This document shows positions 1 through 64,000 of a stretch of DNA of 64,000 nucleotides, one piece after another. The position numbers and the translations under genes were made by a program. Location of the stretch: the NCBI GenBank assembly GCA_001938485.1, contig MQRK01192830.1:1-64000 (forward strand). Direction: 5' to 3'. The notes beneath the pieces were generated by a model, which was given only the letters and a program-made list of their open reading frames with translations, made no database searches and was not told where the DNA came from. Every line of letters starts with the position of its first letter. Positions within the stretch are counted from its first letter, which is position 1. Origin of the DNA: Girardia tigrina. Its lineage: Eukaryota.

Positions 1-478
1 TGATACGTTTGAAGCAAGCAATAGCCGAAAAACGGCCAGAATGGGCGACCAGACACGATAAATTGATTTTCCATCATGACAATGCTCGGCCACATGTTGC
101 AGTACCGGTCAAAAATTATATGGAAAATGCCGGATGGGAAATTCTACCTCACCCGCCTTATAGCCCAGACATAGCTCCTTCTGATTACCACTTGTTTCGG
201 TCGATGCAGAATCACCTTTCTGGAATACGGTTCACCAATNNNNNNNNNNNNNNNNNNNNNNNNNNNNNNNNNNNNNNNNNNNNNNNNNNGCTTGATGACT
301 TTCTCGGCGCAAAAGATGAGAAGTTTTTTTGGGATGGAATCCGTAAATTGCCTGACAGATGGGAAAAAGTTGCCGCTTCCGATGGACAATATTTTGAATA
401 AAATATTTATTCACTTTTATACTTAAATAAATGGTTTTTTTAACAAAAAATACGAAATTAATTAGTTGTACACCCAAT
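1..478 (+). mobile_element. mariner (DD34D) transposon 3' part: transposase C-terminus plus right TIR
   Basis: ORF 9-401 has FHHDNARPH and HPPYSPDIAPSDYHLF. A TIR-like ...ttagttgtacacccaa followed by TA lies at ~451-480. Contains N gap 240-289. Confidence 0.9.
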
Positions 479-1014
479 ATATACAAAACATATCTTCTTA
501 TGAACTTGCACAGCGGTTTTCCCTTTGCGAAAATAATGCAACAAAACATGACGAATATGCTCATTTTGATTTTCCATTTCGAATTGACGGTAAAGTAATA
601 AATTAAAACAAAATCAATTAATATTTTGTATAAACAGTCTGAAAATTGAGGTTTCAGAATATATAATTGAATTTAAATTTTATCAAATCGTTTTATATTT
701 TCAAGCTTTTTATTAGGACGTACTCAAAAACTCAATGACTTTTTGGCCAACCAAATAGCATCATTAACAATTCAAATTTAATATCGAACTTGTCAATTTT
801 AATATCGGAATTATAAAATCTAATTGGAAATTAAATTAAACAGCGACAGAAATGACAATGACATGAGAATTTATTTAATCAAAATTAGTTTTCATCGTTA
901 TCAGTGGGTTTTGACAGAGCTGACGCAATAAGCCCAACACAGATCGATAATTTGTTTTGGAATTTCTACTAGTGTGATTCAAAGGTTTTTTTCGTTTTTC
1001 AACTTATATTTTCA

Positions 1015-2427
1015 TAACAACTCATAACTAAGCATGTAAATCTTTTAGAATCTTCTTTTCTATTGATTTCGTCGGTATAACCCCGTCTTGAAGAGTTATC
1101 TCCTCTTCATACAATTCATCGTCTAATTCGTCCAATTCCGCTACTGAATATTTCCTATTTGTGTACGTCGGACGGTCTCAATATCTTTGATTCGACTAAT
1201 TTTTCCTATCATTTTCCCATCGATTTCTTCCATTATCTCGTTTCCATTGCTCGCGTTCCTTAAACCTATTCGGGTTTTCATAACATTGTGTTCTTGTGTC
1301 CTTTTTTATTGTAATGATTACATGTCACATTTGGACAATCTCTTCTAACATGTCCTTCTTCATGATATGCCCAACAAGTAATTTTCCTGACTTTAAAATT
1401 TCTTCTTGTATCTTCTGGAATTTCTCTATTCTGCGGTCTTGTTGTTCTCCTTTTATTTTCCACTGTTTCCATTCATTTTCTCTTTTTTTTATTATATGCT
1501 GCCACTGGTGCGTTTCTTTTCTTTTTCTCATGTTCGAACATTCTTGTTTGTATTTCTTCAATCTCATCACATTTCGTGATACCTTGAATGGCTATTTGTT
1601 TTTGTATATCATAATCATCTATCAAGTTAGCATATACTAAATTCGATAGTTCTTTCTTACCCAAATTTTTCTCTACCAATTTCTCTATTAGTTCATCTGC
1701 CTTTCTAAATATTATTGTGGGGTCGCTGGAGCTAATTCTCAAATCTAACATTTCTTTCATTAAATCTAGTACGGTTTTTTCCTTGGAGAACGCTGCTCTT
1801 AACTTTTCTATACATGTTTCACCGGGTGCTGTTTCATACTTAATTATTGCCTCCGGAATCATGTATGGCGTGACTAAAAAGATTTTCCTTTCCTCCGAAA
1901 ATCCCCTTATCTTCGCGTACCTGTTGAAATTCTTTATAAATGCTTCTACTTTTGTCTCAGATCCGTCGAATGTTCGTGGACCTTTGACATTCGGAGTCAC
2001 GTGGTCGTGTGTCGCCATAATAAGAACACACAATTGACTTTTCATATTTTTATTTAAACAACAATTTTTATTGTCCTTAAGACAATCTTTGTCAAAGCTT
2101 TCGTACGATTGCATTCTAAACTAAATTGATTAATGAATTAATTCTTCTTATATTTTAGCAAATGGGAAATAAATATTTTAATAAAATATTCACTAAAAAA
2201 TTATTGGATAGAAATTAAAATGATTATTAATTATTTAAAACATATTAATTTGATTTATTTATTAAAAATTGTAAAATTATTTAAAATTAAAAATAAATTT
2301 AAACATTACATATTTTTAGATAATAAGAATTAAAATATTAATCATCCATCTGGATAGGAGAGACACATTTCCAAATCAACATACACATTCTAACACAAAA
2401 CATCAAACATTCAAATTATTCCTCACA
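1015..2427 (-). mobile_element. Ty3/Gypsy 5' fragment: 5' LTR (2018-2427), PBS and frameshifted gag
   Basis: LTR matches the solo copy at 48429-48864. PBS TGGCGAC at 2017. Gag MATHDH... (1473-2018) with double zinc knuckle TCWAYHEEGHVRRDCPNVTCNHYNKKGH (1278-1472). Confidence 0.85.
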
Positions 2428-2585
2428 ACCGGTATTTGGAAAGAAAATCAACTTCGGTAATACCGGTATTATGGAGTTTCAAAACAGGTATTAAAATTAA
2501 GAATCAATAAAGCATTTGAATAAAATAACAAATCAAGAAGAAAATGGATGACTCTTTGACAGGTACTATTTCTCGTATGGTAGCT

Positions 2586-4131
2586 GGATCTTCGGAAAGC
2601 GTGCCTCTACATTACTTTGGGGACGTCCAATTGTGGAGCACATGGAAAGGTACGCAAATAAAAACAAAGGCATAATTTCTATTGCTATTAATGCCACTTT
2701 TCGATCGAAAAACACAGCGAGTCTAATTTAATCATTACTAATCGATTGAATTGTCTCAAGGCAATTTTTATCATCCTGATTATAATTGCAGTAGATGCGA
2801 TTCAGGAAAATGTTGCTTGTCATCAGTAAATTCGAATTATCGTCTTTAAGTTCACTAACGATATTTAATTTTTTTATTGGTTTTCATTCAAATGTTTTAT
2901 CATAAAGATTTGTCAAACTGTCGATTGATAAAAACCAATTCGTTAATTTTTGTGAAAGTACTTTTTTTATCTCATTGGATTTATCGAAATAACGAAATAG
3001 AATTGAAAATCTCGTAAATTTGAATCAAAAACAATTTATTTTCATACACATGTTTTTTAAATCGACACACTCGATTTGTTATTGTTTTAACACATTTAAA
3101 CAATTTTTTTAAAAAAACTTTAAATTAAGTGACATTTAACAAAGAAACAATTACACATACACGAAAACTCATCCAATCACATTTTGAAAACATATTAATT
3201 ACATTCAAATACACACGCAATCATAATTAACATTTTTCAATTATATTTCATTAAATTCACACACACACATTCAATAAGACAATACACACAACACAATTAA
3301 ACACATACTCAATTACATAATTTACTTGCCATGAATTTTTATTTTGGTGATTCATATTCACCAATTTGATTCGAAATAATATTCAAAACAATTATCGATT
3401 TGCAAATGAATCCACAATCTACAAAATACCACCACGAAACTAGATGAAAGTGATGGTTTAAATATTTTATTTAAGTTACTTACTTTAATTTGATTAATTA
3501 ATTTATTTAATATTTTAATTTAATTGCTCTAATTACTTGATTTTAGTTAATTTGTTTTACTTTATTATTTACTTTTAAATATTTATTTAAGTTAATTTAT
3601 TAATTAAATATTTAATTAAATTTATTTTATTAACAACAACACAATTTGAATGCAAACATTTATTTACAACTCAAACAGATTCTTCACAACAATTTTCAGA
3701 GGTCATCTTTCTTTGATTGATATAGTTTTTGATTAAATATTCAAATATAAAAAAACAATGAATGGGAACTTTTAATATTACATTTTAATTTCTCATAATT
3801 TTATTGGATAAAAAGACATTATGTAATTTTTTAATAAACATTAATTTTTAAAATATATTAAATTTACTAAGTTAAAATCGTTTACTGAAAATATTATTAA
3901 AATTCATAATTATCAAACTTTAATTAATTAGTACTTAAAATTAATATCATTAGATTAGTTTCATTAGATTCAAATAATCAATCAAATAAAATATCAATCC
4001 CATCTGAGTAGGAGAGTCACAAATCTAAACAGCATACAAACAACAAATTTACCACATTCCAAATTATCCCTCACATATTTATTTTCCTTAAAATTGGCAA
4101 ATGTTCGGTCAAACCGGCTAATTTCCGCTCC
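2586..4131. mobile_element. unclassified insertion inside the hAT transposase
   Basis: GG...CC ends, flanked by (g/a)GTAGCT direct repeat (2579-2585 / 4132-4138). Removal restores the hAT reading frame MVAKD. Confidence 0.65.
3628..4075 (-). mobile_element. solo LTR (TG...TA family)
   Basis: Near-identical to 49335-49784; 5-bp TSD TATTT on both sides. Confidence 0.85.
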
Positions 4132-6273
4132 AGTAGCTAAAGATGCCTCACCATTCAATCTTTTTTGCTCTTCATATATTATACAAAGTTTACTTCAATA
4201 TAAGGGTATCATTCCAAAATTTCGAAATACTATTTAAAAATGGTAATGGATTACGGGGAAAAAATTCGTGCAGAAATCATTAAAGATTTTCTATTTCATA
4301 AACTTGAAAATCATAAATTTAGCCTCATTTTCGATGATTGGTCGTCTATTAAAAACTGCCGTTACATAGACATAATTGTTCATTGGAATCTTGGTCTTGC
4401 AAGAGTTCATAGTTCAAAGTCTACTGAAAACTTTCTTGAAATTTTAAAATCCAAATAGTTTATATTCAAACTTAAGTTAGACGATTTTGTTTCTAGTACA
4501 ATAGATGTTGCATCTCAAAACAGAAATAAAACATTTTTTGGAGCAAAATACCAAGGGAAAACATGTGGAATTTTTATATGAAGATCTATTGACAATCGCT
4601 CCATCAAGTATTAAAGCGGAGAGAGCCTTTTCTGTTGTTCGTTTGTTTTGTACCAAGATAAGATCCAGAATAAATGACTCTACTTTGGATTGTTTGTGCT
4701 TCTTGCGCTCATATTTTTGAATCAATATAATTAGTTCATCAGTTTTTGATATTCTTCTTTTGAGCTTCTTGTGATAATATTTTCGAACCAATAGTATTAA
4801 TTAATTAATTTTTGAATAATTAGATGGTCTTATCATTAAACACTTAAGATTAATAGAAAAATACCGTCATTTTTATAATATATCAAAATAAATGAATGAT
4901 TTTTAAACAGTTTCATTTTTCCTGACCAATACCGGTAATACCGGTATTACAAAGTTCGGTGAGAAACCAATACCGGTATTGGAAAAATCCGGTATTTTGC
5001 ATTCCCTAGGTGTGACCCTCTGTCGTTTTGGAAGCAAAGAAATTGTGGCAGCCTTGTTCAACCTCTTCTACTGAATCGAACTGCCGCCCTTTGAGAAAAT
5101 GCGCCATGACCCGAAAAAAGTAGCAGTTGTTTTGGAATCGTGTTTGCAAAAACTAAGATTTCTGCCAACTTGGCTACACAATAATAAAAGAAAATAACGC
5201 AAAAAATGTTAATAACAAAATATATTGATAAATCACAACTTTTCAATCGGAAGGAGTAAAAAGAAGGTAATAAAAATATAGATCGCTAAACACGAAGTTG
5301 GTACTGGGAGAACAACAATTATAATTAAATTACTTTATCTAACAACCAAATAATCAATGAAAATAATTATGAACACGGGATCAAAGTTGTTACTATGATT
5401 GCAGTTAAGTAAAATGATAATTGTTCCTGAACATTTGCTGAAATATCTTCGGATCTTGTACTTATAATCAACTAGGAATGATGCGTTTTATTTTTTTTCA
5501 GATTTAGGATTTCGTCCTTTAAATATTTTACAACGGAATTGAGATATTATGATATTGGTAATTATTGTAAGTTCTATTCTTGGCAATTTGAAGACAGCTG
5601 ATTCACAATAATTAATTCTTTGCTTCTTTAAAATAATTCTTCACTTTAATAATGTCAGCGGTTTTGTTTTTAGATTTTTAACGATAAAAAAATAAACAGA
5701 TTGTAAATTATTATTTCGGATATTAATAATATTGATTTTTTAATTTATCGTTTTCTTTTTGAAATTTATATTATTACATGATATAAATTATCCATGGAAT
5801 AATTCAAATAAATAAAGAAAAATAATAAGTAAGTAAGTAAAAAATAATAATAAATAAAAAAATAATAAATTTTGTCGCAATCACATACCATCAGACAATA
5901 ATAAATAAAAATACCATATACAAATAAACAAAATAAATAAATAAATATTATTATAGTGCAGAAATACATAAGAAGATCCCCCAAAATCATAAACACGTCA
6001 AAAAATGACAAATCAAAAGCAAAAAAAATAGAAGAAAGTCGCTATTAAATAGAATATCCAATTAAAAATTTAACTCTATTCCACAATTTGGTATAAATAA
6101 AAAAATATGCGGGTACTACAATAGTCACTGGGGGGCAAGGTCGGGACTGTAGGCAGGGTGTTGCAAAACCGGAACCAGCTCGAAGTGGATCACCCCATCG
6201 AAATTCCACCATACACAGAGCAATACTTTACAATCGAAGCGTCCTTGTTTAACCGGGCTGCAGCAGCTGCGTT

Positions 6274-7769
6274 CAGGCACGTACGCAGGGGGAGATTAGG
6301 GGAATAAATGCCCTCCTGAAAAGTTTGAATTATGATCTTAATTGCATTAAAGTTTTTTTAACTGAATATTAATAAAAATAAATTAAAATCCTTAAGTTTA
6401 AAATGTGAAATATCCAAAATAATCAATATTTTGCAAATTTAAGAAAATCCCCTCCCCGAAAAATTTAAATGTTGTTCTTAATTACTTCTGTTTTTAAACT
6501 GACTATTAATAAGAAAAAGTTAAAATATTTGAGTTATAATTTTGGAACTATCCGAAACAATTAATATTTTGAAAATTTAAGAAAAACCCTCCCACAAAAA
6601 ATTTTAATTATAATAAGTTTTATAACAAGTTTTGCGGAACATAGAAATTTTTCTTCTTCAAAACAAAACATGCTGCAGATAAGGAAATCCTCCTATCTGG
6701 TGTCATGACAAAACATCCAAAAGGCAAAACATCCAAAAGGATGTATTGCATCTGGACAGGTGCAGGACTTCAGATGATGAAGCTAATACAATATTTAGTT
6801 CTGGATCATCTACTCCCACTGTCATTTAGAATAAAGTCTTCAGTAGGCATGGTCCTTGTTTTTCTGTACTCGTTTGGAATCACTACATCTGCACGACAAT
6901 GGGGTATAACATAATTAACCCTCTGGCAACCGAGTCTTCTGCTCATAGACTGATCCAGTGAATGTAATTCCAGTAGTGCTCTAATAACAGCAAACATTCA
7001 TTTACCACGGCACGTGGAGACTTTCCCGTAGTCACTACTGATTATCTAGTATGCCCTCGTACTTTGGCAACATTTACATGGATTGCCGAAGGAGTACATG
7101 AATAATTTACTGTAATACTAACCTCGTTCTCTGTATTTATTTGAGCTCGATTTGGGCATTTCTCAGTGGTACAGTACCTCTCACATTTCCAATAGAATTT
7201 GTCTTGTAGATTGAATATCTCAAATAAAAATGGTCTTAATGTGCTAATTTATTCTTCATTTTTTGTGATTTCACAAACATGATGGAATATTTAGTTATTC
7301 AAATAAAATATTTTATTCATTCTCATTATTTCATTCAAACTTTATTTGTATTTTTTTGAAGAAAATAGTTATTATCTTTTACGGTGAATGGAAAATTAGA
7401 CTCACATATCATCTTTTGTGATTACAGTTGCGATTGCTTTTTTATCTATTACTGAGATGAAAATTATCAAGAGTGTTTTTACCTTTTGGATGTTTTGTCT
7501 TTTGGAGGTGCTGTCTTTTGGATGTTTTGCCTTTTGGATGTTTTGCCTTTGGATATTTTGCTATTAACCTCTCCTATCTATAGAAGCCAGTAATTAAAAA
7601 TGGACAAGTGATATTAGTTCTATTAGTGGTATTTCGAAGGTTTTATAAATTTTATTATTTTAATAATAATTAACTTAATTTCTTTAACTCTAAAAAAGAA
7701 CTCGAAAAAGAAAAAAATATTACATAATAGTATATCCCCTCCCAAAATATTTTTCTGCGTACGCGCCTG
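6274..7769. mobile_element. non-autonomous hAT element
   Basis: TIR caggcacgtacgcag / ctgcgtacgcgcctg and perfect 8-bp TSD GCTGCGTT. A related left end lies at ~24144. Confidence 0.9.
6699..7570 (-). mobile_element. MULE/Mutator deletion derivative
   Basis: 9-bp TSD CTCCTATCT (6690-6698 / 7571-7579). TIRs are built of tandem aaaacatccaaaag units. Minus-strand FLYWCH-like KFYWKCERYCTTEKC and IPNEYRKT..EDFILNDSG. Confidence 0.8.
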
Positions 7770-8154
7770 GCTGCGTTGAAGCCTTTTTACCAGTAATGTC
7801 ACAAAAGGGCTCAAATTCCGTATTTTTCGCTCTCCATAATCTGATAAAAACAAACAAACGTTTAATGAATAAACCAGCACTATACAAGGAGATTCATCAT
7901 GCAATACCATAATAAATAATATAAAAATCAATAATGCCAAAATAGAATATTCAAATAAAATAACTGTCATAATGTAAGGCATAAAAAAACGAAAAAAAAA
8001 TTTGAATCACCCTAGTATTTCACGTATACGGGTGGAACCTCGATAATTCAATGCTTAAACTGACCCCAAGATATAATCGAATTAAACGATAAAAATTTTG
8101 TATTTAATTCTATTAAAAAATAAAAAGAAAACTTAATTTATTCAAAAGATAATA

Positions 8155-8612
8155 CAGTAACGCACCGTCCTGGCGTATTCCATCGGTAAAATGCACAACT
8201 TACTACTGCTCAGTCGTTCACCTTGATCACTGAGACATCGAGCACTCTCAATACTTGTCTCTCTGACAATTACTATGATAGCCCCATCATCAATATACAT
8301 TCGGTCACAATGCTGCGGACAACCGATTATTTCCGCAGGCGTTGTCGTTCCATAAATGGTGGTCGTTTGCATAACCGATGTGGTCGGTTCGGTGTACGCT
8401 TCTAAAAAGGTGAAAAAAAATTGCAAGAACAAAAAAAGAATTTTTTTATCAATACCAAAATTCTAGTTTGATTAATTAAGCTTATAATTAAAAGAAAAAT
8501 CAACTCCATAAGAAAGATTTATATTTTCATCTATACAATATATTTTTGTTAGTTTATTAAAACAATTGTTTGTCGTTAATAAAAAATCATTTTTACAAAG
8601 AAAAAGTAAAAA
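8155..8612 (-). pseudogene. host-like exon plus upstream intron, copy 1 (Thr-rich then Cys-containing segment)
   Basis: Polypyrimidine-AG acceptor at ~8403 on minus, then AYTEPTTSVMQTTTIYGTTTPAEIIGCPQHCDRM. Direct repeat of ~13472-13930. Confidence 0.45.
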
Positions 8613-8629
8613 AAACATATTTTTTATAT

Positions 8630-11600
8630 GGTTGTGGTACACAACATAGCCCCCCCCGTTCGAAAGTCGAAAATATGTTAGGATGAGAGGAATGTGGGGT
8701 GGTGTTGTCAAGTGTCTTTGCGTCGTAATCGTACTATGACTGTAAATGTTTGTGTTGGTGTTCATGTCGAAAATCTTGCGGGTTTTGTTTAAATATGTGT
8801 TTGTGGGTGGCTGGATGAGGTGGATGAGTTTTGTGTGTTTTGTGGTGGTGTGTTTGAGTATTCAGGTTGCTCTGGTTGTGGTTCGGTGACGTTAGTTGTT
8901 GTATATGTTGAAGGTTGTGTGAAGGTTTGAGGTCAGTCTGAGGCGTTCGTCTCGAGTAATTTGCTTAAAAAGAATGATTCTGGTAGTGGTTTTGAGCTGT
9001 CTAAAAGTGGAACGTCATCAATGACGAAAGCTGGTTTCGTGTTGCTTAAATGGACTGTGGTCTCTGTGCCATCTTTTAATATTTTCGCGTTGAAAGAGAA
9101 AAGTTCTATGATTTTGTGAGGTCTGGTGTATGCTGGCTGGAAACCATGAGCTATGGGGTTCTTGAGTCAAAGGAACTTTGCTGAGCATTGTAAATGGTTG
9201 GTAAAAATTCTCTGATATGTGTTGGTGTTCGTTGGATGGTTTCGTTTCTTATGTCGTCGAAAATATTTCATGGCGTCGTGATTTCGGTGTCTGAGGGGGT
9301 GAGGTTGCAATCGGTGAGCTCGACTGGGAAATGAATTGGAGTACCGTAGAGGGTCTGTGTTGGGAAGGTGCTCGTGGATGTGGTGGGCGTGTTTCTCCAA
9401 CCGAAGAACACGAGGGGTAACATGTCTAACCAGTGGGCGTTCGTGTCGGTTAATATTTTCAGAGAAGTTTTGAGTGTACAGTGGAAACGTTTTAGAGCGC
9501 CATTTGATTGGGAGTGGTATGCGGAAGGGTGGAAAGAGCTCGCTCCTAGCTTCTTAATTAACGTGTTAAAAATTTCGGTCTCAAACTGTCTATCTTGATC
9601 TGTGATTAAGTGTTTTGCTACTCCGAAACGACAAACCCATATGGAAAGGAAAGTGCGGTAAACTGTTTCACTGTAGATGTTCTTTAGTGCTACAGCTTCG
9701 AGCCATCTGGTTGAGCGGTCCAACATGGTTTAAATGTACTCGTAGCCGAGGTCGTTCCGGACAAGATCGAATAAATTGATATGGACCGCTTCGAAACGAG
9801 ATGTTGAGGGAAAATGGTAGAGCGGTGGCATGACCTTCTTCAATGACTTGTATCTTTGGCATAGTGTGCATTGGGCTGTCCACGTTTTTATGTCCCGTCG
9901 CATGTTCGGCCAGATGACGCGGGTATTTAGGAGTTTGTAAGTGTTCGAACTGCCGAGGTGATGCAGGTTGTGTATTCGTTCAAAAGAATCCTTCCTTAGG
10001 TCTTTTGCTAAGATTGGGCGCGAAATTCTTGGTATGCTGGTGTCGTAAACTACGCCGTCTTATGAGATATTCTTAAAATGTACGAGGTCGTCTGGCGATG
10101 GGGGAAAAGGTGCGAGTCGTTCAGCTGTGAAAGTGGGGCGAAAAGTGATAACGTCAACTGAATACGATAAAAAATCGGCTGCAGTATTCTGTTAACCCGA
10201 AATGTGTGTGATAGTTAAATTGAAGTCTGAGAGGAAAGATATTTAGCGCTGTTGGCGTGGTGAGGTGTTCTTCATTCCAATTATGTACACTAAGGGCTTA
10301 TGGTCCGGATGATGAAACTTCTGCCTTGTAAAAAATGCCGGTAGTGTTTGACGGCAAACACGATTGAAAGCAGTTCTCTGTCGAAGGTGGACTAACGCTG
10401 TTCCGCGGCGCTAAACTTAGCCGAGTAGAATTCTAATATTTGGTGAGCGTTTTTAGATAATTGGTGTAAGATGACTCCTGCTGTCTGCTGTAAGGAACAG
10501 TGTCGCTTCTTTCTTTGGGTAGGCTAGTATTCGCAGATCTTTCAGTTGCTTTTTTAAATTCTTGAAATTTGTGAGGTGCTCTTCAGTTCAATGAATTATA
10601 GAACGTTTGGGACCTGAGCTGAGAGTAGACAGATTTGATGTTAGGTGTGAGCATTAGGGAATATAGCGGTGGTAGAAATGAACTGTTCTTAGAAAGCTTC
10701 GCAGTTCAGTGATGGTAGTTGGTATTGTGATGTTTTTGATTGAATGTAGCCGCTCCGGTAGTGGTGAGTGGCCTTCATGTGTAATGAGGTAGTCTAAGAA
10801 CTTGATAGACTTCATGATAAATGTCCATTTCCTCCAATCCACTTGCAAATTGTTTTCGTGTAGTCATCGGAAGAAGAGTTTCAAATGATTGAGGTGTTCT
10901 CGTCGGTTGTCGGAGGCCGTTAAGATGTCGTCGATGTAGGCCGTAGTGAATGAGAGGCCTGGCAGTATTGAATCGATATGCCTCTGAAAGGTTTGGGCGG
11001 AATTCCTCTAACCGAAAAGCATGAATAAGTATTCGAAAAGACTGATGTGTGTTGTTGTCTTTTGAATATCGGCCACAGACAGGGATTTGGTGGTATGATT
11101 TTCGTAAATCGATGGTCGAGATGTTTAGGTCATCTACTTTATGCAGAATATCGGTTACCAGCGGGAGAGGGTAACTATCGTATTGGGTGGCGTTGTTGAG
11201 CAAACGGTAGTCTTCGCAAGGTCGTATTGTCCCGTCTTTCTTCTGGACTATGTTTAAAGGTGATGCCCAGTGTGACGTCGATCGTCTGATGATTCCCAGT
11301 TTTTCTAACTCGAGGAAATCTGCCTCTGTCATGGCGCATCGGACGAGTGCTAATTCTCTGCGCTTTTGGCGGATGGGTTACATGGAAGGTGTCATGATCA
11401 AATGTTCTGTGTGGGACTTTTTGTCGCAGGTGAGGTTTTTATAGATGGTGTATGGGCAGTTCTTGTAAATGAAATCCTCCAATTCTGAATGGTAGCGTTT
11501 TGTTTTTCGAGTGGTGTTGGTGGTGTAATGGGATCATTTGGTTCGAGGTTTGGTGGAGTAGACTTTTATAAGTTGCTTAACGACGGTATGGGGTTCTTTA

Positions 11601-13265
11601 AACTAGGTTTGGCAATGTAGTCGTCATGCACGTGTTCTGGCCGTGGTAGTAGTTGTTTGTTATGGCCAGCAGTCTATGATGTGTCAGGAAATCGGCGCCT
11701 AGAATGGGTTGACGTACGTCTATGATAAAAAATTTCCAAGTGAAAATGGATCGGGTATGTGGCAGTGTAAAAACTAGATATTTGAAACCAGTTGATTTGA
11801 TCGGTATGCCACTAGCTACTTGAAAATATCCCTCGTAAGGGTAGTCTGGTGTGGCGTAAGAGAATGTTGGTATCACCGAAACGGTCGATCCAGTATCCAC
11901 GAGTAGGTCTTAAATCGAGGCGGAGTCATTGTTTATGGTTGCTGGCACGGTGAAGGTTGTTGTTGCTGAAAGTTGATAAAAGTTGGAAAAATTTTAGGTT
12001 TGTCGGCGAAATAAACGCCCTTACCAGGGGTAGCAATGCCCTCTGGTGGGCCGTTCAGTTGAAAGGTTAATTTTCGAAGTTGTTTTTCCAGGTGCTGTTT
12101 TGTACGCCTTTCCGGGCATTTGCCCTAAAGGTGGCGTCGTAGACGTATATGTTCGGTTTATACTCGGGTTTGTAATATTTGCAATAGAAATTACAATGTT
12201 TCGCCGATTTTGAGAATGTTTTGTGGTAGTAACATATGGGTGTAAAGTATGAGGTGGGTCGGCGTCGGTAGTTCTCTGTCGTGGAGTTCCTATTGGGTGA
12301 GCGTGATTGTCGGTTCGAAAGTTGTCCTACAGGGAGAGTTAAGGATGCGATGGATTCCTGTAGTCTTCTGGTGGTGTACTTGAGTGCCTGTAGGTCGTCT
12401 TTGGTCGAAGCGGTGATCGACGGTGCTGTTTGATTTTGTCTTATTATGTCGATGGATTTATCGGCAATTGCCGGAATCGGAAGGGGGTACGATGGCGAGA
12501 AGGAGGTTCAAGTTTGACGGCAAACTTTGAATGAATAAACGTCTCAGTAAATCGTCACATGTCGTGAAGGCTGCGTTCAATGAAGTTAGCTCAAGTTTGG
12601 CCTTTCTCAGGTATTCTGAGGGTAAGGTATTTCCGATTGCGTTGGTCTTGAAGTATCGTGCCACTAAATCTTGTTGATTTGGTTCGGTTAGTTAGAGATG
12701 GTCTCGTCAGCTCGTCGTAGTAATGGTCTTGGGTCAAAACTTGTGAGATGTTTGTTTTTCATGCGAGATAGTCGGCTGGGAGCAATGACAGAAGGCTATT
12801 GGCTAGGTGGAGCTGTGAGGTCATGCCTGAGTCTTTGGACCAACACTTGTGGATGGTGAGCCAGGAAATTGCAGATTCGATCGCGTCAAGAAAGAACTAG
12901 TCGGAATGTTGCACTTCTCCAGTGATGTTTTTTTCTCGTTGTCGGTTAGTGGTTCGTTCATTCTGCTACGGAGGGGTAAGTTTATTTCTATGAAGTTGGT
13001 GGCGCGTCTAAAAAATCGTTTAAGGGGAGCTGACTACACGGTAATGCAGAAGGTTTTGCTGTATGTACTGTCGAGACTGTTTGCTATGTTGCTGTATAAA
13101 TTTCGGGTCTGGAATATGGTCGGGAGGGTGGTGTGTTGTGAATTATAAACACCTCTATAGAAGAAATTGAGTGTGGGTTTTAAAGGTTGAGTCGGTTTGT
13201 GAAATTGTGGCGCGTGTACCCCTTTATGTACTGAACGGTTGCGCCGTGTGGTGTACCCCATTACA
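8630..13265 (-). mobile_element. Ty3/Gypsy retrotransposon, CsRn1/Kabuki-type, degraded; 3' LTR mostly deleted
   Basis: Gag CHCC motif CYYHKTFSKSAKHCNFYC (~12180-12235), protease VDTGS, RT YHQIPV / AYIDDIL, RNase H STFDRELL, integrase HHCC and ITDQDRQFE. PPT G-run at ~8650-8657 followed by TGT. Confidence 0.92.
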
Positions 13266-13339
13266 ATAATTACACTGATAATTGATAACACTGACACAAA
13301 AAATAAAAATTTACATAGAATATAATGATATGGAATAAC

Positions 13340-13930
13340 GATTATACAATAAAAATCACAAAGAAAGCTGTTAATGGGGAAAAATACAGTTGCCAGAAAA
13401 ATTTTGTTGATAAACATCGTCCGGATCCCACTTTGGACACCATTTTATGATACGCATATCGCGTTACGTGCACGGTAACGCACCGTTCAGGCGTATTCCA
13501 TTGGTGAAATGCACCGCTTACTACTACCTAGTCGTCCACCTTGCTCAACAAGACATCAAGCACTCTCAATAGTTGTCTCCCTAGCACAGTTACAATTGTA
13601 GCCCCATCATCAATAAACATTCGGTCGCAATGCGGTGGACAACCGGTTATTTCCGCAGGCGTTGTCATTCTATAAATGGCGGTCGTTTGCATAACCGATA
13701 TGTTCGGTTCGGTGAACGCTTTTAAAAAGGTGAAAAAAATTACAAGAACAAAAAAAAGAATTGTTTTATCAATACAAAAATTCTAGTTTGATTAATTAAG
13801 TTAATTATTAAAAGAAAAATCAACTCCATAAGAAAGATTTATATTTTCGTCTGTACAATATACTTTTGTTAGTTTATTAAAACAACTGTTTGTCGTTAAT
13901 AAAAAAACATTTTTACAAAGAAAAAGAAAA
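13340..13930 (-). pseudogene. host-like exon plus upstream intron, copy 2, with hydrophobic C-terminal stretch
   Basis: Diverged copy of 8155-8612 with stops and a frameshift. Continues into ...MFINKIFLATVFFPINSFL. Confidence 0.4.
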
Positions 13931-14561
13931 AATTGAAAATTTGGAACAAAGTTATATTACAACAGGAGTAAAAAAAATAATTTAACTTTAGGAATTCGTC
14001 CATTTTGTTTAGAACACTAAAATATTAGTAGGAACAGCTGTGTAATGCATAAATCCTTGACTAACAGTTTGTATCGCATCTTTAATTTCAGGGTTAGTTA
14101 ATGGAGCTGTAAACGTTAATGAATCATTTTGTTCTCCATCTTCTGTTTCAATATGATCGTCATCTGTGGTTAAGGAAAAAGATTTGTTTTATTTTGAACA
14201 TTTTCAATTATGTCTTCATCGGTTGTCATGCTATTACATGCGATATTCTTATCACACTCTAGATAATCATTTAATTCTTCATCCACGTCGGAGACAGATC
14301 TTAATAATTTGAAATTTTGTTCAGCAATTTAGCGAGTTCGGTGAAAACAGTGATATCAATCTCGTCTTGATAATTCTCATCGTAAAATCTTGTTTTTTAA
14401 AACAATTTTGAATAATTGTTGACGAAACATTAGCATCCCATATTCTCGAAATTTTCGTAATGAAATCCAACAAATTAGTTTTTGGAATTGGTAGTGTTTT
14501 CTCGATATAATCCATCATTTCCTTAAATAACTTATTCCTAAAATATTAACCTCCCCTGGCT

Positions 14562-15912
14562 GAACAGTTAACTGAGTATCGTAAAAACTACAGTACCAGT
14601 ATTGACGTAGAGGATAGTGAGCCATAGACTCTATATCGGGTAGAAACCATAAATAGACAATACAGAACCTACTGATTTTCTCGCACGACATAGATGCAAA
14701 AATGTGAGCTTTCAATGCACGGGCACGCCTAGGTTTTCCAGTTAGAAATGACTTGTCATGATCCCTCGTACCGTGATTCTGTAGAGCTTTGGATGTGTAA
14801 ACATATTTCGTACAATGAGTAAAGGGACATTGAAATATCCCCACTTAAGCTGCATTAATTAACAGAAAGTCGAGAACCACCCTTGGAATCATTCCTGAAT
14901 CAGGGGAACCGTCGAGGGGCACTGACACATGCATCGCGATCGAATTCGAAGATTCTGTCCTGGCGTGGGTCGGTGATCGATCAATAAATGTCTCTTTAAT
15001 CATCCATCCGTTTTATATGTCTTAAAAATTTTCCACGTGACATTGGAAAGGTTTGTCACCTTTTTGACGCTACGGCGTCGTAACCGTATGCGCGCTTTTG
15101 ATGTGTCTTTTTAATTCCTTCTATTCCGCAAAAGCTTTGAAACAAGAGGGATACATGCATCGCACTCTTTTGATACGCAGTTTGAACATTTTCGGATACT
15201 CTTTTATCTGTTCAGTCACTTCTGTTTTGAACTAAACTCACAACATTTTGCCATATATTATATTAACACTTTGAGTTCCACATGACGCAGACGTCTGCGT
15301 CATATGAGTATTACATATGAATATCACCGCACTCAAAGTGTTAAACAAATAACTTAACAAATAAAACAATTTTCATAAAAATCATTTATAAAAATTTAAC
15401 AAAACAAATCTTAAAAAATTAATAAATGTTTTATTAAAAATATTAATGAAGAAAACTATGAAAAAGAAGTTGTTTTAATAAAATAAAATAGACGAGTAAA
15501 GAATTAAAAAACAAAATGGTGGACAATTTTTTCAACCTATCTACTGAACTTTGTTAACATACATGTATGTAAATAATAATAAAAGAATCTCTATTGGATT
15601 TCGATTTTTTATCTTCTATGAAGAAAGCAATTACATGGAACGACTGACCCGGCAGTCGTTAAATACGTTTTTCATATTGTTAAAAATGCCGATCGCATCA
15701 TACATTCCAGCCTGACACCTCTTTCCATGAGAAACTCACAATCCCCAACAGAGACAATAAAGGTCTCATAGAATTCCTTGATCATGCTGACAATCTTGTC
15801 GGTCTAGCCGAATATTTTCAGACCAGTCCACAGAACCTCACGTGGGACACTATAAAATGCCTTTTCCAAATCGATAAAGATCACAAATACCTTCAGGTTC
15901 TTTCTCTCATAT
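14562..15912 (-). mobile_element. RTE-like LINE fragment: RT piece (15640-15912) and C-terminal C2H2 zinc-finger region (14720-15230)
   Basis: VIFIDLEKAFYSVPREVLW; fingers CMYPSC..KRHIKSAH and CPFTHC..LQNHGTRDH. Homologous to the C-terminus of the 50554-51884 copy. Confidence 0.75.
15267..15340. mobile_element. 74-bp piggyBac-type MITE
   Basis: TTAA on both sides, TIR cactttgagt / actcaaagtg, internal 22-bp palindrome. Confidence 0.7.
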
Positions 15913-18618
15913 CCATCAGTTGCAGCAGTACAGTTAAATTGGGAGTAAAAAATTCCAACCGGATGTTCTTTAATTTCGATTGAACTTATTTTTTATCGGA
16001 GGAACAATTATTAAAAAAATATCACCTTGCGATTCTTCTTTTGCAAAATCATCATCTAATTTAAACAGGGATTCCTCGAAAATGAGACCATTCATCCACG
16101 CCTTGCTATTAAAATCGTAATTGACCGGAAGAGAGCGGATATTTAATAGATTTATCAAGGTTAATATATTTGGAATTTTCATTAGACTAAAAAAAATCGA
16201 ATTACAATTGAAATCGAATTATCTGTTGGTCTAATTATCGGGGTTCCACCAGTACCTAAATATTTAATTAAAAATTGCACAAAAATATTAAAATCAAAAC
16301 AAATCATTAAAAAAATATTTACTAACTAGCCCTATACCAGCATTTCATTTCTCGTTACAGCTAAATGTCTGTAAAATGATTTTTGTGTTTTACTATTATT
16401 TTACTAATCTATTTTACGAAATACTACTTTTATTTATTATCGCAACGAACGTGATAGAGAAAATAATTTTACGTTTTTAGTTAAAAAATTTAACAGTTAC
16501 AATACATAATATAATATATGAAACAAAGAAATTTATGCAGAGGCAAGGTATATTAAATAAAAATTATTCTGAAAATTTCATAAAATTTTATTCATTATTA
16601 CGGGGAAATATCGTATGGGAGCTTATTTTAAATTGCTTCTAGGCTTGCTTATGACCACGACAAAGATAAACAACTTTGTGGAGTTTCGTTGACTGGAAGT
16701 AAGCAATAAGCGATACTTTTATAGTTTCCAGCATTAAGACGCACTGAGATCATATCTCGTTAAACGTTTCGATCTTTCAGCGAAAATAATTAGAATAATT
16801 ATAAAAAATATTAATATTTTTTAAATAATATTGCAAAAAATTAAATTTATTTTAATCAAGTTTTGCAAAGGGAAGCAAGGCGTCCCTTGCTTCCATTGAT
16901 ATCACACCACTGATCTTTATGCATATTGTCAAGTAACGTCTCATGTTTTCAAAATAATATGTTTAATTTGGTTCAGTAATTTCATGTTTTTGCATTTCTT
17001 ATGATGTTTAAAAATTGTTGTTGATTACTTGCTTTGGCGGCTTTGGCAATATATTGACATTGTGAGACAATTTTCTCAATGGCATTGAGAAAGGGACTAT
17101 ATGGTGGTTGATAGATGTAGCTCTGACTAGAATTGATTAGCATATCCTTTATAGTGTGACATTTTTCAAATGCTAGAATGTCCATAATAAATATAGCATT
17201 GTTTATATTTTGTATTTCAAGTTTTGTTAAATCAGAAATAAAATTTAAGTATAATACTCATTAAAGCCCGTACTGAAACAAAATAAACAATGGCACATTA
17301 TGCTGTTATGTTTTTAGTTTTGATATTTGGTACTTTATGAATTGTAGGCGTGCCAAGAAGCGATCGTCCTTTTGTTGGTCTCATACAAATATTAAACCCT
17401 GTTTCGTCAATGAATATTACATTTGTGATTCTAGGCATTTCAATATATTGAAGTGGATAATCTCTCCTTAAATGAACAATGTTTTCAGTTAAACGTCTTT
17501 CTGATATAAGTTTTTTGTTTTAAATGAATAATTTGAATGCATCGAAACAGTTGCTGATAGTCTGATGTGAAACTTTAATGTGGGTAAGTGAAAAAAACGC
17601 TGTCAGCTAGACAACGAAGAGTTATAGAAACATCTTCATCTACCATTTGCATTTTATCTTCACTAAGTTTTTTTTCGTTTTATATCCACATACTTTTTGA
17701 GAAACAATGATTCCTTCCTTTTGATACTGCATCCAGATGGTAGATACTGATGACTTTAAATTAAACATTTCAGATTTGCTTCTGTGACATTCCATTATTC
17801 GAAGCTTTACAAACGTTAATTTGGTATCATATGATATACTTGGTCTCCTGATGATAGTGATCAATCGTTCAGTATTTTTCAACATATGTGCTGTGTGTAA
17901 CGGAGTATTCCTGTTCATCATAATTGTCATCCGACTACCTGCAGGCAGTGGTAACGGGATACGATAGATCTTCGACGCCCCCATTTCTGTTTGACTGCAC
18001 TTCGAAATCAGCTGAAACATACGACTCTCCTGTCGCGAAACAACCGGAAGAGAGTGTTTGATAATATGTATTTTACCGTATACAGATGGCTTTTCCATAA
18101 AGTGTTGAGGCAGCCATTTTAACCATATGAAATGTGGTTGATAAATTGCATGCATTCCATTTTTTATAAAGAAAGAAGATAAATAAAACATAATGATTTA
18201 TTCTTTTATCACAAAATTGTGATGACCATGCAACAATTTCATAAAGTTTTTTTGTTAATTAAATTAAATCAGGTTTTGATTTAATTTTATCATTCATGTA
18301 ATTTTTGTTAATTAAATTAAATACGTTAAAAAAGTATCACTACATATGCGTTATCGGAGGTTTTTAAAAATAAATGATCAGAGTTCATAATGAAAATTGA
18401 ATGAATTAGAATTTAATTTTAAATTATATTTTATAATTCCGATATTAAATTATAAATTTATGATATTAATATTGACATTTGCAAAATATAATTTGACAAG
18501 TTTGATATTGAATTTGAAAATAAATTAAAACTTTTTCAAGAGTTTTCGATTAATTTTACGCAATAGGTTACACAATATTCAATTTCATAAATATAAGCAG
18601 TAGAAAAGCTACAAATCA

Positions 18619-18661
18619 GTGATCTGAAGATGACGGTAAAACCGTCGAAATATATTACCAC
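18619..18661 (+). ncRNA. minimal type-I hammerhead ribozyme remnant (Penelope pLTR type)
   Basis: CTGAAGA-T-gacggt-aaa-accgtc-GAAA, palindromic stem III (aatatatt), imperfect stem I gtgat/accac. Confidence 0.6.
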
Positions 18662-19018
18662 AAAAATATTTTGAAATACGTATCTTTTTTTAAAAAAGTT
18701 TGAAATTTAATTTGAAACCCTATAAATATCAATTACGTCACGTTTCATAATTATTATTGATGGTTTTCTCTTAAGACTTGAGAAAATTTTGCCTTTCTCC
18801 GACTTAGATTTTTTTGTAAGATTCATCAGAAAACATTTAGTTGACATAACACAATTTATTAAAAATAAACACTTCCTAATAGGTATAAATAGAAAAAAAC
18901 AATGGCAATTTAAACTTGTAGAGGTAAACATGGATAATACAAAAAGATTATCGAAATTATCATATATTTATATAGTTAGTATATTTATTATATATAGTTA
19001 CAATTAGTAAAGTAGTAT

Positions 19019-21796
19019 CAGTTCCGTCTGACGAACCTTTATTCATGCGGTCACGTTTTTTGTGCGCAGTAATAAAATACTTAGTAATTGCTAAAATTCT
19101 TTTTGAACGGTAATTAAAAAATTTTGAAGTTTAATTTAATTGGTTTATTTAACCCTTTCCTGTCTGAATAAAGAATTAAATTGGCATCCTTAAATCACTT
19201 TTGCAACTTTGAAATGATAAAAACAAAATGGCGTTTGACAAAACATGTGTAAGAATAATTTGTATATTCGTCTATTGATCAGAAATAAAAATATAATTTG
19301 TATTTTTCCATAGATGCTTATAAAATATTAAAATGAAACATGATTCCATATGACATCAATAGTCAGGAAAGGGTTAAATAAATTTATTAGCAAATTAGAC
19401 CAGTTAATTTTGTTAAATTGATATATTAATTATTTATTCTGTAAGAGAGTGTTGTTGTTAATTTTTTAATTTTCGAAAATAAGAATTTTGGTTTTTAAAA
19501 ATTTTGAATTATAATCGAAATTAAAAAAAAATAATGGAAAATAGAATTAAAAAAAAGAAAATAAAAAAATGAAAATTTGTTTAAATAACAAACAATTATA
19601 AATCAAAATCATTTAAATAAACAGACCATCATGTCCAAGAGAAAATTGGAATCCATTAGCAATGGTTCAAGGAAACGTGTATCTTTAAAATTTAAAGTTG
19701 AATGGCTTGACGTGATCGTGATGACTCCAATCCCAACCTTTCGTGATATAAAACCAGTGAAACTCAACGAAATTTTTGACTATATTGAAGAACAGGATGC
19801 TGTAAAATGTAAAATGTGTGCAGAAATAAAAGCGACCGGGGAATTCTCTTCTGGAAAACAATGGAGTGAGTGGAAACTGGATTATCTCAAGCGCATTTGC
19901 TACAAAAAAATCACCTATAAGCTGTAGAAACAATTCGTAATCGGAAAAATGGTGGAATAGTTCGATTGCTGCAAGAAACAGAGGAAGAATCACGGCAAGA
20001 AACTTTCAAATGCAACCAAGCTTCAAAAGAAAAAATACAGGTATTAATTGACAACGTTATTTTAACCATAACAATTATTACATCCATTAATGCCGTTCAA
20101 AGCATTAATGAGCATATGTCAAAATATATTTCTTCTTTGCCAGAAAACTGGAGAGGAAAAAATTATGCTTTCGAATTTGTTGAATGTATTATTAATGTTC
20201 TTCAAAATAAGCAAATGAGAGAACTAAGGGCAGCAAACTATCATTGTCTTATAATAGATGAAAGCACGGATATAACAGTTCATAAAATGTTAGTTATGTA
20301 TATCAAGTATCGATTTGAGAATAAATACAAAACTATTTTTGCTGGAATTCAGGAGCTTACAACATGTGATGCTGATTCTATTGTGGCGACAATAAAAAAA
20401 CTTTTACCAAGTATATAATTTAGACCTGAATAAAATGGTAATGTTAACGTCTGACGGAGCAGCTGTAATGCTAGGAGTGCAGAATGGCGTAGCTGTGATT
20501 TTATGCCGAAAAATAAAACACTTAGTAGTTCAACATTGTGTAGCTCATCGAGAAGATTTAGGAATAGATGACGCATGGAAAAATAATATTCAGATGAAAG
20601 AGATAAATACGTTACTGAAAACTGTTTATACTATTTTTCATCGTTCGTCTCTAAAACAGCACAAATTTCAAGAATTGGCATCTGTTTTAAATTGTGATAT
20701 TTTGTTGTTCAAATCCCTTAATAAAGTGCGATGGCTTTCTCGTCAATTTACAATAGCTCCTATCGTTAGAAACTATGATGTGCTTATCCAATATTTTGAG
20801 AAAGATGTAGATAAAAATAATGATCCAATCTCAAAATACTGTTTACGTACCCTAAAAAGTGTTACTAACCATTTCACCATAGTGGTTTTAAACGATATTT
20901 TGAGCGAACTCGGGAAACTTTGTAAGTTTCTACAAAAAGGCGATTTGTCACCGATGGAAGCCAATGAATACGTAAAGGCGGTAATTATCAGAATGAAGAT
21001 TCAATACCTTGGGGATAAAGCCTTCTGGCGCCGAGAAGCGGAATTTATTTTATCCAAACCATTAGATGAAGAAAAAAAAGTAAATTGTTCACACATTATT
21101 AAATTTATTAGTGATTTATGTAATCATCTGGAAAGGCGCTTTCCATCGGAAGAGATGAGAAAATGGTCTGCTTTTGATTGCAATGCGATCGCAACCAACG
21201 TAACAGATTTTACTTTTGGGCGAGCAAACGTACAAGCCCTCATTAGTAAGTATTCTGAAATTCATGTGAGTGACGATGAACGAGAGGATATATTGGAAGA
21301 ATACTCATCATTTAAGTTTTTAGTTGCCGAGAAACTAAAAGAAAAAATAGCCAAAGATTTTAATAGCATGTTATCGATCGTGACTAGTGTAGTAAAATGG
21401 TGTATCTAGTCGAAATATGCGGGACATTTCAAGCCAACAGTGCGGATTGTGAAAGAGGGTTTAGTATTATGAATACGATTATTATTAATAAGTTGAAGAT
21501 AAGAAACCGTCTCGAAACGTCACATCTCGACTGTTTAATGAGAATTAAATTACAACTAAATGCTGGTATAGAAATTGATTTAGATGCGATTTATAACTTT
21601 TGGAGTAAGAATAAATGTCGGCGTGAAAAAAATTAAATTTCAAATATTTAAAATAAAAATTTTCTGTCTTTTATATTTAAAATAAATTGAATTTTTATAT
21701 AATTATGATTTATGCGCTCAGTTTTTTTTATTTATAAAAAGGATTGCGCATAAGTTTTTTTTGTGCGCAGCTGAAAAAAAATTAGAGGGAACATTG
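19019..21796 (+). mobile_element. hAT transposon (ZNF862/Blackjack-like), frameshifted transposase 19631-21636
   Basis: IIDESTDIT, LTSDGAAVM, HCVAHR, VRWLSR and SADCERGFS motifs. Right end ttagagggaacattg; gtgcgcag subterminal motifs at both ends. Confidence 0.9.
19153..19373. mobile_element. piggyBac-type MITE
   Basis: TTAA TSD; TIR ccctttcctg / caggaaaggg. Confidence 0.8.
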
Positions 21797-23201
21797 AATA
21801 TAGGTACATTAAATTTTATAATTATTAATTATACATTACAAAATAATAATAATAATAATTATTTAAAAACAACATTTAATTAGAAATTAAATTCAAAAAT
21901 ACCTATCAATAAAGATATGGGATACATGTTAAAATTGAATAATTAACGAAACTGCTATAATAATTATACAGAAACAGATTCTCTATTTATACCACAAACG
22001 AACAATTATGAGACAACGATAATACATATTCGATGAAATTGATTCGTTTTACATCTATCACAAACAGATCTATTATGAGACTGCAATAACATATATTAGT
22101 GGAGATTGAGTCTCTCTATTTACTTGTGGTTTAATAAATTAAATAATCACGTTTGACATCGAAAAGTGTTAATACTTTATTTATCAACCTGAGAGAAAGT
22201 GCTCTTTTCTATCAGTAATTTTACGTTCACAAAAGTTTATCAAAATGTTTAAGTAAACTAGAAAATATTAAATTTAAACTAGACGGATATAAACAAAAGC
22301 ATTTCATAAATGAAATAAATTTTGGTCAAATATGATAAAGAAAATAAAGTTCCGGAGACTTTTTAGATTTAAATTAATGAAGCCCAAAAAGGCGAATTTG
22401 ATGATTATCTTAAAAATCGTCCACAATTCATTTTCAATTTGGGAAAACGAAATTTAAATATTTAAAATATATTCATATTTATAAAACGTTACTTTATGAA
22501 TGAGATTTGTATTTAACATTCGTCAAAAATTTTCACATTAAATCAAATTATTAAAAATGAAAATTTATGAATTATAAAAAATAAAAATAATCAATTTTAT
22601 CGACAGATAATTACACATTACTTGAAATTAAAATTCTAATAACAAATAAAAAAGTCACAGAAAAATCGAATTAGAAAATAAATCTTCTTATTCGAGCACA
22701 TCCATGCAGTTAATTATAACGGTGTTAATTTCCTTTTTATGAAGTACTTTTCAAAGTAAATCAAGCCAATTATTATCACCGAAAAAATATTTCATCCTCT
22801 TATTGAATATACTAGAAAAATATTGAAGGAGACACATAAAACATAAATTCCATTATCTTTCCATTCAACAAAACTTTTCGTTACTTATCCACTAACTGTT
22901 TATATATTTTCGTTAATTAATAAAATTATAAATATAATTATTTATTTTTTATTCTTACTCAAAGTTTTAACCGTTTGAAGAACACTGACGCAATAATTTT
23001 TAAAGCATTTATTATAATTACAATTAGATTCAGTTTCATGATGACTCTTGGAAGATTCTTCACCATTTATCACCATTCTAATTAGTGTTATTTCTGGATT
23101 TTTTAATAATGATTATTCCTGCAAATTTCGTTATTTTTTAATAACATTTATTATTTATTTAATTTTAAAATATTTATATATTCTTTATAAAATTTATCAA
23201 T

Positions 23202-23690
23202 TTTGTATTTGAAACTTGAAAATAATTTTATTTAAATTTGATTTAAAATTCAGTATGTAAAAAATATGTTTAAATACAATTATATTATAAAAAGTCACAT
23301 AGTTTATATTTTAATTTATTTGAAAAATATCTCATTAAATTATAAAAAAACTAATTAAAACTAATTGTAAAATTATTTCAAACCTCTAAAATGTTCACTT
23401 AATTGCTTATTATTAAATGAATTGTATTTAAAAATTATCTTAACTTTGTATTTGAAACTTGAAAATAATTTTATTTAAATTTGATTTAAAATTCAGTATG
23501 TAAAAAATATTTTTAAATACAATTATATTATAAAAAGTCACATAGTTTATATTTTAATTTATTTGAAAAATATCTCATTAAATTATAAAAAAAACTAATT
23601 AAAACTAATTGTAAAATTATTTCAAACCTCTAAAATGTTCACTTAATTGCTTATTATTAAATGAATTGTATTTAAAAATTATCTTAACTT
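23202..23690. repeat. near-identical ~242-bp tandem duplication
   Basis: The unit starting tttgtatttgaaacttgaaaat occurs at ~23202 and ~23444. Confidence 0.9.
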
Positions 23691-24228
23691 ATTCCTTTTA
23701 AAATTTTATCGGATTATTAAATTTTCATTAATTTTACCAATTGTGTTCGAATGATCACTTATCGCAAATACAATAAAACACCAGTATTCCAACGGGGTTG
23801 GAGAATCACAATTCAAATTTTAACACACTGCAATCAAAACACTACACTCATACACAATTTATAATATTCCTAATATATTGTTTTTTTTATTTCATTTTGG
23901 ATTTATGAATATGCGCAATATTGGCTTTAATGATTTTTCTTGCCGTTTTGGCACTCATATTTTATGCAATGTAAGTTCTTTTTATTATTTTTATTTATAC
24001 TATTTTATATATTTCATTTATATTTGACACGACACTTAAAATTTTTTTTACACACTACATACCAAACGTTCAAATACGTATAAAAACAATCACCAAAAAT
24101 GTAATTCTTTAGGATCGAATCCCCAAAATGATGTGCTTGTAGTAAGGCGCGTACACAGGAGGATAAATCCCTCCCGAGAAAATAGAATTACGATCTTCAT
24201 TAGGCATACGTTTCATAACAGCATATTA

Positions 24229-25341
24229 CATCATGTTATCCCTAAGTCCTTAGACTCGTTGATAAATAAGATTATGACGTATATGCCATTGATACTATAA
24301 ATAGATGAGCTATCATTGGTTACAGATATGACTCACCATACCCAACCTGTGTGTGTGAGTGGTGCGTACAGCCATTATTTCACTTTTTACTATAGACATG
24401 GACAGTAACGTCGAATATCGCAGCGTGATAAAATTACTGCTCCTGCGCAATAATAAAAGCTGTGATATTTTGCAGCAGTTGCAGGAAGTTTACGGTGACC
24501 AGTGCCCATCGCGTGCAACAGTGTATAATTGGATCAGAGACTTTAAACATGGCCGACAATCCGTTTTTGATGCTGAGAGATCAGGACGACCGTGTGAAAT
24601 TTTACCCGGGAAAAATGATTTGTGCATGAAGAAGATTCGCACTCATGGTGATCGCTTCATCAATAACATCGTTACACAAGATGAAACCCCGGTGAGCTTG
24701 TATGTGTCTGAGAGCAAGCGTCAATTTTCTGAGTGGTGCTTCCCCTGTGAAAGTGCTCTCCGAAAACTTCGAAGCGGCACCTCGCACAAGCGAGCAGTAA
24801 TGCTGACTGTGTTCTGGGATTCCCATGGCATTATTAAAATTGATTTTCTTGAGAAAGGACTGACAATGAATAGTGAGTATTATGTTGAATTACTTCGCGA
24901 TGTGAGAAAGTCTCGCAGGAAACCAAGAGTGTTCCCATTGTGGCTCCTTCAAGAAAATGCACCCATTCACACTTCGCGAGCAACTTTGACTGCTGTAGAT
25001 GACTGTGGCTTTCAGTTGGTTTCCCAGCCCCCCTTTAGCCCTGGCCTTACCCCAAGTGGTTTTACGTTGTTTAAACACCTAAAGAAAATTTTGAAAGGTG
25101 TCCACTTTCATTCAGTTGATGTCCTCAAGGAGAAAGTCCTTGATATTCTCAATTCTTTACCTCCAAATTTTTACAAAAATGCGTTCTCTGAGCTTGTTGC
25201 TCGCTGGCGCAATGGTGTTGATGTACACGGCTCATACATTGAGATATGATTTACTATGATGTCATGTACTGATTCTGAAAAAATAAAGTTGATTGGACTT
25301 TGCTTTCTTGTCGAGTCTAAGGACTTATGGATCACACCACG
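24229..25341 (+). mobile_element. mariner (DD34D), internally deleted transposase ORF 24359-25249, inserted in a hAT-type end beginning at ~24144
   Basis: TA-flanked TIRs ...atccctaagtccttagactcg / cgagtctaaggacttatggatcacaccacg. Motifs VTQDET, LLQENAPIH and PPFSPGLTPS. Confidence 0.92.
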
Positions 25342-25434
25342 TAATAAGAATAATTTAAAATTCTTAAGTTTAAAATGTAAACTCTCCAAAATTTTAAGAA
25401 AAGCTTTCAGAAATTAAAGACAGTTAGGTAATTG

Positions 25435-28400
25435 GGTTTGCGCAAACGCAAATATAATGACGATTATATCGAATTTGGTTTCATTGCATCAGAAAAATGA
25501 CAGTTATCTGTCATACTGTTTGATTTATGCAACAACATTTTCAAATGAGGCTATTTTATCCAGTAAGCTTGAGCACCATCTGATAAAAAAGCACTGAAAA
25601 CACAAGTAAAAGCCAAAAGAATACTTTGAGAAGCTTCGATCAAACATACAAAAACAATAAAAAAACATTAAAATCAAAAAAAGTATTTTGTTCAATTTCA
25701 GAAAAAGCTCGGATTGCAAGTTACAAGATTTTGAGACTTTTAGAAAAAGAGAAAAAAACCGCATGTAGAAGCTGAAAGTATTATTTTTCCAGCATTGAAG
25801 ATTGTCATCGATTGTATGGTCGACCATGAAGCCGTCGAACGAGTCAAGTGTTTTTCATGTCCTATGATATGACTTCTCGTAGTATTCTAAATCTGTCACG
25901 AGATATCGATGATCAACTCAAACAGCATTGTGGACATTACAAATAGATGAAAATATTGATATCAGCGGAAAGGCCCAGCTGCTTTCATTTCTGTGATTTT
26001 TCAAGGATGGGAAAATTCTAAATCATTTTTTCTTTTGTTGTGCATGAAATGAAACTACTACAGGATGTGATACAATAGAAAAAGTAAACCAAAATCTTGA
26101 ATCGAGTGGACTGCGACGGATTACTTGTGTCAGCGTTTGCACCGATGGTACATCTGTGTAAGGTCAACAAAAGGATTTTTTTGTCGCAAGTTTTGAGTAA
26201 TAATTCATATGTGAAAAGTGTGCACGGCATGATTCACTGAAAAGTTTTGATATCAACAGCTCTGCAGGAAAATATTGCTAAGACTATGAATGAAGTTATG
26301 AAAGTCGTTAATCACATTAAATGTTGCCCAATACGTTCTAGAATTTTTGTTAATCTTTGCGAGGCAATGGATTCGGATTGCATAAGTCTTTAATATCATA
26401 AAGAAGCTAGATCCTTATCGAAAGGAAAATTACTCTTACGTGTTATATCTCTTCGAACTGGAATCATTTCTACTTTTTGACACTGAGAAAATTAGTTTTG
26501 AATTTGTTAACGATAAAATCTATTGGCTTGAAGTAACTTTCCTTAGTGATCTCTTCGATAAATTGAACACTATAAATTTCAGTCTACAGGGGGAAACTGA
26601 AAATATTTTAACCTTGAATGGAAAACTCAAGGCAGTTAGAAAAAAGTTGCAGTGGTGGATTACTAGGGCAAGTAATTTGCAACTTGACTACTTTCCGAGC
26701 ATTGATATTTCTATGTTCAATAGTAAAATAATACAAATAATTCAAACAACACTCAAAACTTTATAGTAGGGAAAAAATGGGGATTAGTCGATCTATTCTA
26801 CGAAGACTGAGAGATCGAAGGTGATGGATCTAGGATATCAAAACATCACGACGGACCTCCTAGAAAACGTCCATCAAATAAAGCTTAATCAAAAAGCACC
26901 AAAATTAAAAGTAGACCTGGTATTGCAAGAAACATACCGAGGACTGATGGCCGACCAATTGTCAAGCCAACAAAATGGATTTTCAGATTAGTCAACCAAT
27001 TAAATGTGTTCATCGAAAAACATCACTTCATGGACATATTCACTGATTTGATTTTGTTACACGTGTTTGTAACTATTTAAGTTGTATTTTAAATATATTG
27101 TTATGAATATAAATCTTCATTCAATGCATAGAGAAAACCCTGTAAACAAAAAAACTTTTATAATATATAATATAAAATATATAAGATTGATTTTTATTTT
27201 AAATATTTAATATTATATATTTAATATTATATATAAAATATTATATATAAAATATTATATATAAACAACTATTTGTAAAGAAACTAATAATGATAACTAA
27301 TTACATTATTCAGATGTAAAAGAATTACATGTATCGTTTTTCTTTGAAAAATACATATATTACAAGATTTTACATGAAAATCATGTATTTTTATTGAAAA
27401 CTATAATTAATATATTTTTCTACATTATCTATTTTTTTCCTATATTTTTCGGTCTTTGATTTTAATTTCTATGTATTTTTCTATATATTTTTCTGTATTT
27501 TCCGGTATTTTATGTTCATTTTTGTATATTATTAATTAAATGATGCATTTAAACAAAAGGTAAATACTGTATATTAAACATTTATGCAAAACCTATAAAT
27601 AGTTTACACACTGCATATAGATTGCATACATATTGTATACATATAACACACAGATTGTATTTACTTTGATGATTAAAGTTAATGGTGTGATATATAACCA
27701 TAATACAAATATATAATAATATATAACGTATAAAGCAGCATAAAAACAGTTAAACTGTGCTAAATGCATTGTGATCACATAGTGATTGTATATATAACAA
27801 TAATATAATNNNNNNNNNNNNNNNNNNNNNNNNNNNNNNNNNNNNNNNNNNNNNNNNNNNNNNNNNNNNNNNNNNNNNNNNNNNNNNNNNNNNNNNNNNN
27901 NNNNNNNNNNNNNNNNNNNNNNNNNNNNNNNNNNNNNNNNNNNNNNNNNNNNNNNNNNNNNNNNNNNNNNNNNNNNNNNNNNNNNNNNNNNNNNNNNNNN
28001 NNNNNNNNNNNNNNNNTTGAACGGTTGATAAGGAAATGGTTGATAATATATATTTGAAGGTTGATAAGGTAATTTTGAAGGTTTTTATATATAAAAGAAG
28101 ATTTATATATATATATATATCAAAGAAATTTAATAATATGATTTTTAAGGTTTTTATATATAAAAGAAGGTTTATAAGGTAATTGTAGTGCCCACAAATT
28201 TATAAAATTTAAATTTAATTTAAATTTTGAATTAATTTTTTTAAACGTTTCCCTGCAGAATTTGACATCCGATATTCACATGTTCTAATCCAATTTAACT
28301 TTATCATTTTTACGATCCATAATTTTGTTGTTTCCTCGCCACTTGTGATCAAAATAATTGGACGAACATCTTTACAAATAATTAAAATAAAAACAATTTG

Positions 28401-29164
28401 AAATAAAAATCCAATTAAATTTTGTTTTAATAATACATTTTTTCGATTGAGCGTTTCGATTTTTTTAATTGTTATGCGATCCGAGATTTGCCCATCGGGC
28501 AAAGGGGGATTTTTATTATCGGTCGGACATTCCGTCGGATCGACTCAACAGTAATTTTCAAGGTTGATATTATAATTTTGATGGTTGATAAGGTAATTTT
28601 GATGTTGGATATTGATTTTAAAAGGTTGTTAAGATAATTTTGAAGGTTAATAATGGGATTTTTGAAGGTTGTTAAGTTGTTTAAAGTTGTTAACAATTTT
28701 TTATGGTTGCTAAGTGATCGCGACCGTCGCTATGGAAAATTTCGTTACTTTTCAGATATTCTTATCTCTACGATCTAGGATTTTCGATTTAACAGAAATT
28801 AAATCGAATAAAATAGAATGACTGCAGATGATGGATGATGAAATGTGTAATTATTTATCAAATCTCGAGCCACATTTTGAGTTAATTTGCACTAAAAACA
28901 AGCTCAACCCTCCCATTAGAAAAAAAAAATCAAAATTAAGTTTACTGTCACTTTATGCAAATAACAATTAGTATGTTTCCTCAATTCAAGTTTCACTGTT
29001 GTTTTAAAATTTGTCTGTTGCTAGCTACTATCACCTTGAATAAATTTGAATAAATCATAATCAATTAATTATTATTTCTAGTTTATTGTACCATTAGCGT
29101 CAAATGTGCCGCGAAAAAATTGGCTTTGTTTTAGTGTGCCATCACAAAAGTTTTGCAGAAAACT
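25435..29164 (+). mobile_element. hAT Buster/Charlie (ZBED5/SCAND3-like) transposase pseudogene, interrupted at ~26765-28720
   Basis: RKRKYNDDYIEFGF, QIDENIDISGKAQLL, VCTDGT, LSDLFDKLNTINFSLQG; C-terminus LSNLEPHF...QPSH*. Right end tgtgccgcg...gcagaaaactg. Confidence 0.85.
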
Positions 29165-29179
29165 GGTTTAATATATCAT

Positions 29180-29625
29180 TTTTGATCTCTTTAATCAACA
29201 TCTGTAAAAGCTGACGAAAATATAAATAAATTAATTAATTTCTTAAATAAGAATGGGTGGTCAAAGTTATTTATCGAAAAATTGACTCAGAAAATGTTAT
29301 ATAAAATATTTAACGAGTCAATGAATAATAATAAAAAAATCGTTATATTACGATTTCCACGACTAATATATACAGATATAATAATATAAATATAAATCAT
29401 CATCCTCTTGAATCGAGGTATATCTTATCTATTCCATATTCAGAAAATTTAAAATATTTAATCATCAATTTTGAAAATGAATTCCAAATACTATGAACTT
29501 AAAAATTATTTTTCAATCATATAAACTTCGCGATATGTTCAACAATAAATCTCCGACACCTCTCAGTTTATCTTCTGATCGTGTTTATAAATATAAATCT
29601 AATGGGTGTAACGTCACATACATTT
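29180..29625 (+). mobile_element. Penelope-like element remnant (RT C-terminus / GIY-YIG)
   Basis: KLRDMFNNKSPTPLSLSSDRVYKYKSNGCNVTYI resembles the PLE GIY-YIG start. Confidence 0.6.
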
Positions 29626-29759
29626 ATCATTTTCCAATAGAAACATAACGACACAATCAATTAAATAATCAACATTTATCATCATATATAAGCTTCCAAG
29701 ACTAATGTTAATTTAGCCTGAACATGGCAGATAATCCACCCAAATTAATAACTAAAATA

Positions 29760-30660
29760 AATGTTGAAAAATGGCATTTAATATTTCTTAATAGGTCTAT
29801 ATTATTTCTCACTATTAAAATACCTTGTACAGCATGGGAACTGAAATTTGTGCACACAAGATTCATAATGATTGCTATATCGCTAAATAGTGACTCAACG
29901 GTTCCTTGAGTTGCTGGAATCACCAATAAAGCAGAGCATAGCTTAGATAGTCGAGGAAATAGTTTGGTATGAATTTTCAAAAATTCGATTGGGTTGATTG
30001 TAGATATCATATTTGATGTATTGCCTGATGTAATTGTCAACATTTTTTTATATCTAGTCCTTAGGAATCAAAAATTTCTCTTCTATAATTTTCTCAAGTT
30101 TTTCTCCTTTGTGACGAATGAAGAGCTCCGAATAAGCAATATTTCAGATTGCAACCTGACGACCATTGCAGTATTGGATATTGATTCCTATAAAACTTCT
30201 TGAGGATCTTAATGTATAGTCGATCTTCAATGAATACAACAAATTTTCTAATTCATTTTTAATCAAGTGCTGAATTTGTTAGACAGCAATGTCGAGATTT
30301 TCATGAAGCTTTTCCAGAGTTCATGAACCAAACATAGGGATTAAAAAGCCCAATTATTGAAGTGTCTTTTATTCTTGAAAATGGTCGATCATCAACGTTA
30401 ACCACTTCAAAAAGTTTTCTGTTGAATCCTTGTTCAATAGTTTTTATCAAGCATGATTTCATTTCTTTTAGCTCCTGAGAAATCCATTTATCCAATTTTA
30501 GGGCTTTATTTTTTTTATTTTATCCAAGTGTTTTCTTGACATGTGGTCCTCAATTGTTTAGGGTTTAGTTCTTTAATAAAAATAAATATTCTTGTTGCCG
30601 TAGCGCAGAAGAAGCGCATTAACACGATCCCCCTACTAGGCACCAATGAGGGAGGATATA
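29760..30660 (-). mobile_element. hAT transposase remnant (BED-like N-terminus, hATC C-terminus)
   Basis: FPRLSKLCSALLVIPATQGTVESLFS and VVNVDDRPFS. Confidence 0.75.
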
Positions 30661-32499
30661 TTCTGGGTTTTTTTATTATGACATTTATAATAATAATTAT
30701 AATTTAAAAATATGCAGAGACCAAACACCAAACCGGAAACAGAAATCACATCAGAACCGTCACTCGATAATTGGATTCGCCGTATTGATATTCGACGCCA
30801 AAATGACACATATCCAATCACTAATTATGGTCCTTACAAGGACCGCTTCTCGTTCTTTTAACCCCCCTTTTATCAATCACATTCTTTTTCTCAGAGTTTT
30901 ACCATTCTGGTTCTAAATATATAGGTGAATTTTTCATGCATTCGGAGTATCGTCTTTCAATTTAATGACTTCATATAGCATTCCCGATTTTAATAACGTA
31001 TTAATAGAATTAAAAGTTAAATATCGATTGACTTTTAAACTTTTATTTTTCAAAAACTCTGTTTAAAAAGACAGAAATCCTTTTCTAGTTATGAAATTTT
31101 TATTGATTAAATACAATTACAATTCGAGCGGTGTTTCCGCTTAATCATTTTTATTTTATTATTTAAACAAAACAACATTATATATATNNNNNNNNNNNNN
31201 NNNNNNNNNNNNNNNNNNNNNNNNNNNNNNNNNNNNNNNNNNNNNTATATATATATAATATCATATAAATAAAAAAATATTTAAATTGTTAAATTTTTAT
31301 TTCTTTTAAATTCGAAACCGAACATATACTTGTGAAAATATTTAGTAGACTTACACATATCTTCCATGTGTACAAAGAAAATCTCTTAAATTAATAATTA
31401 AATCAAAATAAAACGCTTTCTTTGTCACTATAATGCAGAAATAAAATTGTTATTAATATAATTATATTTGAAGAAAAATAAAAAGTAACAATATTACACA
31501 CAAATAATACAGTGACTGAATTATTTTATCTATTGTTAGATGAAATGGTTAATTGTTACGAAATACCATCTTTAAAACCCATTTTCTAAAATTGTTGGGC
31601 CAACTGGAATACAGAATAAGATTTTATTTTCTTTATCTTGAAGAATAATGGTGCCTCGGTCACTTAGATCACGAGGATTCGTTTTTATTCCTATCAGTCG
31701 GAGATCGATCATAATACTGATTCCGGATCAGATAATAACTGAAAGAGCAGTGATTAATTGTAATATTAATAGTTACGTGAAAGAATTGTTGGAATCCTTA
31801 CAATATACGATATTCATTTATGCTATATAGTTTATCGATTTTCTTTCATACCTTCAAATTTTGTCATTAACTCCGTGTGTAAATTTTAAACTAAGATATT
31901 TATTTAATACTAATGTTAGATATATATGAATTTTTAATTAATATTGATTCCACATACGATTGCCAGTCGTCCGTTTTCGTAAAATGAATAAATATTTTTT
32001 ATACCATTCTTTTCTTTAAATTATTGCAAAATATTATTAGATTCACTATATGGGGACTTTAAGTTAACGAATGTAATTGAATACATTTGATAAGTTTCTT
32101 ACACTGCTTCAATTTTTTCTAATCGTTTTAACTCTACAAAACAAACTAAAGGGACATTCCTATCAAATAAGATACTTGAATTTACATTTACCGCTTGTAG
32201 TAACAAAGACTTGTTGCTTTGAGTCCATCAAAAGCTTTGATTCAAAACACATTTTTTTATTATAAATAATGTGTTCAAATAAATAATGTTATATAAATAA
32301 TGTAATATAAATAAGGTTATATAAATAATGTGTTCATAATTTCTTTATTATAAATATTTAAATTATAAAAAATTTAAATAACTTAGATTCAATATTTCTT
32401 GGTATTTTCAAAAATATTAAATTAAAAAAATATTATTTTTTCGAAATACCAAGAGTAAGAACGCAGTCGAATTCCATAAAATAGAATATCAAAACAACA

Positions 32500-33560
32500 T
32501 TCAATTGTCCAACTGAAGCCTTTTTAATTTGAAACTATTGTGTATTTTTTCAATCATACTGTGCTGTACGGCTTTAAGGATCTTAGATATTTCAGAACCA
32601 CTTGATATGGAGCAAGGAATTTCATAATCTTAAATGGCCTTTCATATATAACTCCATCTTTCTTTAGTTTGTGAGGTTCCACCTTTAAGAACACTTTCTC
32701 CCTCATCTGAAATACCAGTTTTTCTCGTTTTTCATCATCATGCATTTGTAATCGATCAGCAGACTTTAAACTATGTTCAACTGAATTGTGTATGGATTAT
32801 TCTATTGAAAGTATCATGTAAATTCAGCTTCTGGCTAAATAAAACCTCAAGTGGACTACCTCCGATATAGCATTGCCAAGTGGTATTGAGAAAAAAATTA
32901 ATTTTGATAGTGATTCTTCCCAATCTAAAGAATCATATTGAGATGCAATAGTGGTAACTACCATGTTAATCAATTAACGAATGGTGCAATATGATAATCC
33001 ATTGGACTGATGTTAGTGTGGAGACGAAAATTCTTGAGTTATATTGAAGGTTTTACACATCTTCCGTAACATGTTACCTTTAAATGTTTTTTCTTTGTCA
33101 GATAAAAATAATCAGGATTTCCAGAAACGATAAATCTAATCTATTTAAAATAGCTGCAATTTATACCAGCACAAGTATTTATTTCTTTTCCATTTTAGAA
33201 AGTGAAAATGTGTAATATCCATTACAACTTGTTCAAATAGTGTTGTAATATCTCGAGGTAAAAATTTGTCTAATATGTTTTTTTAACACCTTCCTTTTTG
33301 CACAAAAAAGACATTCTCTAGAAATTTTCTCAATTGTATACCACATTTGTGGCCAGAAGTAGTTGTCGTACATATAGTCATACTACTTATTTTATCCTAT
33401 GTGGTATAAATCTTGATGGGTGTACTGAATTAAACGTTGTTGAGCAGCTTCTGGAACAACCATGTGTTTTACACTTCCATCTCGATAACACAGCAATTCA
33501 TCTTCTAATATCAAGTGGATAATGTGTGCTCACAAGGAACCTTATGACTGATTCGTTGAA
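32500..33560 (-). mobile_element. Ty3/Gypsy integrase remnant
   Basis: EFSSPH*HQSNG, SPLEVLF and KVFLKVEPHKLKKDGVIYERPFKI; similar to 63013-63700. Confidence 0.7.
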
Positions 33561-33609
33561 GGTGGGTCATTAAGTTATAATGAAGTAATAATTTCCAGAA
33601 TGTTTTTAT

Positions 33610-33880
33610 CTCTTCTATGAGTGTTCTTATATGACGGAGATCCATTGTGCTACAAGTGTTTAAATATTCTTTAATAATTAATATTTAATATTCCTTAATA
33701 ATATTTAAAAGCCACATAAGAAGAGATTACCCGAATGTAAGTGTATTCACTGCAACAGAAATGGCCATTATAGAACTCAATGTTATCTCAACAAGAATAG
33801 ATTTAATGAAAGAGAACAGTACAGTAGAAACAGCTATTGGAAGAAAGCAAATAATCCAGGATACTGTAATTGACCTCAAA
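33610..33880 (+). mobile_element. Gypsy LTR-end/gag fragment related to the 1015-2427 element
   Basis: gtgttcttata-tgacg resembles the LTR end/PBS. HIRRDYPN..KCIHCNRNGHYRTQC zinc-knuckle remnant. Confidence 0.5.
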
Positions 33881-33909
33881 AAATTTTTTATACATTTTTT
33901 AAAATCTAT

Positions 33910-34340
33910 CTCATCATTTACTAAGTTCTGAATTTTTATTGCTTATTAACTCTGGTAGAATCTGGTCATCACGCTGTAGCTGCTTTTGCAAATAACAAAT
34001 TATTTTCAAAACATCAACTATGAGATCGTTAAGCCAAACTTGATGCGATTCATATGTCCTTGTCTTCAAATATCCCTGTGCCGTTGCTCTCTCTGTTTTA
34101 AATTCGCCTTTCACTTCTAAAAACTTAGAAACTTCCTTGCAGCCGTAAAGATTATGAAGAATGGACGTTAAAAGGTTGACTATGTGCCTCACAAATCTAA
34201 CTTATTAATGAGCAGGGAAATGTTTCGCCGTTGGTTGAAATAGATGCTTGAGTTTCGTTATCTTTTTAGACGTCCTGATGTAGGCAGCTAGAGACTTTGT
34301 ATTTTTAATCCAGATACACAGCTCACAAACGCCCTTTAGC
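33910..34340 (-). mobile_element. hAT transposase fragment
   Basis: HFPAH**VRFVRHIVNLL...LIVDVLKIICYLQKQLQ. Confidence 0.6.
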
Positions 34341-34479
34341 ATCACTGGGCTGCAAACGCGCGGTGCTCGCAATGTCATCAATGATTATTTTATTGAATTT
34401 AAATGAAAAGATATGAAATTATTTCAACGCGACATCCGACAATTAAAGTATGTTTCAATTTTTCGGAATCATCAGTGAT

Positions 34480-34690
34480 TTTTGTCAGTCGTTTATAAGT
34501 TTTCACAACTGCTTTACCGCGACTTTGTTTACCATCAAAAATATATAAATAAACTTTTTTTGAGAAAAATAATTTATTTATTTAAACACAATTTAGTGAA
34601 AGCTACTTTTGTGTACAAATTTAATTATCATGGTTCTAAAAACTCGTACATTGGAGAGTTTGTTCATCTCATGTATCAGCTTCGCTAACT
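34480..34690 (+). mobile_element. Penelope GIY-YIG remnant
   Basis: FVYKFNYHGSKNSYIGE. Confidence 0.55.
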
Positions 34691-34708
34691 AGTAATGTAG
34701 AAGTCAAT

Positions 34709-34868
34709 AACTCTGAAGATATTCTAAAAGAATACAATCAATCATTAAAGAAAACTCCTATCACTTTAACTGCTGTGTAGGTACCGAAACTCTGAAGATA
34801 TTCTAAAAGAATACAATCAATCATTAAAGAAAACTCCTATCACTTTAACTGATGTGTAGGTACCGAAA
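34709..34868. repeat. 79-bp tandem duplication
   Basis: aactctgaagatattc...taggtaccgaaa occurs twice with one mismatch. Confidence 0.9.
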
Positions 34869-35436
34869 ATACACATTTAACTTTTAGAATCGCAGGTCTC
34901 TCTGTGAGACTGGTGTTCAAATGTCCATTTCGCCGCTATGTTAACTGCATTAATACAACAAAAGATACGCAGAACCATGGAACCTCAGTCTATGACTAGT
35001 CGTTTATTACAGGGATGACGAAGAGATCATGGAGACAGAAACACTCCAACCACGTAGGGGGTAGTCATAGGTTAAGGGGTTGGGTGGACATCCTAAAGAG
35101 TCGAGTAGATCTAGTAAAGTTCTTGATCACTGAAATTGTTGATCAATACTTCATCGATTTAAAAAGATGAATTTTCTATTCTTCAGAAGAATTTTGATTC
35201 ACATTGTGATATGTTTTATTGTGAATCATTGATAATAAGATACTATAACAATTTGATTAACATCAAATGGGAAAGGTAAAGCAACCTCAATATTAAATAT
35301 CTTTAAATAAAATTAAATAAAATATTAGTCACAAAAATTTAACTTAAATATTATTTTTCTTGTAAATAGTTTCCATATATATTATAAAAATTAAATAAAT
35401 TAAAATAAAAAATAATAATAAATTACAACAGAAATA

Positions 35437-35484
35437 AAGTTTTTGAAGATGATCAACGATTGTTATCGAAACATGTCCAACGTT
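35437..35484 (+). ncRNA. degenerate hammerhead ribozyme remnant
   Basis: tTGAAGA-T-gatcaac-gatt-gttatc-GAAA-catg-tc; the first core C is mutated. Confidence 0.4.
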
Positions 35485-37077
35485 GATGTTTTTTAGAAAT
35501 GATTTATTAAATATCTTTTAAAAAATATATTTTTTGCAAAATAACTAAGCTGTTACTTTTTTATTTTCCTTTATAATTACGGTATTTAAGAGTTTGTAAA
35601 TATTTTTCAGTATTTGTTTATTTAAAAAATTTAATTTATTTGATTTGTTTTCATTTAAATAAAGCAAGTAAATTTGAAATATTGCAAGCAATCATGATTT
35701 TATTTAATATTTTGAATTTTTAAAAACTGGTATATATAGAACAAGGAGGGTATTTGGAATTTACTATAAAGGAAATTATTTTGAGAACTTTCCCATTTGA
35801 AAACATATTTGGACATAAAACAGCTCAATGATCTCACCCTTTCAAAATAAAGTGATGAATTTCAGAGGATGGATGTCAAACAAATTGTCTATCAGTTTAC
35901 TTTTATGAGAGCACGGATGATCAATTTCCATCTGTTCATTCATGCCTGAATTTTTTAACATAGTAACAATGACATATATTTTTTATACGAATAGTTGTTT
36001 TTAATCAATAAGGGATTCAAAAATTATTTGCTGTAATAATATGTAAAGTTTAAAAAATCCACATTAAAAATATTATTAAGATCAATTCATTCATATTAAC
36101 AGGAAGGCTAAGTTAAAGTACCAATTAGAAGGGGAAAGAAGTATAAATGATTTATTGTGCAGGAATCCTACAGTTTGAAATTAGACGTCCCAATTTTTAA
36201 TATTATTCAACAATATTGCATTCGAAAGTTTTTCAAAGACATATTCACTTTTGGATACTCAACCTTAAATATAATTATCTAACAAGATTCTTAATTTGCT
36301 TTATGTTAGCATTTTGTTTCTGTATTAATGGACGAATGCATCCATAGAGTTGTTACCATTGCATAAAAGTTCGAAAATGTATGTTTCAGTTGATAAATTC
36401 TAAATTTCAGTATTTACCAAAGCGTTATCGAAACACTGTGCATATTAAATATCCATAAATCTTTTAAGATTTAATTGCTTTAACAAAGATCTTTAAAAGA
36501 ATAACTTTCAGATAATTGTTTTTTATCGAAATAAATTTTAATAATACGTTTTATGCAGTAAATAGGAATTATAATATTTATTCGAAAATTCAAGAAATCG
36601 TTAAAAGATATTTTAAAACTATTTTCATTGAAATCAAAGAACATTTCCTCGTTTTCCTTTCTAAACCAAGTTATTTCGGTTTATCAATTTTATAAGACTA
36701 GTTCAAATAATATCTTCTTTTTTATCAAATATTTGTCTTATTAATATTTGTTTTATTCTCTGTATTCAAAAAATGCCAATAACATTTTTTTGAAAGAAAT
36801 AGAAATATTCGTTAAAAAGTTTTTTTTTACATAAATACTTGTTTTTCATAATAGAATTTTCTTTGTGAAAGCAGTATTTTTAGAGATTATTTATATTTCT
36901 TGAATTTTCTAAAATATGTGCTGTTTGCTCTGGTATCTTTTTGCATATAACTTTTTAAAGTTTCAGTAGTGTGCTGAAGTTTGAAGATTCATGTGGCCAA
37001 TTTAATGATATGTGTAGTGACCTACCTATATGCTAATATATTAATATTTATGTTAATGTTAAATATATTTAATTTAT

Positions 37078-37080
<3 letters not shown>

Positions 37081-37123
<43 letters not shown>
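37081..37123. repeat. (AT)n microsatellite
   Basis: Direct reading of the sequence. Confidence 0.95.
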
Positions 37124-37126
<3 letters not shown>

Positions 37127-37799
37127 CATATTCATATAATCTTTTTACTTGTGCTTACTGGAGGACCTTATCTTTAGCGGCCGCTTCAGTGCGTGCAGAA
37201 GATATATAATAATAGTATTATAATAATAAAATTTAATATTAAAATATAAAAATAATTAGATTAAAAAGTCTATTAAACAAGGAAAAACGACAAATTAATT
37301 TTCTTACTTAACAACGACATTATGAAATGATACTGAAGCTAGTTCTCAATTTATTCGAAAACCTCCGAAATTAAACAGATGATCAATTGCCACAAATTGA
37401 ATCATTATCATGCAACGATAATAACAAAATATATTAAGCATTATTTCTCATTTAATTGGAAGAACTCTACATTTATATCCCTTTTATTCAAATGATCCTT
37501 TGTTATTATTAATTAATTTAGTCAAAACAAAGGCAAACACTCCAACAAAAACTTCATCAATTGTTCTGAACTGTCCATTTAAAAAATAGCTGACGAAAGC
37601 TGATCAAAGTCCTACAAATCTGTTCAATTTATCCATAATTAAAATTAATCAAATGCTAAGAACATCAAACTTTTGAACAATGATTTCTTTTATTTCAGCA
37701 TTCGAAAACTGTTACCGTAATTCTTAGTTCATTAGTTTGTCTTCTATAGTTAGTTTAATAAATTTTATTAATTAAATAAATCTATTATCCTTTTTTATA

Positions 37800-39275
37800 C
37801 ACTGCATTGCAAAAGTTTACCGTCAAACTAGAAAAATATGATTTTGCTTAAAAAAATACATAAGCAGTCAATAGCGCGTAGATTTTATATCAGCCACAAT
37901 AACAGCCATGATTCGTGCAAGCATGGATTTATCCAATTTGCTACACAATTCTGTAGAAATGTCTTCTACCCAGACTTGCCAATTTTTCTTGGAGATCGGC
38001 ATGAAAAGTGAGATTGCGAATACATACCTGCACTTCAACAATGACCAATAGTGTTTGATCGGGTTGTGGTCTCGTGAGTTGTCAGGTCATGGTCCCAAAA
38101 TAGTTATTTCTTATCGAGCAAACCACTCACATGCAACTTTTGCAGTGTGAGCTGGAGCTCTATCTTGTTGGGAAATGATGCAACCGTGATGACACATTGT
38201 TCCACGAAGGTGCTCCTGAAGCATGCCGAAGTATTTTGCTGCATTTATAGTGGACCAAGGTCATTCACAGAAGTCAAACCATCTGTGATGCTGAATGTTT
38301 CACCGTCGGCAAGGTGTAGCGCGGATGGTAGATTCGTCAGAAAATTATCCCACGAGCACAATCAGCTTCTGTGTAATGGTGATACTTTTTAGCAAACTTC
38401 AAGCGATCTCTGTTTTTTTAACTAAGCAGTGGTCGTGAAGGAGGTCTGGCCGCACGAAGATTGAAATCGTGTATTAGACGTCTCTGGATCGTACTTGTGC
38501 TTAGAGTTACATCAGGTGGCAGTTGAGCTACGATTTGCGCTAACGAGGCTGTTAGCTTAGCTACAGCTTGTCGATGTTTCATGCGGTCTATGTCTGGAGT
38601 GGTACATCGCTGTCTCCCAGAGCGAGAGCTGGCCTCATATGATCCCATAGCATCATGTAGAAGAAGACACTGCTGTACAGCTTGTTGGCTGACACAGACA
38701 AACGGCTATTACTCTTTGCAGCAGTCCTAAATCGTGATAAACAACCATTTGAGCAACCATTAAAAAAGAAATTTGTTACTTACGTCCCAATATGAGTAAA
38801 ATACTGCTGTCTAATGCACGTGAGCCTTATATGATGTTCAAAGAACCTTGCACAGTGATTGGCCAGTGACTCAACATGACATAGTAGAGAGAATGAAAGA
38901 GTGAGTGAGTCATACGACAGGTAGCAGGGCCACGACAGGGATATCTGCATATATAGCTATAATATGTAAGAGGAAGGTCGCAAGGCAATAAAACATTCAT
39001 TAATAGCATTACTGTGCATCATAACTAACAACAAAATGAAAGAAACTCATGTCAACCGCACGTGATCAATGTCGGACAAATGTTGACTAAGTTCGTATCA
39101 ATCTTTGTCCATTATTCATGAGGTTGATATATGTCTGCATGCGCAGCAGTGGCTTACTGATGTTACATAGTACTGTTAGATAAAATTTACAAGTAATTTT
39201 AAATCATAAAACAGTATTGTTTGAACGCTTTTTGGAAAAACATAAGCAAAAACCGTAAAATTTTGCACTGCACTG
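37800..39275 (-). mobile_element. Tc1 transposon, degraded
   Basis: TIR cactgcattgcaaaagtttac / gtaaaattttgcactgcactg. Motifs RSGRQRCTTPDIDR, QQDRAPAHTAK and P*PDNSRDHNPI. Confidence 0.85.
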
Positions 39276-39766
39276 TGTATATATAGTTAAAGAAGGTTCG
39301 AATATCTTAAAGTGATTTTCTAGCTTTCTTAACAATAGGAATAACTATCATCGAATGTAAAACCAAAGAATTTATTTAAAAGACTCAAATTAATTAATAA
39401 TATAAGTTATGTAGATGTTATTCTAATCCAACACTAAGTTTATAAAAGATTACAATTATATTCAGTTTCGTTGTTAAGCAGTCTTTTATTAAGCATATTC
39501 TATATTACTTATAAATAAATTCGGCAAGTGTATTGGAACATTCACAAAAGATAATGTCTTCTGTCTCATCAAATTAATGCTAACACAAGTATCATTAAGT
39601 AGTCGTTCAAAAATATCAAAATGAAAGTTATTTTCTGTCTTGAATTCATCGTTTGTTATTTTGGAACTATCACTTTTTGATATTTTTCATAAAAAAGTTG
39701 TAATATTTTAATAAAATGTCAATATTCGTATTTTCAGGGACAGTATTATATTTGATATTTTTCATT

Positions 39767-40735
39767 TTACCACGTTTTTATTAGCTTGCTTTCTTGTCTG
39801 TTTGTCTGTCTGGAACAAATCTTGCGATTGATTTTTCGACCACTTTCAGTCATCCAATTGAGCTGAATGTTTATATACAGGCTTGCTTCAGATGACAATA
39901 CAATTTGATAAAAAAATTTTGAAAAAAAATAATTTTTTCTAATTTTTTTTGCAAAAAACCACTTACGGTTATCTACAAATTTATACACTGTATTAGATAG
40001 CAATCTTTTCGTTTATTTTCATGAATTAAGTTCAAATTACCAAATAATTTTATTTTGGAGATTGAAATTTTTCCAAAATATTTTTAATTTCATTTTTATA
40101 GGCCATTTTGGCAAAATAATTTCTTTTCCATCTTTTTTTACCACCTTTTTCTTAGCTTGGTTTCTTGTCTGTTTGTCTGTCTGGAACAAATCTTGCGATT
40201 GATTTTTCGACCACTTTCAGTCATCCAATTGAGCTGAATTTTTTTATACAGGCTTGCTTCCGATGACAATACAATATTTTAAATCATTTACTTTACGGAT
40301 GTACAGAAAAAATTAATAAATTGAACAAATATTGTGAAAATCAAGTGATAATTAAGTGTAGAAGTATTAAAATTAGGTTTAAAAATTATTTTGAAATAAA
40401 ACTNNNNNNNNNNNNNNNNNNNNNNNNNNNNNNNNNNNNNNNNNNNNNNNNNNNNNNNNNNNNNNNNNNNNNNNNNNNNNNNNNNNNNNNNNNNNNNNNN
40501 NNNNNNNAATAATATTATTAATAAAAAAAAATTTTATAAAAACAACCACGTTTTTCAAGTATTACCAATGCACTAAAAAGAGGAAAATAATTTTTTTTCT
40601 AGACATGTGCGAAATTTTATACCTAACCAAAAACGTGGGGCATAGAAATGATCGATTGTTACTAAAAAGCAGTAAAGAGGAAATAGCAGTTACTAATAGC
40701 AGTAATTCAGAAATCCGCCCCACGTTTTTGTTAAT
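39767..40735 (-). repeat. rearranged partial duplicates of the gag region at 42386-42953 (direct and inverted)
   Basis: 39767-40025 and 40153-40275 match 42386-42685. 40508-40600 is an inverted copy of 42862-42953. 40590-40712 matches 42745-42865. Confidence 0.85.
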
Positions 40736-40975
40736 CTATCATTGATGATTTTTAAGAATCATTAAATCATTTTTTTATTTTTCTCCAATTATTACTATTT
40801 ATGTTATGGATTAAAACAAGCAATACTTTGTTTATAAAAATTTTAATGAATAATTTTATATATTTTGATATTTTGCACTATTTTTAATGTTTTTACTTCA
40901 AGGGAATGCTAGAATAATAATTAATTTAATCTTTAAAATAAAATCCAATAAATCTTAAAAGTATTATTATTTTAG

Positions 40976-41055
40976 TCTGTAACTTTATGGTCCATGAACG
41001 CTGTCTGCCAAATGTTGTATCGTATTGCAGTACTGTGGCTGTGTCTCTTGTTACG
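40976..41055 (+). CDS. DGKQ: diacylglycerol kinase theta, internal exon (end of first C1 domain)
   Basis: ttattttag| ... |gtaagt; 80 nt, phase 1 to 0; (V)CNFMVHERCLPNVVSYCSTVAVSLVT. Joins in frame to the exon at 56096. Confidence 0.85.
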
Positions 41056-41311
41056 GTAAGTTTTATTTTGTATTAATAGTAATTTTCTAAAGATTCTTAA
41101 AAAATACACGAAACTCTATTTATTCTGTAATAAGTTACGAATTCAACATAAACAATAATACATAAACAACTAGGAAATCTTCAAGGTCAAAAATTAAACT
41201 TTAATCAAAAGAAACAAATATTTTAATACGTAATAAAAATACCATAAATATAATAATAATGATTTCTGTGACTTTTAAAATCAATAGTAAAAATCAGTTT
41301 AGAAGATAGTT

Positions 41312-43670
41312 TTACTCTGATAAACTGATTTTTACAGCTCCCATTAGAATATCATCTTGGTAAATAATGACTGCAGATAAATCACCAATGAGATGTTCCA
41401 TGGTCTTTTGAAAGATGGCTGATGCGGATTTCATACCATAAGGTAAACGATTGAATTGGTAAAGACCTAAGGGTGTATTGATGGTCGTAATTGGTTTGGA
41501 TAATTCATCCAGTGGCACTTGCCAGTAGACAGCAGACAAGTCAAGTTTAGCAAATTTTTACATTCGAGACATTTTACTTAGAGATAATTCAACATTAGGA
41601 ATTGGGTACGACTCATAACAGAATCGGCTGTTTATTCCCATTTTATAGTCACCACAAATCCTAACAGATCCACCAGACTTCTGATGACTACAATTGGAGA
41701 TGCCCATTCGGAACCACCTTCAACTCTGGAGATGATTCCACCCTTCTCCATTTCCAATAGTTCGTTCATTGTCAAAGACTGAATATGAATTGGAAGATTT
41801 CTAGTTTCAAAGTAACATGGGTGACTTCCATCTTTAACACGTATTCTGGCTTTGTAGAAATTGACTTGTCCAAGATTTTCGTACTTAACGTGATTGATAA
41901 CGACATTCGATTTTGACATATTGATAAGATCTGTGCCAATGAGTCCGTCAGCTTTATTATTCATAGTGATGATAAAATTTGTTCTCTATTTCAACTAAAG
42001 CTTCCATTTCTCCAATAATTTTCAACAGAGAACCATCGTACATCCTCAGTTTTTTCTCCGATTTCTTTAGATTTGGCTTTCCAATTTTCATCCAAAAATT
42101 TCATGGTAATATGGAAATAGAAGCTCCTGTATCCAATTGCATCGGAAGCACAGCATTATTAATGACCATTTTACAAAGTTCTCCTTTTCCATCAGTAAAA
42201 CATTTCTCATCCATTTTATTTTCTAATTTCAAGGAATGCGTTGGCTTTGACCGGCATTGAGAAGCAAAATGATTATTCTTCAGATATTTATTGCAGATTT
42301 TGCCTTATGCTGGACATTTTCTACGAGTGTGGATTTTTCAACAATATCCACATTGTTGTCCTGAACGGACCTGATTTTTTTGATTTTTACCACGTTTTTA
42401 TTAGCTTGCTTTCTTGTCTGTTTGTCTGTCTGGAACAAATCTTGCGATTGATTTTTCGACCACTTTCAGTCATCCAATTGAGCTGAATTTTTTATACTGG
42501 CTTGCTTCAGATGACAATACAATTTGATAAAGAACTTTTTGAAAAAAAATAATTTTTTCTAATTTTATTTGCAAAAAACCACTTACGATTATCTACAAAT
42601 TTATACACTGTATTAAATAGCAATCTTTTCGTTTATTTTCATGGATGAAGTTTTATACAGGCTTGCTTCCGATGACAATACAATTTGATAAAAAAAATTT
42701 TGAAAAAAAGTCCTAAATGATAACTAAAAATAGTTAAATAATAATTTTTTTTCTAGACATGTGCGAAATTTTATACCTAACCAAAAACGTGGGGCATAGA
42801 AATGATCGATTGTTACTAAAAAGCAGTAAAGAGGAAATAGCAGTTACTATAGCAGTAATTCAGAAAAAAATTATTTTCCTCTTTTTAGTGCATTGGTAAT
42901 GCTTGAAAAACGTGGTTGTTTTTATAAAAAATTTTTTTATTAATAATATTATTGTCTATATAGTCAACATTCACGTTATTTTTGTCTTCCATAAAGATTT
43001 TGATTTGTTCTTGATTTTGAATAAAATCCACAGTTGTTCTAACATACATCTCCTTAATCTGATTTGCCTGTAACACTGTTAGTTTCATTTCTGATGAATG
43101 TAAACCGGAAAAGAACTTCAAAAGTAGCATGTCATCTTCTCCATTCATTTTATGGAATTTGCAAAAAAAATTTGAATAGTAAATATTAATAGGTTCATCA
43201 GGCATTTGAACAGTTTCCAAAAATCGTGTTCTTTCAGCAATTAATAATCTCACTTTGGGAGCAATATAATCCAATATACAAATTCTATTTCTTCATATCT
43301 GGCTTCCGATAAAATCCTTGGATGTATTAAACTTTTGATTTTTTAGAGCCGTCATTCCACATTCTGTCATAAATAAATCCGCCTGAGAATTTCTATCTTC
43401 TTTATCGCTGACATTCTTTATTCTGTATTTTGCTTCAAAAGATGATATCCATAATTCCGCGTCTTCCGAGTCATCCAGGTTCAGATCAATCATCGTCGCC
43501 ATTGATAAGTCATTAAGTATTGAACAACAAGACTAAAATAGACAAGTAGTAAATTATTTAAACTGAGAGCTTTATCACACGCATTTAAACAATTAACATT
43601 TATTTATAATTCATACATATATAACGATTGGGTTTTTCCCAATTACATAAAAGTAATATGTTTATGATCA
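41312..43670 (-). mobile_element. Ty3/Gypsy Mag-type retrotransposon, 3'-truncated (LTR, PBS, gag, PR, RT)
   Basis: LTR end ...cttatCA-a-TGGCGACGA (43503/43501). Gag knuckles CGYC*KIH..KCPA*GKIC..NHFASQC, protease MQLDTGAS, RT SEWASPIV, FNRLPYG and YQDDIL. LTR outer end uncertain. Confidence 0.9.
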
Positions 43671-45348
43671 GTTCTTAATAAAAATCTTTTACCGTATAAA
43701 AAGTGTTTAAAATTTTGCGTAAAATAATAAATTACAAGCAGCTCTTTCCTCGTAACACAATATCCAATATGTATATTAATGTCTTACGAACAAGCCTCGA
43801 TTGCAGAGAAAACCCGAGATAAAAACGTTATATAATACTTTTTTTCAATTTCAATAGGATAAGAAAAGGATATGGAATTTACATATTCAAGATAGAATTT
43901 GTAATTTATAACTTTTTATTCATTAATATTACTAAATATGTATTATAAAAACAAAACAATAAATCTAATATTCAAATATATTGGTAACACTAATAATAAC
44001 GACTCCGCCCATAATTAAACTAAGGAATTAAATTAATATTTGTAAATAATTATTATAAAAATCATGTATTGCATAAAAATATTTAACTTCGTTAAATTAA
44101 TAAACATTAAACAAGCAAAATTGTTGTTGTTTTATTATTTTTATTATACAAAACAATAAAAAATTGAAAAATAGTTATTGTGAACAAATTGGGAAAATAC
44201 ATACACTCATGAATATAAATAAAACATGTATTGTGTTCGGAATTCAGATTTAAATTGTTATAACAATATTATTATCGTTATTATACCGAATACTTCCTTC
44301 CTCTACCCGATCAGATCAACAAATTATTCGCATGTAAATTCAAATTGAGAACATTATCATTGGTTTTAAATGACAATCTCTGTTCCTGCATATCCTCAGG
44401 TTGCCCTAAATACCACTCTGTGGTAGCAGAGTATTCAATAATAAAAATTTTGTTTCAATAATAAATCATAATTTGAGTCAATTTTTCTTATCGAATCAAT
44501 ACCCAGGTTGCCCTGAAGACCGGTCGGTGGTAGCAGAAGCGCTCAGGAACTCCGTCTTGTTATGAGTAAACTCTGTACTGGGCCCATTTGTTGATAATAA
44601 ATCACAATCGATTTTTAGTATAAAAAGTAATTTTACAATGATTATTCGTACAGAAACTCAGGAGAGTACGGCACCCAAGACCATTATTAAATTTATAATT
44701 TGAATATGATTCTCTTGCTTGAGAAAGCTCATCTTTAACTTGTTTGCATGTCAACTCAATGTAGCAAAATTGTTTTGAACAATAACAAAAAGTTTAATTA
44801 ATAATAATAATTCAAACTAAGTTTAACTCAGTATTGAATTAAAAAAATTATTTAATATTTATTTTCTTTAATATTTAACTTTTTACTTTTATTTAAAATT
44901 TATTTAGTTTTAAATTAAAATTTTTTTACATATTACTACACATATCAATCTAAATAATCAAAGCGAATAAAAATTATCACAGATTGTCATTCAAATTTCG
45001 ATAAATGTCTTCAGATTGATACTCAAAGTTCGGAAAGAGGCATGGAGAGGTATGGAATTCAAGTATAAATAATAATAAAGATAATATAAATTATGATAAT
45101 ATTTGAATCCCGAACTTCGGCCATAAAGTTTTTAATTTCGAGTCAAAAAATATCCCATATAGAGAAAATGCCGAATTGTCATTAATCCAGAATTATAAAA
45201 TTAAAAAAGTGATTTTCATCACAAAAAATATTCCATTTTCACTCTGATTTTAAACAATCAGAGCGAGTATTTCTCTATATTATAGAGATGTAAAATTAGT
45301 TTTATTGTGTTATAGAGTCTATAACATTTAAATCCGGCCAATTACGAC

Positions 45349-45560
45349 TGTGAGGAATGTTTTGGATTGTTTGTTGATATTGTGCATGTGGTATGTTGAT
45401 TCGGATTGTGTCTCTACTACCCAGAAGGATGATTGGTATTTTCTTTGATTCCTACTAATTAAAAATAATATAATTTAATTTTAAAGTAAAAAGATTTAAA
45501 ATAGTTTTTGAATGTAATTTTTAATTTTTAATGTAATTTAAAATTTAAATGTATTAATTT
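45349..45560 (+). mobile_element. diverged LTR of the TG...TA group (5' part)
   Basis: Starts tgtgaggaat and has the core gtgtctctactacccagaagg ~60 bp in. 3' end not resolved. Confidence 0.55.
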
Positions 45561-46280
45561 AATGTATATGAGGGGTTAGTTTAAATTTTCGATTCGCTGA
45601 ATAAATAAATGTTTTTAATTTAAAAATTTTGCAAAAATTAAATAATAAAAAAAACATAGTTTAAAATCAAAACAACTTAAAAGTTGATATATTTCAGTTG
45701 AAAGTTTTAAAATAACAATTTTAAAAGAAATAATACAATAAATAAAAGTTTTTGTATAAATTTATATATCAAGCTGCTAAAAAAGTTTTTACGAAATTAA
45801 ATAGTTTTTTACAAATTAATTTTAAAATTAGATGTTTATAAATGTAAAATTAGTTTTATTGTGTTTAGAATATTTTTAAAAAATACATAATAAAGACTTA
45901 GTTTAAATAAAATTTTCAACAAATAAAATGCATTTAATAATAAATATTTTTAGAATTTTATAAGTTGATTGCATCTTATTTAAATGAAATAAATTGATTT
46001 TATGAGTGGTGAGGTTTTATAAAAGCATTCTAAAAATAATAATAAAGTTTTACTTAAAAAGGAAAGTTCAAAAATATGTTATCGAATATAATAAATTATT
46101 TTTAAAGTTTTTACAATTTATTGGATTTAATTTAATGGAATAAATTAATTTTATTTTTCATATAATTTTAAAAATTCATTTTAAAAATAATAAAAATTTT
46201 AAATAGTAAAATGTCAAAAATAAGTTATAGAATATAATAAATTATGTTTTTTTACAAATTGAAAGTAAAATAAAATTTAT

Positions 46281-46435
46281 GAGACCAAATGGTTCGTTCA
46301 TCCACGTTCATTTATCCCGCCTTCGTTCATCCAAAACCTGTTCGACCCGCGTTCGATCATCTCCGTTCGTTCATCCTGCGTTCGTTCATCCCGAATTTTT
46401 TTGTTCGTTCATCCCAAATTTATTTTAAAGGATGA
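46281..46435. repeat. tandem gttcgttcatcc array, probably a MULE/foldback-type terminus
   Basis: About seven degenerate ttcgttcatcc units. Confidence 0.55.
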
Positions 46436-46454
46436 GCTTTGGTAGATTTACCTT

Positions 46455-47150
46455 TTTTGGTTTTTTTAATTTATTTTTTTTCTTTTTTCTTTTTTTGTGT
46501 AAGATAACATATAAGCATGACATTTAAATACAAAATAGTTACACACATACTTCCTAGAATTTAATTGAAAAAACTTATTTATCTTATCAAAGAAAGTGAA
46601 GTTTAGCAGAGTAAAAAAGTGAGCAGATAGAAGTGTTTGGTATAGGGAAAGATTATATTTAATTAATTTTTTCCAACATTTGAATTTTTCTATATTCTCT
46701 GATTCCTATGTGAACTTAACTATTCAGTATATTAATCGAAAGGTTAAATCTATGTTAGTAGTTGAATTATTAAGAATAAAAAAGAGTTAAGAAGTGTATG
46801 TTCAATCTACAGATTCGGCTCAATAAACGTTAAATAGGGTATAGGTTAAGGTCAATGGGCTTATTTAAATAATTCTTTTTATATTTTCTTTTTTTGTGTG
46901 AAGTTTTATTAGATTATTATTAAAAATAGATAAAAATTAAAAACAGATAAGTTTTTAAAAAGCACTTGTAGTGCTATGATTGAAATATTAAAGTCTGACA
47001 AAAAGTTGCTTAAATTATGCAGTTTTTAATTTGTTTTAACAAAAAGATTATTAAAACGTTTGAACAAAGTTGCAGCAATTTAGTTTAGAAACTATCTTTT
47101 TTATTTTCAAATACAATAAAAATTAAATTAAATTTAAACCATCGACATTA
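46455..47150 (-). mobile_element. possible LINE 3' end, highly degraded
   Basis: A-rich tail on minus at 46455-46500 and a weak AESVD zinc-binding-like remnant. Confidence 0.3.
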
Positions 47151-48428
47151 TTATTATAAATAAAAATATGAATTATGTTTTCTATTTTTAATTAATTTAT
47201 TTTTCCTTTTCAGATTTATTTATTATTAAAATTAAAATTACGATTTAATATAAAAATACAATTTCAAAATTATTTCATTCATTTAAACCAAAATCTTTAA
47301 CAACACTCAAAAACGTTTCTAACTTAGTGAACACGAAAAGTAAAAATTTTTAGGAAATAAAAACATATGAAATAGGCAAAGATCGAAATATCGTTTATTT
47401 TATGTCTAAGGTAATATAAAAATGAATTACACATGGGAAATACGTTTCCATTAATTTTTAGTTTGATTATCCTGTAGGAAATATCTGGAGAGAAATTTAT
47501 CTTCTGATTGATCAATTGTGATTTGCATTTGGTAAAAACAGTGCTCTATTCTGCTTTGATGTATTCTTTTTCTTATCAGATTTAATTTATAATTTTTTTT
47601 GACAAATTTGAACTCTGTAACTCAATAAATCCCGTTTTTTTTCAAATGCAATATTAATTGAAACATTTAATCTTCATTTTCATTTAAAATTATCACGCAT
47701 CATTTACAGTCTGGTTTTTTTCGGACATTTTTATTTTTTCCCGGCTAGATAATTAAAGATAAATTTAGAATTTTTACTTTTGTAAATGAGAAATATTGTT
47801 TTCAAAAATGACGCATTTTCACCAATATTTTGCTCGGGTCGTATAATTATTCGAAAAATTTCGATGTCTTTACATTTTTTAATGTAAATAAACTGCTTTT
47901 AGAGACGAAATAAACTTTTAGTAAGGACACCGTATTTTTGAGTATATAACTGAAATCAATGTGCCCTGGTAATAAATATATTTATTTGATTATCTCAAAC
48001 CTAAAAATCTAGTTCCGCATCAAACTTCCACAAATTGTATCCCTCAAATTCGTAATTACAGATATTCTACATACATAATTCGAAACCAAATCAGGAAGTC
48101 GTCAAAAATATTTCTATGTTCAGATCCTTTTATTAGTTATGCCAATATCTGTAGTCATTAATATATTAAAATAAAATCAAAAAGTATATTTAAATCACAC
48201 TAAATTAGAAAAATTTAGTAGTAAGCTCACCGAATCTCGATATTGCAAATGATTCAAATCTATTACAATTTCTTAAAATATTTCTTAAAAATCGGATTTT
48301 CACTTTTTTTTATTTTACCTGCACTTTTATTTATTTTACAAATTATTCATTTTTATTCCTTTTGTTTCAATGTATAATTTTATTAATTAGATCTATTTTT
48401 CAATTCTTAAATAAAAAATCTTACTTTT

Positions 48429-48864
48429 TATAAAGAACACCAATTTGACTTTTCATATTTTTATTAACACAACAGGTTTGATTGTCCTTAAGACAATCTT
48501 TGTTAAAGCTTTCGTACGAGTGCATTCTAACTAAATTGATTAATAACTTAATTCTTATTATTTTTAGCAAATGGAGAAAAAATAATTTATTAAAATATTT
48601 ACTCAAAACTTAATGGATAAAAATTAAAATGATTATTAATTATTTTAAAAATTTTAATTCGTTATTTTATTAAAAATTGTAAAAATTAATAAACTAATTT
48701 CAAATTTTACAATTATTTTAAATTAGAAATAAATTTAAACATTACATATTTTTAGATAATAAGAATTCAAATAATAATCATCCATCTGGATAGGAAAGAC
48801 ACAGTTCTAAATCAACATACAACATTTAAACACAAAACATCAAACATTCAAAATATTCCTTACA
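48429..48864 (-). mobile_element. solo LTR of the 1015-2427 Gypsy element
   Basis: Aligns over its full length to 2018-2427. TSD CTTTT/CTTTA; ends TG...TA. Confidence 0.9.
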
Positions 48865-49334
48865 CTTTAAAAATACCTTTTTAAAATATTTACCTAAGTT
48901 ATCTTAATGCTTAATAATAAAAATGTATTTTTCAACTTTTTAATTTAAAATTATTAATTCAGACTTTTTAAATATATAGGGTATTTATTTTTTACTCAAA
49001 AATAGAAATAGATTTATTAATTTTTTCATTTAAAAATATTCGTTTTACATTTTAATCACGCATTTGTGTTTTTAATTATACACCTCTATTTCTTTATTTT
49101 TCTTTTCAAAATTCTTACTTCTGAATTATAATAACATTTTACTTATATAAAAATATTTTATTTAACCTCACTTTTAATATGAATTTTAAATTTTGCTACT
49201 ATTTAATTATAATTTTCCGAACTAATCCTCATCATTCTTATTTGAATTCAATCGAACTTATGAGACATTTAAAAGATATTAAGTTGGCGAATATTTTTCA
49301 AAGATAATTTTGTTCCTGTGTAGTTTAATGTAAA

Positions 49335-49784
49335 TATTAACAACATCACAATTTGAATGCAAACATTTATTTACAACACAAACAGATTCTTCACAACAAT
49401 TTTCAGAAGTCATCTTTCTTTGATTGATATAGCTTTTGATTAACTATTCAAATATGAAAAAATCAATGAATGAGAAATTTTAATATTACATTTTAATTTC
49501 TCATAATTTAATTGGATAAAAAGACATTATGTAATTTTTTAAATAAACATTAATTTTTAAAATATATTAAATTTACTAAGTTAAAATCGTTTACTGAAAA
49601 TATTATTAAAATTCATAATTATCAAACTTTAATTAATTAGTACTTAAAATTAATATCATTAAATTAATTTCATTAGATTCAAATAATCAATCAATAAACA
49701 TATCAATCCCATCTGAGTAGGAGAGTCACAAATCTAAACAGCATACAATCAACAAACTTGCAACATTCCAAATTATTCCTCACA
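49335..49784 (-). mobile_element. solo LTR (TG...TA family)
   Basis: Perfect TSD GTAAA; near-identical to 3628-4075. Confidence 0.92.
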
Positions 49785-49947
49785 GTAAATATTTACAAAC
49801 TTAAAAACTTCAAAATTTCTAGAATTGGGCCTGAGCACCATTGTTAAAAAATATAAAATTGATAAAATTTCACCCATGGCGGCATACCACAACAAAATTA
49901 TTGTATCGTGCCGTTTATGTTCCCTCAAAATGCAGCGCAAGGTTTTG

Positions 49948-52138
49948 CAGGGCTGCGTTAAAGACAAAATCGTGGTCCCTAAAAAACACATAAACGCACA
50001 AAGAAGAAAGAAATAAACAGAATTTATTAATTTTCCACTCAGCAATTAAAAAATTTAATTTTATGCAGCAATTATTTTTAAAGGATTTTTCTTGCTTTCT
50101 TCTTGGTGAAGTCTTCAATCACTTCGCCGTAATTGATGCACTTTCCAACCTCTTTTTCAAAGCGTTCCTGAGTGATACTTGAATGAAGGCTTTTTTATAA
50201 ACCTTGAGAAGCTCCAATCGGTTGAAGCCACAGTGACTAATGTTGTCAGCAATATTCGAAGAACAATTAATAAGTTTAAATAGGCTTCAAATAGGTGGTT
50301 TTTTATGATATAAGTTATTACCTCCAAACTTGTACATTTTTTTCAGGAATAACAGGCTTAAACATGTTCATCTCTTCAAATATATCTAATCCGGCTACAT
50401 CCCCTTCGAAATACACATGGAAATCTTGGTAAAATTCGAATAATTCATTTTCGTTCAGATTTACAAATATACTATTATATGGGCCTCCCATTTCTTTCAA
50501 GAATGATATTGAGCCTATAGGGTCTTTATATGGTTCACTCAAATCGAATAAGTCTATAAGCTCCCCGATAGGTCTCCTATGGGGACGTCAGCCTTTCGCT
50601 TCCGTGCACCAATCAGAAACGAACAGTCATGGGTAGTATTCCCATGATTCTGCATCCCTTTGACCGTGTACGTGGACTTTACGCATCCGCGAAACGGGCA
50701 TCTCAAGGTTCCTCCACAGTTAGATCTGTAAGGCGGTAGTCCAGATGGGTTTCTAAAGGACTCGTTTCTGACTCTCCTATCAAATCAGCATTCGGATCGA
50801 CGATTGGTACTTGAGTTGCGTTATCTTCTGGTATCGCGTTCAGTGGTAGATTCCCTTCTTCTGATTGTCTGGACTGACTGGTTCTGCTCGGAAAAATTTT
50901 GATTAATTGTTCTTATTCAATTTTGTGAAATGTTTGTAGAAGTCTGATGAGCCATCTTTCGGCATAGATGGCAATCGAATCCCTTCGACTCTTCTTCTTG
51001 AGGGACTCTTGGTCTTTGATCTTGTTTCTCGTGTCGATTCAATTCTGTCTGCTCCGCGAATTCCCTGAAATAAGATTCGTATGAACATTGAAACAGTTTG
51101 ATCCGCGGTCTGATAAGTTTTGGCATGTCTTATGAACTCCGCCCAATCATTCGCCTCTCGCATATTATTGAGTCGATCCTATCTTTCATCTTGAGTTGAG
51201 CGCTTTCCTGCTGAATTAATTTTAAAAAATAATCAAAGGAAGTGGTTTCTCCAAAAAGCCATTCCGTCTAGACTCTCAGACATTCTTTGATTTGTTGCTT
51301 CTTTCTTTCTGAGATTTTCTTACCATCTGTCATTGAGGATTCAATGACTCTTTTCAGGGTCATCGGTCCATTGTCAGTAGCTAAGAGAGCGTGGAACGGG
51401 AGCCGTTTCTTAGTTAGAATGTCCATTGAGGTAACCAAATTGTGATGGTTACCATGATTGTGTAGGCTCTGCAGTTTCTTTACCAGTGTGTCGGTAGTTC
51501 TCCAATTTTCACACTCATAGTATACTACAGGTAGTATACAACTCTCAATCAATTTTCGCTTGCTTCGGATTGTTAATTTTGGACACTTTAGGATGGGTAT
51601 CAAAGTTCGTAGCTTGCCGTACCTTTTCCTTATTCTCTCTCTGATATCTGCCTCACAAGTTTCGTAAGAAGATATTATTGAACCAAGGTAACTGAACTCG
51701 GTAACCCATTCGATTCTAGACATCATCTCGCAACCTACTGTTTGTATTTTCGAGTCACCATTTAGATTCATAATCTTGGTCTTTTTTATGTTGATTTTTA
51801 GACCAAGTTCCTAGAACACTCCGTTTAGAATACGTAGATTTCTTGTTAACTCATTATAGTCTTTGTCAATGAAACAAAGGTCTTCTGAGTTTACGCTCCA
51901 ACAGAGTCTGGATATACCATAGAAGAGAGACGAAACTTCTATGAGAAACTAAACGAGTTAACGATAAAGATTTTTTTTTCATTACTAATAAAGCCTAAAT
52001 ACAGAAATTTGCTGCTCTGGATTCAGTCCTCAGGGGGCTATCAGGAAAAGATTCATACTAATTATTTCTATTGGCCGATAAGCAACTTAAAAAATAGTGG
52101 GGGCCCAATTTGCGTGCGGTACTTGAGGACATGCCCTT
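49948..52138 (-). mobile_element. hAT (ZMYM1/Tip100-like) remnant with a LINE inserted
   Basis: LLIVLRILLTTLVTVAST..SFS and DFTKKKARK at 50080-50500. CAGGG-like ends with gggccc-like subterminal motifs (weak). Confidence 0.6.
50554..51969 (-). mobile_element. RTE-like LINE, 5'-truncated, with C-terminal C2H2 fingers and an inverted endonuclease fragment (51889-51969, + strand)
   Basis: GLKINIKKTKIM, EFSYLGSII and ILPVVYYECENW; finger CPFRGC..MQNHGNTTH. Inverted VYAPTE...FYEKL. Confidence 0.85.
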
Positions 52139-52402
52139 GTTAGTGAAAATAAATTTTTTACTTAAAATTTATTGAAAAAATACTTAGCTTTTTTAATAAA
52201 AAAATAAATAGCGTGAAAATTTTTCTCATAATAATTTCCACAGTTTCAAATTAGGAAAGATTCAAATTGATCAGTTATGCCGACTCGGATATTTCCCGAG
52301 CGTCGAAATTTTGATGTGGATACCAGATTCTTTATAATGTTTCAGAAACATCTTTTTATATGGTTCTCTATTGAATGAGCCTTGAACTGGTGGATCTCCA
52401 TC

Positions 52403-52509
52403 TCTGGTTATAATAATAATAATAATAACTGGTTATCATAATAATAATAACTGGTTATAATAATAATAATAACTGGTTATAATAATAATAATAATAAATA
52501 ATAATAATA
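52403..52509 (+). repeat. compound microsatellite ctggtt(ata)n x4
   Basis: Direct reading of the sequence. Confidence 0.9.
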
Positions 52510-52940
52510 TTGTCTCATATTGTCCGACATGCCCACATTTGCAAGATGGACTGATGATTTATTGGGATTATAGTGTCAAATCAAATTAGATCGTTATGTT
52601 ATTATTTTCTCATATCAAACTTTTGCATTTTGATTGGGCATCTTTTTGTTAATAATTTCCTTTGAAATACTATATTTAGATATTTGGCTCGTTATTTTAT
52701 ATTCGATTTTAAATTAAAATTGATAATTAAAAAGTCATTAAATGAAATGTGAATTTTATTATCTCGAATTTCTTTATATTAGTTGGTAGATTGAAATTTA
52801 TTTTATTAACTTTTCAACTGGTTTCATATAAGTATCCTTTGGAAAATGAGTACAATTAAAATAGTCTGTAAAAGTTATATTCCATTTTTTGACATAGATA
52901 AAAAGGAAAAGAATGACTTTTACAAACATTTGAATTATTA

Positions 52941-53156
52941 CCCTAAGTTCTTGTCTATAAGCCGGACATGTGTATAAACTGGTTTCTCAAAATTATATAT
53001 ATTCTAAAAAAATTTTTTTATCTTAGATAAGCCGGACTCATGGATAAGCCGTAAAGTTTTTCGATTTCGAAACAATTTGATGTTCACTTTGTGATCAAAT
53101 AATTATCAGCTACTTTTGTAAGATTAACGCCGCGGCTTATAGACAAGAACTTAGGG
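52941..53156. mobile_element. pogo/Tigger-type MITE
   Basis: Perfect 24-bp TIR ccctaagttcttgtctataagccg with TA on both sides. Confidence 0.9.
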
Positions 53157-55119
53157 TAATTCGATTTTAGTATAGGATGTTTAAGATTAACACGAGGAAG
53201 GTATGTCATCTGTTCCATGATAATATTGCTACCATGAATCTCGCTTTAATGTCTGTAATGCATCGATATAGAAAAGGATATTTAGAATCAAGATATTGTT
53301 TATGGTCAAATGTATGAAAGATAAGAATTTAGGTTTTAATGATCAAACATAAAGTAATGATGACATTGATATATTTTATGACGAAATCTTGATTTATTGA
53401 CATTATTATCGGTTATACAAAAATTTATTGCATCGGAATTTACTGACGTCTTTGAGAACATTATGTCAGATAATATTATTCATGAGTATTCAATGAATAC
53501 TATTCATGGGAAATAGAAAACTGTCTCAGATTATTTAGGTCGTCTTTGATAGTTAAACTTGATTTAAGGATGTTTGTTATATTGTTTTGAATGTATAAAA
53601 TACTTATTATTAAAACTAGTAAATCAAAACAAACTTTTATATATCCATGCTTTATTCGGACAGAACTCTACTTGGTCAACACAATTCGTGAAAACACATA
53701 CACTTCTTGTATATTTTAAAATGTATGTAGAATTGAAAATTGAAATTTACTGTGTACAGTTTGGAGAAAATTGATTGAGGAAAAAGTCGCCAAAAATAAT
53801 TTTCTAACTTTCATTGACACACTTACATAAAAATATATACATACCTATATATATAATATATATAAAGCATTGAAAAAGAGATTTTTATACTAAAATAAAG
53901 ATTTTTGAATTTTATGAATTTTCAGCCATTTTTTTATGTATGTTTTGAAGAATATAAATTAAGTTTTCCGGAAAACCTCGTCAAGTATTTTTGAACATAC
54001 AGGAGGACCGGTGACATGTAAAATCCTTGTATAAGTCGATACGGAGTAAAAGTCGAAGGTCGCCATATTTATGTAAAAAATGTCGATTTATAGTACGAAA
54101 AATATAATAAATGCCTCTGTCATAAATTTTTGTCTTTTTTTGCAATATTTGTGTTGTTTATGTATGAATATAAAAATAGTATTTTTCGTATGAATGAAAA
54201 AAATATGTTACTCTGATCATCGGAACATGGTTTAAATGTAAACTTTCCCAAAATATAGTATAGAAAATGTTTCATTTTTTTAAATATAGTATAACAAATT
54301 TCCAATTTATGTCTTGTTCTTTGCAAAAAGTAATTTTAATAAAAATAAAAAAAATTTATAAAACTTTTCGATTTGTGTCCATAAACGACATAAAACGATT
54401 GCAAAAGGTTTCTGTTGTTTAAATACAAAAATAATGAGATATATCGATTTTGTCTTGTTTTCTATTTTCTGTACTTTGTCTATGATCATTATATATCTTT
54501 ATTATTAAAATAAACATTGGAAATTGAAGGTAAATACAGATAAATAATAAAAATATATTATTGTGAAAAATATTCTGCGAATTTAAACAAAACTTCTTTA
54601 ATGATCAATTTAAAATCTCAAAGAAAAGAAAATTGTTAAAATTAAAAAAATTCATAAAATAAAAAGATCTGTATTAAGTTGAATGTGGATCTTTAAAAAT
54701 TAATTAGTAAAACGGAAATAAAACGTTCTGGTTATAAATATTCCATTATTAGAAAATTAGTTTTTTTAAAAAAATTTATTTTTTTTGATATTATTCATTA
54801 AAGCTTGTATATTTTTTTATTCTATTTTTTATTTAGTAACCATATTTTTTGATATTTTTATTATGTTTATATTTTAATATAAATGGTAAGTAATTAATTT
54901 TCCTTCTTCCATTTCTTTTAATATTAGAATTATCTCTTTTTTTATAATATTTGTATGTAGATTCTGTTAATTTAATGATGTTATTTTAGGATGTCTAAAA
55001 ACTTAAGATTATAATTTCTGACGTTAAAAAACCAATCAATGTAATGAAATCATAACACTTACAATAATGATTTACGATTCTTGGCGATTTTTTAATAATT
55101 CGTATAATGCAAAAATACT

Positions 55120-55875
55120 TACCCGTCCCTATTAGTTTCAAGAAGGGTACATTTTCGGTGCTTTGTAAACCAAATCACATATGGATATGATATCAATCAG
55201 ATTTTGTTGCGCTCAGATTGTGCGGAACCCATAGACAGTGATTCCCGTAATTGTGCTTTCATAAAAGCTCATGGACAGTGGTTTTCGGTATCTTCAGTAT
55301 TTCTGCTAATTCACGAGTCGAATAGTAAGGATGTGTCTCGATTAGGGTCTTGAGTTGGTCAGTATTGGAGGGTCTACTAGTTGGCTCTTTGTCTTTGAGG
55401 TTGAAATTACCAGCTCTGAACTTGGAAAACCACTTAAGAACTATTTTGTCAGCTAAACCATGTTATCTTAGTCATCAAATATTTTGTTTTATGCTTGAGT
55501 AATATTCTTGCTTTCTTGAAATAGCAAAGCATCAAGTGACGAAAATTCTTCAATGTTTTCATTTTTAAATCGGCGAGTAGCAGATACATGTCAATTTAGG
55601 TAGACAATATTTTTTCTTAAGATTCGTCAAACCATTCATATGTTTCCTATACCTTTGACATATTCTGACTCATGTCAGTGAGAAAATTAAATATTAAAAA
55701 ATTATTACAAATTATTGTTAATAATTTGTTTAAATAATTTTATTTGTGTATTACTAATAAATCTTTGAAAACAATTCTTACTTTTAATTTTAAATGGAAG
55801 AAAATAATTATCTGGAAATCGACCCAGTTAACAGCCATGTTTAGACAATCGGCACGAACTTTCTGAACAACCAAA
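55120..55875 (-). mobile_element. mariner 5' half
   Basis: TIR ttggttgttcagaaagttcgtgccg. Motifs WFSKFRAGNFNLKD, STRELAEIL and WVPHNL. Confidence 0.85.
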
Positions 55876-56095
55876 CATTACTTTCAAACATTTTCTTTGG
55901 TTATTAATATAATGTAATATAACCTAATTTTATCATCGTAATTTTTTTTACCAAAATATCGAATTTTTCTTTTATTTTTTAATTTACATTTATTTACTTA
56001 ATTATTTTTTCTTGTTTTATTTTATTTTATTTTTGTCATTCTTTTAATTTATATCTTTTTTGGAAATATCAAAATAATGCTACTCTTATATTTAG

Positions 56096-56198
56096 AAGCC
56101 CGTATCTCATTGTTGGTCTGAAAAGAACTATTTCAAAAGGAAATTTTGCAATGTTTGTCGAAAGCGTTTGGATGAATCGTTGGCATATCGATGTGAAA
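56096..56198 (+). CDS. DGKQ: diacylglycerol kinase theta, internal exon (first part of second C1 domain)
   Basis: tatatttag| ... |gtaatt; 103 nt, no stops; KPVSHCWSEKNYFKRKFCNVCRKRLDESLAYRCE, matching the DGK-theta PVAHCW..KRKFCxVCRK motif. Confidence 0.88.
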
Positions 56199-56734
56199 GT
56201 AATTTTTATTTTAAATAAATGGATCACATGTATGTTAAGCCTACCAGATGCCTTTAGAGTGTTATTTTATACTTTTCGAATTTTGGGGTTTTCATTGTTT
56301 TATAGAACAATATTGAGGCACGTGTTCTACAATTAATTAATTTTATGTGTTCACCACAATTGATTCAATTATGATAAAATTAAAAGTATATCGTAATATG
56401 AAAATAGTTTTAAAAATTAATGCTGAAAAATATTAAAAATATAGTAAACTTATATAGAAAAGCTTATAAAAACCTTGATTTAATAGAACTAGATCACGGA
56501 AATCAGTCTGTTTAATTTGTTGATAAACAAACAAATGATTATATTATTAATCATTCCATTCTATACTCAAACAATCAACTCACCTAGGAATAAAAATAAA
56601 GCTCAAATAAAAAAATAGAGGATGATGATTTATTAAACTAATATTTACAAGAATTTAGGTGAAAGGAGCGATTCATTTGTATTATATGTATATTAGTGGA
56701 ATAAATCGTATTCAATAATTAATTTGATCATAGT

Positions 56735-57021
56735 TGTGAGGGAAAATTTGGAATTTTGTAAGTTTGTTGTTTGAATGCTGTTTAGATTGGTGACTCTCCA
56801 CTCAGATTGGATTGATATGTTATTGATTAATTATTTAAATGGGATTAATGTTTAAATACAAATTAATTAAAAGTTTTATATTTATTAAATTTTCTGTATA
56901 TATATATATATATACAAAACATATTAATCAAGAACTATGCTTCCCACAGAAAGTCCTACTGATAATGATTCTGTTTGTGTTGTAAATAAATGTGTTCACT
57001 CAAATTGTGATGTTGCTAATA
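56735..57021 (+). mobile_element. solo LTR (TG...TA family), internally deleted
   Basis: TGTGAGG...GCTAATA with perfect TSD ATAGT. Confidence 0.85.
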
Positions 57022-58483
57022 ATAGTGTAGTTTCTTATCTTAATTTTATTTCTTTGATTGATTACAAGTAACTTAAAATTTCGGCGTGTCTTGTCGATAT
57101 TATTATTTTGTAGAAGATATAATCCTTATGTCTTGGATATGGAGATCATCTATCGGAATAGAATTCGACTTAATACACTTTATTCAATTAAAAAATTTTG
57201 TGTCTGTTAAGTCAATCTTATAAGAGGCTTACATAGTATCTAACGATGGTAGTCGTAAAGCTGAGAATTACATTAACTCGTTTTCTTTAACATTTCGCAT
57301 TACTATCATGAAATTAGTGACTCAAAATCCTCTAATCTTGGATAAACGTGTATAGCAAATCTTATTCTGTAATAGTTTATCAATTATCCAAATTTTAACA
57401 GACTAGTAAGTGTTTAACTTTAGTTATTTTAGAGTTTTGTTTGTAATTCAATTTTAAAAATCTTTATACTAGTCATGTTAAGATCTTAAAAACTGGGGGG
57501 AAGTTTTTGAAAAGATAGACAGTCTGAAATATAAAATTTAAATCGGAAGTAAGTCATTTTAAATTATTTATTAAAGATAATGGAAATTTATAATAGCATA
57601 AATAAATAAAGACTAAAAAATTGAGAAAAAAATCAAAATTAACAAAAAATGAATTAAATTAAATATTAAAATTAAAAAAGAATCTTTTATAGTCAATAAA
57701 ATTTTAAAAAAGTTTTTACAAAAAAATAACTAGTTGTCTAAAGATTCAGACAGATATAGAAATTTGAATAGTGATATTATTTTATGCATTTAAATTTGAA
57801 TAAGTGTTTTCTGGACTTTTGTTTTCAACTGAGTGATACACCAACCTTTTCTAACAAATCAATTATCATATCTTCGTCCTTTCAATTGTGTTCATAAGTC
57901 CGTCTCCAGAGGCGATTGGTTCTGTCTCAAGTGATTGAACTATTATAGCCTTACAAAACAAAAATGATGTTGGAATAATTTTATTAATTGAAAAGTTTTA
58001 ATTCACTATTTTAAAGATTGGAATATTTAAATTTTAATTTTTTTGTTAAAATTTGAATATTTAAAAATACTAAAAAGAAATTAATTAATTTATAATATTA
58101 TTTTTCTTTAAGTTTTAAGTAATTATTCTATTTTTTTCCTTTAACACAATAAACAAAAATATTTGTTTTACACTTTTACATAACAATTTGATGATAAAAA
58201 GGAAATCAAATATAAAATTCGATTTAGAGGGATATTTGAAAATTTCACGTATGAATAATTACAGCATTTATTTGTAATTTATTGATAAACATTGCTATTC
58301 TTTTACAAAACAATTTATAATATATAAATAGTTTTAAATCTATAATCTTTATTATGCATAGTCAATAATGAGATACAAAAAATAAATAAAATATTTATTT
58401 TAACACGGTTTTCTTTTCAGATTTATTTTAAGAAAATAAAAAAGGAAATATTGAAAATATATTCTAATTTATATATTGAAGTA

Positions 58484-58530
<47 letters not shown>
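58484..58530. repeat. (AAT)n microsatellite
   Basis: Direct reading of the sequence. Confidence 0.95.
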
Positions 58531-60226
58531 TTAGCAACATCCCAATTGTCATGAACACATTTATTTACAACACACAGAATCCTTTTCAGTAGCACCTTTT
58601 ACGGGCGGAATCGTTCTTAGTTAATATGTTTTTTGTATCTATATTCAAACATTTGATTAATAAATGAGATTTTATAATTATTAAATTTTAATTTGTCGAA
58701 ATATAATTGGATAAAAATACAATAAGTAAATTTTAAAATAAACATTAGTTTTTAAACTATATAAAATTTAATAAGTTAAATCATTTACTAAAATATTATT
58801 AAAATTTATAAATAAATGGTAAGATAATGACTATTAATAGATTATGACTATTATGACTATTAATAGATTATGACTATTATGTCTATTAATAGATTATAAC
58901 ATGTATTTGAGACTGAAATATGCCACCTGACATTATTTTTCATTTGTTTCTCTGTTACAGCAGCTTGCCTAGAGCTGGTGGAGATTTGGATATTGCAGAT
59001 TTCACACGGCGTATTGTTGGCCTTCTTGAAGGAAGTTTATCACAATGCCGTGTTGCAGAAGTTGTTGGATGTTCCCAGTAAACAGTATCCAACGTGTGGC
59101 GAAGATAGAAGTCTAATGGATCGTGTGATGTTGCTCGACGCCCGGTCATCCACACATTAACACTTCTCGAGAGGATCGTGAATTTTGGATGGCCATCATT
59201 CTGGGCAGATTCAGGTCATACCGAATGCTTAGATATTCACTATCAGTGCAAATCTCTCGTCGAAGTCTCAACAGACGAGCACTGCAGCTAGGGTATGGCT
59301 CTCATAATCCTCTGGTTTGCATACCTCTGACTCCTATTCACCGACGTTGTCGTCTTGCCAGGTGTAACCAATACAAGATGAAGGACAATACCTTTTGGAA
59401 GAGTGTAATTTTTTTCTGATGAGTCAAGATTCACACTAAAATTCAATGATGGAAGAATAAAGGTACACAGGCGTTCAGGGGAGCGATGCAATGATGACTG
59501 TATCCGAGAGCACAATCACTTCACCGGAGGAGGTACAATGGTCTGGGGTGCCATCGAATTTAGCCACAAATCGCGTCTCCTTGTTTTGGAAGGAAACATT
59601 AATTCTGAGCGTTACATTCATGAGGTCTTCGAAGCAGAGGCATTCTCCTTTGTTATGGAGACACCGGGCTATGTCTTTCAGAAAGACAATGCTCGATGTC
59701 ATACAGCAAGGGCAACGATGAACTACCTTGCAGCTACGTCAGTAAATGTTCTACCGTGGTCTGCATAGTCTTGCGATCTCAGCCCAATAGAACATCTGTG
59801 GGATGAAATTGGTCGTCTAATTCACAGTGCAAACTCAACTCTCATTGCAAACCATCATGAACTTCACCAACGTCTACTGGATAAATTGGAGGCCATTGAC
59901 CTATATGTCATCAATACCTTGTGTGACTCGATGTGCAACCGTGTAAAAGTATGTATTAAAGCTCGTGGTGGAGACACATCATACTAATCATTAAATTTCT
60001 GATGTTTGTTTGGAATTTTTCAAATAAAAGTGATGTTTTTCTATGTTACCATTTACTTTTGGCCACATATATAATTACAAAACTTTTAATTAATTAATAT
60101 TTAAACAATAATTTCATTAGATTTAAATAATTAATCAATAACATATCAATACCATCTGAGTAGGAGAGTCACCAATCTAAATAGCATACGAACAACAAAC
60201 TTTAAAATTCAGAATTTTCCTTCAGA
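58529..60226 (-). mobile_element. solo LTR (TG...TA family) split by a Tc1 insertion
   Basis: 58529-58810 and 60070-60226 align to consecutive parts of 49335-49784. Confidence 0.8.
58811..60068 (+). mobile_element. Tc1 (DD34E) transposon; transposase pseudogene ~58960-59987
   Basis: FSDESRF, MVWGAI, FQKDNARCH and W..*SCDLSPIEHLW. Right TIR ttaccatttacttttggccac, truncated left TIR aaataaatggtaa. Confidence 0.9.
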
Positions 60227-61963
60227 AATGAAAATAATGCAATAGGATAATTCGAAAAATAATGATAAAATAATAAAACATAGGATAGGTCAACAACCTT
60301 CTCATTATTGTCACTACTAAACTTTCCTTTGAAGTACATAGAATTATCTAAATGCTCCAACGCGAAAGTGGTAGTATTAAAATGGAAAATATTTCTTTAC
60401 TCCTGTTTCAGAATTTTAAGTTAAATTTATATTTGTATTTGTTGCTAATTTTATTTATATTTCAAATGTCTTCTCTCCTGCCGAAAGACTGTCTTTCAAT
60501 TTTGGATGATTTTTTAATTGTTTTATTTGATGAATTAAAAATTCGCTGAATTGTTTTCACTTGATTACTGATATATATCTTGAGGTTCATGGGACGCTCT
60601 TTTAATTAAATCTAAAAAAAGACATTTTAAATTAATTTATTTAAAGTATATTTTAAAAGTATATTTTGAGGTATATTTTTAGAATATATTTTTAAGTAAA
60701 TATTAATAAATATTTATAAGTAAATATTAAAACAGAAATGTTTAGATTTTTAAATTAATAAAAGTATTAAGTTAAATAGATTCAAAAGGAATTAAATTTA
60801 AAGTAGGTGGAAAATTAAATAGTTTTGAAATCAATTTAAATATAACATCTAAAGAATAGTTAAACAGAATTTAATAAAATTTTAGAAAGTAAATACAATA
60901 GGAAGAAAAACCAATATCATAATAAATATTAAAATTTACGAAATTTAATAAAATGTTCATTTTAAAGAAAATACAATATTTTAAAAAAATACAAAATTAA
61001 ATACGAAGTTAATATGTAAACTATTTGAAAATAGTTTATAATTAAAATAGTTTTAAATTCAAAAAAGTTTATAAAATTACAGATAATACAAAATTTCGAA
61101 AATAATAAATCTGCATATTTATATTTACAATTATTTTAATTTTATTGGTTTGTGCAAGAAAAATTTAACAATCGTTCCTTGAAATTTAATTAGAAAAAAC
61201 TTGTTTGAATAATGTTTATATTGTTGTTATTAAATAAAAGTTTCGAAAATGTTTAAATTTTCATCTGAGAAAGAATACCGAGCCTGACATATGTTAAATA
61301 TGATAATTAAATAATTAAATTGATAAAATTTAAATAATTAAATAAAGGAAATTATTATTCTTATAAATTCGAAGAAGTTTTTTAAGATTTTTAACAAGGC
61401 AAATGAAACAAAACTTAAGTTAACATCTTGGAATTCTGGATAGTTGTTTAGGAAAGACCTACCTACATGCAATTATAACTTACTAATATACAGTCTAATG
61501 ATTATGATACTCTTGACTAAATATTTTCATCTTTTATTCATTATCCATCGTGGTGGAAATAATCGAAAAACATTCTGATGTGTTTTGAAAAAATTATATT
61601 CCTAGTATATATGTATATATATGAAATAATTGCCATACATTCATTTCAGATCAAATATGATAACATAAAATCTTTCTGGGCCTAAATGTGTGGTACACAG
61701 TTTTCCCTTTCATATTAAGTTATGGATCACGGTATATTTGTCTTCTAGATCATTGTTGCCAAGATTTCCATATTTGTAAAATTAAAATACCTCATTTGTA
61801 AAAAATTTATTAAAATAAATAAAATATAATAAAAGATATGATAGTGATTAAACATAATCAAAACTTATTATATAATTAATTTCTGAACTTACCTTTATCC
61901 AAAATATAATTCAATAATCATTGTTTATAAAACAAAAAAACATCATTAAAAAGTATATTTTAA

Positions 61964-62194
61964 CCCTTCATTTCATGATTTAATTTTAAAATTTACTTTA
62001 AATTTTTAAAATTTAATGATAATTTTAAGCGTTTAACTGATTTAACAGATACGTTAGTGAATATTTTTGAATCTAATAAGTAGTAAGGTTTATAATTAAA
62101 TAATCCGCATTAAAACGGTTGACTATTTGATATAAGTATTTAAATATGATACCTTTGACAATGTAGCAAATCTTCTACACAATGAAATGAAGGG
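61964..62194. mobile_element. piggyBac-type MITE
   Basis: TTAA TSD; perfect 13-bp TIR cccttcatttcat. Confidence 0.8.
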
Positions 62195-62901
62195 TTAAAA
62201 TGGTTTGGTAATATATTGGGCACCATTGCGTTACTGCGGCTCATCAGACCTGGTTGAGTACGAATTCCAGAAAATCTATTCTCACCGTGGTTAACATTGA
62301 ACTTCAAATGGAAATTAAACAATCATACCGATATATTCGAACGAGTTTCTAGTCAGACAAAGTTATTTCGAATTAGAATCGGGAAGACTGATAGAAAACT
62401 TGATGTCTTTAACGACATAAACAATTCGACAAATGTAATTAAACTTATAATTGCCACGCTGATAATGTTCCTGTATTAAATCAACGATCGTTTGAAAATT
62501 TATATCACTCGCATTTCTAGTCATTCATTTATGATTAATAAATGTTTGTTTTAAAATTTGAATATTTTCCTGTAAAATCGGTTTCAAGTTATACTCGATT
62601 AAATATATATTATAATGTGTATTAATACAAAATGAATCAGAGCTTTTATTGTTACAATTTATCATATACTCGTTTAGTAAACTATCCGTCGACAATTTAC
62701 TTTTGTATTTCTGTATAAAACTCATCACAAAATTAAATTTTCTACCAAAGCTTTTCTCAAAAAAATTATTTGATTCAAAATTCTTTCGCAACAAAATTCG
62801 TTAAGTCACATTCAAACAAAATTTCTTTACAATCAACAATTTCGATTAACATTCTTGCCACAAAATTTCATTCATAAAAATTATTCAAGTTACATACAAC
62901 A

Positions 62902-63911
62902 GTTAAAACTCCAGGTTTCACTTCAGAATTCATAGTATCAACAAGTAAAATTTATATTTACAATCTTTTCAAAATACTTAAACAAATCAATAATCACAAC
63001 TTTCCACCTCTTTTATAATTCGTTATTTACTTTCTTAATCCACTCAATTCTTCGACGAGTTATGCTTCCATCTTTCAGATTCTGTAGTTCCAATTGGTGT
63101 AGCGATATATGTCTTAAAATTTGGTACGGTTCATCGAATGGGAAAGTGTCCTTTCTTAGTTTTATAGGATCTCGTTTTACAAAGACTGTCTGACCATCGT
63201 TGAAATGTCGATTTGTTCTCTTCCCTCTCTCCCAATTTTCCATTCTTCTTGCCGCTTTCTCCAAATTTGCTTTTACCTTCATCTTGATCACGTTGCTCTC
63301 TTCCGTTTTAGCGATTCCTGCTGCCGCATGTAAGTTTATTTTTCTACCAAACATAACTTCGAAGGGCAAATATTCGGTCGTACTCTGAACTGTTGCATTT
63401 AGACAGAATTCTATCTTCGGAACAATTTGTCACCATGATCGTTTGTCTGTGTCTCCTCTGCTTGTTACTATCATGTCTCTCACTGTTCGAATAGTTCTTT
63501 CTGCCAACCCGTTTGATTGATGCTGAAATAGCCTACTAAATCTTTGTTATATTCCATATTTCCTGCAAAAGTCTTTAAATTTTCCGCCAGTAAAACATTT
63601 TCCATTATCTGTTAATATTGTTTTTGGCTTCCCATATCTATATAAAAATTCTGAGCATTGGCATATGTCTCTATACCATATTTGACCTTCTTCAGAATCC
63701 ACTCCATTGTACTCCTTCATTTTCTTCTCGAGGGTTTCTTTAAAGATTGATGGTAGTTCTAGTTTAGGAAGCCTCAAAACTTTTATTGGAACACCAGCGT
63801 GGTCGCCAGTTAAATCTCCAGGTTTCATTTCTGAATTCATAGTATCAACAAGTAGAATTTATTTAATATTTACAATCTTTTCAGAATACTTAAACAAATT
63901 AATTAATCACA
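62902..63911 (-). mobile_element. ~1-kb mini Gypsy element: two ~100-bp LTRs, PBS, gag stub fused to integrase, PPT
   Basis: LTRs 63809-63911 and 62902-62998. PBS TGGCGACCACG; integrase YGKPKTILTDNG..QSNGLAER..PFEVMFGR; PPT aaaagaggtggaaag. Confidence 0.88.
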
Positions 63912-64000
63912 ATTTCAACATTGTTCCAAATTTCTAAAATAAGCAAAACTCAAAAAATCTCATTTTTATATTAAATCATTTTTTTATTAAAAAACCTCAA

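Follow-up and report, generated by a model that had tools for sequence, protein, structure and literature searches.

Inherited TG...TA long terminal repeats in Ty3/Gypsy retrotransposon families of Girardia tigrina

Several LTRs in a 64,000-nt stretch of Girardia tigrina DNA (contig MQRK01192830.1; the window) begin TG and end TA. This raises the question of whether TA is an inherited end of these elements or a product of decay and, if it is inherited, whether it reflects altered end recognition by the integrase, as the original prediction proposed. The copies in the window are as follows.

1473..2018, minus strand: gag N-terminal frame, MATHDHV..., 181 aa, broken near 1480
2007..2017, minus strand: primer-binding site (PBS) TGGCGACACAC, flush with the LTR and doubling as gag codons 1-4
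2018..2427, minus strand: family-B 5' LTR, TGTGAGG...TTATTA
3628..4075, minus strand: solo LTR, family A, TG...TA, TSD TATTT/TATTT
48429..48864, minus strand: solo LTR, family B, TG...TA, TSD CTTTT/CTTTA
49335..49784, minus strand: solo LTR, family A, TG...TA, TSD GTAAA/GTAAA
56735..57021, plus strand: A-like solo LTR, internally shortened, TG...TA, TSD ATAGT/ATAGT
58529..58814, minus strand: 3' part of an A-like LTR, end GCTAATA
60071..60226, minus strand: 5' part of an A-like LTR, start degraded

The four solo LTRs that had been predicted to start TGT and end TA were all confirmed on the element strand, coordinates and flanks included. A gag-attached LTR said to end ...TTATTA right before TGGCGAC was also seen (2018-2427, minus strand): it terminates TTCTTATTA, TGGCGAC follows immediately, and the final LTR base, 2018, doubles as the A of the gag ATG. 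Unlike this copy, the usual family-B end reads TTCTTAATA, and position 2020 carries the usual family-B form in about 99-100% of the depth in all four public runs. Loose ends fall at the boundary of this LTR, 2427/2428, in three of the four public runs, and loose ends stack at 49335 in three public runs (185, 36 and 42 contigs). The zinc-knuckle part of gag comes after the break, out of frame, and no pol was seen within the 64,000-nt window. The fragments at 60071-60226 and 58529-58814 may be two halves of one LTR that an insertion has split.

The consistency of the TA end in two subfamilies, seen first in the window, was borne out across the genome. All 30 best copies of subfamily A end TA, 22 of them with an exact 5-bp TSD; among the other eight, the PBS follows one and the PPT precedes two. 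In subfamily B, 28 of the 30 best copies end TA, two TG and none CA. Among 45 full-length A/B LTRs, 28 have an exact 5-bp TSD and none has a 4-bp, 6-bp or one-base-shifted TSD, so the LTR boundary is fixed. The 16-mer at the subfamily-A end, TGTGATGTTGTTAA followed by A, C or T and then A, has 4490 genomic matches, compared with 3 for a reversed control, and just 33 of the 4490 are CA; exact joints of TTGTTAATA to TGGCGACCAC number 893. A CA consensus or a shifting boundary, either of which would have told against the original prediction, was thus not found. Four two-LTR family-B copies (L100, L105, L106 and L107; 4.8-6.0 kb) carry TA on both LTRs and exact 5-bp TSDs, with 94-99% identity between the LTRs of a copy. 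The same boundary was found in a metagenome contig (L111); a metagenome scan yielded a single locus out of 73 candidate stretches. That TA is post-insertion C-to-T decay, or an artefact of boundary or assembly, is scarcely credible. C-to-T change at -2 does occur in a sister CA family (linked to P0011; 6826 sites), where 7 of the first 100 listed sites are TA, but the other 93 are still CA, and against decay or artefact stand the rarity of CA among the family-A ends, the flush TSDs of 5 bp only, the TA on both LTRs of young copies and a boundary identical in independent runs and in the metagenome contig. TA is therefore an inherited end carried through transposition. To judge from the insertion flanks, the integrase joins the TA-3' end cleanly, with 5-bp TSDs.

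The TA-ended LTRs belong to Ty3/Gypsy retrotransposon families. Pfam searches on natural frames of genomic copies gave the gene order gag, PR, RT, RNase H, IN; the integrase lies downstream of RNase H, which is not the Copia order (IN before RT). The whole pol P0006 aligns with Ty3-G over residues 236-956, and Ty3-G Gag-Pol (PDB 7q5b) is the best solved-structure match for pol (E 1e-100). The RT is closer to Ty3 (1e-100 and 4e-84) than to retroviruses (foamy 1e-34, MLV-type 1e-31). The integrase carries Integrase_H2C2 and rve domains (zinc-binding and DDE) and aligns to PFV integrase, its best solved-structure match (PDB 3l2q and others, E 4e-13). TG...CA termini, usual in Ty3/Gypsy but not defining, are lacking in seven families, which end TA, and kept in six relatives, which end CA. 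No reference from a named clade, 412/mdg1 included, turned up by RT: the 120 best RT-RH matches are unnamed or generically named, and the Atlas clusters are generic Gypsy pol. The Drosophila errantiviruses gypsy, ZAM and Idefix are likewise animal Gypsy-group elements with non-TG/CA ends; they are described as having AGT...AnT termini and carrying env (PMC5408687, PMC3601003), whereas the sampled families here all begin TG, change only at -2 of U5, and have no env gene after pol, which runs into the PPT and the U3 start and leaves no room for one.

The 12 sampled family ends all share T at -5 and A at both -3 and -1, and differ only at -2, where they have C or T. Tail matching covered 65 loci, of which 11 had no match; six matches (L267, L271, L273, L276, L278 and L302), to GA tails or N-runs, were dropped as spurious. 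Junctions of AYA with TGGCGACCACG total 2555, and 45 of the first 100 listed are TA. The U3 end stays TG (CA-3' on the lower strand). None of the 12 families has TA as its family-level U3 end, a constancy for which plain drift does not account.

The minus-strand primer is the host tRNA-Arg(ACG), the primer also used by the 412/mdg1 clade; the exact match including CCA is 7 nt at the window PBS and 11 nt in family A. The first tRNA scans gave no match in 8 loci and then none in 3 loci. Thirteen chimeras in the genome carry a tRNA 3' portion with CCA (CCC in one) fused directly to the U5-end complement, without spacer; the U5 end is TA in seven, CA in five and AA in one. In L126, the stretch that follows the tRNA piece was considered as a CA sister LTR, but a DNA search matched a neighbouring repeat instead; the end seen in L126 was found again before a PBS in L223 and L224. 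There is no spacer between LTR and PBS, and the PPT GAGGGGGA adjoins U3 directly, which suggests that the cDNA ends would be blunt and Ty1-like. A search for LTR-LTR junctions found spacers of 2 or 4 nt in its 11 matches and no joint with a spacer of 0 or 1 nt. In TA and CA families alike, the terminal A of the LTR and the TG of the PBS form the gag ATG. The final codon of pol and its stop likewise lie in the U3 start. The gag ATG was rejected as a cause of TA, since CA followed by TGG yields the same ATG.

The original prediction was only partly upheld: the TA end is inherited and joined cleanly, but an integrase change tied to TA is not supported. In the pol tree of 10 labelled families, between which recombination is possible, CA and TA families are interleaved, with three state changes, two of them forced by starred branches. 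None of 200 bootstrap trees had a single state change, and an AU test on the 10 labelled rows rejected TA monophyly (p=0.0014). Labels of the families that carry the switches come from few loci: one IN+3'LTR locus for P0011 (L313), two PBS-side loci for P0013 (L244, L250) and one two-LTR locus for P0014 (L335). Six others without an assigned end were left unlabelled (P0007, P0016, P0019, P0028, P0031 and P0043). The LTR of P0011, a CA family, has its top scores against TA-family LTRs, and its integrase is identical in the active-site loop SSPYHHNTNGIIERQFRTIRDA and the alpha4 helix to those of the TA families P0009 and P0012. No conserved integrase column splits CA from TA among 13 families and 84 sequences; the sole column that parts all CA from all TA, 979 in P0006 numbering, lies in a variable stretch, and each CA family has a different residue there. 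TA and CA sister integrases differ at 16-36% of sites, and families sharing the catalytic loop are 75-84% identical. The DDE residues and those aligned with PFV Gly218 and Arg222 are retained; apart from D128, Y212, P214 and G218, PFV positions are counted along the alignment. At the position of PFV Pro214, one of the wedge residues (214-218) that sit at the DNA end (PMC6784120), 71 of 74 near homologues have His. This His was discarded as a TA marker, as CA families have it too, along with 27 of the 43 more distantly related sequences.

The integrase of these families is likely to accept either pyrimidine at -2. Tolerance at this position probably explains the CA and TA families better than a TA-specific integrase would, because the TA families do not form one clade and a CA family has the same active-site loop as TA families. 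Blunt cDNA ends made without 3' processing, as in Ty1, would leave the -2 base loosely checked; a founder that changed between C and T at -2 would pass the new base to both LTRs through reverse transcription, after which drift could fix it in that family, in either direction. The lineage-wide His at the Pro214 position may, speculatively, add to the tolerance. Ty1 is reported to have flush ends without processing, and yet its integrase requires CA at physiological metal levels in vitro (PMC8487063); blunt ends alone would thus be insufficient for tolerance. In lotus Copia elements the third terminal base is described as the least constrained, and elements with differing ends cluster together (PMC9804982).

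Specificity could instead have switched to TA by changes beyond the catalytic loop or by several residues acting together. Such a switch would suit the >99% fixation of TA in family A, the 16-36% divergence leaves room for hidden changes, and similar divergence has been argued for pear TGTT elements (PMC5659011). We nevertheless regard it as very unlikely, as the same enzyme still has CA to join at U3, the TA families are not monophyletic, the loop does not differ between states and column 979 has no residue common to the CA families. An account in which this lineage is not special, any LTR integrase tolerates a weaker U5 given a canonical U3, and a mutational bias towards AT (the genome is 29% GC) fixed TA in some founders, seems quite unlikely. 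TGTA and other one-base variants did arise repeatedly in plant Copia (10.1101/137141, PMC5659011, PMC9804982), the U5 end of Ty1 is less conserved than U3 (PMC8487063), and CA to TA change in 7 of the first 100 listed copies exceeds the reverse, 33 of 4490. However, non-TGCA elements are given as about 1% of plant LTR elements (PMC9804982), against 45 of the first 100 listed PBS junctions here, and loss of CA is reported to lower coordinated retroviral integration (PMC2857682).

It is also unlikely that an overlapping function sets the -2 base, with translation, RT initiation or primer removal favouring T and the integrase putting up with it. In the gag start context (TAAT-ATG-G versus TAAC-ATG-G), position -2 serves as the -1 base, and extension of the tRNA primer copies it second; with the gag ATG formed across the junction and pol ending in the U3 start, this account could explain a varying U5 beside a constant U3. 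Against it, CA families share the ATG, the primer and the flush junction and have similar copy numbers (6826 versus 4490 end motifs), and no covarying base was identified. A broader form of the tolerance explanation, in which the integrase of the whole Gypsy lineage reads T-x-A-Y-A-3' rather than CA since the ends are blunt and His replaces the loop proline, is possible but doubtful.

This is not a new class of mechanism, because TG..TA ends are already published for plant Copia: onion AcCOPIA1 (PMC5659011) and a lotus TGTA group of 941 copies (PMC9804982) have the same terminal dinucleotides, and in lotus, too, -2 is least constrained and elements with differing ends, TGCA included, cluster together. 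The present elements differ in having the Gypsy order (RT-RH-IN) and a non-plant host, in TA accounting for roughly half of the PBS junctions sampled for the tRNA-Arg primer, in LTRs that are not shortened (413-531 bp versus 197-301 bp in five CA outgroups) and in one CA family nested among TA families. Ty1 of S. cerevisiae resembles them in a U5 less conserved than U3 and, if the flush PBS and PPT here are a guide, would also do so in ends without 3' processing, but it belongs to the Copia type, and CA is the reported end of all 60 Ty1 LTRs (PMC8487063). Ty3 is described as processing its ends (PMC8487063), whereas the ends here may be blunt and unprocessed. Animal Gypsy elements with TG..TA ends were not found in a search of the open-access literature, outside which Repbase, Dfam and GyDB lie. 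No support for TG..TA LTRs in Candida was found in PMC4139406 and PMC7175516.

Thousands of LTRs in the 1.43-Gb genome end TA, which bears on annotation. The expectation that default TG..CA finders would miss the family is overstated and would hold only for runs set strictly to TGCA: LTR_retriever is described as listing TGTA among its non-canonical motifs, and LTRharvest as using no motif by default (10.1101/137141). Why the terminal CA is conserved in LTR elements and retroviruses has been described as poorly understood (10.1101/137141; PMC5659011). Successful families that differ only at -2, with integrases 75-84% identical and the same loop, offer a ready comparison for end recognition. 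If the T-x-A-Y-A-3' reading holds for the whole lineage, strict TG..CA annotation would overlook about half of its insertions, and sister families that toggle between CA and TA would be a natural experiment on CA conservation.

The window has a GC content of 29% and opens a contig of a 1.43-Gb assembly. Its four solo LTRs and its gag-attached LTR were found as the original prediction described them, and they sort into two sequence families:

3628, 49335 and 56735: family A LTRs
58529 and 60071: family A LTR fragments
2018 and 48429: family B LTRs

At 49335, contigs from three public runs depart from the window sequence. The boundaries, which could have shifted as more target site duplications (TSDs) were examined, stayed in place: among 45 full-length LTRs, 28 exact TSDs were obtained in the 5-bp register and none in 4-bp, 6-bp or shifted registers. 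These 28 TSDs lean to A or G at position 1 and to T at positions 2 and 5.

The TA end is a real feature, and an artefact is scarcely conceivable. All 30 best genomic copies of family A end in TA, 22 of them with an exact 5-bp TSD; of the 30 best family B copies, 28 end in TA, two in TG and none in CA. When A, C or T is allowed at the penultimate U5 base (-2), the family A end 16-mer occurs 4490 times, and with C there only 33 times (motif counts in a fragmented assembly, not numbers of insertions), and the first 100 listed comprise 98 TA, 1 CA and 1 AA. In a related CA family with 6826 matched sites, the first 100 gave 93 CA and 7 TA, which sets the scale of real decay. Four two-LTR copies of family B (L100, L105, L106 and L107) have TA at both LTRs, exact TSDs and LTR identities of 94-99%; in another, L091, one LTR ends in TA and the other in TT. 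Family C, a third family found on a metagenome contig, also has TA at both LTRs. Decay from a CA consensus, which would have undone the original prediction, is thus contradicted by the motif counts and the two-LTR copies.

The ends of the element are compact. The gag start codon consists of the terminal A of the 5′ LTR and the first TG of the primer binding site (PBS), giving N-termini MATHDH in family B and MATTAH in family A. At the other end, the PPT adjoins U3 without a spacer, and pol continues across it to stop within U3 (GAGGGGGA joined to TGTGA, read as R-G-M-stop). The PBS complement lies at the end of host tRNA-Arg(ACG) genes, over 11 nt in family A and 7 nt in B. The relevant loci are:

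L126, L169-L171, L173-L180 and L182: mature tRNA-Arg with CCA joined to minus-strand U5
L167, L168, L183 and L185: tRNA-Arg genes in tandem arrays, those with ACG recurring roughly every 430 bp, others with TCG or CCG

In the 13 chimeras a tRNA 3′ part with CCA (CCC in one) is fused directly to the U5-end complement; the U5 end is TA in seven, CA in five and AA in one. These are integrated primer-cDNA joints, and their directness means that the terminal LTR base is copied first, without a spacer. Ten chimeras start at tRNA positions 35-40, mostly about 38, as would be expected if a modified base near 37 makes reverse transcriptase stall; two are full-length. Anticodon position 34 of L169 is a G, perhaps copied from inosine; the same G occurs in one gene of array L167. 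The cDNA ends would be blunt, as in Ty1, only if RNase H leaves no residue. A search for LTR-LTR junctions gave 11 matches with spacers of 2 or 4 nt and none with 0 or 1.

TA and CA families are interleaved. End labels came from 81 loci linking integrase to LTR ends, plus PBS-side loci. Families A (P0009), B (P0015/P0004), C (P0006), P0008, P0010, P0012 and P0013 were labelled TA; P0011, P0014, P0024 and three more distant families (L325, L322 and L286) were labelled CA. TSDs confirmed the ends of L335, L325, L322 and L286; for the P0011 family, confirmation came from exact TSDs at two solo LTRs. The motif AYA followed by TGGCGACCACG occurs 2555 times, the first 100 listed being 45 ATA and 55 ACA. 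On the RT-RH-IN tree, P0011 (CA) clusters with P0008, P0010 and P0012 (98/99), and P0013 (TA) and P0014 (CA) fall outside the crown (100/98), the integrase-end links of P0011, P0013 and P0014 coming from one or two loci apiece, with recombination between families possible. Three changes of end label are required, and TA monophyly is rejected across 10 labelled rows (AU p=0.0014). The P0011 LTR matches TA families in length and similarity, a pattern that fits a return to CA, or an ancestral CA that was kept, better than exchange of the LTR. More TA ends, with other gag N-termini (e.g. MATTDIA, MATTPN), were seen at L238, L239, L241, L242, L247 and L178; given these ends, additional CA/TA switches may exist beyond the families on the pol tree.

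The integrase keeps the DDE residues and those aligned with Gly218 and Arg222 of the foamy virus (PFV) enzyme. A histidine aligns with PFV Pro214; passages of PMC6784120 describe PFV Pro214-Gly218 as a wedge at the viral DNA end. This histidine is present in 71 of 74 sequences across the lineage and 27 of 43 further out; being lineage-wide it is not the TA switch, and it could be permissive. All 12 family ends have T at -5 and an A at both -3 and -1. Lower-strand U3 ends show the same pattern, which suggests that these bases carry end recognition. The altered end recognition put forward in the original prediction was not upheld: the loop-alpha4 stretch does not differ between P0011 (CA) and P0009/P0012 (TA), no conserved integrase column separating CA from TA groups was found in 84 sequences from 13 families, and the tree is interleaved. 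An integrase switched specifically to TA is therefore quite unlikely.

We consider it fairly probable that the integrase of this lineage tolerates either C or T at -2 of U5. If a founder mutated at -2, reverse transcription would duplicate the change into both LTRs, and the copied base would become fixed family by family. It is improbable that selection on the overlapping gag start or the priming context sets -2; CA-ended relatives likewise build the gag ATG from the last LTR A and the PBS TG. Slightly less probable still is that LTR integrases in general put up with one weaker end, together with AT bias. PMC8487063 reports that Ty1 integrase still requires CA in vitro, which counts against blunt ends as the explanation of tolerance.

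Read in their natural frames, genomic copies show the Gypsy order of gag (which carries a CCHC knuckle), protease, RT, RNase H and integrase, and the best solved-structure match is Ty3. Most copies examined are disrupted by stops, frame breaks or deletions. Public assemblies contain about 80 relatives with RT-RH identity of at least 60%; as their names are generic or lacking, we assign no named clade. At L217, L223, L232, L240, L243, L247 and L255 an LTR and a lengthened PBS, complementary to the tRNA over as many as about 18 nt, precede non-gag DNA; these are likely non-autonomous derivatives in which any cargo would follow the LTR/PBS ATG. The window also contains:

8154-13932, minus strand: another Gypsy-like element; its ~460-bp LTRs are 89% identical and start with TGTTG, its PPT is G-rich and its PBS begins TGGTGTCC
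62900-63919, minus strand: integrase fragments flanked by a 114-bp direct repeat; one shares its final 14 residues with P0132, a more distant relative
59409-59768, plus strand: presumably a Tc1-like transposase fragment, judged by its motifs, between two A-like LTR halves
24359-25249, plus strand: a frame we take, from its motifs, to be mariner-like transposase
19589-21409, plus strand: presumed hAT-like transposase fragments, again from their motifs
39753-42953: nested direct and inverted repeats surrounding gag/RT-like fragments (41632-43292)

TG..TA ends are described in plant Copia elements, in passages of 10.1101/137141, PMC5659011 and PMC9804982, with clusters that mix end types as in the present lineage. 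Errantiviruses are animal Gypsy exceptions, but in passages of PMC5408687 and PMC3601003 their ends are AGT...AnT. No animal Gypsy element with TG..TA ends was found in searches of open-access papers. As the lineage pairs CA with TA sister families, the CA rule can be put to the test, and this is worth more than the TA end alone.

Follow-up and report, generated by a model that had tools for sequence, protein, structure and literature searches.

Type V diacylglycerol kinases (DGKs) are marked by three C1 domains, and in worms the loss of DGK-1 leads to more acetylcholine release (both statements from excerpts of PMC5021689). The gene described here lies in a planarian genome. Planarian GC content is 28-30% according to the excerpted text of PMC11410931, which also describes, for Schmidtea genomes of 1.25-1.5 Gb, introns that have expanded, partly by transposon insertion, with the longest genes reaching 380-513 kb. 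In Dugesia, introns form short and long classes split at 316 nt, and the large introns are longer (10.64898/2025.12.11.693146, in excerpt). The same excerpt states that no transposon-driven intron lengthening was found in Dugesia, and such lengthening is therefore no rule for all planarians (10.64898/2025.12.11.693146). In the literature that we searched, in which subscription journals were sparsely covered, no title dealt with planarian DGK-theta, with its paralogs or with a triplication in flatworms.

The window that we analysed covers positions 1-64,000 of contig G000:C192830 (79,998 nt; hereafter C192830), which belongs to a Girardia tigrina assembly that spreads 1.43 Gb over 255,254 contigs. 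The GC content of the window is 29.5%. An original prediction, made from the letters of the window, had proposed that two small exons of a DGK-theta gene lie on either side of a 15-kb intron filled with transposons. We consider it very probable that these are spliced exons of a DGK-theta gene, that this gene is one of three paralogs, and that the intron likely grew by piecemeal transposon insertion with the protein unchanged.

Exons A and B are joined across a 15-kb intron

The two exons and the intron between them are the following.

40976-41055, forward strand: exon A, 80 nt, entered in phase 1 and left in phase 0; encodes the latter half of the first C1 domain (C1A) and a linker
41056-56095, forward strand: A-B intron, GT..AG; 15,040 nt free of N, of which repeats make up no less than 41%
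56096-56198, forward strand: exon B, 103 nt, entered in phase 0 and left in phase 1; encodes the opening half of C1B

Each exon is preceded by AG and followed by GT, and the phases are compatible. When joined, the exons are free of stops in one of the three frames, which gives the peptide that had been predicted. Matched singly against Pfam C1_1, exons A and B gave E-values of 0.0031 and 9.6e-5, both short of the cut-off. As a control for the motif in exon B, we looked for H-x-W-x10-C-x2-C, which the window contains once and which 3 of its 30 shuffled versions contain as well, and so the motif by itself is no proof.

Among nine candidate sequencing runs, six shared a small part of a 401-nt query, about the amount expected from the exon alone, and no run contained as much as half of the query's words; four of these six were aligned, and all four covered the exon. 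Alignments were made to positions 40600-56700, and the label "likely RNA" used here is a guess, none of the nine candidate runs being recorded as RNA. Contigs from all four likely-RNA runs (three samples, three studies) join position 41055 to position 56096 and skip the 15,040 nt from GT to AG, which is the junction proposed in the original prediction. In run X1, the contig that spans the joint has a length of 4,012 nt and covers exon B without a mismatch. Run depth is not usable as a measure of expression, because the runs consist of contigs and the intron repeats attract unrelated ones.

The skip is precise, in frame and at canonical sites, which points to spliced RNA as its source. It speaks against a retrocopy as the origin of the joined form that, among the best candidates of the exon searches, no genomic site has A and B adjacent. 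Chance is excluded by the exact joint in four of four runs together with three further collinear exons, described below. With GT..AG ends and removal in all four likely-RNA runs, the A-B intron is a spliceosomal GT-AG intron. We conclude that both exons are genuine and belong, as spliced parts, to a host gene.

Three further exons lie downstream on the same contig

Using twelve relatives as queries, we located exons C to E on the contig beyond the window.

56199-64000, forward strand: start of the B-C intron, with Tc1/mariner and integrase scraps; the whole intron is 8,623 nt
64822-64910, forward strand: exon C, second half of C1B; placed by homology, splice signals and phase (not reads)
71066-71197, forward strand: exon D, which together with exon E gives the third C1 domain (C1C) and its extension; E 1.4e-18 and 80% identity to Trichobilharzia regenti A0AA85K155; placed by homology, splice signals and phase (not reads)
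73320-73464, forward strand: exon E, the other part of this pair; placed by homology, splice signals and phase (not reads)

The prediction had found no following exon in 56199-64000 and had set the downstream intron at more than 7.8 kb. Both points agree with the next exon beginning at contig position 64822, and other DGK-theta exons, on whose presence the prediction had been staked, number three on the same contig. Introns A-B, B-C, C-D and D-E measure 15,040, 8,623, 6,155 and 2,122 nt, all of them GT..AG and without N. Translated together, exons A to E give 182 residues without a stop, made up of half of C1A, then C1B, and C1C with its extension. Exons C to E would be spliced into the same transcript as A and B.

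Relatives of the exons point to a type V diacylglycerol kinase

A search by shared words, with exon B's 40-codon frame as the query, returned no relatives; a profile search with exon B then gave 107 at E-values up to 0.001. C1, RA, DAGK_cat and DAGK_acc are all present in each of the seven relatives of at least 764 aa, and five of the seven also have RBD_DGKtheta; four multi-stretch matches of 427-598 aa and 29-33% identity lay outside this architecture scan. Ten relatives were considered by name: five are DGK-theta/DGKQ, one is a diacylglycerol kinase, one is a phorbol-ester/DAG-domain protein and three are unnamed or hypothetical. The product of exons A to E is 48-62% identical to the best 15 of 111 proteins over 154-196 aligned columns (49% for a Patiria protein). 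A single contig carries the second half of C1A, the whole of C1B and the whole of C1C, and these align over their full extent with DGK-theta proteins that have three C1 domains, and the first half of C1A would lie on another contig. The extension after the last C1 domain is also present, exon E having 33-63% identity and E-values down to 3e-11 among the matches listed.

Could the exons belong to a different C1-domain family, such as PKC, another DGK type or chimaerin? The single exons match only the generic C1_1, under its cut-off, which would fit such an origin. Against it stand three tandem C1 domains in the order and spacing of DGK-theta, and the DGK-theta-like architecture of all seven long relatives, and we give this alternative next to no weight. 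The third C1 domain and its extension rule out another C1 family. The DGK-theta identity named in the prediction is thus borne out by domain architecture, by the names of relatives and by the third C1 domain downstream. The sequence evidence supports DGK-theta, a diacylglycerol kinase of type V; the gene adds to a long-established family, and its surroundings are nothing special. By analogy with the DGK-theta/DGK-1 family, the predicted product would convert diacylglycerol to phosphatidic acid and end diacylglycerol signals.

RA and theta-specific RBD-like regions are found in the genome as three sets, on contigs other than C192830. Three kinase-region sets are also present, with 69-72% identity to T. 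regenti A0AA85K155 (237/331, 243/345 and 248/361). The RA and kinase exons of the gene would be among those scattered across other short contigs, and we infer, rather than read from one contig, which kinase set belongs to the C192830 copy. The contig ends 6,534 nt past exon E, and RA and kinase exons are absent from that stretch. A contig that stops 6.5 kb past exon E without either is what would be seen if the exons came from a transcribed pseudogene, or from a truncated C1-only gene, with no working kinase. We consider this very improbable, since 182 codons run stop-free over five exons with canonical splice sites throughout, the 4-kb run contig has room for a whole DGK-theta frame, and the genome has three kinase-region sets for three N-terminal sets. 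A DGK-theta gene whose later exons lie elsewhere in the assembly is the reading that we carry forward.

The genome holds three DGK-theta paralogs

The upstream exon and exons A, B and D each occur in the genome in three distinct versions, alongside the three kinase-region sets. We conclude that the genome holds three DGK-theta paralogs. The kinase-region sets are 64-72% identical to one another and group with Trichobilharzia (support 83/98, in a tree of 11 rows). Neither the lengths nor the boundaries of exons A and B differ among the three paralogs. The original prediction had asked how intron positions compare among DGK-theta genes, and the position of the A-B intron proved common to both other paralogs, in which it measures 14,385 nt, including 3,110 N, in one case and 5,133 nt in the other.

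Other introns differ more among the copies. The D-E intron is 2,122 nt in the C192830 copy versus about 45 and 56 nt in its sisters (counted by eye), and the first intron is 53 and 80 nt in the sisters versus probably at least 43 kb in the C192830 copy (see below). It is a mild oddity that the C192830 copy is long where its sisters keep introns of 45-80 nt. As a separate observation, one of the three kinase sets is split over four short contigs, and its assignment to the C192830 gene is a guess; a split of this kind is expected of a copy with long introns throughout.

The first coding exon probably lies on another contig

No preceding exon had been seen in 1-40975 by the prediction, which further held that the upstream intron may exceed 40 kb and that the whole transposon field may be intronic. 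With a profile of ten relatives, we searched all sequence of the 79,998-nt contig that is not N, 1-40975 included, and did not find the upstream half of C1A (best E 2.6). The same profile recovers three control exons on other contigs at E-values of 3e-15 to 4e-19, and a genome search gave the same three upstream exons and a fourth, much weaker match (E 0.99). Two of these upstream exons, on C250079 and C144486, are separated from the exon A that follows them by 53 and 80 nt. The third is unpaired, and it bears on how the first part of the window is read.

G000:C192593:2019-2427, reverse strand: unpaired upstream exon; includes a start codon, has 409 coding nt, and its GT donor is in phase 1, as exon A requires
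1-40975, forward strand of the window: probable part of the preceding intron, by elimination; transposon relics and four N runs

There is no exon A within the 2,018 nt between the unpaired exon and the end of C192593, and of the three versions of exon A, that in the window alone lacks an upstream partner. Because both lack partners, the two pair by elimination, and the pairing implies a preceding intron of at least 2,018 + 40,975 = 42,993 nt. We thus think it likely, by elimination, that the first coding exon lies on C192593 and that the preceding intron is at least 43 kb long.

Four N runs 5' of exon A are unsearchable, and the continuity of the contig there is unproven. The same gene might then have a short or moderate upstream intron, its exon falling in an N stretch or being displaced by misscaffolding 5' of exon A, in which case 1-40975 would be partly non-intronic. 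The N runs leave room for this arrangement, both paralogs have an intron of 53 or 80 nt at this place, and C192593 and C192830 share neither an overlap (by blastn, positions 1-2,600 of C192593 gave only two matches of 35-38 nt) nor a read-level link. We nevertheless regard a short upstream intron as unlikely, since the unpaired third exon has a phase-1 GT donor that matches exon A, and since a hidden exon implies a fourth copy of the upstream exon. In addition, about 550 nt of the X1 contig lie 5' of exon A if coordinates follow the record's own strand, a length that fits the C192593 exon because 409 coding nt and a leader of about 140 nt would account for it. Pairing with the C192593 exon is therefore the reading that we prefer. 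Of the prediction, the absence of an upstream exon stands for the readable sequence, and the intron of more than 40 kb with a wholly intronic transposon field is likely, the only unpaired upstream exon being on another contig.

Repeats cover at least two fifths of the A-B intron

Repeats found elsewhere in the genome cover at least 6,175 of the 15,040 nt (41%) of the A-B intron, a floor, because each genome search scored its best 40 candidates. To this extent the intron is "TE-filled" as described; the other 59% is unassigned. The features that we recognized are listed here.

41336-43625, reverse strand (antisense): decayed LTR-retrotransposon relic, presumably Gypsy-like, with a gag zinc-finger-like piece and the start of a reverse transcriptase
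45339-46911, no strand: run of non-coding repeat families, many copies, 87-96% identity
49324-49822, no strand: young non-coding repeat of about 450 nt, copies at 92-97% identity
50160-50342: hAT dimerisation scrap (Dimer_Tnp_hAT, E 3e-4), just ahead of the repeat on the next line
50459-51971, reverse strand: repeat of 1.4-1.5 kb that contains a disrupted retroelement-like frame; most copies are 80-88% identical
52937-53160, no strand: MITE-like element, 224 nt, with perfect 28-nt terminal inverted repeats

The relic at 41336-43625 matches RVT_1 (E 1.1e-14) and zf-CCHC_5 (E 0.05), and we take it to be Gypsy-like from the order of its domains and from its motifs. Its copies on other contigs are 83-92% identical and are missing a 558-nt stretch (~42390-42946). 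The 180-aa frame of the 50459-51971 repeat had no Pfam match, and its element class is putative. The MITE-like element occurs at no fewer than 39 other sites at 95-98% identity. Identities that range from about 80% to 98% suggest insertions of different ages, and nothing that we saw points to any function of the intronic repeats. The A-B intron would have reached 15 kb by piecemeal insertion of transposons, and the protein would have stayed unchanged.

We scanned 20 intron frames (chosen from 55) against Pfam and obtained five matches at E <=0.1, with only RVT_1 above the cut-off. Outside the intron, 129 frames (>=60 aa, GC >=27%) gave 13 matches at E <=0.001, 11 of them to transposon domains; the other two were FLYWCH and a weak Baculo_PEP_C far under the cut-off. 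Neither frame scan, through which short exons would slip, revealed a nested second host gene. The prediction had called every surrounding reading frame broken, which is roughly right; the exception is a mariner-like frame at 24359-25246, stop-free over 296 codons although apparently shortened and degenerate.

Discussion

The 15-kb intron is likely not much out of the ordinary, because its counterparts in the two other paralogs are long as well and because transposon-driven growth has been published for planarians. The biological weight of the locus is small, since it adds one further DGK-theta gene. It does serve as a reminder for annotation that a field of transposons may be the interior of a working gene when, as here, a 1.4-Gb assembly is fragmented. 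The exons are 80-145 nt long, 2-15 kb apart and probably spread over more than one contig. That DGK-theta is triplicated and that introns grew very unevenly among its copies are small, testable side points. On the second, we lean towards the view that, after DGK-theta tripled, one copy swelled at nearly every intron while the corresponding introns of its sisters remained compact; read in this way, the first introns, at least 43 kb versus 53 or 80 nt, differ over 500-fold. If this is true, the three paralogs would form a natural control set for what allows an intron to leave the short class and begin to collect transposons.

Compared with Schmidtea lugubris and S. nova, as the excerpts of PMC11410931 describe them, the genome studied here is alike in its GC content of about 29%, in its large size (1.4 Gb here) and in intron relics of DNA transposons and LTR/Gypsy-like elements. 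The intron expansion in those two species (PMC11410931, in excerpt) differs from ours in scope, in that we describe one gene without a genome-wide intron distribution. As for the protein, the three tandem C1 domains and the C-terminal extension of the C192830 gene are common to the type V enzymes DGK-theta/DGKQ and C. elegans DGK-1. Over exons A to E the product is 58-62% identical to T. regenti A0AA85K155, Diaphorina citri XP_026682648.1 and Anopheles bellator XP_058055693.1, and no block is missing. Mammals have one type V DGK according to the excerpted text of PMC5021689, whereas G. tigrina has three divergent paralogs.

DGK-theta paralogs and other DGK-type exons

The genome holds three divergent copies of DGK-theta, with 64-72% identity in the kinase region, and in a small tree all three paralogs grouped with flatworm sequences. 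The contigs carrying them are listed below; the order of listing does not pair kinase sets with N-terminal contigs, and two of the three kinase sets were assembled by guess out of separate contigs.

Contigs of the G. tigrina assembly (prefix G000) with DGK-theta exons
N-terminal sets: C192830 (contig of the window), C250079, C144486
Kinase set: C239062/C252494/C11608
Kinase set: C13236/C10717/C156565
Kinase set: C218450/C134473/C150725/C161212

One exon gave identical scores on three contigs (C28022, C164190 and C250079), and identical scores for one exon were also found across C219880, C156565, C157449 and C157450. Contigs that share an equal-scoring exon are probably uncollapsed alleles or duplicate contigs, and therefore copy counts in the assembly are too high.

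More distant DGK kinase-domain exons, with 39-55% identity to the Trichobilharzia regenti DGK-theta relative A0AA85K155, were found on C179019 and C253526, where some matched pieces lie 2-7 kb apart. These exons likely belong to other DGK types.

Repeats and transposon relics

Within the Gypsy-like relic of the 15-kb intron, 558 nt at ~42390-42946 are absent from other genomic copies. This stretch, on which assembled contigs of sequencing runs (RNA by guess) stack, probably inserted itself into the relic at a later date. Two smaller features also lie in the intron.

43646-43767: 122-nt piece matching (~92%) the interior of 1.2-kb and 2.7-kb run contigs; probably a repeat borne by another transcript
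52404-52519: short tandem array, unit 22-25 nt, based on a TAA microsatellite

Elsewhere in the window we noted the following transposon sequences.

9170-12507, minus strand: second, larger LTR-retrotransposon relic, broken (RVT_1, Integrase_H2C2, rve)
24359-25246, plus strand: stop-free 296-codon frame of a mariner-like transposase (hits to Transposase_1, E 9e-13, and HTH_48)

The GC content of the LTR-retrotransposon relic is ~40-43%, compared with 29% in the window overall. The mariner-like frame is presumably shorter than the full enzyme, and we take its last catalytic motif to be altered.
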